The notes under the pieces: generated by a model
What the model saw: the letters and a program-made list of their open reading frames with translations, nothing else
What the model was told of the DNA's origin: nothing
Databases searched by the model: none
Assembly (NCBI GenBank): GCA_964442805.1
Contig: CAYUAM010000001.1
Location: forward strand, 1 to 25,412
DNA: 25,412 nucleotides
Origin: an uncultured Anaerolineales bacterium
Lineage (GTDB): Bacteria; Chloroflexota; Anaerolineae; UBA7937
Direction: 5' to 3'
Position numbers and translations under genes: made by a program
In this document: one piece after another, positions 1 to 25,412 of the stretch
Layout of the letters: each line of letters starts with the position of its first letter
How positions within the stretch are numbered: the stretch's first letter is position 1

Positions 1-955
1 GATCCACCAGGACATAGACGACGTCAATCGCGAAATTGGCGAGCAACACACCGATGATGATGAAGAGGAAGCATCCCTGGATGAGGAAGTAATCCTGATT
101 CTGAATAGCGGCAAGAAGCAGGTAGCCGATTCCGGGGTATGAAAACACGACTTCTGTTACAAGAGCACCAGCAACGATGACACCCAGTTGCAGCGCCAGC
201 CCGGTGAGCTGGGGAAGCATGGCGTTTCTGAACGCGTACTTTCTGACCAGACGTCGTGGTGCCCCAAGTGCTTCGAGGTAGTGAGAATAATCCGCCTCGA
301 GTTCGTAGATGATCATGTTCCGCATTCCAATCGCCCAACCACCAAACATCACCAGGAATAGGGAGGCGAAGGGTAAGAACCAGTGGTGCAGAAGGCTCCC
401 GATGAGGGCCCATGAAAGATGGGGCCGCAACGTGTAGCTGTACGCACCGGCAATCGGAAAGACACCCAGAACAATTCCAAACACCCAGGCCAGCAAGATA
501 CCGAGCCACATATAAGGAGTCGCCGTGAGGAGATACCCGACTGGTAATATGGTGTTGTCAAGCCACTTAGTTCGCGCAGCGAAAGCACCGAAATGGTTTC
601 CAGCATACCAGCTCAGCAGGATCGCTGGAAGCAGAAGAAAGATGTCATAGGGTACAGCATGCAGGATTACCTTGGTCACAGGCTGCGGAAACACATATAC
701 GCTTATCCCAAGGTCACCATGGAAAAGGGCGTTCCAGAAGTTGAGGTACTGCTGCCAGATGGGGAGATCTAATCCAAAGACTCTTGCGAAATAGTCATAC
801 ATCGCCCGAGCAGCCTCAGGGGTCAGCGCGGTCCTCGACAACATATTCCGAACAGGATCGCCGGGCATGAAGCGTGGGATCAACCAGTCGATGGTCACCG
901 CAAAAAGAAAGGTCAGGATGTAAACGAGTAGTTTTCTTCCGAAATACCGTTTCAC
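1..955 (-). CDS. ABC transporter permease, OppB/DppB family (3' end runs off the window)
   Basis: Not in the ORF track because there is no stop in the window. GTG at 955 with RBS GGAGG. Translation begins MKRYFGRKLLVYILTFLFAVTIDWLIPRFMPGDP, includes an EAA-like loop (ALGAPRRLVRKYAFRNAMLPQ), and ends ...ANFAIDVVYVLVD at the edge. Confidence 0.93.
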   Translation of the reverse strand, partial: MKRYFGRKLLVYILTFLFAVTIDWLIPRFMPGDPVRNMLSRTALTPEAARAMYDYFARVFGLDLPIWQQYLNFWNALFHGDLGISVYVFPQPVTKVILHAVPYDIFLLLPAILLSWYAGNHFGAFAARTKWLDNTILPVGYLLTATPYMWLGILLAWVFGIVLGVFPIAGAYSYTLRPHLSWALIGSLLHHWFLPFASLFLVMFGGWAIGMRNMIIYELEADYSHYLEALGAPRRLVRKYAFRNAMLPQLTGLALQLGVIVAGALVTEVVFSYPGIGYLLLAAIQNQDYFLIQGCFLFIIIGVLLANFAIDVVYVLVD

Positions 956-988
956 GCTAGTTCCTCCCTAACAGGAAGGCTGCACGAA

Positions 989-1025
989 CACCGCCCCTCC
1001 CGCAAGCTGAGAAGGAGGGGCGGTG
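989..1025 (-). other. 12-bp perfect stem-loop between binding-protein and permease genes (likely mRNA stabiliser)
   Basis: CACCGCCCCTCC (989-1000) / GGAGGGGCGGTG (1014-1025); no U tract on the coding strand. Confidence 0.6.
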
Positions 1026-1058
1026 CTGAACACTCTTACTGTGCCTGCTCCAATTCAC

Positions 1059-2855
1059 TTACTCTGCCGGTGGCACCGGCTTCAAATTTATGAGTGTCTG
1101 CAATCCACCCAATTGCCAGTATCCGGACCAAGTAGTAGGAAGAGTCTTGGGAGCATCTGCTGCTTCTGACGGCCAGTTCGTCCAGACCGCGTTGCTGAAC
1201 TGGGACCACAGACCGTTGTACCAGAGCGGAATCATGGGCATCTCTGTCAGCATTTTTTCCTGAATCTTTGAACAAGCGGCCTTCATACCCGCCTCATCAT
1301 CAGCAGGTATCTTGGCAAGTGCGTCCACAAGATCGAACATCTCCTGGTCCTCGTACCTGCCAAAGTTGCCGCTTTGCATTTGTTCTTGGATCGGGTGTCT
1401 GAACAAGAGGTTATACAACGTCCATGGGGTGTTACTCATAGAGGCCCAGTTGTTCAGTGTCATATCGAATGTGCCAGTCTGAAGCGCAGTGTTCCAGGCG
1501 CCATAATCCGGGGTTGCAGCTTTAATATTGATCCCCGCGCCTTGGGCGCTCGTGGCGATAACATTAATCGCCTCCATCCAGTCCGTCCATCCGAACGGGC
1601 AGGTAACTTCCAGTTCGATCGCGGACCCATCGGGTGCTTTGAAGAAGCCATCGGCGCCCTTCGTGTATCCGGCCGCAGTAAGGATTGCCGCTGTTTGTGC
1701 CGGATCATACTTGTAACCCAGCCTCGCAACCATATCCGCGTCTGCGTACTTGTCCAGGCTAGGAAGAAGGCCGGTCGGACTGGCAGCCTTGACCAGGCTG
1801 GCGTAGGCGACGTTAACAATGTCGTCTACATTGATGGCGAAAGCAAGCGCCCTCCTGAAAGCCGGGTCGTCCATCGGCGGTTTTGTCGTATTCAAGAACA
1901 AAACGGCCGTATTGGCAGAGAGCATGTACGGGGCTGCGGCGAAATAAGTCTTAACGTAACCCTTCTTTGCCAACTCTGCAACGCCCGGGAGGAAGTTGTT
2001 GCTCAGGTCGAGTTCGCCCTTAATGACCATACCGAGAGCGACGTTGTTACTGGAAGTGCGAATATCGACGATCCTCTTGGGAGCGGGCACACCAAATATG
2101 CTTGCTCCCCACCAGTTCTCGTTTCTCACCCATACGTTTCTATCTTCGCTACTTGACTCAAACAGGTATGCCCCCGAGCCAATAGGATTTTCATTCGCGC
2201 CGACGGTGATCTCCTCTTCCGTTCTGCCTTCCCAGAGATGCGTTGGAACTATCGGAATATTGTAGAGGCCGTTCGCCCATTCCTGGTAGAGGGGGTCGGT
2301 GAACTTGAATTGCAGGCTGTAATCGTCGACCGCTGTAACACCAGTCAGATACTTCCACACTGGGGCGAACCAAATCGCAGAATACTTCTGGCCCAGTTCG
2401 AAGGTGAACTTAACGTCGGCAGCCGTCAATGGTTGGCCGTCGCTCCAGGTGAGGCCCTGCCTGAGCGTCACGTCATAGGTAGTGGCATCGGTCCATGCTC
2501 CACTCTCCGCGAGCCAGGGCGTTAACTCACCGGTCATCGGGTCAAACGCGAATAGGAATTCATACACGTTTCCGATGGTTCCTGTTGTATTAGCAAGGCT
2601 CCCTGGTTGGAAAGGATTCCAGGTCGATGGTGGACCCCACGCTGCTCCGCTGACGTAAAGGGTTTCGCTCCGTTCGTAAGTAACAGCTGACGGTGTCGGC
2701 GTGACCTCAACCACCACCGTCTCCTTCACCGGCACCTCCACCTCCACGGTCTCCTTGATGACCTGTGGCGTAGGAGTAACAGCCGGACCGCAAGCGCTGA
2801 GCACTAGGCCCAGAACCGCGAGCAAACTTATGAGACAGAAAACTGACTTGCGCAC
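1059..2855 (-). CDS. ABC transporter substrate-binding lipoprotein, family 5 (probably oligosaccharide-binding)
   Basis: 598 aa. Lipobox LSAC, P/T/V/E-rich linker, family-5 motifs (LTPWLAESG, LTAADVKFTF, RRALAFAIN). Lies upstream of an OppB-type permease. Confidence 0.92.
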   Translation of the reverse strand: MRKSVFCLISLLAVLGLVLSACGPAVTPTPQVIKETVEVEVPVKETVVVEVTPTPSAVTYERSETLYVSGAAWGPPSTWNPFQPGSLANTTGTIGNVYEFLFAFDPMTGELTPWLAESGAWTDATTYDVTLRQGLTWSDGQPLTAADVKFTFELGQKYSAIWFAPVWKYLTGVTAVDDYSLQFKFTDPLYQEWANGLYNIPIVPTHLWEGRTEEEITVGANENPIGSGAYLFESSSEDRNVWVRNENWWGASIFGVPAPKRIVDIRTSSNNVALGMVIKGELDLSNNFLPGVAELAKKGYVKTYFAAAPYMLSANTAVLFLNTTKPPMDDPAFRRALAFAINVDDIVNVAYASLVKAASPTGLLPSLDKYADADMVARLGYKYDPAQTAAILTAAGYTKGADGFFKAPDGSAIELEVTCPFGWTDWMEAINVIATSAQGAGINIKAATPDYGAWNTALQTGTFDMTLNNWASMSNTPWTLYNLLFRHPIQEQMQSGNFGRYEDQEMFDLVDALAKIPADDEAGMKAACSKIQEKMLTEMPMIPLWYNGLWSQFSNAVWTNWPSEAADAPKTLPTTWSGYWQLGGLQTLINLKPVPPAE

Positions 2856-2953
2856 TGCTTTTCTCCTTTCTCCTCCCTAATGATACTCCGTTGAGGTAGA
2901 GAATGGTACCTAAGTCTCTATGTCCTGGCATCACCTCCTTTCACTTCAGCGAC

Positions 2954-3970
2954 CTAGGGAGAGCCACAAGAGTTCCTGATGACCAGTTCCGTGGGCAAGA
3001 CGATCCTCTGGACAGGAGCCTCTTCTTCTGATGAGCCCTCCACTAGGCTCAGCAACACCTCTACTGCCATGGAACCCATCCGTTCAATCGGCTGGCGTAC
3101 CGTGGTCAATGCTGGCTCAATCGCCGAGGCGATGGGTATGTCATCGAAGCTGACCAGAGCGATGTCTTGGGGTACCTGCCGGCCAGCCTGACGGAGCGCT
3201 TTGAGGGCGCCAATAGCCATCATGTCGCTGGCAACGAAGACGGCGCTGGGGGAGGCGGGGAGCAACCGTTGCATCCCCACCATCCCGCTGCTCTCGGTAA
3301 AGTCTCCCTCGACAATTAGCCCTTCCTCCACGGGAACGCCATGTGCTTGCATGGCCTGACGGTATCCTTCCAGGCGGTCCTGGCCATGGGTCGTGTCCAG
3401 CCTCCCAGTGATGGTGGCGATGCGCCGGTGCCCCAAGCCGATTAGGTGCTCAACCGCCATCCGTGCCCCACCGAGGTTGTCAACGTCCACGGAATGAACT
3501 TGCCTGTTGGGATGCCGCCCCACAGAGACACACGGCACACGGTCGCGCAGCAAATCGGAGATGAGGGGATCGTCCAGTGAGGCTGAAGCCACGATCACGC
3601 CGTCGAGGTAACCGTTGCCCAGCAAGTTCTGGTACATCTCCTGCTGGTCGGCGGAGCCAGCGAACAAGGAGAGCATCAGCTGATACCGGTGGGCGTTACA
3701 AGCCTCAGTGGTTCCACGCAGCAGGATGGAGAAAAAAGGGTCGGTGAAGAGCGTCGTCACCGCCTCGGGGATGACCATACCGATGATCTGGGTGCGGTTA
3801 GTGGCTAGGCTGCGGGCAACCGCATGAGGTTGGTAGCCGGATTTGCGGATAGCCTGCCTGATTCGTTCCCTCGTTTCAGGCCGCACATGGGGGTGGTTGT
3901 TGATGACACGCGAAACGCTTGAACGGGAGACCCCGGCCAGTCGGGCAACTTCTTCCAGCGTAGGGAGCAT
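2954..3970 (-). CDS. LacI-family transcriptional regulator
   Basis: HTH MLPTLEEVARLAGVSRSSVSRVIN and sugar-binding domain (VGALKAL-type motif, DIALVSFDDI). The true start is ATG at 3970; the longer ORF-track start lies inside the IS. Confidence 0.95.
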   Translation of the reverse strand: MLPTLEEVARLAGVSRSSVSRVINNHPHVRPETRERIRQAIRKSGYQPHAVARSLATNRTQIIGMVIPEAVTTLFTDPFFSILLRGTTEACNAHRYQLMLSLFAGSADQQEMYQNLLGNGYLDGVIVASASLDDPLISDLLRDRVPCVSVGRHPNRQVHSVDVDNLGGARMAVEHLIGLGHRRIATITGRLDTTHGQDRLEGYRQAMQAHGVPVEEGLIVEGDFTESSGMVGMQRLLPASPSAVFVASDMMAIGALKALRQAGRQVPQDIALVSFDDIPIASAIEPALTTVRQPIERMGSMAVEVLLSLVEGSSEEEAPVQRIVLPTELVIRNSCGSP

Positions 3971-3980
3971 CACCCGCCTT

Positions 3981-3994
3981 TGGGACCGCTCCCA
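3981..3994. promoter_or_regulatory. LacI-type operator 2 (CelR/CebR-box-like)
   Basis: TGGGACCGCTCCCA, one mismatch from TGGGAGCGCTCCCA. Confidence 0.75.
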
Positions 3995-4052
3995 ACCACA
4001 TCCAGGAAAATGACCACGATTGACGCTCTGAAAAGGCTCGTCGAGCGATTTT

Positions 4053-4070
4053 TTTGGGAGCGCTCTCAAA
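4053..4070. promoter_or_regulatory. LacI-type operator 1 (CelR/CebR-box-like), overlapping predicted +1
   Basis: TTTGGGAGCGCTCTCAAA, 18-bp near-palindrome; core is one mismatch from TGGGAGCGCTCCCA. Confidence 0.8.
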
Positions 4071-4073
4071 ACT

Positions 4074-4102
4074 AGTATACCACAAACCGGAACGCTTGTC
4101 AA
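4074..4102 (-). promoter_or_regulatory. sigma70-type promoter of the lacI-ABC operon
   Basis: Minus strand TTGACA-17 bp-TATACT with extended -10 TG. Confidence 0.85.
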
Positions 4103-4109
4103 GAGTCTG

Positions 4110-5124
4110 TACTCGTTCAGTCGGGGTCTTCCCGTCCAGAGCCTGATGGGGTCGGAAATGGTTGTAAGTCCATTCCCACTCTTGAAGGGCTCGATTGAGG
4201 TGGACCACCTCCATATCTCCATCATAGATCTCGTGGAACTCCTCAGTGTGGGTCCTTTGGGCTCTCGCCACATGGCCATTTAGTTTGGGGGAGCGGGGTG
4301 GCAGGACGAAAAGTCGTATCCCTCGCTCCTGACAAGCCTCTTCAAAGGCGGCCTGGAATTCAGAGCCCCCATCTACCGGCAAGGCCTTTATGGGAAAAGG
4401 CATTCGTTTAGCCAGGGTCTCCAGGAAGCCCACCGCGGTAGCAGAGGTGGCTTTGGTCTGCACCTCCATCACATCCCAACGAGAGACCACATCCCGGGCG
4501 GTGAATTGCTTCAGTACCACTCCTGGCATGAGTCGCACATCCAAAGTATCCACCTCCACCAACTCTCCTGGGATCTCCACCTGGTAGCCCTGGGGCTTGC
4601 GTATGGCGTAGGGGCGAGGATACTGTCGTCTGCGGACGGAAACCCTGTTCCTTACAGACTCTTTGAGCACCCCGCGGGCCTTGGGGTGAGTGAGGATACG
4701 CCCCACCATGGAGGTAGAGACCGGCCAGCCCTCCCGCCTCAGGAGCACCACCAACTTGTCCTTCCCCCAGCGGGGATACTCTTCCCGCAGGTGGAGCACC
4801 GCCTGGGCCAATTCCATACTCCAGGTGGGCCGACGGAGGTTTTTGGGCCTCCGGCTCTTCTCTTCCAATCCCCTGGCCCCTTCCTTTTTGAGCCTCTTCT
4901 GTCAACGGTAGTGCGTTCGCATCCTGAGGATGCTCAGCATCCGAAGGAAGGGTGGAGCGGGAGATGAAGAGAGTCTGGCTGGCCTGGCTGCTAGAGAGAC
5001 CCTGCGCTCTCAGGGCCTCGAAGCAGCGCAGCCAGCGCAGCCTTTCCTGGGCCTTGGGGCTCAGCACGATTGGCCTATGACGGGAGAGGTAGTAAAATGC
5101 TCTGGGTAGTCCAACTACCTGCAT
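4110..5124 (-). pseudogene. IS481/integrase-core DDE transposase pseudogene
   Basis: HTH N-terminus in one frame and rve core (VEVDTLD, VDGGSEF, NGHVARAQRT) in another. Lesions: 37-bp insertion, TGA at 4902-4904 where YRW is expected, catalytic E replaced by A (VER to VAR), C-terminus cut after KTP. Confidence 0.85.
4911..4947. repeat. 37-bp palindromic insertion inside the transposase
   Basis: GTGCGTTCGCATCCTGAGGATGCTCAGCATCCGAAGG contains overlapping inverted repeats GCATCC-TGA-GGATGC and GGATGC-TCA-GCATCC. Removing it restores the frame ...RSTL-YR*QKRLKKEGARGLEEKSRRP. Confidence 0.65.
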
Positions 5125-5726
5125 GAGGGGCCACCTCCTTCTGTGGATGTCTCACCCATCCGTCAAGGATCCCTGTGGGAGAAGCATGGCCCCTTTTGCC
5201 TATCCCTGCAACTGTCTCACATCTTTCTGAACGAGATCAAATGGCGCGAATGGCCGGCAGGGCGTGGCGGAACGGAACTAGTTACATAGAGGTTCTACCC
5301 TTAGGGGAGTAAAGATTCTTACGGTCAGGGAGTTGGTAGACCCGGTGATTATCGTCTTTGTTTGGTGGAATTGCAGCGTATATGGCTGTGCGGGATGAAA
5401 ATGAAGTCGAGCTACAAAGGGTAGCTTGCTTGTGATCGGGGCAAGATCCTAAACCATCTACCTATGGCTGGCCTTCAACATCTGGGGCGTGATCGTAACT
5501 CACATGGGTCTGCAATAAGGCTATCTGAAGGAAATCCCCTGCCCAGTTTCCTGAGCTTGTGCTTCACCAAGCTCGTCTCGCAACTAGAATGGCAAATCTT
5601 GTGCCTCTTTGACGGCTACCATTTCCGCCTCCACCTTGGTCGGGCAGATCTGAAGCGACACTCGGTGGGTGAGGCAGTCTCAGGCCAAAGAGGTGGCCTC
5701 CTGCTAGGCTCCGTAGCTGCTGCAGA

Positions 5727-5998
5727 TCAGAGTTTGACGTGCTCCAGAATGTAATCGAAGGTTTGTCGTCCAGATCCTCTATGGGAGAATAGTACCCTTG
5801 AGTGGTGGTGACGCTGGCATGCCATGCGGCTCTCTGTACCCTAAACACCGTGACCCCGCCATCGATGGCCAGAGTGACAAAGGTGTGTCGCCGGACGTGG
5901 GGATGAATCTCCTTAGGGTCCAGCCCTACCCGCTTAGCTTACCACCTGACCAGTCTTACCATTGCTCTTGTGGAGGTCGCCTTATCCGAGGCTGGAAG
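5727..5998 (-). pseudogene. Tyrosine recombinase/integrase C-terminal remnant
   Basis: Reads RLVRW*AKRVGLDPKEIHPHVRRHTFVTLAIDGGVTVFRVQRAAWHASVTTTQGY, a degenerate HxLRH...GH...TTxxY box II. It has an internal stop and a late frameshift, and the N-terminus is missing. Confidence 0.75.
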
Positions 5999-6637
5999 AT
6001 TTTAAACTCCATCCTTCTTTCTCGCCTGACGGTAGGTACAACCAAGTTGAACCGCCCAATGCCCAACCGAAAGAGGTTTGATGCGTATGTTCATCATGGT
6101 ACAATAGTGACATGGGGCTGGGCGGTGGCCCAGCCCTTGGCGACTAGGATTCTCTACGGCAGGAGAAAACGCAAGGGCCCTCAGAAACTCTTACTCTGGC
6201 TGCGGATGCGCCTCTTGTCTGTGACCGTTTCATTGGCTACCATCCTACATGACCAGCTCCGGTTGCCATCTTTGGACACTTTCATTTGGAGGCCTTTCAT
6301 CAGAATCTGCCCAGCAACCCAGGCTGGCACAGATCGCCTGCCTTCTCTCCTTTCCTGCGAAATCCGAACGTGTAGGGACTTTTCCCGCCGCAGTGGTCAT
6401 TGACTTGATAGAGGTTATGGGCTATAATCTGTGCACCGTTCGAGCATGCGCAGCAGTGGATGGCTCACTCAGAAGAGAAGAGCACAACTCAAGCCCTAAG
6501 TTCTCACCGTGATGTGCTTAGGTTAGGAAAGCCCGCCGATCATATGAACTCAAAAAGTTGAAAGCTCAGATGGAGCCGTAGGCGCTAATGGTATTGCTTT
6601 CCATAATCATCTTGGCCCGGAGGATGTAATAGACCGA

Positions 6638-6684
6638 ATCTTAACCAGATCTTAACCTTCAGATGAGTCGAACTCGGGTAGAAT
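6638..6684 (+). promoter_or_regulatory. Putative activator-dependent promoter with 11-bp-period direct repeat
   Basis: ATCTTAACC at 6638-6646 and 6649-6657 overlaps the -35 position of a TAGAAT -10 (6679-6684), just upstream of the riboswitch. Confidence 0.45.
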
Positions 6685-6730
6685 TATCTGTCGAGCAGTG
6701 AATTTTGCTTGCCCTCATGGCTAAATGAGG

Positions 6731-6825
6731 AAGATAACTCCGAAAAGGCAAACTCGTCGAAAGGCGAGGGTGCAAAGCCACGGGTCCTGACTTTCTGGAT
6801 AACCGGGCTGCCGAAGAGATTTCTT
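6731..6825 (+). ncRNA. Cyclic di-GMP-I (GEMM) riboswitch aptamer
   Basis: GGCAAAC (6747-6753), stem CTCGTC-GAAA-GGCGAG, GCAAAGCC (6772-6779), P3 CGGGTCC...GGATAACCG, and 3' GGGCTGCCGA match the GEMM consensus. Confidence 0.9.
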
Positions 6826-6840
6826 CGGCAGCCCTTTTTT
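6805..6840 (+). terminator. Intrinsic terminator forming the riboswitch expression platform
   Basis: Perfect 13-bp stem GGGCTGCCGAAGA / TCTTCGGCAGCCC followed by T6; the 5' arm overlaps the aptamer 3' end. Confidence 0.88.
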
Positions 6841-6914
6841 GTTTCTGTTCCGTCATCTCCAGCATCTAGAGATAGTGAAGTTGGTGTATAAGAGAGAGGG
6901 GAAGGTCTTCTTCT

Positions 6915-6988
6915 AAACAACAAAGGGCACCGCTCAGGCCGCCAAGCTCTCACGGTGCCCTGCCTAGATTGGGAAACCCAATCGGCTA
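6915..6988 (-). ncRNA. Putative ~75-nt small RNA
   Basis: Lies downstream of a near-consensus minus-strand promoter. Hairpin GATTGGG-TTT-CCCAATC (6967-6983), then a 9-bp stem AGGGCACCG/CGGTGCCCT (6924-6961) with a TTGTTGTTT tail. Confidence 0.5.
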
Positions 6989-6994
6989 TTTCGT

Positions 6995-7023
6995 ATTATA
7001 CCTCAAAATTATCAAGAGGTCAA
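6995..7023 (-). promoter_or_regulatory. sigma70-type promoter, minus strand
   Basis: TTGACC-17 bp-TATAAT. Confidence 0.7.
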
Positions 7024-7200
7024 GGGCAGGTGAGCTCAGACATCTTTAAGAGATGCGGTCTATTTTGTCGGGAGATGAGTCACGAATTTGAATGGGTGCC
7101 CAGGCTAGGGCCGTAATAGATCAGGAAATTAGAACACCTTCAGTCAAAGGCTGTATCGGATTTCAAGTCTGGGAAAAGGAGCACAAAGGAGAGGAAGAAA

Positions 7201-7800
7201 ATGACCAGGGCGGTAAGGTGTCCTCATTGTCTTTCTGTTGTCAGGGCTCAGATTAATGAGAGGTGCCGGTGCCCCTCATGTGGGGGATATTTCTTCGTCG
7301 CGAACCCAAGCCGAGCCCTCCTTGGCCCCTGCAGAAATCTCTATTCCATACCTCGAGGGAACCAGCGGCCAAGACGGGGAATGGCTAGGACGAGGAGTGG
7401 GGTGGGGTATGGTCCAATCCTTCAGGGGCCGGGGTACCAAGACGGGCTGGGGAGGTGGAACTCTATCATCTCCGGCGCCTGGCCGGCCACGTGTCAGGGC
7501 AGGCCAGGCGTACCAGGCCGAGGAACGATTATCGAGCCTTCCTTATATCCCAAGGAGCCGGAATGGGAGATAATTGACGGCAACCCTGATTATCAATTGA
7601 TTATCGATTTTCCATATCATCGGGATCAGGAGATAGCCGTGGAGACTGAGGGTGGGATCTTAGCAATCCGAAGTCTCAAAGAGGATGCTCCTCCTCGCTA
7701 TCACATCGAGTTTGCCCTTCCGCCGGAGGTTGTCGAAAAGAGCCTTAGCCGGGTGTTCAATAACGGCTCTCTGATCTTGCGCTTTGACAAGAAGGAGTAG
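7201..7800 (+). CDS. Zinc-ribbon / disordered linker / Hsp20-like (alpha-crystallin) domain protein
   Basis: RBS AAGGAG. N-terminal CPHC...CRCPSC, R/G/P-rich middle, and C-terminal EPEWEII...YQLIIDFP...EFALPPEV...[12 protein letters not shown] resembling the Hsp20 beta-sandwich. Confidence 0.65.
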
Positions 7801-7821
7801 GTAACCAGCAGCCCGAGATTG

Positions 7822-8028
7822 ATCGTGGGCCGCTCGCTTCTGCGGGTCGCTCAGGACCTCGTAGGCGGCGTTTATCTCCTTCGTTCTCTCCGCCGACTTG
7901 AGGTCCTTGTTTACGTCGGGACGATATTTCCGTGCGAGCCACCTGTAGGCTTGCTCAATAACCTCCGACCGAGCCTGTGGATGCACTTGGAGAATATCAC
8001 AGTAGTCTAGAGAGCTATAAATCGGTCT
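7822..8028 (-). pseudogene. J-domain (DnaJ N-terminal) remnant
   Basis: Reads [36 protein letters not shown]...[22 protein letters not shown] is changed to RPD and DYY to DYC. There is an in-frame TAG upstream (8029-8031) and no ATG before helix I. Confidence 0.75.
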
Positions 8029-8130
8029 CTATCACCGCGATGCAGCGCCAACCCCCTATTCATACAATTTCACAGACTCCCTCGTACTGGAGATGCTGGG
8101 GTTGTCATCCCCATGCCAAGATTCAACGGC

Positions 8131-8159
8131 TTGACAAAGTTGTCATCTTGTGCTATCAT
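8131..8159 (+). promoter_or_regulatory. sigma70-type promoter with overlapping palindrome
   Basis: TTGACA-17 bp-TATCAT with extended TG; inverted repeat TGACAA-AG-TTGTCA (8132-8145) covers the -35. Confidence 0.8.
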
Positions 8160-8212
8160 CTAGGCTAGATATTCTGCTATAGATATTGCTAGAACCCGGA
8201 GAGGCGGCAATC

Positions 8213-9034
8213 ATGGCTTTAGACAGGCGGAGGATCCGTTCAGCAGGTCGGACCACTGGCAGTGTGGAAATCACATTGCCGGTGGAGTTGCAAGTTCTGG
8301 AGGGCATTGAGTGTGAAGTGTTGGTGAGGGATGGGGTCAGACCAGAGATCGTTCTGCGGCCTAACGTTGAGGTCGCTCAAGCGCTCTTTGCCAACCTGTG
8401 GCAGCGGTTGAGGCTTGGCTTGCAGAGAGTTGGGGAGATCGGGGATTTCGACCTGAGCGATTTTAACGTGGCACTTCTGCCCCCACGCCATTGGTACGAC
8501 AAACCGCCTCTCTCCTACCAAGACGCCCTCGCAATCCTTTCCCATTTGAAAGAGAATAGAGGTTCCGCACGGGTCAACAACAGTGATGCCATGTTGCGTT
8601 TGGTGACCTTTCTGGCCGTAAACGCTGGCTATAGACTAGGTTTGAAAGGGCGATTTGCCATGGCTTTCGGCGATGCCGTTGGCTATTTGGTCTCTGGGGT
8701 GGGCAGCGGGCAGGGCACCGATTTTGAGCGCGACGTGGCTCTCTCTGCCTTTGGTGGTGAGGAGAAAGTAGCAGCAGGACAGATCGGTCCCCTCTCCTTT
8801 GATGGCCGGTGGGAGGAGGCAGGGGAAGGTCTAGAAAGGGTCTTCGCCCAGTTTTGGGAATGGCAAGAGGATCCAGAGCGATATGAAGAGGCCCGTAAGC
8901 GTTGGTGGAAAGCCATGACCAGGGTGGAAATAGGGGTATCCATTTCTACCCTTGAGGACTATCTGCAGCGGGCCAAGTCTCGGGACCAAAGTCATGAGGC
9001 GGACACTCCTCTCAGGGAGTCACCGTCGGTGTGA
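8213..9034 (+). CDS. Hypothetical protein with AbrB/MazE-like N-terminus (putative regulator)
   Basis: ATG 8213 with RBS GGAG. N-terminus RRIRSAGRTTGSVEITLPVEL resembles swapped-hairpin DNA-binding domains; the rest is not recognised. Confidence 0.6.
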   Translation: MALDRRRIRSAGRTTGSVEITLPVELQVLEGIECEVLVRDGVRPEIVLRPNVEVAQALFANLWQRLRLGLQRVGEIGDFDLSDFNVALLPPRHWYDKPPLSYQDALAILSHLKENRGSARVNNSDAMLRLVTFLAVNAGYRLGLKGRFAMAFGDAVGYLVSGVGSGQGTDFERDVALSAFGGEEKVAAGQIGPLSFDGRWEEAGEGLERVFAQFWEWQEDPERYEEARKRWWKAMTRVEIGVSISTLEDYLQRAKSRDQSHEADTPLRESPSV

Positions 9035-9056
9035 AGCAAGAGAAAGGAGGTGAAAG

Positions 9057-9596
9057 GTGGCTGACGAAAGAAGGAAGAGAGAAACAAGAATATCTGAGGA
9101 TGACACCAGCATCGGTCTAGGCCTTGGTGGCCTCTTCAAGGGGCTAGGCAACTTCATCGAGTTGCTATCCGAGATGGTCGAGGAGGGAGAATCTGAGATT
9201 ACCCGCCAGGGAGAATTCAAGATCAAAGGCCTGGAGAAGGCGCGAGGGGTCTATGGATTCACTGTGAAAACTGGCCTGGGCGGTATTCCTCGTGTCGAGT
9301 CTTTCGGCAACATTCGAGAGACGGAGAGAGGGCCCATAGTTACTGAGACGCGAGAACCCTTAGTCGATATTTTCGATGAAGGGGAAGTGATCCTCGTGCT
9401 GGTGGAATTGCCCGGAGTAGACGAGGAGGAGATAGAGGTCGATCTTCAGGGTGACGTCCTTTCCCTCTCCACCAAGGGGGAGAGGAAATACGTCAAGGAG
9501 ATGTTGCTTCCGCATCTTGTCGACCCGGCGACACTGACTACCAGTTACAGGAACGGGATCCTAGAACTGCGGGTCAACAAGGCGAAAGGTGGCTAG
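9057..9596 (+). CDS. hsp20: Hsp20/alpha-crystallin small heat shock protein, archaeal type (GvpH-like)
   Basis: GTG start with RBS AGGAGGTG; motifs VYGFTVK...FGNIR...REPLVDIFDEG...VELPGV...YRNGILE. Confidence 0.9.
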   Translation: MADERRKRETRISEDDTSIGLGLGGLFKGLGNFIELLSEMVEEGESEITRQGEFKIKGLEKARGVYGFTVKTGLGGIPRVESFGNIRETERGPIVTETREPLVDIFDEGEVILVLVELPGVDEEEIEVDLQGDVLSLSTKGERKYVKEMLLPHLVDPATLTTSYRNGILELRVNKAKGG

Positions 9597-9659
9597 ATCG
9601 AACGGAAAGAGCGTGGCTATAAAGGTCGGGATAGTTCTCCCTTCTCTAGGTGTAAGGGT

Positions 9660-10331
9660 ATGAGAAAACTTCTCTACATCCCCTTGATCCATGGCAGCGC
9701 AGACCTGGGCAGCGTGGCTTCGAGTGTGGATGAGAAGGGCTTAGCCATACATGGGGAGGAGAGATGGGAGGAACACAAGCGAACCATCTCCGGATTCTGG
9801 GATTCTATAGAGAGTTGTATGGATTCCCTAGACGTCACTGATTTCCAGATTTATCAGGATGGCCTAGCCGCCGATGGCTCCTTGGGCCAGAGGGTCGTAA
9901 AAGATACAGCCAGAAAGGGCAGCCGGAACTACCAAATAGTGGAGAGACTCATGGCTAGGGGGGCAGAGATAGTGAAGACCGAGGATATCTCCACGGTCCT
10001 CAAGGAGGTGGAACTCATCAAGAAGATAGCCCAATCCAAGTCAGTCCCGGGGCGATTGTTCGCAGCCCTGAAGTATGAACTGGCCAGGAAGAGGCTACTT
10101 GAGGAGAGAGACGAGTTCATAGCCAAGACCATCAACCATAGCCTGAAGCGCAACGGCATCCTCTTCATCGGCGCCTTCCACAATGTGATTCCTAAACTAG
10201 CCAGCGATATCGTCGTGGAGGAGGTCAAGGCCAAGGAGAAGGTGGAGGAGTATCAGAGGAGTTTCCTTCTCAGGGGGAAACAAGAAGGGGTGGAGGAACT
10301 GTCCAGATATCTGGTGGCTCCTGTGGAGTGA
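9660..10331 (+). CDS. Hypothetical protein between hsp20 and cdc48
   Basis: 223-aa ORF in operon orientation with codon style like its neighbours; motifs YIPLIHGSADLGS, IYQDGL, ILFIGAFH. Family not identified. Confidence 0.75.
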   Translation: MRKLLYIPLIHGSADLGSVASSVDEKGLAIHGEERWEEHKRTISGFWDSIESCMDSLDVTDFQIYQDGLAADGSLGQRVVKDTARKGSRNYQIVERLMARGAEIVKTEDISTVLKEVELIKKIAQSKSVPGRLFAALKYELARKRLLEERDEFIAKTINHSLKRNGILFIGAFHNVIPKLASDIVVEEVKAKEKVEEYQRSFLLRGKQEGVEELSRYLVAPVE

Positions 10332-10419
10332 TCTCCTTTTCTTGTTTGCTTAAAAGATGGATGGGAGGTGCGGGTATGCAAATGATGGGGATAACGGGAT
10401 GTGGAGGAGGGAGGTTCCC

Positions 10420-12591
10420 ATGACTAGGAAGGACAAAAAAGAAGAGGGGGTCCTGACTTTGCGGGTTGCAGAAGGGCAGAGCAAGGATGTTGGAAGGGGC
10501 ATTGCCCGCATCGACCCCCAGGATTTCGAGAGGATCGGGGCGGCGATCGGCGATATCGTCGCTATCACCGGGAAGAGAACGACCGTGGCCAAGATCATGC
10601 CTGCCTATCACGCCGACCGAGGAAAAGGCATCGTGCAGATCGACGGCATAATTCGAGAGAACGCTCAAGCCAGTCTAGACGAAAAGGTCCGTATTCACAA
10701 GGTTGATCACCAGATAGCCAAGCAGCTCACCTTGGCCCCTCTGGGCTCGGGGCGGACTCTGCCTCGAGGGTCGGATAGCCGCTACGTTGGAAGGTTGCTC
10801 GAAGGGCTAGTTATCACTGAAGGGGATCGGGTTCGCGTCAACCTCTTCGGTACCCGCTCCGTGGATTTCACCGTGACCGATACCTCTCCTGAGGGCATGG
10901 TTATGGTGGCAGCAGCCACGATCACCAAGATCGAGGGGGAAGGGGCGGAGAGGGAGCGGGGGCTGAAGGTCTCCTATGAGGATATTGGGGGGCTGGGCAA
11001 GGAGATTCACCGCATCCGAGAGATGATCGAGTTGCCATTGAAATACCCTGAGGTCTTCGATCGGTTGGGCATCGAAGCACCAAAGGGCGTCTTGCTACAT
11101 GGCCCTCCGGGCTGCGGCAAGACCCTTATCGCCCGCGCCGTGGCCTCGGAAACATCTGCTCATTTCTTTCCCGTCAACGGCCCGGAGATCATCCACAAGT
11201 TCTACGGTGAGAGCGAGGCGCACCTACGGGAGATCTTCGAGCAAGCGAGCCGCAATGCGCCGAGCATCATCTTCCTAGATGAGATCGACGCTATCGCTCC
11301 CAAACGGGAGGAGGTACATGGCGAGGTGGAGAAACGGGTGGTGGCCCAGCTTTTGGCCCTGATGGATGGCTTGAAGTCCCGAGGCGAAGTGATAGTCATC
11401 GGGGCCACCAACATCCCGAACTCTTTGGACTCTGCTCTACGTCGTCCAGGCCGCTTCGACCGGGAGATCACCATCAGCATCCCGGACAAGAATGGCCGTC
11501 TGGAGATATTGGAGATACACACTAGAGGAATGCCCCTTGCTGATGATGTGGATCTGGAAAGACTGGCCGAGATCACCCACGGCTTCGTGGGAGCTGACCT
11601 GGAGGCTTTGTGCCGCGAAGCGGCCATGATCACCTTGCGTCAACTGATGCCGGATATCGACTTCGCTAAGTCTCACATCCCCTACGAGCGGCTGCTGGAA
11701 TTAGAGGTGACCATGGACAATTTCCTGACCGCTCTAGGAGAGGTCGAACCATCGGCCATCCGTGAGGTCTTCACTGAGGTTCCCGATGTCAGATGGGAGG
11801 ACATTGGGGGCTTGGAGGAGGTCAAGGAGATACTGAAGGAAACTGTTGAATGGCCTCTCAAGTACCCTGAGCTCTTCGCACAGGCCAAGACCGCGCCGCC
11901 TAAAGGGATACTTCTGTACGGGCCGCCGGGCACAGGCAAGACGCTTTTGGCCAAAGGGGTAGCCAACGAAAGCGAAGTGAATTTCATCTCCGTCAAGGGC
12001 CCGGCGCTCATGTCTAAGTGGATGGGGGAGAGCGAAAAGGGGGTGCGTGAGGTATTTAAGAAGGCCCGGCAAGCAGCACCCTGTATCATCTTCTTCGACG
12101 AGATCGATGCCCTAGCCCCCATACGGGGCTATGGCGGCGGAGACTCCCATGTGGCTGAGCGGGTGGTCAGCCAGTTTTTGACGGAGATGGACGGCATTGA
12201 GGAACTGAAAGGGGTAATCGTCTTGGCCGCCACTAACCGTTTGGACATCATCGACCCAGCATTGTTACGTCCTGGCAGGTTCGATGTGCTCATCGAGTTG
12301 CCCCTCCCCGACCGTGAGGCCCGTGAGGCGATCTTCAAGATCCATACCAAGGACAAACCCCTGGCTTCCGATGTTGACCTGAGGATCTTGACGGATATGA
12401 CCGAGGGCTCAGTGGGAGCGGACATCGAATCGATCTGTCGCCAGGCCTCGATGTTAGCCATTCGAGAGTTTCTCAATGAGGAGGTCGACTCTAAATCGTA
12501 TGAGAGTTTTCAGATCACCATGCGACATTTCCGCCAGGCGATAGAAATGGCCGGGAAACTGGCCTCGCCGGGACCATTGACGAAGGGTTAG
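10420..12591 (+). CDS. cdc48: CDC48/p97/VAT-family double AAA+ ATPase
   Basis: ATG 10420 with RBS GGAGG. N-domain [18 protein letters not shown]; Walker A GPPGCGKT and GPPGTGKT; Walker B FLDEID and FFDEID; two RPGRFD arginine-finger motifs. Confidence 0.96.
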
Positions 12592-12617
12592 ACATAGGGA
12601 AGAGTTTGTGGTATAAT
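12589..12617 (+). promoter_or_regulatory. Strong sigma70-type promoter P1 at the end of cdc48
   Basis: TAGACA-17 bp-TATAAT with extended TG. Confidence 0.8.
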
Positions 12618-12623
12618 GTTATT

Positions 12624-12830
12624 GGTATTTCTTCCATTTTTGAGATTAGATATCTTGCTTGTTAGGGTCAGATCCTCGAGATCTAGTGAGGTCGATGAGA
12701 CAGCGTTGGTGTTGAGTGCGCCCCTTCCTGGAGGAAGGTGTCTACCCCAGCGATGACGACTCTCGCCAGGAAGGTCTTTTCGAGGGTCTGACGGAGTGAC
12801 CCCGTCGCAAAGACGGGGTCACTCATTTTT
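12624..12830 (+). ncRNA. Putative structured ncRNA or leader, unit 1 (unassigned family)
   Basis: Lies between promoter P1 and a terminator. 15-bp closing stem 12667-12681/12778-12792 plus nested stems; no credible ORF. Confidence 0.55.
12794..12830 (+). terminator. Intrinsic terminator
   Basis: Perfect 13-bp stem GAGTGACCCCGTC / GACGGGGTCACTC, then ATTTTT. Confidence 0.85.
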
Positions 12831-12933
12831 GGAACCGAAGGCCGTGTATGGGAGAGTGCGTTTTCTTAACCACTTCCGGGTCCGTTATCTTTCGCTGGGC
12901 ATTGGAATTTACGGAAAATTTACGCATAGCCCA

Positions 12934-12962
12934 TTGACACCTCAGTAAGAAGGTGGTAAGAT
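12934..12962 (+). promoter_or_regulatory. sigma70-type promoter P2
   Basis: TTGACA-17 bp-TAAGAT with extended TG; preceded by AATTTACG x2 at 11-bp period (12906-12924). Confidence 0.75.
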
Positions 12963-12968
12963 TATAGA

Positions 12969-13290
12969 TGAATTTGATGAATTTGAGGACTTCCTCTCAT
13001 GACAAAATAGACCCTCTGAAAGGGGAGGGGTGAAGCCAGGGGTGTAAGATGAAAGCAGGCTAGGGTAACCAGCCAGATTACCGCCGCGGGCTCGGCGGCG
13101 AAGAGGATGCTTCGTCAATCTCTTCTGGTGTGGTTGTCCTTCGGTTGGCTTTCTAGTGGGGGAGAGTGCTTCGTGTTAAGGAGTCTGACAAGTACCTCAT
13201 TGAATCTGTGCACTCCTTACTCGGTTAGCTCATTTTGCAGAGGTTTTGAGCCATCTTGACCTTATTGGGTTGAGATGGCTCTTTTTCTTT
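12969..13290 (+). ncRNA. Putative structured ncRNA or leader, unit 2 (unassigned family)
   Basis: Lies between promoter P2 and a terminator. Multibranch pairing: 12993-13010/13229-13243, 13032-13039/13145-13152, 13062-13077/13124-13140, 13177-13184/13212-13219. Confidence 0.55.
13248..13290 (+). terminator. Intrinsic terminator upstream of gvpA
   Basis: GAGCCATCTTGACC / GGTTGAGATGGCTC (14 bp with G-U pairs), then TTTTCTTT. Confidence 0.85.
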
Positions 13291-13507
13291 GAAAGCGGGG
13301 AGTAAAAGGAAAGGGCTGACCGGGGATCAGCCCTCCCGAGGAGAATCGGGCTAAACCATTGCTCAGCATTTGCCAGGCCGGTAATGGATCACCCATCGGC
13401 TATACTCAGGAGGTGTGATTATCCTCCTGGTGCCCTCTCCCCAGGAATTATTCTATCACAGTTTAGTCTAAAAGTAAAGGATTACGGACGAAAGGAGGTG
13501 AGAAGAG

Positions 13508-13720
13508 GTGGCAGTGGAGAAGGCTATCGCGTCCTCGAGCCTGGTCGAAGTTGTCGACCGGGTCTTGGACAAGGGGATCGTGATTGATGCTTGGGCCAGG
13601 ATCTCCCTGGTGGGCATCGAGATACTAGCCCTCGAGGCCAGGGTCGTGGTCGCTGGGGTAGACACCTTCCTCAAGTACGCCGAGGCCATCGGCTTGACGC
13701 CGCTGGCTGCACCGGCCTAG
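13508..13720 (+). CDS. gvpA: Major gas vesicle structural protein GvpA, copy 1
   Basis: 70 aa, [56 protein letters not shown]; GTG start with RBS AGGAGGTG. Confidence 0.98.
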
Positions 13721-13797
13721 AACCTTCCTGGGGCTTGAGGGATCACAAATTTACCCAGGAGCCTTCGCTCCTAGGGGAGGAAAGGAGGTGAGAAGAA

Positions 13798-14010
13798 ATG
13801 GCAGTGGAGAAGGCTATCGGGTCCTCGAGCCTGGTCGAAGTTATCGACCGGGTCTTGGACAAGGGGATCGTGATCGATGCTTGGGCCAGGATCTCCCTGG
13901 TGGGCATCGAGATACTAGCCCTCGAGGCCAGGGTCGTGGTCGCTGGGGTAGACACCTTCCTCAAGTACGCTGAAGCCATCGGCTTAACCCCCTTGGCTGC
14001 TCCGGCGTAG
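13798..14010 (+). CDS. gvpA: Major gas vesicle structural protein GvpA, copy 2
   Basis: 68/70 aa identical to copy 1; the RBS region is duplicated as well. Confidence 0.98.
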
Positions 14011-14038
14011 GGGTAGGGAGCAAGCATCAGATCCCCAA

Positions 14039-14119
14039 CTTGCGGGCGGCGTCGAGGGCCGCCAGGTCAGCCCGGTGGTGCTCGATGACAGAGGCCGGCC
14101 TCGACGTCCGCCTCGCAGG
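14039..14119 (+). other. Long GC-rich stem-loop after gvpA2
   Basis: Nested pairs CTTGCG/CGCAGG, GGCGG/CCGCC, CGTCGAGG/CCTCGACG. Confidence 0.65.
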
Positions 14120-14181
14120 TGCAAGATTGCGAAGTAGAGAATCCCCCAGGGGACGAGGAGATATATGAAAGAGGTGAAAAG

Positions 14182-14730
14182 ATGCTTTTCGCAGAAGAGA
14201 TGCAAGAGTTGGCTGAAGGGATCGTGGCCTCGAAGCGCAGCCGCATAGAGGGGATAGCGAACCTAAAGAATGAGACCCAAAATCAGTTGGCCGGCTACAA
14301 GAGCGATCGCCAAGCCATGGCCCAGGAGTTACACGCCGGACTTGAGGCGGATAAGGCGGCTCTGATGGCTGATACCGCCACTCTGATGAAGGAACTAGGT
14401 GAACTTGACGCAGCCCGCCAGGCAGAGGTGAGGGTTGAGTTGGCCGAGGCCAGGTCTCAATTGAAGAGCGACACCGCTGCTCTGATGAAGGGACTGGGCC
14501 GAGGGACCAAGGCCCGTAGGAAGGAAGTGAAGGCCGAGTTGGCCGAGGCCAGATCTCAATTGAAGAGCGAGATCGGTGCTTTGATGAGGGAACTGAAGGC
14601 GGAGATGAAGGCGGCTCGGAGGGCCTGGCAGCAAGGGCTGCGGGCAGCGCTACGAGAGAGTAAACCGAGGCCACCGGCACGGCGAACCTCTCCACGTAAA
14701 GCCGCATCGCCGAAAGAACCGGCTGCATGA
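14182..14730 (+). CDS. gvpC: GvpC-like protein with 33-aa helical repeats
   Basis: ATG 14182 with RBS GAGGTG. Three 33-aa repeats (DNA repeat at 14437 and 14536, 99 bp apart). Lies between gvpA and gvpN. Confidence 0.8.
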   Translation: MLFAEEMQELAEGIVASKRSRIEGIANLKNETQNQLAGYKSDRQAMAQELHAGLEADKAALMADTATLMKELGELDAARQAEVRVELAEARSQLKSDTAALMKGLGRGTKARRKEVKAELAEARSQLKSEIGALMRELKAEMKAARRAWQQGLRAALRESKPRPPARRTSPRKAASPKEPAA

Positions 14731-15016
14731 GTTGAGGAGCGGAGGGGTCAGAGGTAGCGTGACCGCTTCTGTTGCCTCCTCCTTCTGGCGCTGTAGGGAG
14801 CGTTGGCTGTCCAAAGGCTGAACGCCATTCTGAGTGTCCCTCTCCTTCACTAGTGGCTTATGTTGAAGAGAATGGAGCCACCCAGCGGGTCTAGCCACCT
14901 CCCTGCAGCGCTCGGGCCCAGAGGTCTTGCCTCGAGGCCCGGGAAATCTAAGAGACGGCAAGTTAGTGTTGAGCTCTCCAGCACTCTAGAGATTAGCAAA
15001 GAAAGGGAGAAGAGTA

Positions 15017-16009
15017 ATGAGCAAAAGAGTTGAAGATTTGAGAAAGGGGGCCTTCATTGAGGAGGGGAGATTGAACGAGTTGAGGGAGCAGAGGCTAACG
15101 GAGGCGGTTCCCGGGCGACCCCCAACTCCTATAATAGAGGTCTCACCACGTTCAGGCTTCGTGGAGACCCCCTTCATCACCAGCATAACCGAACGCGCCC
15201 TAACCTACGTGGAGGGGGGCTTCCCCGTCCATTTTCGGGGACCGACGGGGTGTGGCAAGACGACCCTGGCTATCCACCTGGCCACCAAGATCGGTCGCCC
15301 CGTGATGCTCCTGGTGGGGGACGAGGAGTTTACCACCTCCGACCTAGTGGGCGGGGAGCATGGCTACCATCGTAAGCGGATCCACGACCAGTTCATCCAT
15401 TCAGTCCTGAAGACGGAGGACCGCCTCCATTACCGTTGGGTCGATAGCCAGCTCACGGTAGCCTGCCAAGAAGGGTACACCCTGGTCTACGACGAGTTCA
15501 GCCGCTCCAGGCCGGAGGCCAATAACGTCTTGTTGCCGGTGCTCGAGGAGCGGATACTGATCCTCCCCACCATCAGGAGCACTGAGGGGTATCTGCGGAT
15601 TCACCCTGACTTCACGGCCATCTTCACCTCTAACCCCATGGAATACGCTGGGGTGCATGCTAGCCAGCAGGCGCTGCTGGATCGCATGATCACCATTGAC
15701 ATCACCGACTTCGATCGGGAGACGGAACTGGCCATCACCCAGGCTCGAACGGGCGTCACCGCCGAGGAGGCGGGGAAGATAGTGGATCTGGTCAGGGGCT
15801 TCAGAAAGGCGACGAATTCCGATTCTACCCCCACGGTCAGAAGTTGCATCATGATCGGCAAGATCTTGGCCTGCCAGAACGCCAACGGGGGGAACCTCAC
15901 TTTCGGCCAGATAGTGACTGACGTTTTGGCGCGAGAGCTCAACCCTGATGGCAAGACCGACAAGGAGAGACGAAAGATACTACTCGGTCTCATCAAGAAG
16001 AGCGAGTAG
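15017..16009 (+). CDS. gvpN: Gas vesicle AAA+ ATPase GvpN
   Basis: GFPVHFRGPTGCGKTTLA, YTLVYDEFSRSRPEANNVLL, FTSNPMEYAGVH...ALLDR. Confidence 0.95.
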   Translation: MSKRVEDLRKGAFIEEGRLNELREQRLTEAVPGRPPTPIIEVSPRSGFVETPFITSITERALTYVEGGFPVHFRGPTGCGKTTLAIHLATKIGRPVMLLVGDEEFTTSDLVGGEHGYHRKRIHDQFIHSVLKTEDRLHYRWVDSQLTVACQEGYTLVYDEFSRSRPEANNVLLPVLEERILILPTIRSTEGYLRIHPDFTAIFTSNPMEYAGVHASQQALLDRMITIDITDFDRETELAITQARTGVTAEEAGKIVDLVRGFRKATNSDSTPTVRSCIMIGKILACQNANGGNLTFGQIVTDVLARELNPDGKTDKERRKILLGLIKKSE

Positions 16010-16035
16010 AGCATATCGATAAGGGGAGGAAAACA

Positions 16036-16323
16036 GTGCAGAAACAGCGGGCGTTACGAACCTTTAGACATTGCAAGGGCATGGGTAATATTCGACAGCA
16101 GCGGTCGATCCGCCACTCTATTGGGGAGGGAAGCGTTTTCCAGAAACTAGACCGCATAGCTCGGGAGGAAGAGATACTGCTCAGTAGGGCCAGACTCTGG
16201 GCCTTAAACCTGAGGCGAGAGGAAGAACAGATCGCTAACCTCGACCAGCAAAGAGATGCGATGGTAAGAGGCCTGGAACTCCTTATTAGGGAAGAGGAGG
16301 AGTTAACCTATCCCCCTCGCTAG
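16036..16323 (+). CDS. Small coiled-coil protein, GvpV-like
   Basis: 95 aa directly after gvpN. N-terminal ALRTF motif and coiled-coil C-half resemble GvpV of Serratia-type clusters as I recall them. Confidence 0.55.
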   Translation: MQKQRALRTFRHCKGMGNIRQQRSIRHSIGEGSVFQKLDRIAREEEILLSRARLWALNLRREEEQIANLDQQRDAMVRGLELLIREEEELTYPPR

Positions 16324-16450
16324 GGCGGCGTAGCGCGGATTATTTGGGGTGGTGTTCGATAAAGATGAGCGGGCACCTTCTGGGGGCTTGACCATAACAG
16401 GGGGTGTCCAAGAGGGAGCATCTCCCAATCGATTGGACGGCGTCGATTAT

Positions 16451-16492
16451 GCCTGCCTGTGTCCTGAGAGGTTGCCCGGGCAGGCTTTTTTC
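16451..16492 (+). terminator. Probable intrinsic terminator upstream of hsp20-dnaK
   Basis: GCCTGCC / GGCAGGC stem followed by T6. Confidence 0.6.
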
Positions 16493-16533
16493 AAATAACC
16501 AGGGGGTTCACCGCCCGAACGAGGAGGAAAGGG

Positions 16534-17094
16534 ATGACAAGGGATAAGGAGAAGAAGCGGGATGAAATGGAGGCCATAGACCTGGGCGGTCTCTTCAAGG
16601 GGATCGGCGATCTCATCGAGTTGGTCTCAGGGATGGTGGAGAAGGTGGATCTAGCCAACCTCGATGAAGAGACCCTCTCTAGGCTGCGGCGAGCCAGCCA
16701 GAGCGGGGTCGTAGGAGCACCGAGAAGCGTCTACGGCGTCTCGATACAGCGAGGAGTGGGTGGCATCTCCAGGGTGCAGCCCTTCGGCAATATCCGCCGC
16801 ACCGAGAGAGGCCCTGTCGTTGAGGAGGTGAGGGAGCCCCTCACCGATCTCTTCGAGGAGGATGATCTACTCTTGGTCGTTGCTGAGTTGCCCGGCGTGG
16901 AGGAGAAGGAGATACGGATCGAAATCGAGGACGACACTCTCAAATTCTCCTCCACCGGAAAGAGGAAATACGCCAAGGGACTTCCCCTTCCTTTTCCTGT
17001 CGACGAGAGCACCATGGAGACCACCTACAAGAACGGCATCTTGGAGATCAAGTTGGGCAAGAGAAGCGAGCCGGATGAGGAGAAAACCGAGTGA
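16534..17094 (+). CDS. hsp20: Hsp20/alpha-crystallin protein, paralog of 9057-9596
   Basis: [14 protein letters not shown]...[27 protein letters not shown]...AELPGV...YKNGILE; its stop overlaps the dnaK start (GTGA). Confidence 0.9.
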
Positions 17095-18923
17095 GTAAGG
17101 CGATCGGCATCGACCTGGGAACCACGAATTCGGTGATGGCGGTGATGGAGGCGGGCAGGCCCATGGTCATCCCCAATACGGAGGGCAGCCGCCTCCTCCC
17201 TTCAGTGGTAGCCATCGACGGAAAAGGCGAACGGCTGGTGGGGGAGGTGGCCAAATGGCAAGCCATCATCAATCCCCACAATACGGTCTTCTCCATTAAA
17301 CGTTTCATGGGGCGAAAATTATCCGATGCTTCTGTGCAATATGACAAGGCGCTGGTGCCCTACGAATTGACCGCTGCCGACAACGGCGATCTCCGGATAG
17401 TCATCAAAGGCCGGGGGTACCCACCGCCGGAGATTTCGGCCATGATTCTGCAGAAGTTGAAACGCGATGCCGAGATGTACCTGGGCGAGCCGGTCACTCG
17501 GGCGGTGATCACCGTGCCAGCCTACTTTAACGATAGCCAACGCCAGGCAACTAAAGAGGCGGGGCGAATAGCCGGGCTCGAGGTATTGCGCATCATCAAC
17601 GAGCCCACCGCCTCGGCTCTAGCCTATGATTTTCCCCACGAGAAGCGGGAGACCATCGCCGTCTACGACCTGGGCGGGGGAACCTTCGATATCTCCGTCC
17701 TAGATCTGAGCGCTGGCGTCTTCGAAGTCCTCTCCACCAGCGGCGATACCCATCTGGGTGGGGATGACCTAGACAGAAGGACCATCGAATGGCTCTGCGA
17801 TGGTTTCTTGGAGGAGGAGGACATCGACCTGCGAGAGGACAGGGTAGCCTTGCAAAGACTCAGGGTAGCAGCAGAGCAGGCCAAGATCGAACTCTCGGCC
17901 GCGCAGCAGGCCCAGATCGATCTACCCTTCATTGCTAGAGATGGCAATGACCCCAAGCATCTCAATGTCACCCTCAGCCGCTCGAAATTAGAGCAGTTGG
18001 TGGGCGATCTGATCGAGAGGACCATCGAGCCCTGCTGGCAAGCGTTGGCGGATGCTGGTCTCAGGGTTTCTGATGTGGATCATGTGATCCTGGTGGGCGG
18101 TCAGACGAGGATGCCTCTCGTGGTGCGTACCGTTCGTGAACTCTTCGGGAAGGAGCCCCACCGGGATATCAACCCCGATGAGGTAGTTGCGCTGGGAGCC
18201 GGTATCCAAGCCGGGGTTTTGACCGGCGATGTGAAAGGGGTGCTCCTCATCGATGTCACCCCCTTGACGCTGGGCATAGAGACCTCGGGCGGCGTGGCCA
18301 GCCCCCTCATCCCGCGCAACACCACCATCCCCACTCGCAGGAGCCAGGTCTTCACTACTGCCAGGGATGACCAGAGTAGTGTGGAGATACACGTGATGCA
18401 GGGCGAGCGGGCCATGGCCGTGGAGAATATGACCCTGGGTCGCTTTGTCTTGGAAGGTATCCACCCCGCGCCGCGCGGCGAGCCCAAGATCGAGGTCACT
18501 TTCCAGATCGACGCCGACGGCATCTTGCAGGTTACTGCTCAGGACCAGGCCACAGGTAAGGAACAGCAGATCACCGTCGCCGCTTCCAGCGGCCTCTCAG
18601 AGAAGGAGATCAAGTGCATGGTCAAGGAGGCGAAGGAGTACGCCGAGCGGGACAGAGAGCGACGCGAGGAGATCGAGATCCTCAACCGAGCCGACAGGCT
18701 GGCCTACCGCGCCGAGAAGACGTTGCAGCGGTATGGCGATGACGTGCCGCCAGCCGTCAGGAGGGAGATGAAGAGCAAGGTAGCGGCTCTGCGCGAGGCG
18801 CTGAAGGAAGGAGAGATCCCTGCCGTGAAGAACGCCTGGCAAGGGCTAATTGAGACGGCAGAGAAGATCGCGGCTTGGCTTGATGAGGAGCCGATGGAAA
18901 TAGCACCGCCTCTAGATAGATGA
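17091..18923 (+). CDS. dnaK: Hsp70 chaperone DnaK (cluster-specific paralog)
   Basis: [31 protein letters not shown], linker [12 protein letters not shown]; 610 aa with a short C-tail; no grpE or dnaJ adjacent. Confidence 0.97.
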
Positions 18924-18939
18924 GATGGAGGATGAGGGC

Positions 18940-20019
18940 ATGGCAGAGGAGGCCAAGTATATTTACGGAGTGATCCAGAACGGAGGGAGAAGGACCTTCG
19001 GCTCTATTGGTATAGGTGGACGGGGAGATGAAGTGTATGTGGTCCCCTGTCAGGATTTGGCTGCGGTGGTCAGCGATTGCCCAGCCATAGATTACAAGGC
19101 GGTAAAGGAGAAGGAGAAGATAGTCCGTGATCTGGCGGCACATCAACGCGTGACCGAAGAGGTCATGAAGCACTGTTCCATCCTACCCATGAAGTTCGGC
19201 ACCATGGTGGAGGAGGAGAAGGAGGTGGAAAGCGTATTGCGTCAAGGGTATTTCAACCTCAAGGAGGCTCAGGCCGCCTTCCAGGACAAGGTTGAGGTAG
19301 AAGTGGTGGTCACCTGGGACCTCACTTCCGTCTTCCAGGAAGTTGGCAACGAGGAGCCCATCGCCAAATTGAGAGCCAAGACGGAGGGTAGACCGGGCTT
19401 AAGAGGACTAAACGATAGGATCAACCTGGGCAAGATAGTATATGAATCTCTATCTCGCAGGCGGGAAGATCATCAAAGAGAGATAGTTGAAGTTCTCGCT
19501 AACTGTTCCATCGATAGGCAAAAGAACGCTCTCATGGATGATAGTTTTGTGATGAACGTGGCCTTTCTCATCGATAAGGAGCGACAGGATGAGTTCGATG
19601 AGAGGCTTGAGGAGTTGGATAAGGGAATGGGTGGCGCTTTGAACTTCCGACGCATCGGGCCCCTGCCTCCCTATAGTTTTGCCACCATCGAGGTGCGGCC
19701 TATGACTCACCAAGAGGTCAAGGGGGCCAGGGAGTTATTGGGCCTGGGTGAGAAGGCCAGCCTAGGGGAAATAAAGGAGGCCTACTATGACCTGGCTCAG
19801 GAGTGTCACCCTGATGCCCAGCCGGACGGCAATGCAGGAGAGCGCTTTACCCAAATCGCCCAGGCCTATGAGTTGCTAAAGAGCTACTGTTTGGGACAGG
19901 CAGCGGCCCAAGGAATCACCTCTAAGAAGGCAGCTGCCGAGTATTCTTGCTCCTTTACTCCGGCGGCCATTGAGGAAGGCGTTCTGGTCACCATCAAGCG
20001 TTTGGGGAGAGAGACCTGA
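18940..20019 (+). CDS. gvpF: GvpF/GvpL-family protein with C-terminal J-domain
   Basis: KYIYGVI...LPMKFGT...VEVEV...GPLPPYSF, then ELLGLGEKASLGEIKEAYYDLAQECHPD...FTQIAQAYELL with intact HPD at 19807-19815. Confidence 0.88.
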   Translation: MAEEAKYIYGVIQNGGRRTFGSIGIGGRGDEVYVVPCQDLAAVVSDCPAIDYKAVKEKEKIVRDLAAHQRVTEEVMKHCSILPMKFGTMVEEEKEVESVLRQGYFNLKEAQAAFQDKVEVEVVVTWDLTSVFQEVGNEEPIAKLRAKTEGRPGLRGLNDRINLGKIVYESLSRRREDHQREIVEVLANCSIDRQKNALMDDSFVMNVAFLIDKERQDEFDERLEELDKGMGGALNFRRIGPLPPYSFATIEVRPMTHQEVKGARELLGLGEKASLGEIKEAYYDLAQECHPDAQPDGNAGERFTQIAQAYELLKSYCLGQAAAQGITSKKAAAEYSCSFTPAAIEEGVLVTIKRLGRET

Positions 20020-20834
20020 TGAGCCACGGCTCCGATGACGGGAGAATGATATATCTGTATTGCTTAACCCAGAGCCATGGGGAGGCCCCTTTTCGCCTAT
20101 CGGTCGAGGGGATCGGCGGCCGGGACGGTGAGGTCTACAGCATCCCCTTCCTCGATCTGGCCATGGTAGCCAGCGACTCGCCTCAAGATGAATATGAGAC
20201 TACTCGCCACAATACTGTGCACCATCAATTAGTTTGCGAGGAGGTCCTGAATCACGGCTTCGCTGTTCTCCCGGTCAGATTCGGGACGGTATGCAAGCCC
20301 ACTCGGGGCAAGAGTAGCGCCGAGGAGAAGATCAAGAAGTTGCTCAGGCGAAGGTATGGCGAGTTTCATTCCCTGCTGGGGGAGATGGAGAACAAAGTCG
20401 AGCTGGGGCTGAAAGTCTTTTGGAAGAAGGAGCGTCTCTTCCAAGAGATCGCGGCTGAAAACCAAAATATACGAGAGATGCGGGATCGCATCGCCGCCAA
20501 CCTCTCGGGGGCATTGTCGACCCACTACGAGAGACTGCAACTGGGTACCAGGGTCTATAACGAGATAGAGAATAGGAGGGACATTGAGGCTAGGAGGCTG
20601 GCGCGGGCTCTCAGTCCCCTGGCCGAGAGGTACGAAACCAACAAAGTCCTCACCGATGTGATGATCCTCAACGCTGCCTTCCTGGTTCATCACTCCCGAG
20701 TGGAGGAATTTGATGCCAAAGTCAACGAATTAGATAGGAGATATAGTGATAGGATGACCTTCAAGTATGTGGGCCCCGTGCCTCCCTTTAACTTTGTGGA
20801 ACTGGTCGTGCACTGGGAAGAAGACGAGGAGTGA
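20019..20834 (+). CDS. gvpF: GvpF/GvpL-family protein
   Basis: IYLYC...VLPVRFGT...VELGLKV...LNAAFLV...YVGPVPPFNFV; TGATG overlap with the previous gene. Confidence 0.92.
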   Translation: MSHGSDDGRMIYLYCLTQSHGEAPFRLSVEGIGGRDGEVYSIPFLDLAMVASDSPQDEYETTRHNTVHHQLVCEEVLNHGFAVLPVRFGTVCKPTRGKSSAEEKIKKLLRRRYGEFHSLLGEMENKVELGLKVFWKKERLFQEIAAENQNIREMRDRIAANLSGALSTHYERLQLGTRVYNEIENRRDIEARRLARALSPLAERYETNKVLTDVMILNAAFLVHHSRVEEFDAKVNELDRRYSDRMTFKYVGPVPPFNFVELVVHWEEDEE

Positions 20835-20888
20835 CGGCGTTGCATAGAAAGTGCCCTCCAGCGAGGCGTTCAATAGGAGGTGAGAATC

Positions 20889-20982
20889 ATGGCCAAAAAC
20901 GGCAGTGAAAAAGAGGAGATGGGGCACCGTACAGTGTGCTTATTGTCGGGGCAAGGACGCCTTCGGACTCCTACACGGCTAG
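20889..20982 (+). pseudogene. Remnant of a CxxCxG (DnaJ-type zinc finger) protein
   Basis: A strong RBS (AGGAGGTG) and ATG 20889 are out of frame with GTVQCAYCRGKDAFGLLHG*, which stops at 20982. Confidence 0.45.
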
Positions 20983-21037
20983 TCACAACAGCCGCAAAGG
21001 CGGGGGCAACGTAGCCGAAGGAGAAGGGAATGTAGCC

Positions 21038-21373
21038 ATGTTCCTCATATCATGGTTGGAACACCAATTGCTTAAGACGGTGGGTAAGGTGCTGGCTGTG
21101 CCAGTGACTGTACCGATCAAATCTGCAAGTTGGCTGCTCGAGCAGATCCATGGAGAAGCAGAGGCAGAGCAACTCAATGAGGACCGCGTCAGGCAGCAGT
21201 TGATGGAGTTGGAGATTCGCTACGAGGCGGAAGAGATCGGGAAGGAGGAGTTCCAGGCCCAAGAGGAGGAGTTGCTGGAGCGGTTGAACGCCATTCGCGA
21301 GCGCAAGAAAGATGAGCAGTTTGAGAAAGACGAGACCTGGTGGCGCAGGGTATTCTCCGAGGGGTTCAAGTAG
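21038..21373 (+). CDS. gvpG: Gas vesicle protein GvpG
   Basis: ATG 21038 with RBS AAGGAG; PIKSASWLLEQIHGEAEAEQLNEDRVRQQLMELE...EEFQAQEEELLERL. Confidence 0.88.
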   Translation: MFLISWLEHQLLKTVGKVLAVPVTVPIKSASWLLEQIHGEAEAEQLNEDRVRQQLMELEIRYEAEEIGKEEFQAQEEELLERLNAIRERKKDEQFEKDETWWRRVFSEGFK

Positions 21374-21471
21374 CAGCGAAAGGGATCGAACTTCCCATTT
21401 CACTTAGGGCCTTGACATCAGGGATCAAGTTCCCGATCAGGGAGAGATTCGACAGGGAGGGAGGATAGAGG

Positions 21472-21870
21472 ATGGTTAAGCAAAAAAGGGCAGAGGGCTC
21501 AGTCCTAGAGCAGATCGCAGCCACTCGCAGAGTGGCGATACTGAAGGACTCTATCAAGCAGGAGGAAGACGGGCATTACAGCGAAGCGATCGATGGATAC
21601 CGACAGATCATCGACCAACATCATGGCACCCCAGAGGAAAAGGAGGCCAGAGAAAGGATGCTGGACCTGGCCCGCCTCTTCCAGAGCAAAGGGCAAAGTT
21701 ATCGAGCGAGGCACCTTTTCTGGCTCTTGGAGCAACTCTATACACCTCAGAGATTCAAGAACATAAAGGAATTACGCCGGGCGCGAGTTAAAGAGATACT
21801 GGATGAGATCCACGCCGAAAAGCGTGCTGAGGAGGAGAGAAGGGCTAGAGTAGAAGCTGAAGGCTTGTAG
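21472..21870 (+). CDS. TPR-like helical protein with charged C-tail
   Basis: YSEAIDGYRQIIDQHHGTPEEKEARERMLDLARLFQSKGQSYRARHLF resembles a TPR pair; RBS GGAGG. Confidence 0.65.
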   Translation: MVKQKRAEGSVLEQIAATRRVAILKDSIKQEEDGHYSEAIDGYRQIIDQHHGTPEEKEARERMLDLARLFQSKGQSYRARHLFWLLEQLYTPQRFKNIKELRRARVKEILDEIHAEKRAEEERRARVEAEGL

Positions 21871-22052
21871 GGGTTTTGGTCGTCGGGCGCGATCCCCTAT
21901 GCCATGTCTAGACCTAATAGCGATCTTGGGCTAGGCTACCGAGGCCTTTCAACCACCGTAGGTTTTGGCGAGCCCCGAGAAATCGAGTCTGAGCAGCAAA
22001 GCCCTGGGGCATCGCTCATAGACAAAGACTCTTATGGAAGGAGAGAGGCAAA

Positions 22053-22409
22053 TTGGCCAAACAATATGTGGAGCCGGACCGACGTGGGAGCCTCATCGAT
22101 GTTATAGACACCATCCTGGACAAGGGCTTGGTGATCAACGCCGACATCACCGTCTCGGTAGTGGGTGTAGAGCTCTTGGGCATCAAAATAAGGGCCGCCT
22201 TGGCCTCCTTTGAGACCGCAGCCAGACACGGCCTGGAGTTCCCTTCAGGGACCAACATACAAACGCCAGCCTGGGCCGAGGCCCAAATCTCCAAGGAAGA
22301 ATGTCCCCAGTGCAGCAAACGGGTGGCAGCGGAGGAGTTGCTGGAGGTGGGCTGTCCTTGGTGTGGTTGGGTTAGCGCTCGGGCTGAAGCCAAGGCCCTA
22401 GAGGCCTAA
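22053..22409 (+). CDS. gvpJ: GvpJ-like (GvpA family) protein with C-terminal zinc ribbon
   Basis: [44 protein letters not shown], then CPQC-x13-CPWCGW; TTG start. Confidence 0.85.
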
Positions 22410-22484
22410 GAAGCGACATCACTAGCCAGATGTCACTGAGCGCCTCTACCGAGGCTCTTATGTTCGTTAGCAAGAGGCGATGAG

Positions 22485-22778
22485 ATGGTATTTATGGAGC
22501 CCTTCTGGATCCTGATAGATCTGATCTCGGGAGAGGCCAGGAAAGAGGACGAGAGGAGGGGGGACCCGAGATACGTGAAATGTCTCCACTGCGGCGGCCT
22601 GGTGTTGAAAAGCGAGGTTAGAAGGAGAGGAGGTTGCTACCTCTGTGGCTGGGTACCGGGGGCTGAAACGGTACGAAAAGAGGAAAGGGCTTTGAGGGTG
22701 AGATGCCCCCAATGTGGCCGCCCGGTGCTGAAAAGCGAACTCATCAAAAGGGGGTGTTATCTCTGCGGCTGGAGGTGA
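22485..22778 (+). CDS. Small tandem zinc-ribbon protein
   Basis: CLHC-x14-CYLCGW and CPQC-x13-CYLCGW. Confidence 0.75.
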   Translation: MVFMEPFWILIDLISGEARKEDERRGDPRYVKCLHCGGLVLKSEVRRRGGCYLCGWVPGAETVRKEERALRVRCPQCGRPVLKSELIKRGCYLCGWR

Positions 22779-22849
22779 CATCTCCCGAATAGGGAGTGGT
22801 CGCCAACCGGCGGCGCTCTCACCACGCAGAATTAGGTTAAGGGACGACA

Positions 22850-23941
22850 TTGGAAGCAAAAACCGTTCTACTGCCATCGAGTTACAGCAAGGCTACCCTG
22901 GTAGACCTACTGGATAGGGTCTTGGAGAAAGGGCTGGTGATTAACGCCGATATCATCATCTCCGTGGCCGGCATACCGTTGTTAGGGGTTAACCTGAGAG
23001 CGGCTCTGGCGGGCATGGAGACCATGCTGGAATATGGGCTGATGCGCGAGTGGGACGAGCGCACCCGTGAATGGGAGCGGAAACATATCGAAAAGAGGGG
23101 ACCGCACCTATTGGCTGAAGAGGAGATCCTCTTACTGATGTATGGGGCCCATTGGCATAGCAAAGGCATCTACCGCGCTTGGCGGCCTGGACACCTCTAC
23201 CTCACCAACAAGAGGCTATTTCTGTTTCGCAGCGAGCCTGGGGAGATGCTCTTTGAGACCCCCCTGGAGAAGATCAAAGCCTTGGCTATCCGGAGAGAGA
23301 CTCACTTCACGGGCATCGAAAGAGATATGGTTTACGTCGCTCTCAACCCTGAAAGGCTAGCCTACCTCTGCGCTGAGAGGCCAAGGGAACTTCAAGAGGC
23401 CATTCGCAGGAGAATAGAGGCCTTAGGCCTTCCCTTGGATGAGAGCCCTGGGCTTTCTCCCCTCGATGCGGAGATAGATGGGCTCCTTGGGGAAGATGAG
23501 ATAACCGCTGAAGCCAAGATGTGGTATCAACTCCCCCCCTCTGGCATCAGGGGAGAGAGATGGGGACCAGGTCGGTTGTATCTGACCAATAAGCGTCTCT
23601 TTTGGCGGTGCCATGAGGATCGCAAGATACCATTCGAGATCCCCCTCGCCGAGATAAGGGGGGCCAGGATGGAGAGGAGGGATCTAGGAGGGCTGATAAG
23701 GGAAAGGCCTGTTCTTTGCCTCTCTTACGGAAACCCCTTGGGCGCGAAAAGGGCTCTCTTTGTGGGGGATGATCTGACCGAGTGGGAGAAGGCCATCAAC
23801 CGCATCGTTGGGGAGATGGAGAGCTGTCCTCGTTGTGAACGCCGTGCTCCTACAAGACGGTTGTTAGAGAGGGGATGTCCTGACTGTGGCTGGGTGAGTC
23901 CCTGCCGGAGAGACGAAGCCTCGCCCCCGTTGGCGAGATAG
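22850..23941 (+). CDS. GvpJ-like domain fused to two GRAM/PH-like repeats and a zinc ribbon
   Basis: [44 protein letters not shown]; two repeats W(R/G)PG(H/R)LYLTNKRLF...FE(T/I)PL(E/A)(K/E)I; CPRC-x13-CPDCGW. Confidence 0.82.
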   Translation: MEAKTVLLPSSYSKATLVDLLDRVLEKGLVINADIIISVAGIPLLGVNLRAALAGMETMLEYGLMREWDERTREWERKHIEKRGPHLLAEEEILLLMYGAHWHSKGIYRAWRPGHLYLTNKRLFLFRSEPGEMLFETPLEKIKALAIRRETHFTGIERDMVYVALNPERLAYLCAERPRELQEAIRRRIEALGLPLDESPGLSPLDAEIDGLLGEDEITAEAKMWYQLPPSGIRGERWGPGRLYLTNKRLFWRCHEDRKIPFEIPLAEIRGARMERRDLGGLIRERPVLCLSYGNPLGAKRALFVGDDLTEWEKAINRIVGEMESCPRCERRAPTRRLLERGCPDCGWVSPCRRDEASPPLAR

Positions 23942-23961
23942 ATGGGGCAGGAGGGGGAATC

Positions 23962-24294
23962 ATGGCTGGCATAGTCGACCTCGACGAAGATAATTTCAAA
24001 CACGGGATCTTGGGACTGGTCATCACTCTGGTGGAGATAATAAGGGATACCCTCAAGTTGCAGGCTTTCAAGCGGATAGAGGGTGGGAGCCTCACTGAGG
24101 AAGAGATCGACAGGTTAGGACGAGCGCTTTCAGATCTCGATATGGCCCTTGATCAGATAAAGGAGGAGCAAGGGATAGCCGACACGGTTCAAAGCGTGAG
24201 AGATGGCTTGGATGAGATCGTGGACGAGATCTTAGATAAGATGGTAAACCCCCTGGGGTGGGCGGAGGAGTTCGAAAAGGAGGTGCAAAGATAA
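23962..24294 (+). CDS. gvpK: Gas vesicle protein GvpK-like
   Basis: LDEDNFKHGILGLVITLVEIIRDTLKLQAFKRIEGGSLTEEEIDRLGRAL. Confidence 0.9.
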   Translation: MAGIVDLDEDNFKHGILGLVITLVEIIRDTLKLQAFKRIEGGSLTEEEIDRLGRALSDLDMALDQIKEEQGIADTVQSVRDGLDEIVDEILDKMVNPLGWAEEFEKEVQR

Positions 24295-24471
24295 AGTGGC
24301 CCGGACCTTCCTCCTCTCCTCGAAGGCGAGCAAATCCTCCTCCACCAGCAAAGGGGTTATCTCTCCAGAGGCTCCTGGAGATTGGGCTACCTCTACCTGA
24401 CGGATTAAAGGCTCCTCTTTCGTCGGAGGAAAGAGGTGCGGGGTGTGATGAGGGCTGATGATGTCGTTTAA
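24291..24471 (+). pseudogene. GRAM/PH-like single-domain pseudogene
   Basis: From 24295 reads SGPDLPPLLEGEQILLHQQRGYLSRGSWRLGYLYLTD*RLLF, with TAA at 24406-24408 where the paralog at 22850 has K (LYLTNKRLF). RBS AGGAGGTG is followed by ATA rather than ATG. Confidence 0.7.
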
Positions 24472-25021
24472 GGAGATCGGGGAAGAGGATCTGAAGAGGG
24501 TCGTCGAGGCTTTGGACCCGGCAAGTGCCCAGATGGTCTGGTATCTCTGGGAGCATAGACATGCCAAGATAGAAGAGTTAAGAGAGGTGTTGGGCGAATC
24601 CTCTCACATGAACGTCTTGGTGCGAATCAAGGAGACGATAAACCCCACAGCCTGCAAGATAGTAGGCAGGCCGATCTTGGTCTTTGAGAAGGGGAGGATA
24701 GACCGCTCTAGCGGGGAGAGGATCCTTCATAGTTGGTGGTTGAACAGAGATTCTGAGAGGAGGCAGATAGAGGGGGAGAAGTTGGTGGATATCTTTGACG
24801 AAGGGGACCATATCTTACTCATCGTGGAACTGGTCGGTTTTGATGAAAAAGGTATCCAATTGGCCGTAGAGGATGAGACGCTTGTGTTGAAGGCGGAAGC
24901 CCCTGGCCGAAGTGTGCAGGAGGAGATACCCCTTCCTCCCCAGGTTGATGGCCAAAGGTTTGAGATGACCTATCGCAATAACATGTTGCAAGTCAGGTTT
25001 GAGAAGGAGCAAGCAAGATGA
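24458..25021 (+). CDS. Winged-helix-like N-domain fused to an Hsp20/alpha-crystallin domain
   Basis: N-half LDPASAQMVWYLWEHRHAKIEELREVLG; C-half LVDIFDEGDHILLIVELVG...EEIPLP...YRNNMLQVRF. Confidence 0.78.
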   Translation: MMSFKEIGEEDLKRVVEALDPASAQMVWYLWEHRHAKIEELREVLGESSHMNVLVRIKETINPTACKIVGRPILVFEKGRIDRSSGERILHSWWLNRDSERRQIEGEKLVDIFDEGDHILLIVELVGFDEKGIQLAVEDETLVLKAEAPGRSVQEEIPLPPQVDGQRFEMTYRNNMLQVRFEKEQAR

Positions 25022-25412
25022 ATACCCCTTTAGAGAGAGAGCGACAAGCCAGGTATATATACGGCGTTATTCCCCGCCTAGATAAAGAGAGCCTTGGCCC
25101 AATCGGCATCAGGGGAAATACGGTCTACCCCATCTCCCATAGGGAGTTAAGCGCCCTGGTTCACGACTGCTCGCCGGAACCGTATCGTGGAGATGAGGAG
25201 GAGGTCAAAGAATGGGTAGCGGCTCATGCCGCGGTAGTCGATGCTGCCTGGGCAGAGGCTGAAACCGTGTTGCCCATGAGTTTCGATGTCATCGTCAAGG
25301 GCGATGAGGAAAGGAGCGCTGAGGAAAACGTGCGAAAGTGGCTGGAGGAGGGGTATGCGACGCTGAAAGCCAAATTGGAGGAGTTGAGAGGTAAGGTTGA
25401 GCTGGGCGTTCA
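25018..25412 (+). CDS. gvpL: GvpL/GvpF-family protein, third paralog (3' truncated by window)
   Basis: Not in the ORF track. ATGA overlap at 25018; MNTPLERERQARYIYGVIP...LSALVHDC...AHAAVVD...VLPMSFD...LRGKVELGV. Confidence 0.88.
   Translation, partial: MNTPLERERQARYIYGVIPRLDKESLGPIGIRGNTVYPISHRELSALVHDCSPEPYRGDEEEVKEWVAAHAAVVDAAWAEAETVLPMSFDVIVKGDEERSAEENVRKWLEEGYATLKAKLEELRGKVELGV

Follow-up and report, generated by a model that had tools for sequence, protein, structure and literature searches.

In bacteria, the choice between a free-living and an attached life is signaled mainly by the second messenger c-di-GMP, and gas vesicles are the main non-flagellar means of changing position in the water column. 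An earlier note on the DNA considered here (25,412 nt from an uncultured Anaerolineales bacterium; hereafter, the window) had read a c-di-GMP-I riboswitch at the head of a gas-vesicle (gvp) and chaperone region, which raises the question of whether the element is genuine, in which direction it would switch and which gene it would control. A search of the open-access literature found no paper on a natural riboswitch at a gas-vesicle locus, nor one linking a c-di-GMP riboswitch to buoyancy. The reading that we favor, with fair confidence, is a class-I c-di-GMP riboswitch with a canonical pocket, acting as a transcriptional ON switch upstream of the gene at 7201; its ligand, the direction of its response, its transcription start and read-through as far as the ATG are what we infer. 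The riboswitch class is well known; it is the gene association of the head riboswitch that is new and lineage-specific.

The head aptamer, its terminator and the adjoining gene

An Rfam cmscan search of the whole 25.4-kb window returned a single gathering-level match, at 6738-6816 (+), which covered the full model (1-80) of RF03167, c-di-GMP-I-GGC (73.1 bits vs. a gathering score of 59; E 8.4e-16). A second model of the same Rfam clan (CL00126) also exceeded its own gathering score at this position and was masked by the clan filter. The full GEMM-I aptamer described in the earlier note was therefore recovered as a full-length covariance-model match, and the coordinates given for the riboswitch region (6731-6840) were correct. 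The note had proposed an Infernal comparison with the Rfam c-di-GMP-I model, and here the outcome was divided, i.e., a match from the right clan lay above gathering, but the top model was RF03167 rather than RF01051. Judged by its sequence and predicted fold, 6738-6816 is a genuine class-I c-di-GMP riboswitch.

In the alignment to the model, P1 is formed by 6738-6742 and 6812-6816, a GAAA tetraloop lies at 6759-6762 (GCAA in L092), and the putative pocket bases G6747, A6774, and C6811 occupy the positions of G20, A47, and C92 of Vc2, with U6771-A6802 as the equivalent of the interhelical pair C44-G83. G6747 aligns with the invariant G immediately 5' of the G-C/C-G base of the first helix, A6774 follows it at a distance of 27 nt, U6771 lies 3 nt 5' of A6774, and C6811 stands immediately 5' of the P1 3' strand. 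The corresponding residues are G20, A47, C92, and C44-G83 in Vc2 and G12, A39, C104, and C36-G90 in Vc1 (PMC4744006). The window aptamer shares with both of these the three-helix junction fold, the equivalents of G20, A47, and C92 with identical spacing, an interhelical Watson-Crick pair, and a GNRA tetraloop on the first helix. It differs from them in that its interhelical pair is U-A, whereas theirs is a C-G pair described as universally conserved, in its short P3, which lacks the CUAAG/UAUG receptor, in its output through a directly overlapping intrinsic terminator, and in its setting, the host being a member of the Chloroflexota and the target an sHsp/GvpH-like gene. The receptor (CUAAG...UAUG) is present in the RF01051 consensus and in the gvpA-proximal aptamer copies of relatives, and is absent from the RF03167 consensus; the GAAA loop on the first helix is nonetheless retained in the window. 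We counted the missing receptor against a simple ON-switch reading of the head aptamer. Overall, the head aptamer is a novel member of a well-known class, with the U-A interhelical pair and the lack of a tetraloop receptor as minor structural oddities.

An intrinsic terminator (6805-6845, +), identified by a terminator scan, a repeat finder, and folding, consists of a 13-bp stem at 6805-6834 and a U tract at 6835-6845. Its two 13-nt arms (6805-6817 and 6822-6834) are 100% complementary, with 9 G-C pairs, and enclose a 4-nt loop; TTTTTTGTTT (T6) stands directly 3' of the stem, and the predicted energy of the hairpin is -27.4 kcal/mol (z -6.35 vs. shuffles). The earlier note had described a perfect 13-bp terminator that borrows its 5' arm from the aptamer, and indeed 12 of the 13 bases of this arm (6805-6816) lie within the aptamer, where they comprise the final five bases of the P3 3' strand, G6810-C6811 of the junction, and the P1 3' strand in full (6812-6816). 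When RNAs ending at 6810-6816 were folded, the minimum free energy structure contained both aptamer helices (-29.4 kcal/mol), and for an RNA extending through 6834 the terminator form had an energy of -48.8 kcal/mol vs. -28.7 kcal/mol with the aptamer enforced. Since the terminator can form only by stripping away the 3' strands of P3 and P1, any ligand that holds the junction closed should prevent its formation. Read in this way, the overlap of the terminator's 5' arm with the aptamer's 3' end is the predicted architecture of a transcriptional ON switch by direct overlap, with no separate anti-terminator; the note had likewise predicted an ON switch.

In the favored reading, transcription would probably start at a conserved promoter at 6400-6428 or near 6690, and the aptamer would fold immediately upon its synthesis. 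Without ligand, the 3' arm (6822-6834) would displace the 3' strands of P3 and P1, the terminator would form, and transcription would stop at the U tract near 6840. Bound c-di-GMP would lock P1, P3, and the junction and make the 5' arm of the terminator unavailable, such that the polymerase would continue over the ~365 nt of leader that remain and transcribe one gene, 7201-7800, a member of the gas-vesicle and chaperone cluster at its edge. Positive control by this class has a precedent in Vc1, which raises downstream expression with c-di-GMP and is hence an ON switch (PMC4744006).

The likely regulated gene (7201-7800, +) is preceded by a putative ribosome-binding site, GGAGAGG (7188-7194, +), located 6 nt before the ATG by sequence reading and conserved in relatives. 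BLASTP, hhalign, a PDB profile, and a structure model together describe its product as a zinc ribbon, a linker, and an Hsp20/GvpH-like domain. In the AlphaFold model (mean pLDDT 47), only the zinc ribbon (CPHC...CPSC; pLDDT 83-89) was confident; the linker is disordered and varies by in-frame insertions and deletions, and the C-terminal domain was modeled with low confidence. Pfam HSP20 gave no match to the product. BLASTP aligned the protein with the Hsp20/GvpH protein encoded at 9057 (27% identity, E 9e-8), hhalign matched the C-terminal domain to Hsp20/GvpH with a probability of 93.5% (E 2.3e-7), and a PDB profile search returned the sHsp 4rzk (E 0.0056). The earlier designation of this gene as Zn-ribbon-Hsp20 thus stood, with the zinc ribbon as the N-terminus and the Hsp20/GvpH-like part, by profile and BLASTP, as the C-terminus. 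Relatives of the protein formed 12 clusters in a set of 5.8 billion proteins, all of them from Anaerolineae/Anaerolineales MAGs or metagenomes.

About eight related Anaerolineales MAGs and metagenome contigs have kept the unit of riboswitch and gene. In L001, L003, L005, L006, L008, L009, L010, and L097 (L093 is the same contig as L003), this gene again follows the aptamer, and at every locus with enough upstream sequence the distance from aptamer to gene was 340-405 nt. The genes further upstream, in contrast, are unrelated between loci. In the window they are LacI and a solute-binding protein; L005 and L010 have amidohydrolase/SIS/YjbQ at this place, L003 has a tRNA, and L009 has an operon in the opposite orientation. 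Since the pairing of aptamer and gene is kept while these neighbors differ, the riboswitch travels with the 7201 gene.

On its 3' side, 7201 is separated from the next operon by a convergent DnaJ remnant that retains only the J domain (7660-7986, -), and the next operon has a strong promoter-like site of its own at 8131-8159. Because of these two features, the direct target of the riboswitch is most likely a single gene, and probably 7201 alone. The note had cautioned that the riboswitch may not control gvpA directly, listing downstream promoters at 8131, 12589, and 12934; all three promoter-like sites were found, and control probably stops at the convergent DnaJ gene or remnant. In L003, the gene convergent with 7201 is an intact DnaJ-Ig-LysM gene (381 aa, 6733-7878 (-)), while the remnants in L005 and L010 consist of the LysM part. 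These DnaJ-LysM truncations represent ongoing gene decay inside the cluster.

The leader and its repeated elements

A promoter-like TTGACT-17-TATAAT (11/12) was detected by promoter scan at 6400-6428 (+), at the left edge of the conserved module. The homology block common to all lineages begins exactly at this site, and six lineages have it unchanged, L009 and L001 among them although their upstream flanks are unrelated. The leader probably starts at ~6435, which would give it a length of ~765 nt and place the aptamer midway along it. Just 5' of the aptamer, the direct repeats CTTAACC-N4-CTTAACC (6640-6657, +) and a -10-like TAGAAT (6679-6684, +) were noted by sequence reading; both are conserved in all relatives, and the region 6640-6684 may be an alternative promoter of the activator type. 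This region was not flagged by the sigma-70 scan, which found no sigma-70-like + strand site between 6429 and 8130. Similarly, the terminator scan found no further + strand terminator between the first one and the 7201 ATG.

Two copies of a ~100-nt repeat flank the aptamer in direct orientation, each with a long hairpin, whose 20-nt loop is conserved, and then a short one. Element A (6470-6580), upstream of the aptamer, is a partly decayed copy; element B (6921-7030), downstream of the terminator, is nearly invariant and has its hairpins at 6925-6960 and 6967-6983. The aptamer and both elements were also recovered in L091. The pair of A and B was confined to this locus among 185,579 species genomes, which rules out a genome-wide repeat, and an Rfam scan of both strands gave no match for either element and hence no support for a known RNA family. 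On the - strand, element B carries a promoter-like TTGACC-17-TATAAT (11/12) at 7023-6995, detected by promoter scan, and the U-rich tail UUUGUUGUUU after its long hairpin. Element B may therefore be a candidate convergent small RNA of ~75 nt on the - strand.

If so, the main output of the riboswitch might be antisense, an alternative that we regard as rather unlikely. Element B would then be the gene of a - strand small RNA (~6988 to 6915), ligand-dependent read-through from the riboswitch would collide with it head-on and make its perfect complement, and c-di-GMP would switch the locus between small RNA and 7201 leader, whether by transcriptional interference or by duplex cleavage; such a mechanism could also act together with the favored ON switch. 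Consistent with this possibility, the -10 of the - strand promoter-like site is TATAAT in 7 of 8 lineages, the two hairpins and UUUGUUGUUU tail fold on the - strand with -36.8 kcal/mol (z -3.9), the sequence of element B is almost unchanged between variable flanks, and no other riboswitch class is found in antisense arrangements as often as the c-di-GMP class (PMC9943018). The - strand fold was more stable than the + strand fold in 18 of 18 copies of A and B, and the same 25 pairs gave 89.0% paired cells on the - strand vs. 80.4% on the +, but the pairs counted were taken from the - strand fold and the comparison is thereby biased, and some wobble positions, including a U-G in element B of L001, favor the + strand. 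Moreover, the - strand promoter of copy A is poor in most lineages and copy A itself is decayed in the window, neither strand matched Rfam, and the long hairpin would make a weak terminator, its loop being 20 nt and its U tract interrupted.

The favored sense ON switch has to reckon with the spacer of 365 nt between terminator and ATG, a length that we counted against a simple sense-switch model. Given the nearly invariant element with a near-consensus opposite-strand promoter that it contains, the leader may be processed, blocked, or used differently. Long leaders with additional elements are found in other systems. In the flgB leader of Clostridioides difficile (~500 nt), the c-di-GMP-I aptamer Cd1 lies early and acts as an OFF switch, and a second, independent element, an invertible DNA switch, is placed between the riboswitch and the first gene. 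The window resembles this arrangement in its c-di-GMP-I aptamer and in having a second element before the gene, and differs from it in its predicted ON logic and in its repeated hairpin module. By analogy, we looked for an invertible switch in the spacer and found no long inverted repeats flanking it; the 14-nt pair 6831-6844/6915-6928 was rejected as inversion repeats, being merely facing U/A tracts that are not kept in L009. In Bacillus thuringiensis, the Bc1 riboswitch is separated from the start codon by 220 nt, has two tandem terminators, and barely responds to c-di-GMP in vivo (PMC11218506). Bc1 is likewise a class-I aptamer that lies unusually far from its start codon, with further regulatory elements in between; however, its terminators do not share an aptamer strand in the manner seen here, whereas the window has one aptamer-fused terminator followed by 365 nt.

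Several other features of this region were considered and set aside. The open reading frames over the riboswitch and spacer (6684-6953 (-), 6659-6865 (-), 6709-6891 (+), and 6955-7116 (+)) were ruled out as coding by two out-of-frame indels in relatives, in which the terminator loop has gained 7 nt and the spacer has lost 44 nt. ORF 6249-6512 (+) had no Pfam match, and it and a 191-aa gene called in L005 (4984-5559), for which no Pfam is on record, look like translated conserved non-coding DNA. The conserved part of these two calls coincides with the invariant promoter and element A and is probably non-coding. A sigma-54 promoter in 7090-7120 was ruled out, its spacing being wrong and the sequence not conserved.

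The long gap also bears on a different explanation, that the riboswitch is uncoupled from 7201 and the gene has its own promoter in 7022-7200. The unit would then make only a short terminated RNA or a longer, ligand-dependent one, either trans-acting or without a target. In MAG W31_47, an IS element lies directly after element B, with the riboswitch on contig 39 and the gene on contig 220. The last ~180 nt before the ATG are conserved even in this genome, and the intact gene beyond the IS would agree with 7201 having its own promoter downstream of 7022. However, no sigma-70-like + strand site was found in 6840-7200, riboswitch and gene stay together at loci whose upstream neighbors change, and an outward-facing TTGACA-18-TATCTT, seen by sequence reading at the junction of IS and gene in W31_47, could replace the lost drive. 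We therefore consider uncoupling from 7201 quite improbable. The IS sequence itself (L092 1-140 (-), L002 1-340), at which the assembly breaks, has terminal repeats and the start of a transposase.

Ligand class and selection on the aptamer

Since the best-scoring model was RF03167, the aptamer could conceivably sense a ligand other than c-di-GMP, i.e., 3',3'-cGAMP or whatever the c-di-GMP-I-GGC variants bind, and its short P3 without a tetraloop receptor agrees with the RF03167 consensus. RF03167 was the top-scoring model for the window and for its relatives alike (73-77 bits). To assign the variant, the printed Rfam consensus lines of RF01051 (GGGGACGCAAAgCcAcgG) and RF03167 (GGGGACGCGAAgCcAcGG) were set side by side, and 'GGC' was read from this comparison as G20/G47/C92. 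A single conserved core base differs between the two (GACGCAAAgCc in RF01051, GACGCGAAgCc in RF03167), namely, the first unpaired base after the closing G-C of the first helix, which by the Vc2/Vc1 spacing rules is the predicted A47 equivalent. At this position, RF03167 has G (GCGAAgCc), whereas the window and all relatives have A (A6774; GCAAAGCC), which rules out membership of the GGC variant.

The choice of model can probably be explained by the short, receptor-less P3 that the window has in common with the RF03167 consensus. RF03167 also outscored RF01051 on the aptamer of one relative that carries the canonical GACGCAAAGCC, so that the name of the top model is not diagnostic, and models of a clan are known to recognize the same sequences (PMC9943018). 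Variants selective for cGAMP (GEMM-Ib) have A at G20 (Kellenberger 2015, Nelson 2015, summarized in PMC7266159); in the window this position is G6747, which is invariant across all lineages and argues against cGAMP specificity. The earlier claim that G6747 corresponds to Vc2 G20 and favors c-di-GMP agreed with the alignment and with the matching Vc2/Vc1 spacings. With the diagnostic G47 absent, the assignment to c-di-GMP stands despite the GGC variant being the top model; as aligned, the pocket of the head aptamer is of the canonical c-di-GMP type, and we consider a different ligand very unlikely.

Across six lineages, 138 of 138 aptamer pair cells held standard pairs (100%). One G-C pair of the first helix is replaced by A-U, and the interhelical pair, U6771-A6802 in the window, is C-G in the five relatives aligned, both sides having changed with pairing kept. 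These two double changes are the only covariation, and since the relatives are ~90% identical in coding DNA, the support that they lend is thin; a metagenome search for more diversity matched four contigs, all of known lineages, and did not improve it. The terminator is also kept as a structure in every lineage, with a 7-nt stem extension in four, one C-A mismatch in most, and further changes in L009. Despite the decay of a sister aptamer at 12998-13086 in the same cluster, the idea that the head riboswitch is a non-functional relic can scarcely be credited, given a score well above gathering, pairs all kept with compensatory changes, and a terminator retained throughout. Indeed, since the gvpA-proximal orthologous copy has decayed in the window, aptamers that are not under selection evidently decay in this lineage, and the head aptamer has not.

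The gas-vesicle cluster and its gvpA-proximal aptamers

The window holds a full gvp cluster, with two gvpA genes (13508-13720 and 13798-14010), a GvpN-like gene, GvpF/L, GvpG, GvpJ-like genes, and GvpK, as well as chaperones, i.e., a CDC48-type AAA ATPase, Hsp70, J domains, and three further Hsp20-like proteins. The CDC48-type protein is a double AAA ATPase (10357-12591), and the Hsp70 gene (17091-18923) lies inside the gvp cluster. Two fusions were also seen in the cluster, GvpL/F with a J domain (18925-20019) and a GvpA/J-type protein with GRAM/PH-like repeats (22850-23941).

In relatives, intact c-di-GMP-I aptamers occur between the AAA gene and gvpA. L002/L011 have one (6434-6521, 74.8 bits), and L012 has two in tandem (71.9 and 86.6 bits), followed by a decayed third (copies at 4838-4926, 5131-5219, and 5415-5501). 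In the window, the positional orthologue of these aptamers is a decayed GEMM-I-like element upstream of gvpA (12998-13086, +; 15.4 bits), in which the pocket bases are replaced and which has diverged from its counterpart in L012. The note had suggested that the riboswitch would tie c-di-GMP to flotation genes; the case for such a tie is better in relatives, with their intact gvpA-proximal aptamers, than in the window with its decayed copy. The note's proposed survey of gvp loci likewise had a mixed outcome, with intact aptamers upstream of gvpA in relatives but none in gvp loci of other phyla: a model built from the head aptamer (R1), which recovered the canonical L011 aptamer at 50 bits as a control, found 0 aptamers in 77 gvpN loci from other phyla. 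An Rfam search at gathering level gave 0 matches in 7 Chloroflexota gvp loci. By these comparisons, the association of riboswitch and gas vesicles is real but lineage-specific.

A more elaborate scheme would place the gvp cluster of this lineage under c-di-GMP through several riboswitches, of which one stands at the head and up to two stand in tandem ahead of gvpA; the head riboswitch would act as a sense/antisense toggle on a previously undescribed small RNA, B, with the paralogous copy A on the far side of the aptamer. We hold this scheme to be speculative and give it little chance of being right as a whole. The plausible link between c-di-GMP and buoyancy, made by sequence alone, is directly testable, and the lineage offers natural controls in the window's decayed aptamer upstream of gvpA and in the IS between switch and gene in W31_47. 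For gas-vesicle engineering, the predicted wiring of the head riboswitch points to a zinc-ribbon/sHsp-like accessory protein whose dosage would be controlled separately from the rest of the cluster.

Some minor features of the gvpA-proximal region were also observed. Each intact gvpA-proximal unit has its own promoter-like site and, further on, a long hairpin and U tract that lie clear of the aptamer. In L012, a gene for an IclR-family regulator (5779-6576) lies between the riboswitch array and gvpA, and the window has none at this position. In the window, the promoter-like site at 12589-12617 (+, 11/12) overlaps the stop codon of the AAA gene, and a strong terminator (12794-12824) follows ~200 nt on. 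The sequence at 12700-12790 is nearly identical in L002 and L012 and could be a small RNA, a tiny ORF, or the 3' UTR of an operon.

Follow-up and report, generated by a model that had tools for sequence, protein, structure and literature searches.

A gas vesicle gene cluster of an uncultured Anaerolineales bacterium with interleaved genes for small heat-shock-type proteins, Hsp70, a GvpF-J fusion and a CDC48-type unfoldase

The window analysed here is a 25,412-nucleotide stretch of DNA from an uncultured Anaerolineales bacterium (Chloroflexota), and its positions 7201–25412 are occupied by a single co-oriented gas vesicle (gvp) gene cluster. Amid these genes for a buoyancy organelle lie others for four α-crystallin-domain proteins, a VAT-like CDC48, a full DnaK-type Hsp70 and a J-domain fused to GvpF. 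The cluster probably provides a dedicated ATP-driven proteostasis system (holdase, Hsp70 with J-protein, and unfoldase) for the very hydrophobic shell-family proteins GvpA, GvpJ and GvpM, a reading to which we assign a probability of about 0.65. Domain identities, gene order, co-conservation, the separate Hsp70 clades and the riboswitch are read from the sequences; the clients, the direction of action, which could be assembly, quality control or disassembly, and the c-di-GMP ON control of the module are inferred.

Results

Organisation of the gas vesicle genes

An earlier note on this DNA had listed Hsp20-domain genes, a CDC48, a DnaK and a J-domain with intact HPD motif as co-oriented and interleaved with gvp genes. 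All were found on the + strand, where the note had placed them or nearby, and the ORF layout bears out the interleaving. Translational coupling, also claimed there, is seen as overlaps between hsp20 and dnaK (GTGA, 17091–17094), the two gvpF genes (TGATG, 20017–20021), and the gene at 24458 and gvpL (ATGA, 25018–25021). All features described below are on the + strand.

The gvp content comprises two gvpA copies and genes for a GvpC-like repeat protein, GvpN, two GvpF proteins, GvpG, GvpJ/M-like proteins, GvpK and GvpL, and as far as the genes themselves tell the cluster is functional-looking. The gvpA copies (13508..13720 and 13798..14010; Pfam Gas_vesicle, 56.3 and 56 bits, respectively) share 94% nucleotide identity. 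The next gene (14182..14730) encodes a repeat protein with a 33-residue period, seen as a self-comparison peak at offset 33; a gene of this kind is placed after gvpA in all related loci, and the product may be called GvpC-like by position and repeat period. GvpN, a MoxR-type AAA+ protein (15017..16009; Pfam AAA_5, 68 bits), has homologues of 64–84% identity that come after gvpA/C in related clusters. The small conserved protein that follows it (16036..16323) has homologues in loci L003, L005, L006 and L011 and matched no Pfam or NCBIfam family.

Further downstream are GvpG (21038..21373; Pfam GvpG, 66.6 bits), whose start was set from its counterpart as called in L001, and a conserved 132-aa protein of unknown function (21472..21870) with homologues of 68–81% identity in L001, L006, L010 and L011. 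A GvpJ/A-family protein (22053..22409; Pfam Gas_vesicle, 57.6 bits) carries a C-terminal zinc ribbon (CPQC/CPWC), and its neighbour (22485..22778) is a double zinc-ribbon protein with four CxxC motifs and weak zinc-ribbon family matches. The product of 22850..23941 combines a GvpM/J-like N-terminus (Pfam Gas_vesicle, 60.6 bits; NCBIfam GvpM, E 3.6e-27) with two GRAM/PH-like domains (Pfam GRAM, Vps36-GLUE) and a zinc ribbon. GvpK (23962..24294; Pfam GvpK, 64.6 bits) and a GvpL/F protein cut by the window end (25018..25412; Pfam GvpL_GvpF, 107 bits) complete the set. Near the other end, a conserved protein of unknown function (8213..9034; the ORF opens at 8186) had no match in Pfam, NCBIfam or PDB; it accompanies the Hsp20/CDC48 module across loci, with homologues of 49–90% identity in L001, L011, L008, L115, L126, L150, L157 and L090.

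Small heat-shock-type proteins

Two of the four α-crystallin-domain proteins pass Pfam cut-offs. The product of 9057..9596, an Hsp20/GvpH-like small heat-shock protein, does so for both HSP20 (28.8 bits, cut-off 20.8) and GvpH (27.6 bits, cut-off 22), and the Hsp20 coupled to dnaK (16534..17094) passes for HSP20 with 30.4 bits. The third (24458..25021), the N-terminal half of which is unassigned, matches Pfam weakly (ArsA_HSP20, E 0.0033), and its residues 104–185 match the NCBIfam archaeal Hsp20 family NF041800 (E 2.3e-16). The product of 7201..7800 had no Pfam match; it has an N-terminal CxxC...CxxC zinc ribbon (CPHC/CPSC motifs), and over its last 80 residues, which are conserved, profile-profile alignment matches it to the α-crystallin domain of the cluster Hsp20s (hhalign, probability 95.6%, E 1.3e-8). 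By this alignment it counts as a divergent fourth Hsp20-type copy, and it is conserved in L001, L011 and L008.

Cluster Hsp70 and the GvpF-J fusion

The Hsp70 gene (17091..18923) encodes a DnaK paralogue with a Pfam HSP70 score of 795 bits. Both DnaK equivalog cut-offs of NCBIfam are exceeded, and DnaK rather than HscA is the better-scoring model (908 versus 633 bits, NCBIfam). The protein is 610 aa long, compared with a housekeeping median of 631 aa, and its C-terminus is shortened. No hrcA, grpE or dnaJ is present in its neighbourhood, and no GrpE-type exchange factor is encoded within the cluster. In a phylogeny with housekeeping dnaK genes, it falls in a separate clade (clade A, 30 clusters; bootstrap 100). 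Every clade A member for which the context was read lies within a gvp cluster, whereas all non-clade Chloroflexota DnaKs with context read are in hrcA-grpE-dnaK(-dnaJ) operons. A second gvp-context clade (clade B, bootstrap 100) takes in the actinobacterium Ca. Hakubella, and the two clades join in 81% of replicates, a grouping that could be due to long-branch attraction as the trees were built by neighbour-joining only.

Clade A is marked by 12 diagnostic positions. The arch residue of the substrate cleft, L in 100 of 102 housekeeping sequences, is replaced in clades A and B, which also have in common S427T and a change in the interdomain linker (L392I/V; L392I in the window). The J-contact residues R167 and T173 are kept in both clades, and N170 is kept throughout clade A and in five of the eight clade B sequences. 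The altered arch and linker suggest tuning to client and partner. A scan of two MAGs recovered the gvp-linked dnaK copy only.

One nucleotide after the dnaK stop opens an ORF (18925–20019) for a protein (18940..20019) consisting of a GvpF/L domain (Pfam GvpL_GvpF, 202.7 bits) and a C-terminal J-domain (Pfam DnaJ, E 8.6e-13; residues 270–319, nt 19732–19881). Its HPD motif (nt 19807–19815) is invariant in 30 homologues, and both domains are present in 119 of the 120 best matches. The second GvpF copy (20019..20834; Pfam GvpL_GvpF, 218 bits) is without a J-domain.

CDC48 and the adjoining gene

The CDC48/VAT-type double-ring AAA+ unfoldase is encoded at 10420..12591, in an ORF that opens at 10357. 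Pfam identifies CDC48_N, CDC48_2 and two AAA domains in it, and its TIGR01243 score is 969 bits (cut-off 803). In the PDB it comes closest to Thermoplasma VAT (5g4f, E 6e-229), and it is 72% identical to the CDC48 of Ca. Hakubella. Walker A and B motifs are intact in D1 and D2, and the pore loops of both rings are aromatic (KFYG and KWMG, respectively). The HbYX tail is absent from this protein (C-terminus ...PGPLTKG) and from all of its 120 closest relatives.

The gene at 9660..10331 adjoins the CDC48 gene in the window, L008 and L180. Sub-threshold matches of its family to PF01963 (24 of 57 members) and PF04187 (three members) suggest a putative hydrolase of the TIKI/TraB/ChaN superfamily. 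The AF2 model (pLDDT 96.7) gave RRSP-type toxins and HopBA1 as top Foldseek matches, with weak scores. Within the family H11 is nearly invariant, E108 and R150 are invariant, and a GxxH motif is present at 171–174. Neither this gene nor the riboswitch described below had been mentioned in the earlier note.

Riboswitch and gvpA leader

Upstream of the chaperone module, a c-di-GMP-I-GGC riboswitch aptamer (6738..6816) matches the full-length Rfam model RF03167 with 73.1 bits (gathering score 59; E 8e-16). An intrinsic terminator (6805..6844), made up of a hairpin and a T-run (13-bp stem followed by TTTTTTGTTT), comes next, and the MFE fold forms the hairpin (z = -4.4). As the 5' arm of the hairpin shares sequence with the aptamer's 3' strands, this terminator is likely the expression platform, and the switch is probably ON with ligand. 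As in known c-di-GMP-I (GEMM-I) riboswitches, a full-length aptamer above the gathering score precedes an intrinsic terminator; the difference lies in the genes downstream, which are the chaperone module here and gvpA in relatives, and the GGC ligand is putative.

The gvpA leader (12592..13507) contains promoter-like sites and two terminator-like hairpins, and is homologous to the stretch that bears c-di-GMP-I aptamers in L001, L010, L011 and L104. At ~13002–13085 it has a decayed c-di-GMP-I-like element, which gave no Rfam match even at E ≤ 1. The literature search found no paper that brings together c-di-GMP, a riboswitch and gas vesicles.

Recurrence of the gene set

The same gene order recurs in the independent contigs L001, L010, L011, L104 and L008 with protein identities of 62–93%, and thus the arrangement is not due to chance. 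The whole layout is conserved in the first four, and the Hsp20/TIKI-like/CDC48 block is conserved in L008 (59–75% identity). In a wider neighbourhood survey, Hsp20, CDC48, Hsp70 and J-domain genes accompanied gvp genes in many independent contigs from at least two phyla, and the expectation of the earlier note that similar unstudied sets exist elsewhere proved correct for many environmental contigs. Among 20 fusion-bearing metagenomic loci of at least 12 kb, CDC48 is present in 15, often immediately upstream of gvpF-J, Hsp20 in 16, and Hsp70 and ArsA in eight each. Co-occurrence of the chaperones with GvpF-J holds down to 37–45% GvpF-J identity. Hsp70 is missing within 10 kb in 12 of the 20 loci, indicating that a private Hsp70 is optional and that the housekeeping DnaK may be the usual partner of the J-domain. 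L180 has a CDC48/Hsp20/ArsA/Hsp70 set and, over the 14 kb of sequence at hand, no gvp gene.

Discussion

The statement of the earlier note that the model gvp clusters lack a set of holdase, Hsp70 and p97 agrees with the reviews (PMC9501494, PMC11445434). Hsp20 and ArsA were noted in gvp clusters as early as 2010 (PMC2963123). Clusters with GvpH/Hsp20 and ArsA (Halobacterium gvpH, and those of Chlorobi, Bacteroidetes, Geobacter and cyanobacteria; PMC2963123) share with the window the core gvp set and an α-crystallin-type protein; ArsA is absent from the window and present in its more distant relatives. The window differs in having four Hsp20-type genes, not one, and adds a dedicated Hsp70, the GvpF-J fusion, CDC48 and the TIKI-like protein, none of which is mentioned in the gas vesicle literature searched. 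No paper describing the gvp-interleaved Hsp70/GvpF-J/Hsp20/CDC48 arrangement was found in the literature search, and it appears to be undescribed so far.

Parts of the set resemble known chaperone systems. HscA and HscB are a dedicated Hsp70 and J-protein for the Fe-S scaffold IscU. Common to both cases are a specialised Hsp70 paralogue beside its client pathway, with an altered substrate cleft, and a client-specific J-protein without the Gly/Phe and zinc-finger regions of DnaJ; here, however, the Hsp70 scores as DnaK, the J-domain is joined to a Gvp domain and a structural shell protein is the presumed client. In the disaggregation network of small heat-shock proteins (IbpA/B), DnaK/DnaJ/GrpE and ClpB, the same three tiers are found, namely a holdase, an Hsp70 with J-protein and a hexameric double-ring AAA+ threading motor. 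The motor here is of the CDC48/VAT type and has no M-domain for DnaK docking, GrpE is lacking, and the genes sit inside an organelle cluster. Auxilin and Hsc70 uncoat clathrin in eukaryotes, a disassembly role; there too, a J-domain on a domain that binds a self-assembling lattice targets Hsp70, but the systems are otherwise unrelated and disassembly is established for auxilin/Hsc70 alone. With archaeal VAT/Cdc48 and actinobacterial Cpa (PMC5423775, PMC6017811), the CDC48 shares the N-D1-D2 architecture and aromatic pore loops in both rings. It differs from them in having no HbYX proteasome-docking tail, in its bacterial host, and in its linkage to gvp genes and the TIKI-like gene rather than to a 20S proteasome.

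GvpF is the primary binder of monomeric GvpA and a proposed chaperone (PMC11445434, PMC9501494), and the binding is early and possibly co-translational (PMC11445434). Since it bears a J-domain, the fusion protein would be a J-protein of class C, specific for its client. GvpF-J would deliver GvpA, or the tip of a nascent vesicle, to the Hsp70 encoded in the same cluster and set off hydrolysis of ATP. The four α-crystallin-domain proteins would serve as holdases, as GvpH does in preventing aggregation of GvpM (PMC9501494). CDC48 and the putative TIKI/TraB-like hydrolase may be unfolding partners, with misassembled, aggregated or collapsed Gvp material threaded and unfolded by CDC48 for reuse or removal. 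The proposal of the earlier note, a dedicated line for assembly or for disassembly and recycling of gas vesicles, is supported by the co-conservation of the chaperones with gvp genes and by the separate Hsp70 clade.

It is possible, though unlikely, that the machinery serves disassembly and recycling instead of assembly, GvpF-J recruiting Hsp70 to existing or collapsed vesicles and CDC48 with the TIKI-like hydrolase extracting and processing GvpA. CDC48/VAT proteins are extraction and unfolding machines, and the one here shares with VAT, a processive unfoldase, aromatic pore loops in both rings; the conserved neighbour is a putative hydrolase; the Hsp20/TIKI-like/CDC48 block is a separate sub-operon with its own riboswitch in the window, and in L008 it is on the strand opposite the gvpJ/K/L genes. 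Moreover, vesicles assemble from model clusters that have none of these genes (PMC9501494). However, the Hsp70 and the fusion are encoded amid assembly genes (gvpN-hsp20-dnaK-gvpF-J-gvpF-gvpG), to which translational coupling ties them, the early binding of monomeric GvpA by GvpF speaks against disassembly, and a protease role of the TIKI-like protein is only putative. Were disassembly the function, the cell would have an active, c-di-GMP-gated way to lose buoyancy.

The chaperone genes could also serve general stress responses or proteostasis and lack specific clients among the Gvp proteins, their place being due to shared regulation with a mobile gvp island or to hitch-hiking on it. Hsp20 beside gvp genes has been read as a heat-shock link (PMC7325909), the very high cross-phylum identity of CDC48 fits horizontal spread of the module, and L180 has the chaperone set with no gvp genes in view. 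This is very unlikely: at least 119 sequence clusters have the J-domain and a GvpA-binding domain in one polypeptide, and it also counts against this reading that the Hsp70 clades with their cleft changes are specific to gvp contexts, that the chaperone genes interleave and overlap with gvp genes, and that co-occurrence persists in distant relatives. Hardly credible is a relocated single housekeeping DnaK with GvpF-J as an ordinary co-chaperone. In its favour, the protein scores above the DnaK equivalog thresholds, none of the catalytic and J-contact residues is missing, and no second dnaK was retrieved from the same genome; yet it belongs to a separate clade with its own diagnostic positions and a shortened C-terminus, and lacks the neighbouring hrcA, grpE and dnaJ seen in the non-clade Chloroflexota. 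Many fusion-bearing relatives have no clustered Hsp70, so their genomes must carry a housekeeping copy at another site.

A proteostasis system dedicated to the shell-family proteins is thus the reading we favour, and the recurrence of the arrangement in many environmental bacteria points to ATP-driven chaperoning of gas vesicle proteins.

Organisation of the gas vesicle gene cluster

Gene order and identities were established using Pfam and NCBIfam. The minus-strand genes at positions 1-5124, which encode a family-5 solute-binding protein, a LacI-type regulator and a small HTH-like protein, are unrelated to the cluster. They are followed by ~2 kb without a credible ORF, and all genes from 7201 to the end of the window are on the + strand. 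Within this gap, the stretch at 5125-6737 (~1.6 kb) has no credible ORF and no homologue among the fetched loci, and an Rfam search of 5100-6740 gave no match; a near-consensus sigma-70-like promoter lies inside it at 6400-6428.

The first module consists of genes for a zinc-ribbon protein (7201-7800), a conserved protein with no assigned family (8213-9034), Hsp20/GvpH (9057-9596), a conserved 223-aa protein (9660-10331) and CDC48 (10420-12591). A 916-bp spacer separates CDC48 from two gvpA genes (13508-13720 and 13798-14010; ~56 bits each against Pfam Gas_vesicle), after which come genes for a GvpC-like protein with a 33-residue repeat (14182-14730), GvpN (15017-16009), a small conserved protein (16036-16323), Hsp20 (16534-17094), DnaK (17091-18923), a GvpF/L protein with a J-domain, here GvpF-J (18940-20019), GvpF (20019-20834), GvpG (21038-21373), a 132-aa protein with no assigned family (21472-21870), a GvpJ-like protein with a zinc ribbon (22053-22409), a double zinc ribbon (22485-22778), a protein with a GvpM/J-like N-terminus, two GRAM/PH-like domains and a zinc ribbon (22850-23941), GvpK (23962-24294), an Hsp20-domain protein (24458-25021) and GvpL (25018 to the window end, which truncates it). 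The start/stop overlaps that an earlier note had reported between genes of the cluster are real.

The essential accessory set is complete, with GvpF/L, GvpG, GvpJ/M-type, GvpK and GvpN proteins each scoring above the Pfam cut-off, and the GvpM-like N-terminus of the 22850 product matches at E 3.6e-27 (NCBIfam). The gene content, read from a metagenomic contig of an uncultured organism, is that expected of a gvp gene cluster. The 33-residue period of the GvpC-like gene is visible only at the protein level, and Tandem Repeats Finder detected no DNA repeat in it. The closest loci (L010 and L011) are from MAGs labelled Anaerolineales and Anaerolineae, and named protein matches are from Chloroflexota.

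In the 22850-23941 product, a shell-family (GvpM/J-like) N-terminus is unusually fused to a pair of GRAM/PH(GLUE)-like domains, with a zinc ribbon at the C-terminus, and this arrangement is kept in the related loci L001, L008, L009 and L090 and in many metagenomic loci. CxxC...CxxC zinc ribbons occur in four proteins of the cluster (7201-7300, 22300-22409, 22485-22778 and 23825-23941), and related clusters (L003, L005, L006, L090 and L091) include several small DnaJ_CXXCXGXG-like zinc-finger proteins. The zinc-finger proteins may be stand-alone versions of the client-binding zinc-finger module of DnaJ.

Four Hsp20-type genes had been proposed, and an alpha-crystallin domain was found in all of them; two pass Pfam, one matches NCBIfam and one was found by hhalign alone. 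The 24458 product, weak in Pfam, matches the NCBIfam archaeal Hsp20 model at E 2.3e-16. The 7201 product gave no match in the Pfam search, and its conserved C-terminal domain aligns with the alpha-crystallin domain of the cluster Hsp20s (hhalign 95.6%, E 1.3e-8).

A J-domain fused to GvpF

The J-domain noticed previously is present at the C-terminus of GvpF-J (Pfam DnaJ, E 8.6e-13), and its HPD motif is at residues 295-297 (nt 19807-19815). Its sole partner domain is GvpL_GvpF, and the protein includes neither a Gly/Phe region nor a CXXCXGXG zinc-finger domain. By domain composition, GvpF-J would be assigned to the class C (type III) J-domain proteins. Interaction studies identified GvpF as the primary binder of GvpA, which it contacts transiently at the hydrophobic face, and proposed a chaperone role for GvpF (PMC11445434, PMC9501494), and the Hsp20-like GvpH prevents aggregation of GvpM (PMC9501494). 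Given these activities, the architecture points to a client-specific class C J-protein. Both Pfam domains are found in 119 of the best 120 matches to GvpF-J, at identities down to 39%, and HPD is invariant in an alignment of 30 sequences. Judged from these sequences, GvpF-J is a family of its own.

A metagenome scan with the 30-sequence alignment recovered 80 loci, and genes were counted in the 20 that are at least 12 kb long. This neighbourhood survey, a kind of check suggested in the earlier note, bore co-conservation out: CDC48 is present in 15/20 loci, Hsp20 in 16/20, Hsp70 in 8/20 and ArsA in 8/20, and at least one of CDC48, Hsp70 and ArsA in 19/20. CDC48 is often directly upstream of gvpF-J. 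In GCA_964532665.1, a block comprising a homologue of the 8186 (8213-9034) gene, two Hsp20 genes, a 9660 homologue, CDC48 and a 7201-like gene (46-75% identity) faces gvpJ/K/L on the opposite strand, and 10-20 kb from this block the contig carries a dnaK-volactin-gvpF-J-ArsA part. In Ca. Hakubella thermalkaliphila (Actinomycetota), gvpA, gvpN, CDC48, gvpF-J, gvpF, gvpG, gvpO, ArsA, Hsp20, gvpK, gvpL and Hsp70 form one run, of which the genome paper named only hsp20 (PMC7325909).

An alternative, in which a stress island carrying the chaperone genes was inserted here, was rejected in view of their interleaving and overlap with gvp genes and of the conserved gene order. At four loci (L091, L125, L135 and L154) the J-fusion is present, with neither Hsp70 nor CDC48 in the ~10 kb flank. 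Since fusion-bearing clusters can lack a nearby Hsp70, the private Hsp70 is optional and the J-domain is the constant element.

Further genes were seen in related clusters. A Volactin-family actin-fold gene (PF25216), which the window does not include, lies between dnaK and gvpF-J in sister clusters of 70% identity (L003, 12473-13504; L005, 13558-14589; L006, 12534-13565; also L101). Duplicated ArsA/Get3-type ATPases are common in relatives (L003, 17633-21878; L005, L006, L009, L091, L092 and L180), some clusters having two copies, and are found neither inside the window nor in the syntenic L001. The L180 locus (1-14117) carries an Hsp70 (51% identity), ArsA, a zinc-finger protein, an HTH-Hsp20 fusion, CDC48 and a 9660 homologue, and no gvp gene in the available 14 kb, where the contig ends. 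Either the chaperone kit can occur independently of gvp genes, or the latter may be located beyond the stretch available.

The Hsp70 of the cluster

The assignment of the 17091-18923 product to DnaK was upheld (NF001413, 907.7 against a cut-off of 648; TIGR02350, 883 against 822.55). The nucleotide-binding domain, linker, SBD-beta and lid are all present, and the protein aligns to residues 1-598 of E. coli DnaK. Housekeeping copies are ~20 residues longer and end in a C-terminal tail that the window DnaK lacks.

The earlier note would have been undermined if this were the sole housekeeping dnaK. The gene is flanked by hsp20 and gvpF-J, whereas Chloroflexota DnaKs outside the gvp-linked clade have the canonical hrcA-grpE-dnaK(-dnaJ) context where it was read; hence, the window DnaK was classed as a specialised paralogue. 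Database matches fall in tiers by identity, and genomic context was read for six. P0002 (88% identity to the window DnaK), P0013 (72%), P0018 (71%) and P0029 (70%) are in gvp clusters, and P0031 (68%) and P0045 (67%) are in hrcA-grpE-dnaK and hrcA-grpE-dnaK-dnaJ-prmA contexts, respectively. The earlier note had suggested a phylogenetic comparison with housekeeping dnaK. When 133 sequences were placed in a neighbour-joining tree, the 30 database clusters of the gvp-type set (clade A) were monophyletic in 100/100 bootstraps, separate from housekeeping DnaKs, and they have 12 diagnostic positions. A clade defined by identity rank (P0001-P0029) was not monophyletic, and the supported clade needed P0036 and P0038.

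Hsp70 genes also occur in more distant gvp clusters (L109, L115, L138, L147, L163, L172, L179 and L009 of Ca. Hakubella). Seven of these eight form clade B (100/100 bootstraps), which L109 joins weakly (57/100), and clades A and B group in 81/100 replicates. The Hakubella Hsp70 did not fall in clade A in the first tree, and it joined the separate gvp-context clade once metagenomic sequences were added.

At the arch of the substrate-binding cleft (equivalent of E. coli M404), Leu is found in 100/102 housekeeping sequences, and the window DnaK has Ser, not a hydrophobic residue. Clade A has K in 18 sequences, L in 9, Q in 2 and S in 1, and clade B has Gln or Glu. S427T is common to both clades, and linker residue L392 is replaced by Ile or Val in both. 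The J-contact residues R167 and T173 are retained in both clades, and N170 in all clade A and 5/8 clade B sequences.

Scanning genome contigs for specific peptide patterns of the window DnaK returned two gvp-linked loci (L010 and L011) and unrelated dnaKs, and no pair of gvp-linked and housekeeping dnaK within one assembly. P0045 was rejected as a same-genome housekeeping copy, being from another assembly. We infer that a housekeeping dnaK accompanies the gvp-linked copy in the same genome.

CDC48 and neighbouring gene products

The CDC48 previously recognised as a double AAA+ ATPase was corroborated by CDC48_N, CDC48_2 and two AAA domains with lids, giving a double-psi-barrel N-domain plus D1 and D2 modules, and TIGR01243 scores above its cut-off. 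The closest solved structure is Thermoplasma VAT (E 6e-229). Alignment to VAT showed Walker A and B to be intact in both D1 and D2, and each ring has an aromatic pore loop (KFYG, shared with VAT, in D1; KWMG in D2). The HbYX tail for docking to an archaeal-type 20S proteasome is absent from the window protein, which ends in ...LTKG, and from 120/120 of its closest relatives. Docking of this CDC48 to a proteasome is therefore unlikely.

The 9660 protein is a steady neighbour of bacterial CDC48; its gene adjoins CDC48 in both the window and L008, and is just downstream of CDC48 in L180. The family (666 representative relatives) has no Pfam family of its own, and the window protein gave no match in a Pfam search. 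However, among 57 members, 24 match PF01963 (TraB_PrgY_gumN; lowest E 6e-5, narrowly short of the cut-off) and 3 match PF04187 (ChaN/Tiki family). E108 and R150 do not vary across the family, H11 hardly does, and residues 171-174 form a GxxH motif (G171-x-x-H174); we take these His, Glu, Arg and GxxH residues to be the catalytic-type motifs of the TIKI/TraB/PrgY/ChaN/EreA superfamily. An AlphaFold model from the alignment of 57 representative relatives has a pLDDT of 96.7 (36 for the single-sequence model). Its top Foldseek matches, weak at E 0.07-0.3 and TM 0.33-0.36, are RRSP-type toxin domains and HopBA1, presumably members of the EreA/ChaN/TIKI-like fold group. The 9660 protein thus resembles a divergent TIKI/TraB/ChaN-type enzyme, and we call it a putative hydrolase with moderate confidence.

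The 273-aa product of 8213-9034 is conserved and travels with the Hsp20/CDC48 module. Its family has no match in Pfam or NCBIfam, and PDB sequence-profile searches gave nothing significant for either this or the 9660 family. On visual inspection, the N-terminal sequence RxRSAGRTxGSxEITLP is reminiscent of swapped-hairpin DNA binders of the AbrB/MazE type.

A predicted c-di-GMP riboswitch

A c-di-GMP-I-GGC aptamer was found at 6738-6816 (+) (Rfam 73.1 bits against a gathering threshold of 59; model positions 1-80 of 80). Immediately after comes a strong terminator with a T-run (6805-6844), the 5' arm of which shares sequence with the 3' strands of the aptamer, so that it is probably the expression platform. 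The element (6738-6844) is ~360 nt upstream of 7201, the first gene of the Hsp20/CDC48 module. Because of the overlap, ligand binding should prevent termination, and the element is predicted to be a c-di-GMP ON switch.

In relatives, c-di-GMP-I aptamers are located between CDC48 and gvpA, two each in L001 (5433-5521 and 5729-5816) and L010 (4315-4403 and 4608-4696) and one each in L011 (5806-5893) and L104 (3462-3550). The gvpA leader of the window is homologous to this region, one aptamer having been lost and the other having decayed at ~13002-13085, and no Rfam aptamer was detected in it even at E <= 1. Regulation thus seems to have been rewired between near relatives. No riboswitch was found in the distant gvp clusters examined. 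Response-regulator/GGDEF (diguanylate cyclase) genes are beside riboswitch-less gvp clusters in L008 (13548-14513, minus strand) and L090 (15744-16655), a further hint of c-di-GMP involvement. No paper bringing together c-di-GMP, a riboswitch and gas vesicles was found in the literature collection searched.

Proposed roles and significance

The cluster with its own chaperones, as first proposed, is real and conserved, and is a variation on the gas vesicle gene cluster and not a separate kind of system. Hsp20 and ArsA were already known in gvp clusters (PMC2963123). The arrangement as a whole is apparently undescribed so far; it was not found in full-text literature on gas vesicles with CDC48, DnaK/Hsp70, J-domain, Anaerolineae or riboswitch, a search outside which many subscription papers lie.

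In the most economical reading, GvpF-J would hand GvpA-family proteins to Hsp70, which in the window lineage would be a private, cleft-modified one, the Hsp20s would hold these proteins, and CDC48 with the TIKI-like protein would unfold or clear off-pathway or collapsed material. For a dedicated Gvp proteostasis system in this general sense, we estimate a probability of about 0.65. A version centred on disassembly is improbable. It is equally doubtful that gas vesicles are both built and actively dismantled by a dedicated, c-di-GMP-gated chaperone machine, in which GvpF-J, as the adaptor, and the Hsp70 of a private lineage would load GvpA or strip it, and a proteasome-independent bacterial CDC48 with the TIKI-like hydrolase would extract shell subunits. 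If true, this would give gas vesicles their first ATP-driven disassembly route and a bacterial CDC48 its first defined client.

The central problem still open in gas vesicle biology is how GvpA, which is extremely hydrophobic, stays soluble and enters the growing shell, and the roles of GvpF/L and the cluster ATPases belong to it. Through proteotoxicity, the same problem restricts how well acoustic reporter genes can be expressed in other hosts (PMC12848028), and engineered gas vesicle systems could receive the modules of the cluster if these make GvpA easier to handle. The predicted c-di-GMP riboswitches would tie buoyancy to the classic motile/sessile second messenger. For bacterial CDC48 homologues, the roles of which are largely unknown, these gvp clusters offer a candidate client and a candidate cofactor, and they delineate two organelle-dedicated Hsp70 lineages. 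The natural fusion of a J-domain to GvpF provides independent genomic support for the proposed chaperoning of GvpA by GvpF, and names Hsp70 as the partner.

Follow-up and report, generated by a model that had tools for sequence, protein, structure and literature searches.

In an uncultured Anaerolineales bacterium, a stretch of roughly 200 bases within a gas-vesicle gene cluster, here called unit 1, is probably a non-coding RNA gene (about 165-220 nt), and the most likely role of its predicted RNA is control of gvpA by base-pairing with the gvpA mRNA. Unit 1 occupies about positions 12624-12830 on the + strand of the window, which is the whole 25,412-nt stretch of DNA analysed, and combines its own promoter-like site, a terminator, and a gvpA-complementary core. 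Its upstream neighbour is a CDC48-like AAA ATPase gene (10357-12591), and two gvpA copies (CDS 13508-13720 and 13798-14010) lie about 0.8-1.2 kb downstream on the same strand. The favoured reading, held with somewhat better than even confidence, is that unit 1 specifies a locus-linked, trans-encoded antisense small RNA (sRNA), derived from an inverted piece of gvpA, that would pair inside the gvpA coding region. Complementarity to gvpA, a feature absent from an earlier note on this DNA, best explains the unit as judged from sequence. Gas vesicles attract study as buoyancy organelles and as reporter genes (acoustic and MRI), and their assembly depends critically on GvpA dosage.

The complementarity centers on an antisense block (GAGGAAGGTGTCTACCCCAGCGATGACGACTCTCGCC, 12731-12767, + strand) that corresponds, as the reverse complement, to codons about 43-56 of gvpA. 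The block pairs with each gvpA copy in the window at 35 of 37 positions, including a perfect stretch of 23 nt (12731-12753). Over a broader span, 12728-12774 is complementary at 83% over 47 nt to 13629-13675 and 13919-13965, which lie in the two gvpA CDSs. This match is the longest and strongest inverted repeat of the 25-kb window, and none of 100 shuffles reached comparable complementarity. The predicted target sites, both on the + strand, are 13635-13673 in copy 1 and 13925-13963 in copy 2. Each forms 35 pairs with a hybrid energy of -73.6 kcal/mol and a net energy of -37.4 and -38.4 kcal/mol, respectively, where the net value is the hybrid after opening both partners in a region-restricted calculation. 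Duplexfold without this restriction, applied to the complete sRNA and mRNA, was discarded because its whole-length "duplexes" are meaningless. When the core was scanned for non-self duplex targets across the window, the gvpA sites ranked best (-81 and -80; background -36 +/- 7.6, next-best target -58.7). Across genomes, 33-36 of the 37 block positions pair with a gvpA copy, and each genome with gvpA on the contig has at least one copy that pairs at 34-36 positions, with net pairing energies of -15 to -38 kcal/mol. Likewise, in a 10-sequence nhmmer profile of unit 1, model positions 98-152 give an opposite-strand match to gvpA (E about 5e-9). Unit 1 thus carries the significant, conserved complementarity to a target mRNA by which trans-encoded antisense sRNAs are recognized.

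The signals flanking this core are those expected of an autonomous unit. A sigma-70-type promoter-like site at 12589-12617 (+ strand) consists of a -35 element, TAGACA, a 17-nt spacer, and an extended -10 element, TGgTATAAT, and matches the consensus at 11 of 12 positions. Its -35 element overlaps the TAG stop codon of the AAA ATPase gene. Promoter calls in L089 and L001 recover this site. Eight of 10 homologs carry the -10 box TGGTATAAT, with weaker forms in L002 (TATGAT) and L087 (CATAGC), so the promoter proposed in the earlier note recurs beyond the window. The position of the -10 box places the predicted RNA start near 12624. The predicted 5′ leader (12624-12666, + strand) appears unconstrained in the 10-homolog alignment: its length varies, all of its ungapped columns are variable, and the mean pairwise difference is 0.39. 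At the other end, an intrinsic terminator (12794-12830, + strand) comprises a 13-bp stem (12794-12824, 9 G-C) capped by a loop of 5 nt, with a T-run after it. Both the promoter and the terminator were identified as consensus matches.

Between leader and terminator, the predicted fold is rod-like with a long closing stem, 12667-12681/12778-12792, that had been proposed previously and is found in both the minimum free energy (MFE) and centroid folds. Its 5′ arm (12667-12684, + strand) contains helix 1 (12667-12679), which pairs with 12780-12792 of the 3′ arm (12772-12792, + strand), and a second 5-bp helix (12680-12684/12772-12776) that extends the stem; the closing stem spans 15-18 bp. Covariation in the homologs upholds both the closing stem and the terminator as first described, with compensatory and compatible changes keeping each intact. 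In the closing stem, 97-100% of 180 cells are paired and four are broken; the changes include one compensatory A-U to G-C replacement (L083) and several one-sided, G-U-compatible substitutions. In the terminator, where 100% of cells are paired, two double changes are compensatory and five one-sided changes are compatible; its loop sequence is free to vary. The entire unit 1 transcript is more stable than its shuffles (z -5.2), and the minus strand is equally so (z -5.7).

Homologs of unit 1, with promoter and terminator, occur at 10 distinct loci in related Anaerolineales genomes, always immediately 3′ of the AAA stop codon and in unchanged orientation. The antisense block is the part that all of them keep, and the inner flanks carry 11-nt and 24-nt indels. 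Within the block, 5 of 37 columns are variable vs 124 of 202 (61%) four-fold sites of the adjacent AAA gene (Fisher p=5e-8), so the block evolves about 5x slower than those sites. Furthermore, the 8-9 block positions that are four-fold synonymous in the gvpA frame are all invariant (p about 2e-4 to 5e-4), which argues that the constraint acts on nucleotides rather than codons. By these comparisons, purifying selection acts on the block. Of the four types of substitution seen there, three are transitions that retain pairing as G-U and one breaks pairing; this sRNA-target comparison covers closely related genomes (AAA 91-94% identical) with an almost invariant core. L087 carries one disruptive transversion.

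The same observations bear on a non-functional origin, in which unit 1 is a decaying inverted gvpA fragment in the 3′ region of the AAA operon, the terminator serves AAA, and the "promoter" is fortuitous. This explanation is unlikely but deserves weight. The block is clearly gvpA-derived, its gvpA frame still reads LARVVIAGVDTFL, and a more distant locus, L096, has two similar fragments with no matching local gvpA. Some conservation of the block is also expected because the compared genomes are closely related. A relic does not readily account for a block that changes so slowly while its flanks suffer indels, for retention of the same ~35 nt of gvpA in every lineage, or for a -10 box conserved despite its position in non-coding DNA. 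Moreover, even a passive 3′ UTR would carry the fragment in antisense orientation.

Coding constraint is a much less probable cause of the conservation. A minus-strand reading frame of 47 aa, from 12826 to 12683, could encode a truncated GvpA-like peptide as a small protein gene, and its conserved ATG opens a frame that is intact in 9 of 10 homologs. However, the pooled pN/pS ratio of 0.99 shows no coding signature, and codon positions 1, 2, and 3 hold 9, 8, and 7 variable sites, respectively. In the GvpA-like part, all substitutions but one are nonsynonymous and the four-fold sites are invariant. The ATG is the complement of the CAT that links the terminator stem to the T-run, and it lacks a Shine-Dalgarno sequence, whereas gvpA has GGAGGTG. 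A minus-strand promoter was looked for downstream and was not found. The frame is interrupted in L086, and its C-terminus shifts with indels. On the + strand, the indels of 11 nt and about 24 nt exclude an open reading frame in unit 1.

The earlier note could not match unit 1 to tRNA, SRP, RNase P, tmRNA or common riboswitches, and covariance-model searches agree. Against Rfam 15, unit 1 has no match at or above a gathering threshold, and at E<=10 it yields terminator-like noise only (BSnc120, 21.8 bits vs a threshold of 114). A scan of 8 related loci likewise gave no match at the positions homologous to unit 1. Conservation of the unit's promoter and intrinsic terminator across 10 homologs, together with the lack of any Rfam match, supports the suggestion of a new sRNA; its family would be a new one of a kind already known.

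The inner architecture proposed for the RNA fared less well, although every short motif listed in the earlier note is present where it had been placed. Uncompensated changes in L001 and L002 disrupt the inner stem GAGGTCG/CGACTCTC. That stem flanks an internal loop described as kink-turn-like, a description that is unsupported because in 8 of 10 homologs GATGAGAC pairs elsewhere, forming a local 8-bp Watson-Crick hairpin with the 11-nt GTTTCATC. The 11-nt segment is missing from the window, and L093 also lacks the segment. A proposed switch between a CCTTCCTGG hairpin and an alternative pairing fails as well, with the 5′ arm deleted in L089/L091 and L086 and hit by three disruptive changes in L087.

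These comparisons also bear on whether unit 1 is a structured protein-binding RNA, such as a 6S-like, kink-turn, or other RNP component, rather than a base-pairing RNA. The rod-like predicted shape and long closing stem suit such a role, but it is the most improbable of the alternatives considered. Several homologs have lost or changed inner helices and loops, the kink-turn strands pair differently in 8 of 10 homologs, Rfam offers no match, and the invariant part coincides exactly with the gvpA-complementary block. Since the inner helices are not conserved, neither the kink-turn-like loop nor the 6S-like alternative raised in the earlier note is supported. The combination of a conserved asymmetric loop, tandem sheared G-A, and two conserved helices, which marks kink-turn and C/D-box RNAs, was not found. 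A large conserved central bubble between helices, which marks 6S RNA, was likewise not found; there is no 6S match even at E<=10, and the central region is variable and partly deleted in homologs.

A cis-acting role is about as doubtful as a minus-strand protein. Unit 1 lies upstream of gvpA on the same strand, ends in a terminator, and in the window permits alternative pairings, which together could describe a leader, attenuator, or riboswitch governing read-through into gvpA. The alternative pairings are not conserved, however, and no aptamer-like conserved core is seen besides the gvpA-complementary block. The pairing of GGGTCA with TGACCC in the terminator does exist in the window, but homologs have GAGTCA and CAACCC, and the anti-terminator was rejected as window-specific. 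In relatives, bona fide c-di-GMP-I riboswitches and separate promoters lie between unit 1 and gvpA, and in L093 a whole IclR-family gene is inserted there. Thus, the "switchable attenuator upstream of gvpA" of the earlier note is unsupported, because its anti-terminator pairing is confined to the window and separate promoters follow the terminator. Conserved, mutually exclusive pairings continuous with the downstream gene, as in riboswitches and attenuators, were not found for unit 1; the c-di-GMP-I riboswitches are the real gvpA leader elements in relatives.

For the antisense sRNA, the following mechanism is proposed. The RNA, which is presumably made, would be transcribed from the + strand by its own promoter, perhaps also by read-through from the AAA operon, and would stop at the intrinsic terminator. 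Its conserved core is a 37-nt inverted copy of an internal piece of gvpA, which makes the RNA antisense in trans to both gvpA mRNAs. Within the gvpA coding region, it would most likely form a duplex of about 35 bp with the mRNA. Most homologs present the core's 5′ half as a small predicted hairpin exposing a GUGU loop. This loop is complementary to ACAC in a mirror-image mRNA hairpin, which fits initiation by loop-loop contact. Because the pairing site is far from the gvpA ribosome-binding site, duplex-dependent decay is the likely outcome; pairing would lower gvpA through double-strand-specific cleavage of the RNase III type or through co-degradation. The direction of regulation and the nuclease are guesses. 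The sRNA would act alongside the c-di-GMP riboswitches located ahead of gvpA in the clade. A literature search found no paper tying c-di-GMP riboswitches or a trans sRNA to gas vesicles.

The target site in gvpA exists in two synonymous variants, GCT GGG GTA GAC, which allows perfect pairing, and GCC GGG GTG GAT, which introduces 1 mismatch and 2 G-U pairs and weakens net binding by 13-26 kcal/mol. In L093, both gvpA copies are of the less complementary variant (1 mismatch, 2 G-U), and the T-run of the sRNA is weak. Because the two variants differ in pairing strength, a gene-fragment-born sRNA might discriminate between gvpA paralogs and silence one GvpA isoform, setting the isoform ratio or a gas-vesicle threshold within a three-layer RNA circuit that includes the c-di-GMP riboswitches. 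This extension is speculative and carries slightly less weight than a relic origin. A possible minus-strand RNA in the gvpA leader would supply the third layer, and a mini-element of a distant Anaerolineae MAG, matching the other variant, would represent a second specificity class.

To our knowledge, the only RNA-level control described so far for gvpA is cis-antisense transcription, known from a cyanobacterium and haloarchaea. The closest precedent comes from Calothrix sp. PCC 7601, in which a cis-antisense RNA of ~420 nt is transcribed from the opposite strand of the gvpABC operon (Csiszar et al. 1987, summarised in PMC6202907); duplex formation affecting translation or stability was proposed for it (PMC6202907). 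Both RNAs are complementary to gvpA-type transcripts of a bacterial gas-vesicle operon with duplicated gvpA. The Calothrix RNA is cis-encoded and overlaps its operon, whereas unit 1 occupies a separate site about 0.9 kb upstream on the same strand as gvpA and carries a 37-47-nt gvpA-derived block in an otherwise unrelated structured RNA; their phyla also differ (Cyanobacteria and Chloroflexota). Unit 1 thus falls outside the Calothrix-type cis-encoded class, being non-overlapping, with complementarity that stems from an inverted gene fragment. Antisense transcripts, including a signal antisense to gvpA, are also described for the gvp cluster of Halobacterium salinarum (Kruger and Pfeifer 1996; PMC6523106). 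These share with unit 1 an antisense link to gas-vesicle genes, but they are archaeal, cis-encoded, and target-overlapping, none is a separate gene, and they have no sequence relation to unit 1.

Among other antisense RNAs, IstR-1/tisB and further type I antitoxin-like RNAs are encoded by small separate genes adjoining their targets and have >20 nt of near-perfect complementarity, a pairing region on a stem-loop, and RNase III-type processing of the duplex. Unit 1 resembles this type in its separate adjacent gene, long complementarity, and stem-loop presentation, but its predicted target is a structural protein gene rather than a toxin, and pairing lies deep in the CDS. If real, unit 1 would be the first separate trans-encoded anti-gvpA sRNA, one of very few Chloroflexota sRNA candidates with an obvious target, and a clear case of an sRNA gene born from an inverted fragment of its own target. 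Together with the adjacent c-di-GMP riboswitches, it would indicate that flotation in uncultured Anaerolineales is under dense RNA-based control.

The element has a narrow distribution, covering one subclade and about 10 loci. Among ~45 other AAA+gvpA loci of other lineages, no comparable antisense match was found. Searched against all 96 loci, the nhmmer profile recovered no distant homologs besides opposite-strand gvpA and one weak match, which led to the L005/L096 mini-element. L096 belongs to a more distant Anaerolineae MAG, and its related mini-element contains the two fragments similar to the block; a search of the extended 16.6-kb locus found no gvpA that matches it. A relic and a regulator of an unseen gene fit this mini-element equally well. 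For the window's GvpA, an exact look-up gave a single short contig without upstream sequence. In metagenome contigs, a degenerate pattern allowing for gvpA wobble returned two true loci, one of them new (L083), along with two chance matches.

The window covers a gas-vesicle (gvp) gene cluster in which the gene for a CDC48-type double AAA ATPase of 744 aa (10357-12591) is followed by two tandem gvpA copies (13508-13720 and 13798-14010). The other proteins encoded around unit 1 are GvpH/Hsp20-like, GvpN-like AAA_5, Hsp20, Hsp70, two GvpL/F, GvpG, and GvpJ-like proteins. The AAA gene and gvpA are 917 nt apart, and unit 1, a candidate sRNA gene, fills the first 240 nt of this spacer. It contains a promoter-like site (TAGACA-17-TATAAT with a TG extension, 11/12 positions matched, 12589-12617) and a terminator composed of a 13-bp stem and a T-run (12794-12824), both as described in an earlier note on this sequence, and the 15-bp closing stem reported there is present in both the MFE and centroid folds. 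The full transcript is more stable than shuffles (z=-5.2), but so is the reverse strand (z=-5.7), and folding energy alone is therefore uninformative on strand or function. The Rfam check that the note had suggested matches unit 1 to no family.

Related loci (handles beginning with L) were gathered by a protein-anchored genome scan, by one DNA-pattern metagenome scan, and by looking up the nearest homologs of the AAA protein. The nearest genomes are uncultured Anaerolineales/Anaerolineae MAGs with AAA protein identities of 91-94%. There are 10 distinct versions of unit 1 (window, L001, L002, L003, L083, L086, L087, L089, L092, and L093), and every one sits immediately 3' of the AAA stop codon, in the same orientation, and has a promoter-like site and a terminator. 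All fall within a subclade whose AAA proteins are at least 91% identical. Unit 1 is absent from loci with AAA protein at 72-78% identity and from about 45 AAA+gvpA loci of other phyla, and a sensitive self-antisense scan of these loci found nothing comparable. With a promoter-like site and terminator of its own in the homologs and no Rfam match, the new sRNA proposed in the note is credible as a family of familiar kind. This candidate family appears limited to a small Anaerolineales subclade and has a clear predicted target, gvpA.

An inverted repeat overlooked in the note connects window 12728-12774 to the coding regions of both gvpA copies (47 nt, 83% complementary), so a plus-strand transcript of unit 1 would be antisense in trans to gvpA codons ~43-56. 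It includes a perfect 23-nt core (12731-12753 against 13650-13672 and 13940-13962). No other inverted repeat in the window is as long, the runner-up being 32 nt at 72%, and a comparable gvpA match occurred in 0/100 shuffles. Folding of the antisense core against 80-nt tiles across the window gave the best scores to the two gvpA sites (-81 and -80), apart from unit 1's own reverse strand; the next site scored -58.7, and the background was -36 +/- 7.6. Wherever a genome's contig includes gvpA, one or more gvpA copies pair with 34-36 nt of the 37-nt antisense block (12731-12767, plus strand), with hybrid energies of -68 to -81 kcal/mol and net energies of -15 to -38 kcal/mol after opening both RNAs. 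The complementary stretch in several relatives is GGCGAGAGTCGTGGTCGCTGGGGTAGACACCTTCCTC, with interruptions at one G-G mismatch and one G-U pair.

The 10-sequence alignment of unit 1 homologs (A4) shows an unconstrained 5' leader. The closing stem and terminator change at near-neutral rates yet keep their pairing (99% of cells paired versus ~45% with slid partners); three double changes are compensatory, and many single ones are compatible with G-U pairing. Large indels separate the interiors: an 11-nt segment found in 8/10 homologs and missing from the window makes GATGAGAC a local hairpin, and a ~24-nt segment with the CCTTCCTGG arm of the earlier note has been lost from L089/L091 and L086 and carries mutations in L087. 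The gvpA-complementary block is kept in every homolog as GAAGGTGTCTACCCCAG(C/T)GATG(A/G)(C/T)GAC(T/G)CTCGCC. Only 5/37 of its columns vary (mean pairwise difference 0.034), compared with 124/202 four-fold degenerate sites (0.187) in the adjacent AAA gene of the same genomes (Fisher test, p=5e-8). The interior indels and the low variation of the block therefore mark the kink-turn, hairpin switch, and anti-terminator of the note as peculiar to the window, and the antisense block as the selected element. Beside this low variation, the main rival, in which unit 1 is a transcribed yet functionless relic, is unlikely. The block's substitutions are of four types: an A-to-G facing U and C-to-U changes at two different positions, each facing G, retain pairing as G-U, whereas a T-to-G in L087 breaks pairing. 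This pattern leans towards pairing, with too few changes to count as co-variation.

Most homologs are predicted to fold as a rod: beyond the closing stem come a side hairpin and then an imperfect helix, at whose tip the antisense block's 5' half forms a small hairpin that exposes a GUGU loop. The complementary gvpA mRNA segment is predicted to be able to form a mirror hairpin with an ACAC loop. Mirror hairpins of this type are the arrangement for loop-loop initiation in classical antisense RNAs.

Coding would also explain the conservation, which makes a minus-strand 47-aa ORF (12826 to 12683) a serious rival. It reads ...LARVVIAGVDTFLQE..., a GvpA-like core, and is open in 9/10 homologs, but its frame in L086 holds a stop codon and it has neither a Shine-Dalgarno sequence nor a minus-strand promoter. 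Its pooled pN/pS is 0.99, with 9/8/7 variable sites at codon positions 1/2/3. Within the GvpA-like part, none of the 8-9 four-fold positions varies (chance 2e-4 to 5e-4, given 61% varying in the neighbouring gene), and the few changes are nearly all non-synonymous. The ORF fails as a protein gene; judged from these substitutions, the constraint acts on nucleotides, as expected of a pairing element, and the open frame is a leftover of the block's gvpA origin. Automatic annotation might call the ORF (12683-12826) as a gene.

Unit 1 RNA would be transcribed from a promoter of its own, and AAA-operon transcripts may also supply it as their 3' end, with identical polarity either way; it would pair with gvpA mRNA inside the coding region. 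Because the predicted site is ~130 nt from the gvpA start codon, pairing there is unlikely to keep ribosomes from binding. A near-perfect ~35-bp duplex is a natural substrate for double-strand-specific cleavage, and for this reason the pairing may repress gvpA by co-degradation, perhaps as a threshold against leaky expression. The effect could alternatively run in the other direction, towards gvpA mRNA stabilisation. On the sequence evidence, base-pairing to gvpA mRNA is probably how unit 1 works.

The closest known case is a ~420-nt antisense RNA encoded in cis in the gvpABC operon of Calothrix PCC 7601 (Csiszar 1987, as cited in PMC6202907), and the cis-antisense RNAs of the Halobacterium gvp cluster are likewise functionally related (PMC6523106). 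Unit 1 has the same target and presumed mode of action but belongs to neither group: it is a separate gene on the target's own strand, carries only a short target-derived block, and comes from another phylum. A literature search turned up no report of a trans-encoded sRNA directed at gvpA.

At the predicted target site, two synonymous variants occur among the tandem gvpA copies, each copy having one of them. GCT GGG GTA GAC pairs perfectly with the antisense block, whereas GCC GGG GTG GAT forms one A-C mismatch and two G-U pairs, with net binding weaker by 13-26 kcal/mol (L001, L086). Both copies in the window have the perfect variant (13650-13672 and 13940-13962); elsewhere, the upstream copy is often less complementary (variant sites at L001 9397 versus 9697, L086 7381 versus 7677, and L087 6835 versus 7131). 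L093 has only the weaker variant (6915 and 7212), and its sRNA has a poor T-run, the weakest terminator tail.

Positions 98-152 of an nhmmer model align to the opposite strand of gvpA (E about 5e-9), which identifies the core as an inverted gvpA fragment of ~50 nt within unrelated sequence. A mini-element of ~88 nt occupies the same post-AAA position in a distant Anaerolineae MAG (L005/L096, one contig; AAA 72% identical; L096 6655-6742, plus strand) and consists of an AT-rich -10-like box, GGAAGGTATCCACCCCGGCGGTCACCAC, and a perfect terminator. Its differences from the window type fall mostly at third codon positions of gvpA, and its core shows 20/20 complementarity to the GCC GGG GTG GAT variant found in L093, L086, and L001. 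No matching gvpA exists within its 16.6-kb locus, and its own gvpA-like gene is not complementary. A second, similar gvpA-derived inverted fragment lies upstream of a GvpH-like gene (L096 2270-2300, plus strand). The mini-element may represent a second class of specificity, or else a relic.

The note had also offered unit 1 as a cis-acting attenuator of gvpA, a role that belongs instead to riboswitch units, the cis-regulatory leaders of gvpA. In relatives, one or two promoter and c-di-GMP-I (or -GGC) riboswitch units separate the unit 1 terminator from gvpA; these riboswitches score 72-89 bits, each with its own promoter (L089 6402-6843, L001 8525-8695, L086 6586-6674, L087 6027-6115, L083 6377-6465, L093 4838-5219, and L002 6434-6521). 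In the corresponding region of the window (12934-13290), the first unit is missing and the second aptamer is a 15-bit remnant (12998-13086) behind a promoter at 12934-12962. In L093, an inserted IclR-family regulator gene (5779-6576) separates gvpA from the sRNA/riboswitch region. Another c-di-GMP-I-GGC riboswitch (73 bits, 6738-6816, plus strand) lies upstream of the first gvp accessory operon genes (7201 onward) and has counterparts in L086, L089, and L001. Riboswitch control of gvp genes, and of gvpA, by c-di-GMP is apparently undescribed in the searchable literature.

The leader 3' of the 6738-6816 riboswitch and the unit-2 transcript start share a 22-nt inverted repeat (86% complementary, 7057-7078/12992-13013). 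A minus-strand promoter-like site is located ~30 nt upstream of the gvpA start, with a minus-strand terminator ~140 nt away (13478-13305, minus strand). The promoter-like site recurs in L089 (7237-7067, minus strand) and L001 (9367-9339, minus strand), and of these only L089 has the terminator. The pair could specify another small RNA that is antisense to the leader of gvpA. Further downstream, a 363-aa protein (22850-23941, plus strand) has a Gas_vesicle (GvpA/J) domain at its N-terminus together with weak matches of GRAM and Vps36-like type, and such an extension is unusual among GvpJ-type proteins.

Follow-up and report, generated by a model that had tools for sequence, protein, structure and literature searches.

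What does the spacer in front of gvpA encode, and does it govern gvpA? The question arises from a 25,412-nt stretch of DNA (hereafter the window, meaning that whole stretch) that carries an Anaerolineae (Chloroflexota) gas-vesicle (gvp) cluster. A 917-nt spacer, which runs from the gene for an AAA ATPase to gvpA, is the site of an element, here called unit 2, that is framed by a promoter (P2) and a terminator (T2). The initial annotation had described unit 2 as a large multibranch RNA and had proposed that it is a new riboswitch or attenuator gating gvpA, or an independent noncoding RNA of the gvp locus. Here, we trace unit 2 through related genomes and weigh the readings that its sequence allows.

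Results

The gvp locus and the relatives that carry unit 2

The spacer is flanked by genes that Pfam assigned to a CDC48-type AAA ATPase (10357-12591) and to gvpA, the latter in two copies (13508-13720 and 13798-14010). Pfam further identified GvpH/Hsp20-like, GvpN-like AAA_5 and Hsp70 proteins in the cluster, together with two GvpL/F genes, GvpG and a GvpJ/M-like gene, and the nearest relatives of GvpA belong to Anaerolineae/Anaerolineales MAGs. An intact c-di-GMP-I riboswitch lies elsewhere in the window (6738-6816), and a c-di-GMP-I riboswitch precedes the first gvp operon in all lineages. Within the unit 2 region, Rfam gave zero matches at the gathering threshold, and a tRNA/tmRNA scan gave none. 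A weak minus-strand Rfam match to Sib RNA (E = 0.3 to 1.5) was judged to be a promoter-plus-terminator look-alike. A leader peptide or small protein was likewise rejected, the open reading frames at 13107-13259 (plus strand) and 12942-13118 (minus strand) sitting where relatives have deletions or numerous indels, and the AAGGAG at 13178 having no start codon after it. Other RNA elements accompany unit 2: its neighbour, unit 1, is a small RNA with a promoter and a terminator of its own that matches gvpA exactly, in antisense, over 23 nt, unit 3 is cis-antisense, and there is an SD/anti-SD hairpin as well.

Besides the window, six related Anaerolineae lineages (L001, L002, L128, L129, L133 and L135) have the promoter-to-terminator unit in common. 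L001 and L002 were found via GvpA-based loci with a homologous spacer, and the other four via homologues of the AAA ATPase (92-94% identity), a search that also gave partial contigs; L133 stands for L131 and L132 as well, the spacer being identical. A pattern scan of the genome collection with GGAGAGNGCNTCGTGNTANGG returned only the L001 and L002 contigs, plus 43 chance matches, while a metagenome scan with a T2 pattern gave a single match, L127, whose spacer is identical to that of L002, and an exact GvpA look-up gave just a 1-kb contig without the region. The next-closest group (L137-L139, with AAA ATPases of about 77% identity) differs in its gene order, and both unit 2 and c-di-GMP riboswitches are absent from its fetched flanks; the fetched flanks of other Chloroflexota gvpA loci likewise hold no unit 2 and no c-di-GMP riboswitches. 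Because the next group lacks a homologue and the pattern scans brought in nothing further, the element appears to be confined, within the collections searched, to these seven close lineages.

The promoter and the terminator that frame unit 2

As initially annotated, a sigma-70-like promoter lies on the plus strand at 12934-12962 (TTGACA-17-TGgTAAGAT). The promoter scan resolved P2 into a -35 hexamer TTGACA (12934-12939), a 17-nt spacer and a TG-extended -10 hexamer TAAGAT (12957-12962), with 10 of 12 consensus matches. The hexamers are identical in six of the seven lineages, both of the changes among 84 cells belonging to L135 (TTGATA and TAAGGT), and the scan also called the site in L133. Immediately upstream of the -35 hexamer, two direct plus-strand repeats of AATTTACG (12906-12913 and 12917-12924, within 12905-12925) were read from the sequence; they lie 11 bp apart, number three copies in relatives according to the alignment, and possibly constitute a transcription-factor site. 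The 5' end region of the RNA (12967-12992, plus strand) was delimited with Tandem Repeats Finder and RNAalifold, and the tandem repeat noted earlier at the start of transcription was recovered there as a 9-mer, GATGAATTT, in 2.2 copies with a 100% match (12967-12986).

At the other end, the terminator scan identified T2, a plus-strand intrinsic terminator (13248-13291) with a 15-bp stem (13248-13281) followed by the U-tract TTTTTCTTT; the terminator reported at first is therefore present and conserved, with a stem of 15 bp instead of 14 bp. Across the seven lineages 98% of the T2 cells are paired (2 unpaired of about 98), and T2 is the sole element clearly maintained in the fold test. Unit 2 has its own promoter and its own terminator, as a trans-acting small RNA would. 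At the same time, T2 is a GC-rich hairpin with a U-tract that lies between a promoter and a gene and is kept in the relatives, as an attenuator would be. When the upstream RNA was searched with RNAduplex for an antiterminator against the T2 arms, only weak partners at inconsistent positions were obtained, none of them conserved, and a 5-bp GCTCA/TGAGC antiterminator seen by eye was unconvincing.

A decayed c-di-GMP-I aptamer within unit 2

Rfam, alignments and model R1, a covariance model built from intact riboswitches of this Anaerolineae group, mark the plus-strand segment 12994-13091 as a decayed c-di-GMP-I (GEMM-I) aptamer, and the core of unit 2 very probably descends from such a riboswitch. 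In L133, the orthologous site is a c-di-GMP-I riboswitch of 74.6 bits in Rfam. The window copy stays below threshold, matching c-di-GMP-I-GGC at 12998-13086 with 15.4 bits (E = 1.2) against a gathering score of 59 for RF03167, and the L002 orthologue reaches 19.7 bits against a gathering score of 35 for RF01051. By model R1 the window copy scores 15.7 bits (E ~0.003), the lowest of the orthologues, the others being L133 (95.6 bits), L135 (43.0 bits), L002 (41.1 bits), L129 (26.3 bits) and L128 (20.3 bits); L001 has no score, its aptamer having been removed by a deletion. In addition, nhmmer detected paralogy of unit 2 with rs1, a riboswitch that the relatives carry upstream, so that the L133 orthologue, model R1, nhmmer and the alignments all indicate common descent with accepted c-di-GMP-I members. 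A new large riboswitch is not what these data describe, since the core of unit 2 is orthologous to a known one and has decayed (74.6 bits in L133, 15.4-15.7 bits in the window); the match to a known family holds by orthology with L133 but not at the Rfam threshold in the window.

The lesions and indels of the unit 2 aptamer vary from lineage to lineage. In the window, the motif AAAGGCAAACC is aligned with AAAA--TAGACC and its GGC is lost, which means that an unpaired G and the G-C pair following it are gone. By our alignment, the lost G would correspond to G20 in the Vc2 riboswitch, a nucleotide in contact with the ligand that reads one guanine of c-di-GMP (PMC6140456). The C92 equivalent is retained as the C of TTACCG (Vc2 numbering again being taken from the alignment), and with the G20 equivalent lost this set of ligand-contact nucleotides is incomplete. 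In a model-fitted alignment the window aptamer keeps 19 of 27 canonical pairs, as against 24-27 in intact copies. Hand pairing, done by eye, left 2 of 4 pairs in helix P1 and revealed mismatches and a 4-nt AACC insertion in the P3 arm, while the hairpin resembling aptamer helix P2 (13012-13029) is kept, as are its GAAA loop, the AAGCC junction and TTACCG. In the minimum free energy (MFE) structure of the window, the inserted AACC finds a partner in a GGTT farther downstream and so lengthens a helix that competes with the aptamer, a single observation that fits a fold locked in a non-binding state. Judged from these sequence changes, the aptamer is likely to be blind to c-di-GMP in this genome. 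The window, L002, L135 and L001 share T-GAAA-G, as against C-GAAA-G in canonical copies, and the 5' half of the L133 unit 2 aptamer is the same as that of its own rs1 at 33 of 35 positions (our count on an alignment). Together, these two observations suggest that the second copy may have diverged already in the common ancestor, and the second copy of L133 may later have been repaired by gene conversion.

Beyond the aptamer, pair counts and homology to the rs1 platform define the remains of an expression platform (13081-13125, plus strand). They consist of the two capping hairpins listed in the initial annotation, both of which are present: Hx at 13081-13098, where CCGCCG (13081-13086) pairs with CGGCGG (13093-13098), and H3 at 13100-13125, where GAAGAG (13100-13105) pairs with CTCTTC (13120-13125). 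Hx, H3 and GGGGGAGAGTGC are the counterparts of the rs1 expression platform and of the 3' strand of its terminator. The next plus-strand segment (13126-13178), delimited from the window MFE, can first pair with the 3' half of the aptamer through the 16-bp and 8-bp stems and then forms a relic of the riboswitch's own terminator, in which GCTTTCT (13148-13154) pairs with AGAGTGC (13163-13169) and is followed by a weak tail, TTCGTGTT; in rs1, the homologue of GGAGAGNGC is the 3' strand of the terminator. The relic has lost its U-tract in the window, the whole segment is missing in L002 and L001, and its homologue in L135 was flagged as terminator-like. The L133 orthologue, the rs1-like platform and the sub-threshold matches together identify unit 2 as the second riboswitch of a tandem pair.

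Folding of the unit 2 RNA

The 327-nt RNA folds more stably than shuffled sequences (z = -3.3), and its opposite strand does so to about the same degree (z = -3.25). The window MFE differs from the stems proposed at the outset, both the TAAGGAGT stem and the earlier closing stem being missing from it. When this structure was imposed on the seven orthologues it showed no covariation, with 76.1% of cells paired versus 75.9% after shuffling, and 204 of the 500 shuffles were as good; the multibranch architecture thus finds no covariation support. The closing stem first drawn at 12993-13010/13229-13243, besides being absent from the MFE, cannot form in four lineages that lack the GACAAAA segment. 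By pair counts, the 8-bp stem at 13032-13039/13145-13152 is present, and so is the perfect TAAGGAGT/ACTCCTTA stem, at 13177-13184/13212-13219, one base away from where it had been placed.

RNAalifold yielded a closing helix that joins 12973-12992 with 13222-13241 (alignment columns 7-26 and 261-280), the 3' strand of which, CGGTTAGCTCATTTTGCAGA on the plus strand, ends 6 nt before T2. This helix has 12-16 of 16 pairs in all seven lineages, and three of its pairs are changed on both sides. Between the aptamer and the closing helix, pair counts outline a 3' hairpin domain (13156-13220, plus strand) in which two stems compete for the strand ACTCCTTAC. In stem (i), TAAGGAGT (13177-13184) pairs with 13212-13219, completely in the window (8/8) and with 4-7 of 8 pairs elsewhere; in stem (ii), GTGGGGG (13156-13162) pairs with 13214-13220, 5-7 of the 7 pairs being possible in all lineages. 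The RNAalifold version of this hairpin joins GTGGGGG with CTCCTTAC (13213-13220). The scaffold of closing helix and 3' hairpin is present even in the aptamer-less L001, and it is 88.5% paired, with 4 double changes versus 1.2 in shuffled alignments, a result that 3 of 500 shuffles reach. Because the scaffold was derived from the same seven-sequence alignment that was used for testing it, and because, by a rough estimate, about 85% of the pairs would survive if a paired ancestor had simply drifted neutrally, we read this support as suggestive only.

Loss of the upstream riboswitch rs1

In all six relatives, a canonical c-di-GMP-I riboswitch, rs1, lies between unit 1 and P2, scores 74.8-88.8 bits in Rfam and has its own promoter and its own terminator; L135 has two rs1-type copies. 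In constrained folding of the rs1 ON/OFF logic, the terminator formed in both states. According to the alignment of the seven lineages the window is the only one with rs1 deleted, and a search of the window with model R1 detected no rs1. Alignment with the six relatives that keep rs1 delimits a plus-strand deletion scar (12830-12895), from which the rs1 promoter and aptamer are gone and in which the 3' half of the rs1 terminator, GGGAGAGTGCGTTTTCTT (12850-12867), and a small trailing hairpin survive.

Evolutionary rates across the spacer

As a neutral baseline we used the fourfold-degenerate sites of the adjacent AAA gene, whose mean pairwise identity of 0.79 may overstate neutral identity. 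The rs1 aptamer (0.94), the gvpA leader block TGCCCTCTCCCC (0.93), T2 (0.84-0.87) and the P2 core (0.84) exceed this value, and the 5' repeats (0.79), the 3' domain (0.77) and the closing helix change at about the synonymous rate (0.77-0.79). The platform stands at 0.69 (0.82 without gaps), and the unit 2 aptamer relic, at 0.60 (0.68 without gaps), is the fastest-changing part of the spacer, faster than synonymous sites. Purifying selection on this aptamer is therefore not detectable against the fourfold sites (0.79) and the rs1 aptamer (0.94), which argues against a conserved ligand-binding role. The pattern of conservation suggests that P2 and T2 are under selection, as is, more weakly, the helix that joins the 5' repeat with the stretch preceding T2.

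Transcription into gvpA

Between T2 and gvpA, the promoter scan found no plus-strand sigma-70-like promoter in the window or in any of the six relatives, in agreement with the initial annotation. The lone TATACT singled out there (13401-13406) is present in the window but is not conserved, the relatives having GCAACT. A weak plus-strand candidate promoter in the leader hairpin, CTGACC-19-GAGAAT, was discarded, L129 and L002 having a 21-nt spacer insertion. The leader hairpin itself, CAGGAGG/CCTCCTG (13408-13428), has undergone three independent changes that give G.U pairs on the plus strand and A.C mismatches on the minus strand. As the G.U pairs exist on the plus strand only, the gvpA leader appears to be transcribed rightwards from upstream of 13405. 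In L135, an IclR-family gene lies between T2 and the leader, and the promoter scan detected no promoter of its own for it. The lack of a downstream promoter, the transcription of the leader and the L135 insert together make P2 the best candidate for the gvpA promoter and T2 a candidate attenuator.

The best-conserved segment of the gvpA leader is the block TGCCCTCTCCCC at 13432-13443. Within the leader, CTCTCCCC is complementary to GGGGAGAG of unit 2, an 8-nt match without covariation of which L135 and L129 alter one side only. When unit 2 was compared with the remainder of the window, the longest complementary match was 13 nt (E ~0.1), which is at chance level.

Discussion

A decayed riboswitch as the proposed leader of gvpA

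The account that we favour is that 12967-13291 of the window is a riboswitch-derived gvpA leader, probably ligand-blind, that acts as a terminator-based attenuator, and taken as a whole we consider this account somewhat more probable than its being wrong in some part. The ancestor would have had two c-di-GMP-I units in a row upstream of gvpA, rs1 and rs2, each with a promoter. In the window lineage, rs1 would have been deleted, and the aptamer of rs2, which is unit 2, would have lost the ligand-reading G, helix P1 and part of helices P2 and P3, so that it most likely no longer binds c-di-GMP. The promoter P2 would feed gvpA, T2 would halt most transcripts about 220 nt before the gene as an attenuator, and gvpA expression would depend on read-through at T2. 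The c-di-GMP input to the gas-vesicle cluster would then persist only via the intact riboswitch at 6738-6816, and the multibranch fold proposed earlier would be mostly the leftover ligand-free alternative pairing of an eroding riboswitch. Of what was initially proposed, a transcribed riboswitch-type leader or noncoding RNA of the gvp locus, equipped with a promoter and a terminator, survives and a new large riboswitch does not, since unit 2, the remnant of a known riboswitch between that promoter and that terminator, is left over from an RNA class already described. On the narrower question of whether unit 2 is a gvpA leader and attenuator or a separate small RNA, we see the two sides as about even. 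The start site, termination and read-through in this account are predictions. Two further points weigh against a leader: T2 looks very strong and is accompanied by no conserved antiterminator, and gvpA might have a promoter of a type outside our scan.

If the gvpA promoter were indeed separate and of an unrecognised kind, unit 2 could be an independent small RNA of about 320 nt that ends at T2 in every case and acts in trans, possibly through pairing of the G-rich GGGGGAGAG (13158-13166) with the leader block TGCCCTCTCCCC (13432-13443). We regard this as rather unlikely, albeit with real points in its favour. The strong promoter and the very strong terminator are both conserved, and unit 1 is likewise a small RNA, with its 23-nt antisense match to gvpA, which would make small RNA genes a theme of the spacer; moreover, CTCTCCCC, the complement of GGGGAGAG, belongs to a leader segment with an identity of 0.93. 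However, that 8-nt match shows one-sided changes in L135 and L129 in place of covariation, complementarity elsewhere in the window is unremarkable, none of the seven lineages has a recognisable plus-strand gvpA promoter after T2, and L135 tolerates a gene without a detected promoter at that very place. A slim chance attaches to a broader proposal, that the eroded riboswitch has been reused in a ligand-free manner, as a small RNA or as an attenuator under protein or RNA control, or else that its aptamer senses another dinucleotide. With such reuse, the G-rich element at 13158-13166 and the closing helix may interact with the gvpA leader, and unit 2 would be one layer of a dense RNA control that also includes unit 1, unit 3 and the SD/anti-SD hairpin.

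Neutral debris of a duplicated riboswitch, with a conservation that merely reflects the closeness of the seven genomes, would explain why the 5' repeats (0.79) and the 3' domain (0.77) match the fourfold sites (0.79) and why the window MFE lacks covariation support. Yet only two cells have changed in the P2 hexamers, both in L135, and only two are unpaired in T2, so that P2 and T2 are kept far above the roughly 10% neutral change per lineage that we estimate, and a strong promoter aimed at gvpA is unlikely to be without effect; we therefore think this reading very unlikely. About as improbable, in our judgement, is that the aptamer-like core still functions as a riboswitch, in a variant form that senses a different ligand such as 3'3'-cGAMP or another dinucleotide, and gates gvpA via T2, although of all the readings this one comes nearest to the initial annotation. 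The G20 equivalent is replaced and an A lies nearby, a G20A change being what confers cGAMP recognition in GEMM-Ib (PMC6140456); the window copy still has the GAAA hairpin, the AAGCC junction and TTACCG, and with rs1 gone, rs2 is the only sensor-like element adjoining gvpA. Nevertheless, the window copy is the lowest-scoring orthologue, with a broken P1 and, even in the model-fitted alignment, no more than 19 of 27 pairs, and the adjacent terminator has no U-tract. The element also changes faster than synonymous sites and with lineage-specific indels, one lineage having deleted the aptamer and kept the rest. The ligand-blind gvpA leader thus remains the reading that we prefer.

The analysis removes a false lead, in that unit 2 is not a new riboswitch class, and it brings to light a rarely seen natural series in which a tandem riboswitch copy is intact, eroded or deleted across sister lineages while the other copy stays under strong selection; in the window lineage, it is the intact copy that was lost. 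Unit 2 is therefore a test case for regulatory rewiring by riboswitch loss. It also places c-di-GMP-I riboswitches directly ahead of gas-vesicle genes, with one preceding gvpA in the relatives and, in every lineage, one preceding the first gvp operon. Should these riboswitches function in the expected way, c-di-GMP would govern buoyancy along with the choice between sessile and motile life. A literature search, incomplete in its coverage, found no paper that combines riboswitches, gas vesicles and c-di-GMP; papers naming gas vesicles and c-di-GMP exist, and riboswitches were not the topic of the titles sampled.

Comparison with known systems

Riboswitch-derived or riboswitch-terminated small RNAs include SreA and SreB of Listeria and EutX/Rli55, which have functional aptamers and demonstrated targets. 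Unit 2 resembles them as a unit of promoter, aptamer and terminator that would give a discrete short RNA, potentially acting in trans, and it differs in that its aptamer is eroded and any target here is only a candidate. Within the c-di-GMP-I class (RF01051/RF03167, exemplified by Vc2 of Vibrio cholerae), the L133 orthologue and the rs1 copies of the relatives are full members (74.6-88.8 bits). The window copy retains the order of the class, namely P1, the P2 arm with its GAAA loop, the AAGCC junction, the P3 arm and TTACCG, with the GAAGAG/CTCTTC platform hairpin after the aptamer; in contrast to full members, it reaches 15.4-15.7 bits where the gathering scores are 35 and 59, has lost the GGC of AAAGGCAAACC, has a broken P1 and a mismatched P3 with a 4-nt insertion, lacks the U-tract in its own terminator, and is under no detectable purifying selection.

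Variants of the c-di-GMP-I fold in which G20 is an A bind cGAMP (PMC6140456). Like these GEMM-Ib riboswitches for 3'3'-cGAMP, the window copy belongs to the same fold family and is changed at the nucleotide that recognises the first ligand base, whereas the known ones keep the remaining core and helices, which the window copy does not, and the variant sequence of the window is not conserved in its relatives. The closest parallel in arrangement is provided by tandem c-di-GMP-I riboswitches, which are common, with 347 doublets recorded (PMC9481103) and a triple riboswitch characterised (PMC4759541), Bc3-5 of Bacillus thuringiensis being an example of 'pseudo-cooperative' tandem action (PMC9481103, PMC4759541). 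The relatives similarly carry two or three c-di-GMP-I units before one gene, with a terminator after each. The arrangement described here differs from those tandems in that each unit has its own sigma-70 promoter, that most lineages have a second unit in decay, the window keeping only this decayed one, and that the regulated genes are gas-vesicle genes.

Predicted RNAs antisense to gvpA

Unit 1 is a small RNA that extends from its promoter (12589-12617) to its terminator (12794-12824), occupies window positions 12589-12830 and is kept by all of the relatives. Its antisense segment lies at about 12726-12768; within it, the 23 nt at 12731-12753 are exactly the reverse complement of the gvpA codons for VAGVDTFL, and this holds for both copies of the gene (13650-13672 and 13940-13962). 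If mismatches are allowed, the match is ~40 nt long. Unit 1 looks like a trans-acting antisense RNA that originated as an inverted gvpA fragment. The unit 1 promoter overlaps the 3' end of the upstream AAA ATPase gene, and the last ~15 residues of this protein occur in two unrelated versions, one in the window (12560-12591), L128, L129 and L002, versus a second, ending in ...DAWQRLGHRDEAVV, in L133, L135 and L001.

On the minus strand, a conserved promoter, TTTACT-17-TGaTAGAAT (13478-13450), was found in 7/7 lineages, with the variant TAAAAT in L002, and a terminator-like hairpin is located at 13337-13309. We predict that this unit 3 (13305-13478, minus strand) specifies a ~135-nt RNA antisense to the gvpA leader; in Rfam, it gave only a weak look-alike match to Sib-RNA.

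The gvpA leader

The leader itself contains a hairpin, CAGGAGGTG...CCTCCTG, which together with an adjacent block spans 13408-13443. The hairpin (13408-13428) both mimics the gvpA ribosome-binding site GAAAGGAGGTGA (13490-13507) and contains an anti-SD strand, and these two features suggest translational control. The adjoining block, TGCCCTCTCCCC, has the highest conservation among the leader segments (identity 0.93) and is complementary to the element GGGGAGAG of unit 2, the decayed riboswitch unit upstream of gvpA. In L135 (GCA_964383935.1), a gene for an IclR-family regulator (5779-6576) is inserted between the unit 2 terminator and the gvpA leader; this lineage also carries the upstream riboswitch in two copies, and the hexamers of its unit 2 promoter, P2, are weakened to TTGATA and TAAGGT.

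A repeated motif at the promoters

Upstream of the -35 element of P2, the motif GAATTT(AC/GA)G is present as two to three direct repeats with 11-bp spacing (window 12906-12924), and it recurs at the transcription start as a 9-bp tandem repeat (window 12967-12986). Sites of this kind also occur in L133 and L002, upstream of P2 and of the promoter of rs1, the canonical riboswitch preceding P2 in the relatives; at the rs1 promoter of the relatives, the upstream site is a similar ATT(T/A)ACGCAAAA. All of these copies may be sites of one DNA-binding regulator.

c-di-GMP and gas-vesicle genes

An intact c-di-GMP-I-GGC riboswitch (6738-6816; 73.1 bits) is situated upstream of the first gvp operon, which runs from the ORF at 7201-7800 onward, and its counterpart scores 75.2 bits in L128, L131 and L133. 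This arrangement provides a putative link between c-di-GMP and the gas-vesicle genes; a literature search for a connection between c-di-GMP riboswitches and gas vesicles found no paper. In the next-closest group, gvpA is not the neighbor after the AAA ATPase gene; there, the AAA ATPase gene is the last of a gvp operon, and the genes that come next, on the opposite strand, encode response regulators and GGDEF proteins (diguanylate cyclases) (L137 7377-8303; L138 7173-8183), a further hint of a connection between c-di-GMP and gas vesicles.

Follow-up and report, generated by a model that had tools for sequence, protein, structure and literature searches.

A GvpF/L–J-domain fusion linked to a separate DnaK lineage in gas-vesicle gene clusters of uncultured bacteria is a probable class-C J-protein for GvpA-family clients

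How cells keep the extremely hydrophobic and aggregation-prone GvpA in solution and insert it into the growing gas-vesicle shell is an open question in the field. Interaction studies call GvpF a "chaperone" on indirect grounds and have proposed it as a chaperone of GvpA2 (PMC11445434). GvpF alone was identified as binding GvpA directly, with GvpL acting as the hub to which the accessory proteins connect (PMC7688916). The known binding of GvpA or accessory Gvps by the GvpF/L family concerns the Halobacterium and B. megaterium proteins only (PMC7688916, PMC11445434).

Among the described Hsp70 systems, HscB–HscA–IscU resembles the one analyzed here in that a class-C J-protein without G/F and zinc-finger regions and a specialised Hsp70 paralog are both encoded by the operon whose pathway they serve. 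However, the targeting domain of HscB is a helical bundle and its client an Fe-S scaffold, whereas the protein described below carries a GvpF/L fold and has a structural shell protein as its putative client. In the clathrin-uncoating system auxilin/GAK–Hsc70, a J-domain is joined to a module with affinity for a self-assembling protein lattice and thereby brings Hsp70 there, as we predict for our protein, although auxilin and GAK are eukaryotic, have unrelated targeting domains, and represent disassembly, which is just one reading in our case. J-proteins such as auxilin and HscB, which have a lattice- or complex-binding module in cis, typically drive disassembly. A bacterial J-protein dedicated to a cellular structure is exemplified by Mycoplasma TopJ (required for terminal-organelle assembly). 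With TopJ and with the other bacterial class-C J-proteins DjlA and CbpA, our protein has sub-threshold J-domain model matches and no similarity beyond the J-domain; unlike the arrangement proposed here, these three use the housekeeping DnaK. Finally, bacterial disaggregase systems combine small heat shock proteins, an Hsp70/J pair, and an AAA+ unfoldase, as in the bi-chaperone system of IbpA/B, DnaK/DnaJ/GrpE, and ClpB.

We analyzed a stretch of 25,412 nucleotides from an uncultured Anaerolineales bacterium (the window), which contains a gas-vesicle gene cluster with gvpA, N, G, J, and K (Table 1). The initial annotation had noticed a complete GvpF/L domain followed by a J-domain with an intact HPD motif in the gene next after dnaK, and profile searches fully bear this out. 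The span that it named, 17091-20019, comprises two ORFs on the + strand, dnaK and the fusion gene. Pfam GvpL_GvpF (PF06386) aligned with profile positions 2-244 of 245 and thus nearly over its full length (202.7 bits, E 1.3e-59), and Pfam DnaJ matched residues 270-319 with profile positions 4-54 of 63 (48.6 bits, cut-off 27.8, E 8.6e-13); the E-values of all Pfam domain matches were well outside the chance range. The PDB sequences of GvpF were matched with E 2.6e-14 (4QSG) and E 9e-13 (6L5D). Translation most likely starts at the ATG at 18940, which is preceded by GGAGGA and results in a 359-aa product that is present in the database.

Table 1. Features of the window, all positions being those of the whole stretch.
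Feature	Position	Strand	Product or residues	Basis
Hsp20/GvpH-like small heat shock protein of the module	9057..9596	+		Pfam HSP20 and GvpH
Conserved module protein, weakly TraB/PrgY/GumN-like	9660..10331	+	223 aa	
CDC48-like double AAA+ ATPase	10357..12591	+		Pfam CDC48_N, CDC48_2, 2x AAA
Hsp20 (small heat shock protein, GvpH-like)	16534..17094	+		Pfam HSP20, E 4e-7
gvp-cluster DnaK (Hsp70 paralog)	17091..18923	+	610 aa	Pfam, NCBIfam, DnaK tree
GvpF/L–J-domain fusion gene	18925..20019	+	364 aa, counted from first ATG	Pfam, AF2, Foldseek
GvpF/L domain of the fusion	18955..19683	+	residues 11-253	Pfam GvpL_GvpF, PDB matches
J-domain of the fusion	19708..19908	+	helix I 262-271, helix II 280-294, HPD 295-297, long helix III 302-328	
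HPD tripeptide codons	19807..19815	+	H295-P296-D297	translation
Conserved C-terminal tail of the fusion	19909..20016	+	helix 334-339, strand 341-343, helix 346-350, strand 353-358	AF2, high pLDDT
GvpF at the canonical position, GvpG next	20019..20834	+		Pfam GvpL_GvpF, E 2.6e-64
Further GvpF/L paralog at the GvpL position, after GvpK and Hsp20	25018..25412	+	cut by window end	Pfam GvpL_GvpF, E 1.7e-30

The AF2 model of the fusion (pLDDT 95.5, pTM 0.90) showed the helix order of a J-domain, with the HPD between helices II and III. Foldseek aligned the model with the GvpF crystal structures 6L5D (TMt 0.84) and 4QSG (TMt 0.78) and with the DnaK-bound J-domain of DnaJ (5NRO_B, TMt 0.81, rmsd 2.6 A). 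Helix IV of canonical J-domains is missing, and its place is taken by an extended helix III plus a conserved tail that measures about 35 residues; C322 and S343 were almost invariant in the 27 homologs compared. NCBIfam DnaJ models aligned at their J-domain positions (about 4-58) only, with no G/F or zinc-finger/CTD regions of class A/B proteins. The protein resembles canonical GvpF and GvpL in its Pfam family, in its fold along the entire GvpF/L domain, and in its location in a gvp cluster, but it has the J-domain and tail added at its C-terminus, is encoded in addition to a GvpF gene before GvpG and a GvpL gene after GvpK, and scored far below the equivalog cut-offs (82 bits for cyanobacterial GvpF with a cut-off of 350, 70 bits for GvpL with a cut-off of 200), so that it is not assigned as an ortholog of either. 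As a third GvpF/L paralog, the fusion comes on top of the genes at the two canonical positions; the GvpL-position paralog occurs at the same place in loci L002 and L003. Taken as a whole, the protein is probably a class-C (type III) J-domain protein that uses the GvpF/L fold as its client-targeting module, with a predicted ability to stimulate Hsp70.

The architecture search suggested by the initial annotation showed a large, unnamed family, with both domains present in more than 240 of the 90%-identity clusters listed and in at least about 140 clusters at 50% identity, and with members from metagenome-assembled genomes (MAGs) labelled as about 12 phyla or candidate divisions. Every source-named homolog among these at least 240 clusters was from a MAG or metagenome, all 80 genomic loci with the fusion were from MAGs or uncultured isolates, and neither a cultured organism nor an already expressed cluster was seen in either set. 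The initial annotation had made its reading dependent on conservation of the HPD in homologous fusions, and we found the motif in 137 of 148 aligned homologs (93%), with identities down to about 30%, and in 79 of the 80 loci. The J-domain looks functional, and the reading is not refuted on this point. Also conserved among the aligned homologs were F308, A314, and L318 of helix III, as in working J-domains, and within the clade of the window the J-region is under purifying selection (dN/dS 0.15-0.5, below 1), with similar values for the GvpF/L domain.

Based on these aspects, we consider it likely that this class-C J-protein directs Hsp70 to GvpA-family clients inside a gas-vesicle proteostasis module. 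The GvpF/L domain would bind a hydrophobic protein of the GvpA family (GvpA, GvpJ, or GvpM) or a complex of accessory proteins, the J-domain would trigger ATP hydrolysis by Hsp70 via its HPD, and Hsp70 would then clamp onto the client so bound. The preferred Hsp70 would be the gas-vesicle-specific DnaK of the same cluster, with the housekeeping DnaK serving where the cluster has no dnaK. The Hsp70/J pair would be part of a wider module with the Hsp20s, the CDC48-like AAA+ ATPase, and the TraB-like protein, which could either keep shell proteins assembly-competent or clear mis-assembled and collapsed shell material.

In the window, the stop codon of the Hsp20 gene overlaps the GTG start of dnaK (GTGA), the gap between dnaK and the fusion gene is 1 nt to the first ATG and 16 nt to the likelier one, and the stop codon of the fusion gene overlaps the ATG of the following gvpF. 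As the start and stop codons of these genes overlap or nearly abut, co-expression of Hsp20, DnaK, the J-fusion, and GvpF is suggested for the clade of the window. A scan of positions 16000-21000 for promoters and terminators gave nothing above background. The genes gvpA, N, G, J, and K accompany the fusion in the 80 loci as well, and the canonical-position GvpF directly follows it in 46 of them. The claim of the initial annotation that the fusion lies directly behind dnaK holds only in the Anaerolineales clade of the window (8 of 80 loci). In other lineages dnaK is located 4-10 kb downstream of the fusion, where the cluster ends on its 3' side, and the gene found most often directly upstream is that of the CDC48-like AAA+ ATPase (44/80; anywhere in the locus 53/80). 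An Hsp20 gene is present in 55 of the 80 loci, and the order Hsp20–CDC48-like–fusion recurs as the most conserved neighbourhood. That the most conserved neighbour is thus the CDC48-like protein and not DnaK counts against the preferred reading.

Such a neighbourhood would also be expected if the fusion marked mis-assembled GvpA aggregates or collapsed shells and recruited Hsp70 to them, in concert with the Hsp20s, the CDC48-like unfoldase, and possibly the TraB-like protein in the role of a protease, in order to extract shell protein for recycling or degradation and not to build vesicles. This explanation, which differs from the preferred one solely in the direction of the reaction, appears quite possible, although we do not regard it as the probable one. 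The cluster has the composition of a bacterial disaggregase, and homologs of the TraB/PrgY/GumN-like gene travel with the module, adjoining the fusion, DnaK, or CDC48 in 31 loci. However, the AAA+ protein of the cluster is of the CDC48 type (CDC48_N, CDC48_2) and not a ClpB, we know of no CDC48-type ATPase that is recruited by Hsp70 in the manner of ClpB, a GrpE is missing from the set, and the J-protein is predicted to be client-specific. Moreover, the fusion sits among assembly genes and is apparently translationally coupled to gvpF, and model clusters build vesicles without such a module, which could equally boost assembly. The TraB-like assignment is also weak, with 10 of 23 homologs matching PF01963 (best E 1.3e-4) and no Pfam or PDB profile match for the copy in the window, whose single-sequence structure model reached a pLDDT of 36. 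The same gene was considered as a GrpE-like exchange factor and rejected for want of Pfam or PDB profile support, the PF01963-type similarity being its sole lead. The initial annotation had proposed delivery of the cluster DnaK to sites of GvpA nucleation or growth; the Hsp20s, the AAA+ unfoldase, and the TraB-like protein match disaggregation and quality control equally well.

The cluster DnaK is of the DnaK type, as it passes DnaK equivalogs (NF001413 907.7 bits, cut-off 648; TIGR02350 883, cut-off 822.55; Pfam HSP70 E 6e-239) and stays below the HscA cut-offs, and differs in this from the Hsp70 of the HscB system; distant cluster DnaKs pass only NF001413 of the DnaK equivalogs. Its gene lies in the gvp cluster and not in a housekeeping hrcA-grpE-dnaK-dnaJ context. 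The window DnaK retains R167, N170, T173, D393, and D481 (E. coli numbering), of which R167, D393, and D481 have roles in the response to J-proteins (PMC7289447). R167 and D393 are also retained in the other cluster DnaKs, and D481 is exchanged to N in six distant ones. In a neighbour-joining tree with E. coli as the sole non-Chloroflexota housekeeping sequence, the cluster DnaKs were monophyletic (99/100 bootstraps) and apart from the Chloroflexota housekeeping DnaKs, one of which was confirmed to lie within hrcA-grpE-dnaK. S427T in the substrate-binding domain is common to all 27 cluster DnaKs, and 23-24 of the 27, including that of the window, lack the usual conserved C-terminal tail motif. 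A dnaK gene was found within the fetched flanks of 28 of the 80 loci, in 18 of the 29 loci that span 19 kb or more, and in 12 of the 20 loci with sequence past the last gvp gene, and thus in about 60% of the well-covered loci, which is far more often than expected by chance. Such a separate paralog clade and its linkage to the clusters fit a dedicated Hsp70/J pair.

The idea of the initial annotation that the fusion is a specialised J-protein for the cluster DnaK thus gains from the linkage and the separate lineage, but about 40% of the well-covered clusters have no nearby dnaK, which is another difference to HscB–HscA–IscU, and the J-domain must therefore be capable of working with the housekeeping DnaK as well. 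One could go further and assume that the J-domain generally serves the housekeeping DnaK, with the cluster dnaK being an independently useful extra chaperone and its adjacency in the window a local rearrangement without specific pairing. We regard this as doubtful. It would account for the confinement of dnaK–fusion adjacency to the clade of the window, for the absence of dnaK from 8 of the 20 "complete" and 11 of the 29 long loci, and for a family-consensus J-domain with ordinary helix II and III residues. A tblastn search with Tepidiforma GrpE detected no grpE in the window or the 80 loci, which counts against the preferred reading and agrees with use of the housekeeping system, and host Hsp70 co-factors are therefore needed in any case. 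However, the cluster DnaKs form one lineage with its own signatures that follows gvp clusters across phyla, and in the clade of the window dnaK has moved to within 1-16 nt of the fusion.

A further alternative concerns the client. Hsp70 could dismantle an accessory nucleation complex (GvpF/G/J/K/L/M) or free the fusion from the shell and so return the assembly factors to use, in which case GvpA itself would not be chaperoned. GvpL-type hubs bind all accessory Gvps (PMC7688916), and the contact of GvpF with GvpA is transient, with GvpG displacing it (PMC11445434), both of which are compatible with such recycling, as is the disassembling activity typical of auxilin and HscB. We judge this explanation unlikely.

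The HPD is missing in 11 of the 148 aligned homologs, and in 7 of these it is completely lost with helices II and III still kept, so that a J-like domain can apparently persist without Hsp70 stimulation. The contigs of three such fusions (P0220, P0181, and P0256) cover only 1.6-3.7 kb and are too short to show the presence or absence of dnaK. In helix II, the family consensus has K284, R288, R289, and K293, whereas the clade of the window has the less basic K284, Y288, D289, and E293. The basic surface of helix II contacts subdomain IIa of Hsp70 (PMC7289447), and Hsp70 binding may therefore be altered in this clade; the aligned segment of DnaK subdomain IIa showed no obvious compensating charge swap. 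While these HPD losses, the less basic helix II, and the rigid packing of the J-domain together with the conserved tail onto the GvpF/L domain in the AF2 model could suggest a structural appendage of the Pam16/Tim16 type that does not stimulate Hsp70, this is very improbable in view of HPD retention across phyla and about 70% divergence, the conserved helix III residues, and the dedicated DnaK lineage linked to the clusters.

With the preferred reading of a J-protein that directs Hsp70 to GvpA-family clients, the widespread natural fusion and its own DnaK lineage provide independent genomic evidence for GvpF/L proteins as client adaptors of a chaperone pathway, and suggest that gas-vesicle organisms of this kind devote an Hsp70 machine of their own to their very hydrophobic shell proteins. 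The Hsp70 field would gain a new class-C J-protein from bacteria that is paired with a dedicated Hsp70 paralog, in a logic comparable to that of HscB/HscA. Proteotoxicity restricts the heterologous expression of gas vesicles as acoustic reporter genes, and the majority of clusters fail in E. coli (PMC12848028, PMC10344784). Clusters with their own set of Hsp70, J-protein, small heat shock proteins, and AAA+ ATPase suggest parts that could ease this limit. A paper on the gas-vesicle cluster of Desulfobacterium vacuolatum mentions neither a DnaK nor a J-protein (PMC10344784), and we found no published description of a GvpF/L–J fusion or a gas-vesicle chaperone module, although our coverage of the literature was incomplete and absence is thus unproven.

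More speculatively, the fusion, the gas-vesicle DnaK, the CDC48-like AAA+ ATPase, the Hsp20s, and the TraB-like protein might constitute a single ATP-driven, organelle-dedicated machine that both loads and extracts GvpA-family subunits, with the CDC48-type unfoldase cooperating with Hsp70 through the fusion. We consider this rather unlikely; to our knowledge, a partnership of a CDC48-type unfoldase with Hsp70 has not been described in bacteria. If true, the gas vesicles of these anaerobic, mostly uncultured lineages would be actively remodelled or recycled, and not built once and then diluted by growth.

Two unusual reading frames met in the analyses were rejected as natural fusions. An open frame of 1002 aa in locus L007 that reads as a DnaK–GvpF/L–J triple fusion has a masked run of N at its junction. 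The apparent Hsp20–DnaK fusion P0278 (767-aa DnaK match) is a housekeeping-type DnaK with an internally duplicated segment, probably due to an assembly artefact.

The initial annotation had described a complete GvpF/L domain followed by a J-domain with an intact HPD motif, encoded by the gene behind dnaK, and this was confirmed by domain calls, translation, and a structural model. In the 364-residue reading from the first ATG, Pfam assigns residues 11–253 to GvpL_GvpF (E 1.3e-59) and residues 270–319 to DnaJ (E 8.6e-13, above the gathering score), with HPD at residues 295–297. The AlphaFold2 model, for which a 148-sequence alignment served as input, reached a pLDDT of 95.5 and a pTM of 0.90 and contains three helices arranged as the J-domain helices I–III, with HPD in the loop between helices II and III. 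GvpF crystal structures and the J-domain of DnaJ in the DnaK–J complex 5NRO could be superposed on it, and a PDB sequence search with the fusion returned the same two sets of relatives. Helix IV is absent from this J-domain; instead, helix III is longer and is followed by a conserved tail, about 35 residues in length. By sequence and fold, the protein belongs both to the class-C J-proteins, in which the client or site is chosen by a separate domain, and to the GvpF/L family. It passed no model of NCBIfam 20.0, its source name is simply GvpL/GvpF, and NCBIfam scores and synteny agree that it is not orthologous to canonical GvpF or GvpL.

The fusion gene is part of a single gvp gene cluster on the plus strand that extends from about position 9057 to the end of the window, with genes for a solute-binding protein, a LacI regulator, and an IS-type integrase on the minus strand 5' of it. 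Upstream of the fusion, the Hsp20 stop codon overlaps the GTG of dnaK. The gap between the dnaK stop codon and the fusion is 1 nt if counted to the first ATG and 16 nt if counted to the likelier start, ATG 18940, which is preceded by GGAGGA. The fusion stop codon overlaps the ATG of gvpF.

Features of the gas-vesicle gene cluster, with window coordinates
Feature	Position	Strand	Remarks
Hsp20/GvpH-like	9057-9596	+	
Conserved 223-aa protein	9660-10331	+	
CDC48-like double AAA+ ATPase	10357-12591	+	CDC48_N, CDC48_2, two AAA domains
Gene-free stretch, 916 nt	12592-13507		no ORF of 60 aa or more
gvpA, two copies	13508-13720, 13798-14010	+	
Repeat-rich helical protein, 203 aa	14119-14730	+	
GvpN	15017-16009	+	
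Small ORF	16036-16323	+	
Hsp20	16534-17094	+	
DnaK	17091-18923	+	
GvpF/L-J fusion	18925-20019	+	
GvpF	20019-20834	+	
GvpG	20936-21373	+	
ORF of no named family	21472-21870	+	
GvpJ with Cys-rich end	22053-22409	+	
Zinc-ribbon ORF, 97 aa	22485-22778	+	zinc-ribbon matches
GvpJ/M-like protein, 363 aa, with GRAM/PH-like stretches and zinc ribbon	22850-23941	+	
GvpK	23962-24294	+	
Hsp20-like	24458-25021	+	
Third GvpF/L paralog, cut by window end	25018-25412	+	Pfam E 1.7e-30

The architecture is widespread. Both Pfam domains were found in all but one of the best 120 clusters listed from a collection of 5.8 billion proteins, the exception being a shorter homolog of 334 aa (P0043) with the GvpF/L domain only; the source names in this set are 'GvpL/GvpF family gas vesicle protein', 'hypothetical protein', and, once, 'Chaperone protein DnaJ'. 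A second search with a Desulfobacteraceae seed listed 120 further matches, three of which, all short or partial, had no J-domain call. A HMMER scan of 50%-identity representatives yielded 362 proteins at E <= 1e-30, and nearly all of the best 150 aligned through the J-domain. When one genome per GTDB species was scanned, 484 relatives were detected, and the best 80 loci were analyzed. These 80 carry MAG labels from Chloroflexota (Anaerolineae, Dehalococcoidia, Chloroflexia), Zixibacteria, Ignavibacteria, Actinomycetota, Bacillota, Syntrophales, Desulfobacteraceae, Nitrospirota, Planctomycetes, Aerophobetes, Omnitrophota, and others, with no cultured organism among them.

A lack of HPD conservation in homologous fusions had been named as evidence that would speak against the initial annotation. 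HPD was invariant in a 27-sequence alignment, present in 137 of 148 aligned sequences down to about 30% identity, and found in 79 of the 80 loci, the remaining locus being cut by a contig end, so that this objection does not apply. The 11 exceptions among the 148 sequences comprise the single changes HPN, HPA, QPD, and RPD and a subgroup in which the motif is wholly lost. Within the window's clade, dN was smaller than dS for the J region in 12 of 12 comparisons, with a ratio of about 0.15–0.5, like that of the GvpF/L domain. Helix II, the Hsp70-contacting face of the J-domain (PMC7289447), carries Y288, D289, and E293 in the window's clade versus R, R, and K in the family consensus.

The position directly behind dnaK, which the initial annotation had emphasized, turned out to be a local feature. 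When every window protein was compared with the 80 loci by tblastn, dnaK was directly 5' of the fusion only in the window's Anaerolineales clade (L001–L009, at least 57% identity), whereas elsewhere it lies, where present, at the 3' end of the cluster, after GvpK, the GvpF/L paralog, and the GvpJ/M-like gene. Outside this clade, the CDC48-like ATPase gene is directly upstream of the fusion (44 of 80 loci), usually with Hsp20 before it, and the fusion is followed by gvpF (46 loci) or a homolog of the gene for the 223-aa protein (19 loci). The more general synteny partner of the fusion is the CDC48-like ATPase and not a directly adjoining dnaK; a literature search of incomplete coverage found no description of such an ATPase in a gvp context. 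The co-occurrence with a neighboring dnaK was nevertheless borne out, with dnaK in 28 of the 80 loci overall. The share was 18 of 29 among loci of 19 kb or more and 12 of 20 among loci whose sequence continues for 2.5 kb or more beyond the last gvp gene. Bacterial genomes typically carry between one and a few dnaK genes, so that linkage this frequent far exceeds chance. A search for grpE found none in either the window or the 80 loci. The gene order 3' of the fusion (gvpF, gvpG, gvpJ with Hsp20, gvpK, GvpF/L paralog, gvpM-like) broadly mirrors Halobacterium gvpFGHIJKLM, and the J-bearing protein is therefore an additional, third GvpF/L paralog beside those that occupy the positions of GvpF and GvpL. 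It is the only one of the cluster paralogs with a J-domain.

The cluster DnaKs form a lineage of their own. The window DnaK passes both NCBIfam DnaK equivalogs, and the more distant cluster DnaKs pass NF001413 and score below the TIGR02350 cut-off. Nearest to the window DnaK are other cluster DnaKs (83–88% and 68–72% identity), followed by housekeeping Chloroflexota DnaKs (64–68%); the gene of the Tepidiforma thermophila housekeeping DnaK lies in hrcA-grpE-dnaK. In a neighbor-joining distance tree with 100 bootstraps, which had E. coli as outgroup and whose other housekeeping DnaKs were all from Chloroflexota, all 27 gvp-linked DnaKs grouped together with 99% support, separate from the Chloroflexota housekeeping DnaKs. 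This clade includes the 3'-terminal DnaKs of Dehalococcoidia, Syntrophales, and Desulfobacteraceae MAGs. Position 427 (E. coli numbering), in the substrate-binding cleft, is T in 27/27 gvp-linked DnaKs versus S in 22/22 housekeeping DnaKs, and the conserved C-terminal tail motif is missing in 23–24 of the 27. R167, N170, T173, and D393 are kept throughout the cluster DnaKs; D481 is kept in the window DnaK and is N in six distant ones. The DnaKs of the window's clade end in a conserved 'EEPMEIAP'-like motif.

To trigger ATP hydrolysis by Hsp70, the HPD motif of J-domains acts at R167 and at the linker between the domains (PMC7289447). In Halobacterium, GvpA has GvpF alone as a direct partner, and every accessory Gvp is bound by GvpL (PMC7688916). 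For the B. megaterium system, a role of GvpF as a GvpA2 chaperone that hands GvpA2 to GvpG has been proposed (PMC11445434). We consider it probable that the fusion combines a client-holding GvpF/L fold with a J-domain that recruits Hsp70, preferably the cluster DnaK. The GvpF/L fold would hold a GvpA-family client or accessory complex, the J-domain in cis would let Hsp70 clamp onto the held client, and the cluster's own DnaK, where present, would be the preferred partner. This explanation starts from what was observed of the domain architecture, the conserved HPD, purifying selection, the linkage of the genes, and the separate lineage of the DnaKs; ATPase stimulation, client identity, and partner preference are what we infer. 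The comparative evidence gives good support to a functional Hsp70/J link dedicated to gas vesicles. This bears out part of the initial annotation, in which a specialized J-protein would deliver the cluster DnaK to putative sites of GvpA nucleation or growth, although the adjacency to dnaK is clade-specific. The logic resembles that of HscB/HscA, where J-protein and Hsp70 are both dedicated and are encoded in the operon of the client.

A role of the module in turnover or quality control is a serious rival or complement to this client-holding function, as the recurrent arrangement of Hsp20, CDC48-like ATPase, and fusion has the composition of a disaggregase; the wider module resembles sHsp/DnaK/ClpB, but with a CDC48-type ATPase and without GrpE. 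Alternatively, the J-domain might work with the housekeeping DnaK only, a reading favored by the roughly 40% of clusters that have no dnaK of their own. The fusion might also recycle the accessory complex in an auxilin-like manner, and the system would be similar to auxilin/Hsc70 if the fusion acts on the shell. A purely structural J-like domain is unlikely because HPD is conserved.

Parts and principle are already known, and the combination, the dedicated DnaK lineage, and the breadth appear to be undescribed: no account of the fusion or module turned up in literature searches on gas vesicles together with J-domain, DnaJ, DnaK, or Cdc48, which at their incomplete coverage is no proof.

Several side aspects of the fusion family and the cluster were observed. 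The homolog P0002, 89% identical to the window fusion, has HPN. HPD is fully lost, with helices II and III kept, in the homologs P0172, P0181, P0212, P0220, P0226, P0239, and P0256 and in the loci L083–L085, where residues such as QRS, QSH, or RRN occupy the motif; L083 contains GvpF/L(J-like), GvpF, GvpG, GvpO, and a GvpA-family gene. The 223-aa protein has invariant H11, YQDG65-68, N90, TE107-108, RD150-151, and H174, and its homologs adjoin the fusion, DnaK, or CDC48-like gene in 31 loci. Weak Pfam matches to TraB/PrgY/GumN in 10 of 23 homologs (best E 1.3e-4), with none in the window copy, are sequence hints of a putative TIKI/TraB-type hydrolase.

Two overlapping minus-strand ORFs (3876-5124) separate the LacI-type regulator from the gvp cluster, namely that of the integrase (rve core) and one that matches HTH faintly and below threshold. 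Downstream of the AAA+ gene, the gene-free stretch in front of the first gvpA contains two long hairpins, each followed by a T-run (12794-12824, 13 pairs; 13248-13281, 15 pairs), and promoter-like sites occur in this region at 12589-12617 and 12934-12962; taken together, they may represent terminators and a leader of gvpA. The tandem GvpA proteins are 96% identical (67/70). Directly 3' of them, the repeat-rich protein consists of units of the type 'ELAEARSQLKS...ALM..L', has a sub-threshold Apolipoprotein match as its sole match, and may be a GvpC-like outer stiffening protein. Two GvpA-family proteins have unusual additions, namely a C-terminal CxxC...CxxC in GvpJ and two GRAM/PH-like stretches with a C-terminal zinc ribbon in the GvpJ/M-like protein, and the zinc-ribbon ORF lies between their genes. 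Three small heat-shock genes of the Hsp20 type occur in this one cluster, and the GvpF/L paralog at the window end, in a GvpL-like position after GvpK, begins where the last of them has its stop codon.

Follow-up and report, generated by a model that had tools for sequence, protein, structure and literature searches.

The closest described relatives of the proteins considered here are the minor GvpA homologues GvpJ and GvpM, which are present in the bicones of the gas vesicle but not in its cylinder and count as putative nucleators (PMC10903477, PMC9994262). The two proteins bind GvpL and one another (PMC9501494), and both gas-vesicle nucleation and the role of these minor homologues are stated open questions (PMC9994262, PMC10903477). 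In Halobacterium salinarum, GvpJ and GvpM have a GvpA-like head and are encoded in a gvp operon beside gvpK and gvpL/F, as are the proteins described here, and in both cases they are presumed to be minor, early-acting shell proteins (PMC9501494). C-terminal extensions of shell proteins have precedents, as GvpJ of Anabaena flos-aquae has a lineage-specific appendage of six 21-amino-acid repeats and GvpA of Bacillus megaterium has a long, accessible C-terminal tail that was proposed as the interaction site of GvpU/T (PMC10903477). These appendages are repeats or an extended tail, whereas the extension analyzed here is a candidate metal-binding fold that, unlike them, is common to several proteins of one cluster.

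The window, by which we mean the whole stretch of 25,412 nucleotides that was analyzed, holds a gvp cluster with two copies of gvpA and genes for a GvpN-type AAA_5 protein, GvpF, GvpL/F, GvpG, and GvpK. Within this operon, the motif CxxC-x13/14-CxxCGW, referred to here as the ribbon, occurs four times over three neighboring genes, all on the plus strand (Table 1). The original prediction listed these four motifs with their spacings and a glycine ahead of the second CxxC; all were located by position exactly as described, with a glycine preceding the third cysteine in four of four copies. When the window was shuffled by mononucleotide and read in six frames, none of 200 shuffles contained even one copy of the strict motif. 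The ribbon-bearing frames include those recognized by Pfam as GRAM and as Gas_vesicle (PF00741, cut-off 25), the latter with 57.6 bits at residues 13-51 of the 118-amino-acid protein and 60.6 bits for the 363-amino-acid protein. Homologues beginning at the same residues and purine-rich, ribosome-binding-like stretches upstream back the assigned starts of the ribbon genes. The three genes look co-transcribed; a promoter and terminator scan of positions 21400-24500 returned sites no more frequent than in shuffled sequence.

Table 1. Ribbon-bearing genes, ribbon copies, and related features, in window coordinates.
Feature	Position	Strand	Description or source
gvpJ-type gene, 118 aa	22053..22409	+	GvpA-like head, conserved linker, C-terminal ribbon
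J-type ribbon, CPQC-x13-CPWCGW	22302..22370	+	C-terminal part of 118-aa ORF
Free ribbon protein, 97 aa	22485..22778	+	N-terminal helix and two ribbons
Predicted N-terminal helix of free ribbon protein	22497..22562	+	AF2 model
Free ribbon 1, CLHC-x14-CYLCGW	22581..22652	+	Motif in 97-aa ORF
Free ribbon 2, CPQC-x13-CYLCGW, canonical free type	22704..22772	+	Motif in 97-aa ORF
GvpM-like head, two GRAM/PH-like domains, C-terminal ribbon, 363 aa	22850..23941	+	Pfam, NCBIfam
M-type ribbon, CPRC-x13-CPDCGW	23825..23893	+	C-terminal part of 363-aa ORF
gvpK, directly downstream of GvpM-GRAM gene	23962..24294	+	Pfam GvpK, 64.6 bits
Hsp20-domain ORF with N-terminal divergent Cys4 ribbon	7201..7800	+	NCBIfam Hsp20 at residues 118-199
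Fifth, divergent ribbon, CPHC-x13-CPSCGG	7219-7281	+	N-terminus of Hsp20-domain ORF

The first of the three proteins is best matched in NCBIfam by haloarchaeal GvpJ (NF046090) at 95 bits, below the cut-off of 125 of this haloarchaeon-specific "exception" model, and the label GvpJ-type stands for an orthology drawn only from best match and position. GvpJ of Halobacterium differs in having no Cys4 ribbon, as its tblastn matches extend no further than query residue 89 or 70 and the ribbon starts at residue 84; matches that stop near the ribbon start or before it agree with the earlier statement that the module is not known from characterized Gvp proteins. A very large class of gvp clusters encodes a GvpJ orthologue whose C-terminal domain is the ribbon. 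This form comprises 3336 homologue clusters at 90% identity and is found in more than 119 species of bacteria and archaea, with 70-86% identity between phyla, and among the best 120 of the 3336 clusters every protein is 113-152 amino acids long with the ribbon covered. Across 68 homologues, the J-ribbon residues C84, P85, Q86, C87, C101, P102, W103, C104, G105, and W106 are invariant. The J ribbon is kept even in small clusters that hold only J, M, K, and L/F, and the gvpK neighborhood of the window, with this J-M-K-L/F core, recurs in related loci.

The 363-amino-acid protein had been described as a GvpJ-GRAM fusion. Its GRAM region and ribbon are borne out, with GRAM (PF02893) at residues 85-146 (29.8 bits against a cut-off of 23.6) and the Vps36 GLUE domain (PF11605) at residues 239-273 (29.0 against 24.1). 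The GvpJ assignment of its head, however, has to be replaced by GvpM, as the NCBIfam GvpM model (NF046091) scores 93.9 bits and GvpJ 56.1 bits; the match covers profile positions 3-67 of 67, at a score below the cut-off of 109 of this haloarchaeal model. GvpM of Halobacterium, unlike this protein, has no GRAM domains. Orthologues of the M-GRAM protein were found in 79 loci of many phyla, and most of them carry the M ribbon, which is absent from about 10 full-length ones. Among loci chosen by M-GRAM similarity in which gvpJ was seen, the J ribbon is present in all except one (L082). An obligatory partnership between GRAM and the J ribbon is only partly supported, as 26 J-ribbon loci have an M gene without a recognized GRAM region, several of these being truncated where the locus ends.

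The third ribbon carrier is the stand-alone protein of 97 amino acids, for which AF2 predicts a helix at residues 5-26 followed by two strand-strand-helix ribbons (mean pLDDT 66). Each of its 15 close homologues is likewise placed after gvpJ, and in 39 of 40 pairs of gvpJ and a free ribbon gene in the loci the ribbon lies within about 600 bp downstream of gvpJ, the outlier being at 2985 bp. Free ribbon proteins are basic, hold one to three ribbons, and in many lineages resemble one another near the N-terminus (M-x-F-D/E-P-...-L-x-x-I...). In single-ribbon homologues from other phyla, the one ribbon aligns to free ribbon 2, and free ribbon 1 is missing. The x13 profile gives free ribbon 1 no more than 13 bits, owing to a one-residue insertion. 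The notion that the N-terminal helix mimics helix alpha-1 of GvpJ was rejected at a profile-profile probability of 0.5%. Some homologues carry the precomputed Pfam accession PF28085.1, of which no mention was found in the literature, and no free ribbon protein was found in the Bacillota loci.

The existence of the module, its boundaries, its carriers, its distribution, and its specificity for gvp clusters are shown by the present analysis. Its consensus, xxExCPxCG-x10-ELL-xx-GCxxCGW, is sharply bounded, and profile scores are bimodal: copies from 89 loci exceed 40 bits, and everything else stays under 15. The four cysteines are invariant in alignments of both 121 and 87 copies, and P, L, G, and W are nearly so. 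Enrichment in gvp loci came out strongly positive: among 1.84 billion representative proteins, the ribbon-only profile returned 142 matches at E<=1e-3, nearly every one a Gvp protein or a small protein linked to gvp, and four of four free-ribbon proteins whose gene context was looked up lie just downstream of gvpJ in gvp clusters. A GvpJ/M head and/or GRAM is present in 54 of these matches; the remainder consists mostly of free-type proteins or gene fragments, with about 14 false positives. When the ribbon was searched against 5.8 billion proteins, a gap in the scores separated 48 from 29 bits. Judged by sequence, the ribbon is a gas-vesicle-specific Cys4 mini-domain of about 28 residues, and the four motifs in the window are copies of it.

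Comparison with known families places the module near, but outside, several of them. Isolated ribbons find their top Pfam match in DUF7560 (PF24441), an uncharacterized small Cys4 family for which no paper was found, with 17.4 bits for the J ribbon, 17.3 for free ribbon 2, 10.9 for the M ribbon, and no match for free ribbon 1, all short of the cut-off of 27. Relatives with two or three ribbons reach 33-38 bits, above 27 only by adding copies, and in every DUF7560 alignment the profile stretch matched is about five positions longer than the ribbon stretch. Generic Cys4 zinc ribbons and rubredoxin-like knuckles, such as the N-terminal ribbon of AccD, RNA polymerase subunit P, and the C-terminal domain of rubrerythrin, are of similar size and likewise have two CPxCG-type knuckles about 13 residues apart, and matches below threshold were obtained to Zn_ribbon_ACC (24.1 bits, cut-off 24.5), RpoP (17.6), and a rubrerythrin-like family (17.0). 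Specific to the gvp module, in contrast, are its ELL helix and a GW following the fourth cysteine. DnaJ-type CxxCxGxG repeats are also cysteine rich, metal binding, and chaperone linked, and separate proteins with such repeats are encoded in the same kind of gvp cluster, yet their motif and spacing differ, they are absent among ribbon-profile matches down to 8 bits, and the window contains none of them: its proteins, with knuckles such as CPQCSKRV and CPWCGWVS, gave no DnaJ_CXXCXGXG match. A PDB sequence-profile search returned matches that span only the first knuckle, of the generic CPxCGK type, and Foldseek of the 97-amino-acid model against the PDB gave a best E value of 0.2. Literature searches for gas vesicle with zinc ribbon, or for GvpJ with GRAM, found no papers, and the ribbon is apparently undescribed.

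The predicted layout is a CPxC knuckle in a beta-hairpin, a short "ELL" helix, and a GCxxCGW knuckle. In AF2 models, a clear hairpin is seen for the first knuckle only, and pLDDT is about 70-81 in the ribbons and poor elsewhere; the J ribbon, at about 81, has a strand-strand-short helix layout. It is most likely that the ribbon binds one metal ion, presumably Zn2+. As the C-terminal tail of GvpA-type proteins is open to the cytoplasm, the ribbon would be displayed as a rigid, metal-stabilized knob on minor shell proteins, the presumed nucleators of the bicone. Our leading but still tentative reading, to which we give a probability of roughly 0.45, is that this knob serves as a docking element on the exposed C-termini, gathering GvpJ, GvpM, and accessory proteins in the J-M-K-L/F core, with the free proteins acting as adaptors or as competitors for the same docking site. 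From GvpJ, the ribbon may have spread onto the C-terminus of GvpM-GRAM, into the small free proteins encoded after gvpJ, and at times onto Hsp20/GvpH-like proteins and GvpG. The presence of one ribbon on several Gvp carriers is as expected for a portable interaction tag, and the shared tag suggested in the original prediction fits the fusion of the same module to Hsp20 in some archaea and to GvpG (68 bits).

Several observations count against such docking. The residues common to all ribbon classes (the four cysteines, P, L, G, and GW) look like determinants of the fold and not like a shared binding surface. Conserved surfaces differ between the classes, as does the mean net charge, at -0.7 for J, +0.75 for M, and +2.4 for the 25-residue core of free ribbons; this makes one common partner less likely. 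The roughly 10 M-GRAM orthologues without a ribbon, together with the absence of free proteins from Bacillota, indicate that two of the three carriers are dispensable. The conservation of those residues expected to build the fold would also suit a purely structural role, in which the metal-folded ribbon, with no partner, stabilizes and solubilizes the aggregation-prone tail of GvpJ and GvpM and its bulk bars these proteins from the rib lattice, leaving them at tips or nuclei. GvpJ and GvpM are indeed hydrophobic and prone to aggregation (PMC9501494), their absence from the cylinder agrees with such bulk, and GvpJ has acquired unrelated C-terminal appendages in other lineages, as in A. flos-aquae (PMC10903477). 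We nevertheless consider this cap unlikely, as it leaves unexplained the free ribbon proteins right after gvpJ, the fusions to the soluble proteins GvpG and Hsp20, and the extremely strong conservation, in the J ribbon, of surface residues other than the ligands. A bolder reading, which we hold to be unlikely, is that the J, M-GRAM, and free ribbons bind one another or the PH-like GRAM domains and so constitute a zinc-dependent hub, the physical nucleus of the bicone, through which metal supply or thiol oxidation would gate the formation of new vesicles. If true, this would be the first defined nucleation switch of gas vesicles.

Cys4-Zn sites can serve as redox switches, as in Hsp33 and RsrA, and, in line with the metal/redox sensor of the original prediction, it could be speculated that oxidation of the cysteines or loss of the metal unfolds the ribbon, switches nucleation on or off, and ties buoyancy to the redox state. 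The clusters richest in ribbons, with copies on M, on free proteins, and on further cysteine-rich proteins, come chiefly from lineages of anoxic habitats, and there is weak similarity to rubredoxin-like proteins (NCBIfam NF033497, rubrerythrin-like, 17.0 bits for the J protein against a cut-off of 32; Pfam RUBY_RBDX, 16.2 bits for the relative P0230 against 26.5), although all rubredoxin-type matches remain below threshold. The earlier rationale, that redox sensing would suit an anaerobe, fared poorly. The J ribbon is present, and equally conserved, in Streptomyces, Nesterenkonia, Sinomonas, Brachybacterium, Natrinema, and Natronococcus, six genera of Actinomycetota and haloarchaea that we regard as aerobes, and a restriction of the ribbon to anaerobes was rejected on these grounds. 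Nothing in the sequence, moreover, tells a sensor site from a structural one, and we judge sensing improbable.

The same distribution bears on the chaperones. The window and many related clusters encode an Hsp70, a GvpL/F-J-domain fusion, a Cdc48-like ATPase, and several Hsp20s, and it is conceivable that Hsp70 with the GvpL-J-domain protein, or the Cdc48-like AAA+ ATPase, holds or delivers GvpJ and GvpM by way of the ribbon. The joining of the ribbon itself to Hsp20 in some archaea would be in keeping with such a handle. However, no Hsp70 or Cdc48 gene was found in the 8-24 kb examined around ribbon-bearing gvpJ in actinobacterial and haloarchaeal clusters, and no Hsp70 gene within 10 kb in Bacillota loci. 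An obligatory partnership of the ribbon with Hsp70 or Cdc48 is therefore disfavored, as ribbon clusters exist with neither in the stretch read, and we see little chance that the ribbon is a chaperone handle. Taken together with the ribbon in aerobes, these clusters also weaken the reading of the ribbon as an anaerobe redox sensor.

Many small zinc ribbons bind nucleic acids, and the basic character of the free-type ribbons could suggest that the free protein binds gvp mRNA or DNA and sets expression, the fused copies being functionally unrelated; names such as "RNA-binding Zn-ribbon" are used in JGI automatic annotation. This regulatory role is highly improbable in our view, since structural and chaperone-like proteins carry the same module, the net charge of the J ribbon is slightly negative, and no similarity to any nucleic-acid-binding family rises above threshold.

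The window itself holds one more, divergent ribbon, at the N-terminus of an Hsp20-domain ORF (Table 1). This ribbon falls under the threshold of the ribbon profile, and the ORF is co-linear with archaeal proteins in which a true ribbon is joined to Hsp20, as Pfam shows for P0260 and P0265.

The gas-vesicle systems characterized to date represent the ribbon-less form, and a very large class of bacterial and archaeal gvp clusters has instead a conserved, cluster-specific, putatively metal-binding knob on GvpJ, often with further copies on GvpM, small free proteins, Hsp20, and GvpG. With four cysteines in one small domain, the ribbon offers an easily mutated handle on the question of which proteins meet at the nucleus. 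Engineering is also concerned: when non-model clusters are used to make acoustic reporters, whether heterologous expression works could depend on a requirement for zinc and for cysteines in the reduced state. Ribbon clusters are available in cultured hosts, among them Nesterenkonia and Sinomonas, on the aerobic side, and the Desulfosporosinus group, in which one species forms gas vesicles. A locus of Desulfosporosinus fructosivorans (L057) has both the J and the M ribbon, and a gvp cluster in the genome of this species is reported to be identical to that of a gas-vesicle-making species (PMC12739157).

A six-frame scan of the window recovers four copies of a Cys4 CxxC-x13/14-CxxCGW ribbon in three adjacent genes, exactly where the original prediction had placed them and each with the glycine that it claimed before the third cysteine; shuffling the window 200 times never produced the strict motif, against the four copies observed. 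A Pfam Gas_vesicle domain heads the 118-aa and 363-aa proteins, and the latter also contains GRAM/PH-like domains. Among NCBIfam models, the head of the 118-aa protein scores best as GvpJ, below the haloarchaeon-specific cut-off, and that of the 363-aa protein reaches 93.9 bits as GvpM versus 56.1 as GvpJ, again below the haloarchaeon-specific cut-off. What had been described as a GvpJ-GRAM fusion does carry both GRAM and ribbon but, because its head scores best against GvpM, is better named GvpM-like-GRAM. The three genes are spaced by 72-76 bp, each follows a ribosome-binding-like stretch, and a scan found no promoter or terminator signals above shuffle level around them.

The ribbon forms a well-delimited family. 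The scan covered 79 loci recovered with the GRAM protein, those recovered with the free protein, and later look-ups. Across 93 sources, with slight redundancy among them, GvpJ-type proteins account for 70 ribbons and GvpM-GRAM proteins for 75, while 40 small free proteins contain another 52. All copies lie on the operon strand, and none was found in other kinds of longer ORF (>170 aa) in these loci. The consensus is xxExCPxCG-x10-ELL-xx-GCxxCGW(V/I)S(A/P), with four invariant cysteines and nearly invariant P, L, G, and W, and three subtypes can be distinguished: CPQC...CPWCGWISA (J), ExETCPQCG..AP.KELLE.GC..CGWVSP (M), and YWxxCPxCGRxVVKKELxKKGCYxCGW (free). On a profile built from the copies, members score >40 bits and everything else in the loci <15 bits; the non-members include the DnaJ-type CxxCxGxG repeats, along with further Cys-rich proteins of the same clusters. 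The related clusters hold several small CxxCxGxG-repeat proteins and two recurrent Cys-rich families, one of ~65 aa (CPECGxxWRYxxxYxFCPxCG) and one of ~264 aa with a C-terminal CPxCDGxIxLKTxGRVMxCxxCKNK, none of which occurs in the window; the table lists examples from two of many loci.

The enrichment in gvp loci that the original prediction proposed to check was found, as matches to the ribbon profile are almost all gas-vesicle or gvp-linked proteins. Against 5.8 billion proteins, a ribbon-only profile retrieved 19 small proteins at 48-80 bits, separated by a gap from generic ribbons at ≤29 bits. The genomic context was looked up for four of the 19, one of them in a Nanoarchaeota genome, and each sits in a gvp cluster shortly after a gvpJ-type gene. 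When 1.84 billion representatives were searched exhaustively, 142 matched at E ≤ 1e-3, of which 54 have a GvpJ/M head and/or GRAM; the remainder are mostly free-type proteins or fragments of J/M genes, and ~14 of the 142 are spurious matches, C2H2 arrays for example. Further carriers are ribbon-Hsp20 proteins (Pfam HSP20 above cut-off for P0260 and P0265), a 196-aa ribbon-GvpG protein (P0194, Pfam GvpG at 68 bits), a triple-ribbon protein, and a TIR-ribbon protein. The last (P0297, 154 aa) is a lone TIR-domain protein with an M-type ribbon at its end, and could be either a genuine fusion or a chimera created in assembly. From the profile searches, contexts, and carriers, the module is rare among proteins at large and, within this sample, restricted almost entirely to gas-vesicle proteins.

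AF2 with alignments models the ribbon proteins at moderate confidence only. The GvpJ model has a poor head and a pLDDT of ~81 at residues 80-110, predicted as two strands, a short helix (EELLEV), and the second knuckle, followed by a C-terminal helix; for the free protein, the prediction is an N-terminal helix and then two strand-strand-helix ribbons. No significant structural or sequence relative was found in the PDB, and the nearest Pfam family is the uncharacterized DUF7560, with each window copy below its threshold. Database annotations ignore the ribbon domain, and we found no paper that links a zinc ribbon to gas vesicles or a GRAM domain to GvpJ. Part of the free protein may recently have been modeled by curators, given the Pfam accession PF28085.1 attached to some of its homologues. 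Known shell-protein families carry an apparently undescribed, cluster-specific, putatively metal-binding module, and the free proteins are a new small accessory family.

Coordinates of features in the window and in related gvp loci (L numbers)
Sequence	Feature	Coordinates	Strand
Window	Non-gvp ORF, 598 aa	1059-2855	minus
Window	Non-gvp ORF, 441 aa	2954-4279	minus
Window	Non-gvp ORF, 330 aa	3876-4868	minus
Window	Non-gvp ORF	4408-5124	minus
Window	Cluster gene 1, ribbon-Hsp20 ORF	7201-7800	+
Window	Ribbon of gene 1, CPHC-x13-CPSCGG	7219-7281	
Window	Gene 2, Hsp20/GvpH-like ORF		
Window	Gene 3, Cdc48-like double-AAA+ ATPase	10357-12591	+
Window	Genes 4-5, gvpA, two copies	13508-13720, 13798-14010	
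Window	Gene 6, 33-residue-repeat protein, 203 aa	14119-14730	+
Window	Gene 7, GvpN-type AAA_5 ATPase		
Window	Gene 8, Hsp20		
Window	Genes 9-10, Hsp70, then GvpL/F-J-domain fusion	17091-20019	+
Window	Genes 11-12, GvpF, then GvpG		
Window	Gene 13, 132-aa ORF, no assigned function	21472-21870	+
Window	Gene 14, GvpJ-type, 118 aa	22053-22409	
Window	J ribbon, CPQC-x13-CPWCGW	22302-22370	
Window	Gene 15, free ribbon protein, 97 aa	22485-22778	
Window	Free ribbon 1, CLHC-x14-CYLCGW	22581-22652	
Window	Free ribbon 2, CPQC-x13-CYLCGW	22704-22772	
Window	Gene 16, GvpM-like-GRAM, 363 aa	22850-23941	
Window	M ribbon, CPRC-x13-CPDCGW	23825-23893	
Window	Genes 17-18, GvpK, then Hsp20-like ORF		
L093, Streptomyces sp. 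SGAir0924	Plasmid mini-module	11986-14579	
L094, Natrinema zhouii	Plasmid mini-module	11959-14519	
L019	GRAM x2 + Hsp20-like paralogue	9502-10776	
L020	GRAM x2 + Hsp20-like paralogue	4725-5960	
L032	GRAM x2 + Hsp20-like paralogue	2420-3718	
L080	GRAM x2 + Hsp20-like paralogue	12334-13620	
L081	GRAM x2 + Hsp20-like paralogue	12297-13574	
L001	Other Cys-rich proteins	7478-8260, 14517-15134	
L004	Other Cys-rich proteins	2617-4998, 9163-9762	

Homologues of the GvpJ-ribbon protein fall into 3336 clusters at 90% identity. The 120 best of these, from several phyla, are all 113-152 aa long and 70-86% identical to the window protein with the ribbon covered; their annotations say no more than "gas vesicle protein" or give automatic zinc-finger names. 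A DNA pattern for the J motif matched >119 species genomes among the matches listed, including Chloroflexota, Desulfobacterota, Bacillota, Bacteroidota, Atribacterota, Nitrospirota, Planctomycetota, and Actinomycetota, and, in the archaea, methanogens, Bathyarchaeia, and Halobacteria. Unlike the window protein, Halobacterium GvpJ lacks the ribbon, in agreement with the original statement that the module is not known from characterized Gvp proteins. The matches extend to aerobic genera: Nesterenkonia, Sinomonas, Brachybacterium, and Streptomyces (chromosomal), and also plasmids of Streptomyces sp. SGAir0924 and Natrinema zhouii. Such carriers weaken the earlier idea of a redox sensor suited to an anaerobe. 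We regard it as improbable, with some residual likelihood in Cys-rich clusters from anoxic habitats.

The actinobacterial loci of the set are ordered A-F-G-J(ribbon)-M(GRAM, no ribbon)-K-F. The two plasmid mini-modules comprise only GvpJ-ribbon, GvpM (which may or may not have GRAM), GvpK, and GvpL/F; within 12 kb of them, neither gvpA nor gvpN nor any chaperone gene is annotated. Among 147 loci with both J and M, a sample biased because loci were chosen partly through these same features, 146 have the J ribbon, 121 GRAM on M, and 78 a ribbon on M. These features are largely nested: the J ribbon is the most widespread, M-GRAM occurs almost only beside it, and the M ribbon is found only on GRAM-bearing M proteins, ~10 full-length examples of which lack it. 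Free and M ribbons are more loosely associated, with 8 loci having the former without the latter, and no free ribbon was found in the Bacillota loci. Some clusters with GvpM-GRAM also encode paralogues with two GRAM/PH-like domains and an Hsp20-like-looking C-terminal region, without the GvpM head.

GvpJ and GvpM are GvpA homologues that are found in the bicones and not in the cylinder and are regarded as nucleation factors (PMC9994262, PMC10903477), and those of Halobacterium bind GvpL and each other (PMC9501494). The C-terminal tails of GvpA-type proteins can be reached from the cytoplasm, as the proposed interaction of GvpU/T with the B. megaterium GvpA tail indicates (PMC10903477). The ribbon could then be a small, putatively metal-locked domain on that tail serving as a docking element, with the same domain copied onto several accessory proteins and onto free proteins with a conserved N-terminal helix. 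Docking is the simplest reading, to which we assign a probability of about 0.45, and it reaches beyond what the sequences show: the module, its specificity, its carriers, and their gene order. The J ribbon is kept in clusters reduced to J-M-K-L/F, so the partner would lie within that core or be the ribbon itself. A single common partner is harder to reconcile with the class-specific surfaces and charges of the ribbons and with lineages that have lost the M and free copies. These points leave room for the alternative of a structural cap, which we consider rather unlikely. It is also conceivable that the ribbon is a chaperone handle, but clusters without an Hsp70 or Cdc48 gene in the stretch read make this a doubtful proposition.

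Such clusters may be functional: Desulfosporosinus cupriresistens forms gas vesicles, and its relatives, D. fructosivorans among them, are reported to have identical gvp clusters in their genomes (PMC12739157). One D. fructosivorans locus (L057) has both J and M ribbons.

A single large gvp cluster fills the window from ~7.2 kb to the right end. Its nearest relatives are in Anaerolineales and Anaerolineae metagenome-assembled genomes, so the DNA probably stems from an uncultured Chloroflexota member. Its first ORF joins an N-terminal Cys4 ribbon, divergent and below the family profile's threshold, to a C-terminal Hsp20 domain, a layout matching archaeal proteins with a true ribbon on Hsp20. 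The gvpA copies are nearly identical tandem duplicates, adjoined on the 3' side by a helical repeat protein (offset-33 self-similarity score 87, sub-period 11, weak apolipoprotein-like Pfam match) that is a candidate GvpC-like shell-strengthening protein. The Hsp70 gene lies directly 5' of GvpL/F fused to a DnaJ J-domain; together with the Cdc48-like ATPase, a set found again in many related loci, these look like dedicated chaperone/unfoldase machinery for gas-vesicle assembly. The 132-aa ORF between gvpG and the gvpJ-ribbon gene keeps its position in Anaerolineae-type loci (L001-L013), with no counterpart detected in loci from other phyla. In the non-gvp left end (1-5124), the translated ORFs, judged by eye, resemble a solute-binding protein of lipoprotein type, a LacI-type regulator, and an integrase/transposase, and the last two ORFs overlap; a mobile-element gene so close to the edge of the cluster could be relevant to its horizontal transfer.

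What the first reader, a model, noticed from the sequence alone, without database searches (positions are those of the whole stretch)
22850..23941. GvpA-family domain fused to tandem GRAM/PH-like domains
Seen: a GvpJ-like N-terminus followed by two internal repeats with the G-x-LYLTNKRLF core typical of GRAM/PH-like folds. Established: eukaryotic GRAM/PH domains bind membranes, lipids or partner proteins, and bacterial PH-like domains oligomerise. Inference: a shell-incorporated subunit that tethers or positions vesicles, or nucleates their tips.
Basis: partly seen in the sequence, partly recalled or inferred. Interest (0 to 1): 0.68.

Follow-up and report, generated by a model that had tools for sequence, protein, structure and literature searches.

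The report
Gas-vesicle GvpM fused to PH domains
This gene encodes a minor gas-vesicle shell protein (GvpM type) carrying two PH-like domains and a zinc ribbon; the fusion is conserved in gas-vesicle gene clusters of many anaerobic bacteria and archaea, has not been described in the papers searched, and may help show how these gas-filled organelles are started.

Summary

There is one correction. The N-terminal domain is GvpM-type, not GvpJ-type. The GvpJ-type paralogue is the neighbouring gene 22053-22409, which carries the same zinc ribbon.

The gene lies in a large gas-vesicle cluster of an uncultured Anaerolineales bacterium. The cluster also encodes Hsp70, a GvpL-DnaJ fusion, Cdc48 and small heat-shock proteins.

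The architecture is conserved at about 40-84% identity in 300 matching stretches (84 loci examined) across more than 10 bacterial phyla and methanogen-related archaea. It is always inside gvp clusters, usually in J-K-L-M gene order, and it is the only GvpM-type gene there. The PH module occurs essentially nowhere else: 254 hits among 1.84 billion representative proteins.

Rare fusions link the module to GvpK and to the downstream wHTH-sHSP-like protein.

Best reading (inferred): a low-abundance, shell-inserting nucleation subunit whose roughly 32 kDa cytoplasm-facing module docks assembly factors or chaperones and sterically prevents regular polymerisation. A membrane tether remains possible but has less support.

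No paper in the searchable library describes it. I rate it a new variant of a known kind.

The parts
22850..23941 (+). Whole gene: GvpM-type domain, conserved helix, PH1, acidic linker, PH2, Zn ribbon (363 aa, TTG start, AGG-rich sequence about 8 nt upstream)
   Evidence: full-length homologues of the same length and architecture
22874..23068 (+). GvpA-family domain of GvpM subtype (aa 9-73). Predicted alpha-beta-beta-alpha. It is the most conserved part of the protein. The GvpA lateral salt-bridge positions R31/E38/E43 are replaced by I/P/N, with P43 and N48 invariant.
   Evidence: Pfam; NCBIfam GvpM 93.9 bits; PDB GvpA 8gbs/7r1c; plasmid gvpM; alignments; secondary structure
23039..23101 (+). 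Conserved connecting helix (aa 64-84, MREWDERTREWERKH; W68, D69, R73, W75 and E76 invariant or nearly so). It links the shell domain to PH1.
23102..23425 (+). PH-like domain 1 (aa 85-192): 7 strands plus a C-terminal helix, GRAM-type core G114-x-LYLTNKRLF
   Evidence: Pfam GRAM; AF2 pLDDT about 85-93; Foldseek
23426..23494 (+). Acidic inter-domain linker (aa 193-215; family mean net charge -4.9)
   Evidence: lower pLDDT
23495..23815 (+). PH-like domain 2 (aa 216-322): GLUE/GRAM-type core G241-x-LYLTNKRLF. Internal duplicate of PH1.
   Evidence: Pfam Vps36 GLUE; repeat score; AF2; dynamin-PH and BBS5 profile hits
23816..23905 (+). C-terminal zinc ribbon (aa 323-352), CPRC-x13-CPDC-GWVSP; the four Cys and W348 are invariant
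   Evidence: same C-x2-C-x13-C-x2-C spacing in 75/75 family members that carry it
22053..22409 (+). Partner paralogue: GvpJ-type domain plus the same zinc ribbon (118 aa)
   Evidence: NCBIfam GvpJ 95 bits; present in almost every locus with enough flank
22485..22778 (+). Free-standing protein made of two copies of the same zinc ribbon (97 aa)
   Evidence: homologue in 37 of 84 loci
23962..24294 (+). GvpK. Fused to GvpM-PH-PH in rare relatives.
   Evidence: Pfam; fusions P0155/P0163
24458..25021 (+). wHTH plus sHSP-like protein. In relatives it carries its own PH-PH module and sits directly downstream of the target homologue.
   Evidence: Pfam; P0232 37% identity, E 1e-41; locus L085
9057..25412 (+). 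Surrounding gas-vesicle cluster: GvpH-like sHSP, Cdc48-type AAA+, 2x gvpA, 33-residue-repeat protein, GvpN, sHSP, Hsp70, GvpL-DnaJ, GvpF, GvpG, unknown ORF, then the genes listed above, and a third GvpL/F gene cut by the window end

Best explanation
The gene encodes the GvpM-type minor shell paralogue of a chaperone-rich gas-vesicle (gvp) cluster that is widespread in anaerobes.

Shown:
- The domain architecture is GvpM-type alpha-beta-beta-alpha domain, conserved helix, two PH-like domains, zinc ribbon.
- In the 84 related loci examined it is always found inside gvp clusters.
- It is the only GvpM-type gene in the window and in the related loci.
- It usually follows GvpK and GvpL, as gvpM does in the haloarchaeal gvpJ-K-L-M order.
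- The PH module is essentially exclusive to this family.

Inferred mechanism:
- The N-terminal domain inserts into the nascent shell at a non-lattice position, such as the nucleus, the cone apex or the seam. It lacks the R31/E38/E43 lateral zipper that GvpA uses and instead has invariant P43 and N48.
- The chain leaves the GvpA fold after helix alpha2, so the roughly 290-residue PH-PH-Zn module faces the cytoplasm.
- One GvpA subunit occupies about 12 x 49 Angstrom of wall. I judge, from the general size of PH domains, that the module is too large for that footprint. The protein therefore cannot form regular ribs and should stay sub-stoichiometric.
- The exposed module acts as a protein-docking platform for assembly factors encoded next to it: GvpK, GvpL/F, the wHTH-sHSP-like protein, and Hsp70 or Cdc48.
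- The zinc ribbon shared with GvpJ gives the two minor paralogues a common handle.
For: Architecture and fold:
- Domains.
- Predicted fold.

GvpM subtype:
- NCBIfam GvpM scores 93.9 bits against 56 for GvpJ and 41 for GvpA, covering profile positions 3-67 of 67.
- The best Halobacterium plasmid match lies on gvpM, next to gvpL.

Sole GvpM-type gene:
- True in the window.
- True in the 84 related loci, each of which also has a GvpJ-type plus Zn partner where flanks allow.

Gene order:
- In the loci, GvpL/F lies upstream in 54.
- Hsp70 (31 loci), Cdc48 (11), the sHSP-like gene (10) or GvpK (9) lies downstream.
- The commonest order is GvpJ-Zn .. GvpK - GvpL - target - Hsp70.

Distribution:
- 905 clusters at 90% identity.
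- 300 matching stretches in species-representative genomes from more than 10 phyla plus archaea.

Module exclusivity:
- A profile of aa 80-363 finds only 254 proteins among 1.84 billion representatives.
- Of the 150 best that were listed, nearly all start the match at about aa 75-90, after a GvpM domain, or are fragments.

Domain fusions pointing to protein partners:
- GvpK-GvpM-PH-PH (P0155, P0163).
- PH-PH-wHTH-sHSP, encoded directly after a canonical family member (P0232).

Shell geometry and lattice residues:
- The lateral-contact residues of GvpA are not kept (with PMC9994262).
- Shell geometry (12 Angstrom lateral spacing, 48.8 Angstrom pitch) comes from PMC9994262.

Literature on GvpM and relatives:
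- GvpJ/M/S are considered nucleation factors absent from mature vesicles.
- Haloarchaeal GvpM binds GvpL and GvpJ (PMC8716928).
Against: - There is no experimental evidence for this protein or any family member.
- No gas vesicles are documented in the carriers. No paper linked the cultured carriers to gas vesicles.
- The N-terminal domain is modelled at pLDDT below 50, and the relative orientation of the domains is uncertain (pTM 0.47-0.54).
- The window's own gene order is J, Zn-Zn, target, K, sHSP-like, L, not J-K-L-M.
- The fusions are rare and one (P0155) is on a 1.5 kb contig.
- Adjacency to chaperone genes does not prove physical contact.
- The steric argument assumes the module cannot fan out on its linker.
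- About 8 loci lack the zinc ribbon and some relatives have a single PH domain, so neither element is strictly required.
Confidence: 0.5

Rival explanations
1. Membrane or lipid tether. The PH/GRAM-like domains bind membrane lipids and anchor or position gas vesicles at the cytoplasmic membrane or cell pole, through a shell-embedded GvpM domain.
For: - The nearest sequence and fold relatives (GRAM, Vps36 GLUE, BBS5, centaurin, dynamin PH) are mostly lipid or membrane binders.
- Several basic positions are conserved in strands beta2-beta3: R112, K121, R122, K223, R249, K259.
Against: - The net charge of both PH domains is near zero and varies widely across the family (+0.5 +/- 2.7 and -1.1 +/- 3.3).
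- The module is conserved at about 43-45% identity between bacteria and archaea, whose membrane lipids differ.
- All domain-fusion and neighbourhood evidence points to Gvp proteins and chaperones, none to membrane proteins.
- The conserved K/R residues lie in the LYLTNKRL strand, which is the structural core motif of GRAM-type folds.
- Many PH-fold proteins among the hits bind proteins rather than lipids (Rtt106, FACT, CheF).
Confidence: 0.15
2. Vesicle-vesicle organiser. The exposed PH-PH-Zn modules self-associate and cluster or space vesicles, in functional analogy to GvpU-driven clustering in Bacillus megaterium.
For: - The module is predicted to lie on the outside of the shell (inference from the GvpA fold).
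- A second PH-PH module sits on the downstream sHSP-like protein in some loci, which would fit homotypic PH-PH contacts.
- GvpU shows that surface proteins can cluster vesicles (bioRxiv 10.1101/2023.06.01.543273).
Against: - It is the only GvpM-type gene in the clusters, so it must first fulfil the essential GvpM role.
- There is no long disordered, phase-separating region like the one described for GvpU; only a 23-residue acidic linker.
- No similarity to GvpU was tested.
- If it is sub-stoichiometric, it would make a poor cross-linker.
Confidence: 0.12
3. Built-in solubility handle and polymerisation cap only. The PH-PH-Zn module has no specific partner. It keeps an aggregation-prone GvpM domain soluble until Hsp70 and J-domain-GvpL deliver it. 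By sheer bulk it limits how many copies enter the shell, setting nucleus number or closing the cone.
For: - Haloarchaeal GvpA, GvpJ and GvpM are described as hydrophobic proteins, and fragments had to be used to exclude unspecific aggregation (PMC8716928 abstract).
- The clusters are unusually rich in chaperones.
- The steric mismatch with the 12 x 49 Angstrom lattice cell applies here too.
- Variants with one PH domain or without the zinc ribbon exist.
Against: - Surface-type residues in the PH domains (W111, W225, W238, W252, W312, E91, E217) and the zinc ribbon are invariant or nearly so across phyla. That is more conservation than a passive solubility tag should need.
- The same ribbon is kept on GvpJ and as a free protein.
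Confidence: 0.15

Closest known systems
GvpM of Halobacterium salinarum (and the GvpA-paralogue group GvpJ/GvpM/GvpS)
   Same: - The N-terminal 73 residues match the GvpM profile end to end (93.9 bits) and score higher than against GvpJ or GvpA.
- Identity to plasmid-encoded gvpM is about 48-51%.
- It follows GvpK and GvpL in most related loci, as in gvpJ-K-L-M.
- It is the single GvpM-type gene of the cluster.
   Different: - Haloarchaeal GvpM is a short protein (fragment M60-84 in PMC8716928 implies about 84 aa) with no extra domains, whereas this protein has 290 additional residues (two PH-like domains plus a zinc ribbon).
- The score is below NCBIfam's haloarchaea-specific cut-off of 109 bits.
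- The host clusters also encode Hsp70, GvpL-DnaJ and Cdc48.
GRAM (PF02893) and Vps36 GLUE (PF11605) domains; BBS5 tandem PH-like domains
   Same: - Both Pfam models are passed at their curated cut-offs.
- BBS5 is the best profile hit and the best Foldseek hit.
- Each module has 7 strands plus a C-terminal helix.
- The two domains are arranged in tandem.
   Different: - The characterised GRAM, GLUE and BBS5 proteins are eukaryotic and act at membranes, whereas this module is prokaryotic and restricted to gas-vesicle proteins.
- Whole-chain TM-scores are low (0.2-0.39), so the inter-domain geometry is not shared or not reliably predicted.
- No lipid- or ubiquitin-binding motif could be verified.
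Tandem-PH protein chaperones and adaptors (Rtt106, FACT Spt16M/Pob3M, archaeal CheF)
   Same: - They appear among the Foldseek hits at probability 0.99-1.00, E 2e-6 to 2e-4.
- They use PH folds to hold protein clients, which is the working model proposed here.
   Different: - There is no detectable sequence relationship.
- Their clients (histones, CheY/archaellum) are unrelated.
- This is a resemblance of fold and of proposed logic only.
GvpC and GvpU (proteins acting on the outer vesicle surface)
   Same: - The PH-PH-Zn module is expected on the outer surface, where GvpC binds (PMC9994262) and where GvpU is proposed to reside.
   Different: - GvpC and GvpU are separate proteins that bind the finished shell, whereas here the surface module is covalently part of a shell-type subunit.
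- No homology was seen or tested.
- A separate candidate with 33-residue repeats like GvpC lies at 14119-14730.

Membership tests
GvpA family (Pfam Gas_vesicle PF00741) | Match to the 39-position Gas_vesicle profile above the gathering score | tested here: met
   60.6 bits against a cut-off of 25, aa 16-54, profile positions 1-39 of 39. A profile of the family hits solved GvpA structures 8gbs (3.6e-10) and 7r1c (1.7e-8).
GvpA family (Pfam Gas_vesicle PF00741) | Coil-alpha-beta-beta-alpha fold | tested here: inconclusive
   The AF2 secondary structure has the right order (H17-27, E36-39, E42-45, H49-61), but pLDDT is below 50 for aa 1-50.
GvpA family (Pfam Gas_vesicle PF00741) | Physical incorporation into the gas-vesicle wall | not testable with these tools
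   Needs vesicle purification with mass spectrometry, or immunogold labelling or cryo-ET.
GvpM subtype | Best match to the GvpM model rather than the GvpJ or GvpA models | tested here: met
   GvpM 93.9 bits, GvpJ 56.1, GvpA 41.0. On Halobacterium plasmids the best place is gvpM.
GvpM subtype | Score above NCBIfam's curated cut-off for halo_gas_GvpM | tested here: not met
   93.9 bits against a cut-off of 109. The model is a haloarchaea-specific 'exception' model.
GvpM subtype | Gene position after gvpK and gvpL (J-K-L-M) | tested here: inconclusive
   Met in most related loci, with GvpL/F directly upstream in 54. In the window itself the order is J, Zn-Zn, target, K, sHSP-like, L.
GvpM subtype | Small single-domain protein (about 84 aa) | tested here: not met
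   363 aa with three extra domains.
GvpM subtype | Essential for vesicle formation; binds GvpL and GvpJ | not testable with these tools
   Known for the haloarchaeal protein (PMC8716928). Here this rests on gene neighbourhood only.
GRAM domain (PF02893) / PH-like clan | Profile match above the gathering score | tested here: met
   GRAM 29.8 bits against 23.6, in two stretches. Vps36 GLUE 29.0 against 24.1. The overlap of two clan members means assignment is safe only at the level of the PH-like clan.
GRAM domain (PF02893) / PH-like clan | PH fold: 7-stranded beta sandwich capped by a C-terminal helix | tested here: met
   Predicted, not solved. Two such modules at pLDDT about 80-93. The listed top Foldseek hits are PH-fold proteins at probability 0.99-1.00.
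GRAM domain (PF02893) / PH-like clan | Binding of membrane lipids or sterols | not testable with these tools
   Only indirect evidence: near-neutral, variable net charge.
Bacterial PH domains (bPH_3 PF14470) | Profile match above the gathering score | tested here: not met
   15.4 bits against a cut-off of 23.
Zinc ribbon (4-Cys) | Two CxxC knuckles with conserved spacing, invariant cysteines | tested here: met
   C326, C329, C343 and C346 are invariant in 42 sequences. Spacing is x13 in 75 of 75 family members that carry it. Two short strands are predicted at pLDDT about 80-85. No specific Pfam ribbon family reached its cut-off. Metal binding was not tested.
GvpU-like clustering factor | Homology to GvpU, and a disordered region that drives phase separation | not tested
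   No GvpU sequence was available for comparison. The only low-complexity segment here is a 23-residue acidic linker.

The most novel reading that the evidence does not exclude
The PH-PH-Zn module is the hub of a chaperone-driven route to gas-vesicle assembly that has not been studied. In this reading it recruits Hsp70, J-domain-GvpL, Cdc48 and the small heat-shock proteins to the single point where the shell is nucleated or extended. The same zinc ribbon on GvpJ and on a free double-ribbon protein would form the other half of this hub. Because the module is a natural label of about 32 kDa on GvpM, it would also reveal, for the first time, where a GvpM-type subunit sits in a vesicle.
Probability: 0.25. 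Interest if true: 0.8.

Novelty: new variant of a known kind. Interest (0 to 1): 0.62.

Why it matters
How a gas vesicle is nucleated is an open question in the field (PMC9994262), and so is what the essential minor GvpA paralogues GvpJ, GvpM and GvpS do. These proteins are tiny, hydrophobic and scarce, which makes them hard to locate.

This family is a natural GvpM with a large, folded, soluble module attached. It is conserved in more than 10 phyla and present in cultured strains: Lachnotalea glycerini DSM 28816, Anaerobacterium chartisolvens DSM 27016, Marinisporobacter balticus DSM 102940 and Desulfosporosinus fructosivorans.

It could be seen directly by cryo-ET or immunolabelling, and used as bait to pull down the nucleation complex.

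It also defines a distinct gvp cluster type, rich in chaperones and found in anaerobes. That type is of interest to groups mining gas-vesicle clusters as acoustic reporter genes.

Tried and rejected
- Literature: searches for 'gas vesicle' with 'GRAM domain', with GvpJ plus 'PH domain', and with 'pleckstrin' found nothing relevant. Searches on zinc, Hsp70, Chloroflexi, and the cultured carriers gave no description of this architecture or of gas vesicles in those strains.
- A free-standing PH-PH-Zn protein (gene fission): not found. Hits that start at residue 1 are metagenomic fragments or the PH-PH-wHTH-sHSP fusion.
- "GvpJ-like" subtype: rejected in favour of GvpM-type.
- Longer tblastn matches of about 1.4-1.6 kb in some loci are best explained by joining with the neighbouring GvpJ-Zn gene. 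The ORFs there are of normal length.
- A separate short GvpM in the clusters: none found. The one candidate (L017, 72 aa) looks GvpS-like on inspection.
- Bacterial PH family bPH_3: below its cut-off.
- Sequencing runs: DNA runs show near-identical sequence in soil, wetland, sediment, groundwater and wastewater metagenomes. Only one metatranscriptome holds 5% of the sampled words, and I did not pursue it.
- Mapping conservation onto the 3D model was not possible because model coordinates are not exposed. I used net charge and secondary-structure position instead.
- Tandem Repeats Finder found no DNA repeat in ORF 14119-14730. The 33-residue periodicity shows only at protein level.
Full report
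**1. The observation**

ORF 22850-23941 (+ strand, TTG start, 363 aa) exists as stated.

Pfam gives three hits above their curated cut-offs:
- Gas_vesicle, aa 16-54: 60.6 bits, cut-off 25.
- GRAM, two stretches, best aa 85-146: 29.8 bits, cut-off 23.6.
- Vps36 GLUE, aa 239-273: 29.0 bits, cut-off 24.1.

A bacterial PH model (bPH_3) stays below its cut-off.

The two halves of the C-terminal region are homologous. They align with a local score of 95, against 28.4 +/- 4.6 (maximum 46) for 500 shuffles. Both contain G-x-LYLTNKRLF.

**2. Fold**

I ran AlphaFold2 on an alignment of 42 full-length relatives (mean pLDDT 71) and on the C-terminal 284 residues alone (mean pLDDT 81). Both runs predict two modules, each with seven strands and a C-terminal helix, at pLDDT about 80-93, followed by a small ribbon.

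Foldseek against the PDB returned PH-fold proteins at the top, most of them tandem-PH proteins:
- BBS5, E 8.5e-9.
- FARP1/2 PH-PH, centaurin alpha-1, Dok7 and IRS-1 PH-PTB.
- Rtt106, FACT Spt16M/Pob3M, and archaeal CheF.

A sequence profile of the family also reaches BBS5 (E 0.005) and dynamin PH (E 0.015).

Whole-chain TM-scores are low (0.2-0.39) and pTM is 0.47-0.54. The fold of each domain is therefore well supported, but the relative orientation of the domains is not.

The N-terminal domain has the alpha-beta-beta-alpha order of GvpA, but pLDDT is below 50. I would expect that for a subunit whose fold is only stabilised within the shell lattice.

**3. Subtype of the shell domain**

NCBIfam scores for the N-terminus are GvpM 93.9 bits (profile positions 3-67 of 67), GvpJ 56.1 and GvpA 41.

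The neighbouring gene 22053-22409 shows the reverse pattern: GvpJ 95, GvpM 51.

A tblastn search of the first 88 residues against plasmids places the best Halobacterium match on gvpM, adjacent to gvpL, at 48-51% identity.

The domain is therefore GvpM-type, not "GvpJ-like". The score is below the haloarchaea-specific cut-off of 109 bits, so I file it as GvpM-type rather than as a certified GvpM orthologue.

**4. Genomic context**

The window carries a long gvp cluster on the + strand. In order, it encodes:
- a GvpH-like sHSP
- a Cdc48-type double AAA+ protein
- two gvpA copies
- a protein with 33-residue repeats
- GvpN
- an sHSP
- Hsp70
- GvpL/F fused to a DnaJ J-domain
- GvpF
- GvpG
- an unknown ORF
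- GvpJ-Zn
- a double zinc-ribbon ORF
- the target
- GvpK
- a wHTH-sHSP-like protein
- a third GvpL/F gene, cut by the window end

No other GvpM-type ORF is present.

The closest relatives are uncultured Anaerolineales (81-84% identity). Near-identical DNA occurs in soil, wetland, sediment, groundwater and wastewater metagenomes.

**5. Distribution**

The protein search returned 905 clusters. The 120 best that were listed are mostly of the same length and architecture (about 350-400 aa); sources name them only "gas vesicle protein" or "GvpJ".

In species-representative genomes, 300 matching stretches encode a relative, and the best 80 were kept as loci. The carriers include:
- Chloroflexota, Actinomycetota, Atribacterota and Aerophobetes.
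- Bacteroidales, Desulfobacterota, Nitrospirota and Planctomycetota.
- Verrucomicrobiota, Ignavibacteria, Acidobacteria and Bacillota.
- Archaea assigned to Methanophagales, Methanocellales and Methanomicrobia.

Cultured carriers include:
- Lachnotalea glycerini DSM 28816
- Anaerobacterium chartisolvens DSM 27016
- Marinisporobacter balticus DSM 102940
- Desulfosporosinus fructosivorans
- Clostridium sp. ZS2-4

All 84 loci examined are gvp clusters:
- The target is the only GvpM-type ORF in each.
- Wherever flanks suffice there is a GvpJ-type protein of 115-135 aa with the same zinc ribbon.
- The gene directly upstream is GvpL/F in 54 loci.
- Directly downstream lies Hsp70 (31 loci), Cdc48 (11), the sHSP-like gene (10) or GvpK (9).
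- The commonest order, GvpJ-Zn .. GvpK - GvpL - target, reproduces the haloarchaeal J-K-L-M order (my knowledge of the p-vac operon; gvpL-gvpM adjacency is seen).

The ribbon has identical C-x2-C-x13-C-x2-C-G-W spacing in 75 of 75 targets and 60 of 60 GvpJ partners.

**6. Exclusivity and variants of the module**

A profile of aa 80-363 searched against 1.84 billion representative proteins found only 254 hits at E <= 1e-3. Of the 150 best that were listed, nearly all begin at about residue 75-90, that is after a GvpM domain, or are fragments.

Variants found:
- GvpM plus a single PH domain, about 180-200 aa. P0203 is a complete gene at the end of a cluster, right after Hsp70.
- Forms without the ribbon, in about 8 loci.
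- High-GC forms, probably actinobacterial, with a degenerate second domain.
- GvpK-GvpM-PH-PH fusions, P0155 and P0163.
- PH-PH fused to a homologue of the window's wHTH-sHSP-like protein. This is P0232, 37% identical at E 1e-41, encoded directly downstream of a canonical family member.

**7. How it probably works**

Shown:
- The architecture.
- The GvpM-type identity.
- That it is a core member of the cluster.
- That the module is exclusive to this family.

Inferred:

(a) The chain leaves the GvpA fold after helix alpha2, on the side where GvpC binds, so the module should face the cytoplasm. This rests on the coil-alpha-beta-beta-alpha fold, the hydrophobic luminal face and exterior GvpC binding described in PMC9994262.

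(b) In B. megaterium GvpA2, neighbouring subunits along a rib are zipped by Glu43-Arg31-Glu38 (PMC9994262).
- The window's own GvpA keeps R/E/E at these positions.
- The GvpJ-type neighbour has T/E/K.
- The target has I/P/N, with P43 and N48 invariant across the family.
- The target is therefore unlikely to be a regular rib subunit.

(c) One GvpA occupies about 12 x 49 Angstrom of wall. From the general size of PH domains, I judge a 290-residue module too large for that footprint on every subunit. This argues for sparse or terminal incorporation, which fits the view that GvpJ/M/S are nucleation factors not found in mature vesicles.

(d) The domain fusions with GvpK and the sHSP-like protein point to the exposed module docking proteins, as do three further observations:
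- the fixed neighbourhood with GvpL/F, Hsp70 and Cdc48;
- the known GvpM-GvpL and GvpM-GvpJ contacts in haloarchaea (PMC8716928);
- the ribbon shared with GvpJ.

Confidence that the protein is what is described in "Shown" is about 0.9. Confidence in the mechanism is about 0.5.

**8. Rival explanations**

Against it:
- Both PH domains are near-neutral, with widely varying charge.
- The module is conserved across bacteria and archaea.
- No contextual evidence points to membranes.

*Vesicle clustering, as with GvpU.* This is conceivable for an exposed module. However, the protein is the sole GvpM-type gene and lacks a long disordered region.

*Passive solubility handle and steric cap.* This overlaps with my model. 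It is disfavoured by the strong conservation of exposed-type residues and of the ribbon.

**9. Novelty**

Databases already label these proteins "gas vesicle protein", and Pfam domains are precomputed for them. No paper in the searchable library mentions a GvpA-family protein with GRAM or PH domains, or this ribbon.

I rate it a new variant of a known kind: a GvpM-type protein with a family-specific PH-PH-Zn extension, marking a chaperone-rich gvp cluster type found in anaerobes.

Its main value is practical. It is a naturally "tagged" GvpM in cultivable organisms, which makes the location and partners of a nucleation subunit directly testable.

Noticed in passing
window 22053-22409, 22485-22778, 23825-23893: The same zinc-ribbon motif (C-x2-C, 13-14 residues, C-x2-C, G-W) occurs four times in three adjacent genes: GvpJ-type protein, a free double-ribbon protein, and the target. 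In related loci the x13 spacing is identical in 75/75 targets and 60/60 GvpJ partners. It appears to be a gas-vesicle-specific ribbon with no assigned role.
   Followed up: partly
window 17091-18923 and 18925-20019: An Hsp70 gene is followed immediately by a GvpL/F protein fused to a DnaJ J-domain. The same pairing recurs in loci from other phyla (L001, L085, L087), suggesting that Hsp70 is recruited to gas-vesicle assembly.
   Followed up: partly
window 10357-12591: A Cdc48/VAT-type double AAA+ ATPase with a CDC48 N-domain lies inside the gvp cluster. A homologue is present in 41 of 84 related loci, often directly downstream of the target homologue.
   Followed up: partly
window 14119-14730: The ORF directly after the two gvpA copies shows 33-residue (3 x 11) periodicity, for example ELAEARSQLKSDTAALMKGLGRGTKARRKEVKA repeated twice. 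It has a sub-threshold apolipoprotein hit. It could be a GvpC-like outer-surface protein. No DNA-level tandem repeat was detected.
   Followed up: partly
window 13508-13720 and 13798-14010; 12600-13500; 12707-12766 (-): There are two tandem gvpA copies (about 96% amino-acid identity), preceded by about 900 bp without a convincing ORF. A weak GvpA-like remnant lies on the minus strand (E 0.001).
   Followed up: no
window 24458-25021: This protein has an N-terminal winged-helix-like region and a C-terminal sHSP-like domain. It is conserved in 71 of 84 loci. In some metagenomic relatives (P0232, P0223) it carries its own PH-PH module.
   Followed up: partly
window 7201-7800, 8186-9034, 9660-10331, 16036-16323, 21472-21870: Several ORFs in or beside the cluster have no family assignment. 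The homologue of 9660-10331 recurs in 21 related loci and that of 21472-21870 in 10. ORF 7201-7800 has a weak archaeal Hsp20 match.
   Followed up: no
window 25045-25412: A third GvpL/F-type gene starts here and runs off the window end, so the cluster is incomplete in this window.
   Followed up: no
L017 20751-20969: A Bacteroidales locus carries an additional 72-aa ORF that looks GvpS-like, besides GvpA, GvpJ-Zn and the GvpM-PH-PH-Zn protein. This shows that the S and M types can coexist.
   Followed up: no
window 1059-5124 (-): The left end of the window holds genes unrelated to gas vesicles, on the opposite strand: a family-5 solute-binding protein and a LacI-type regulator.
   Followed up: no
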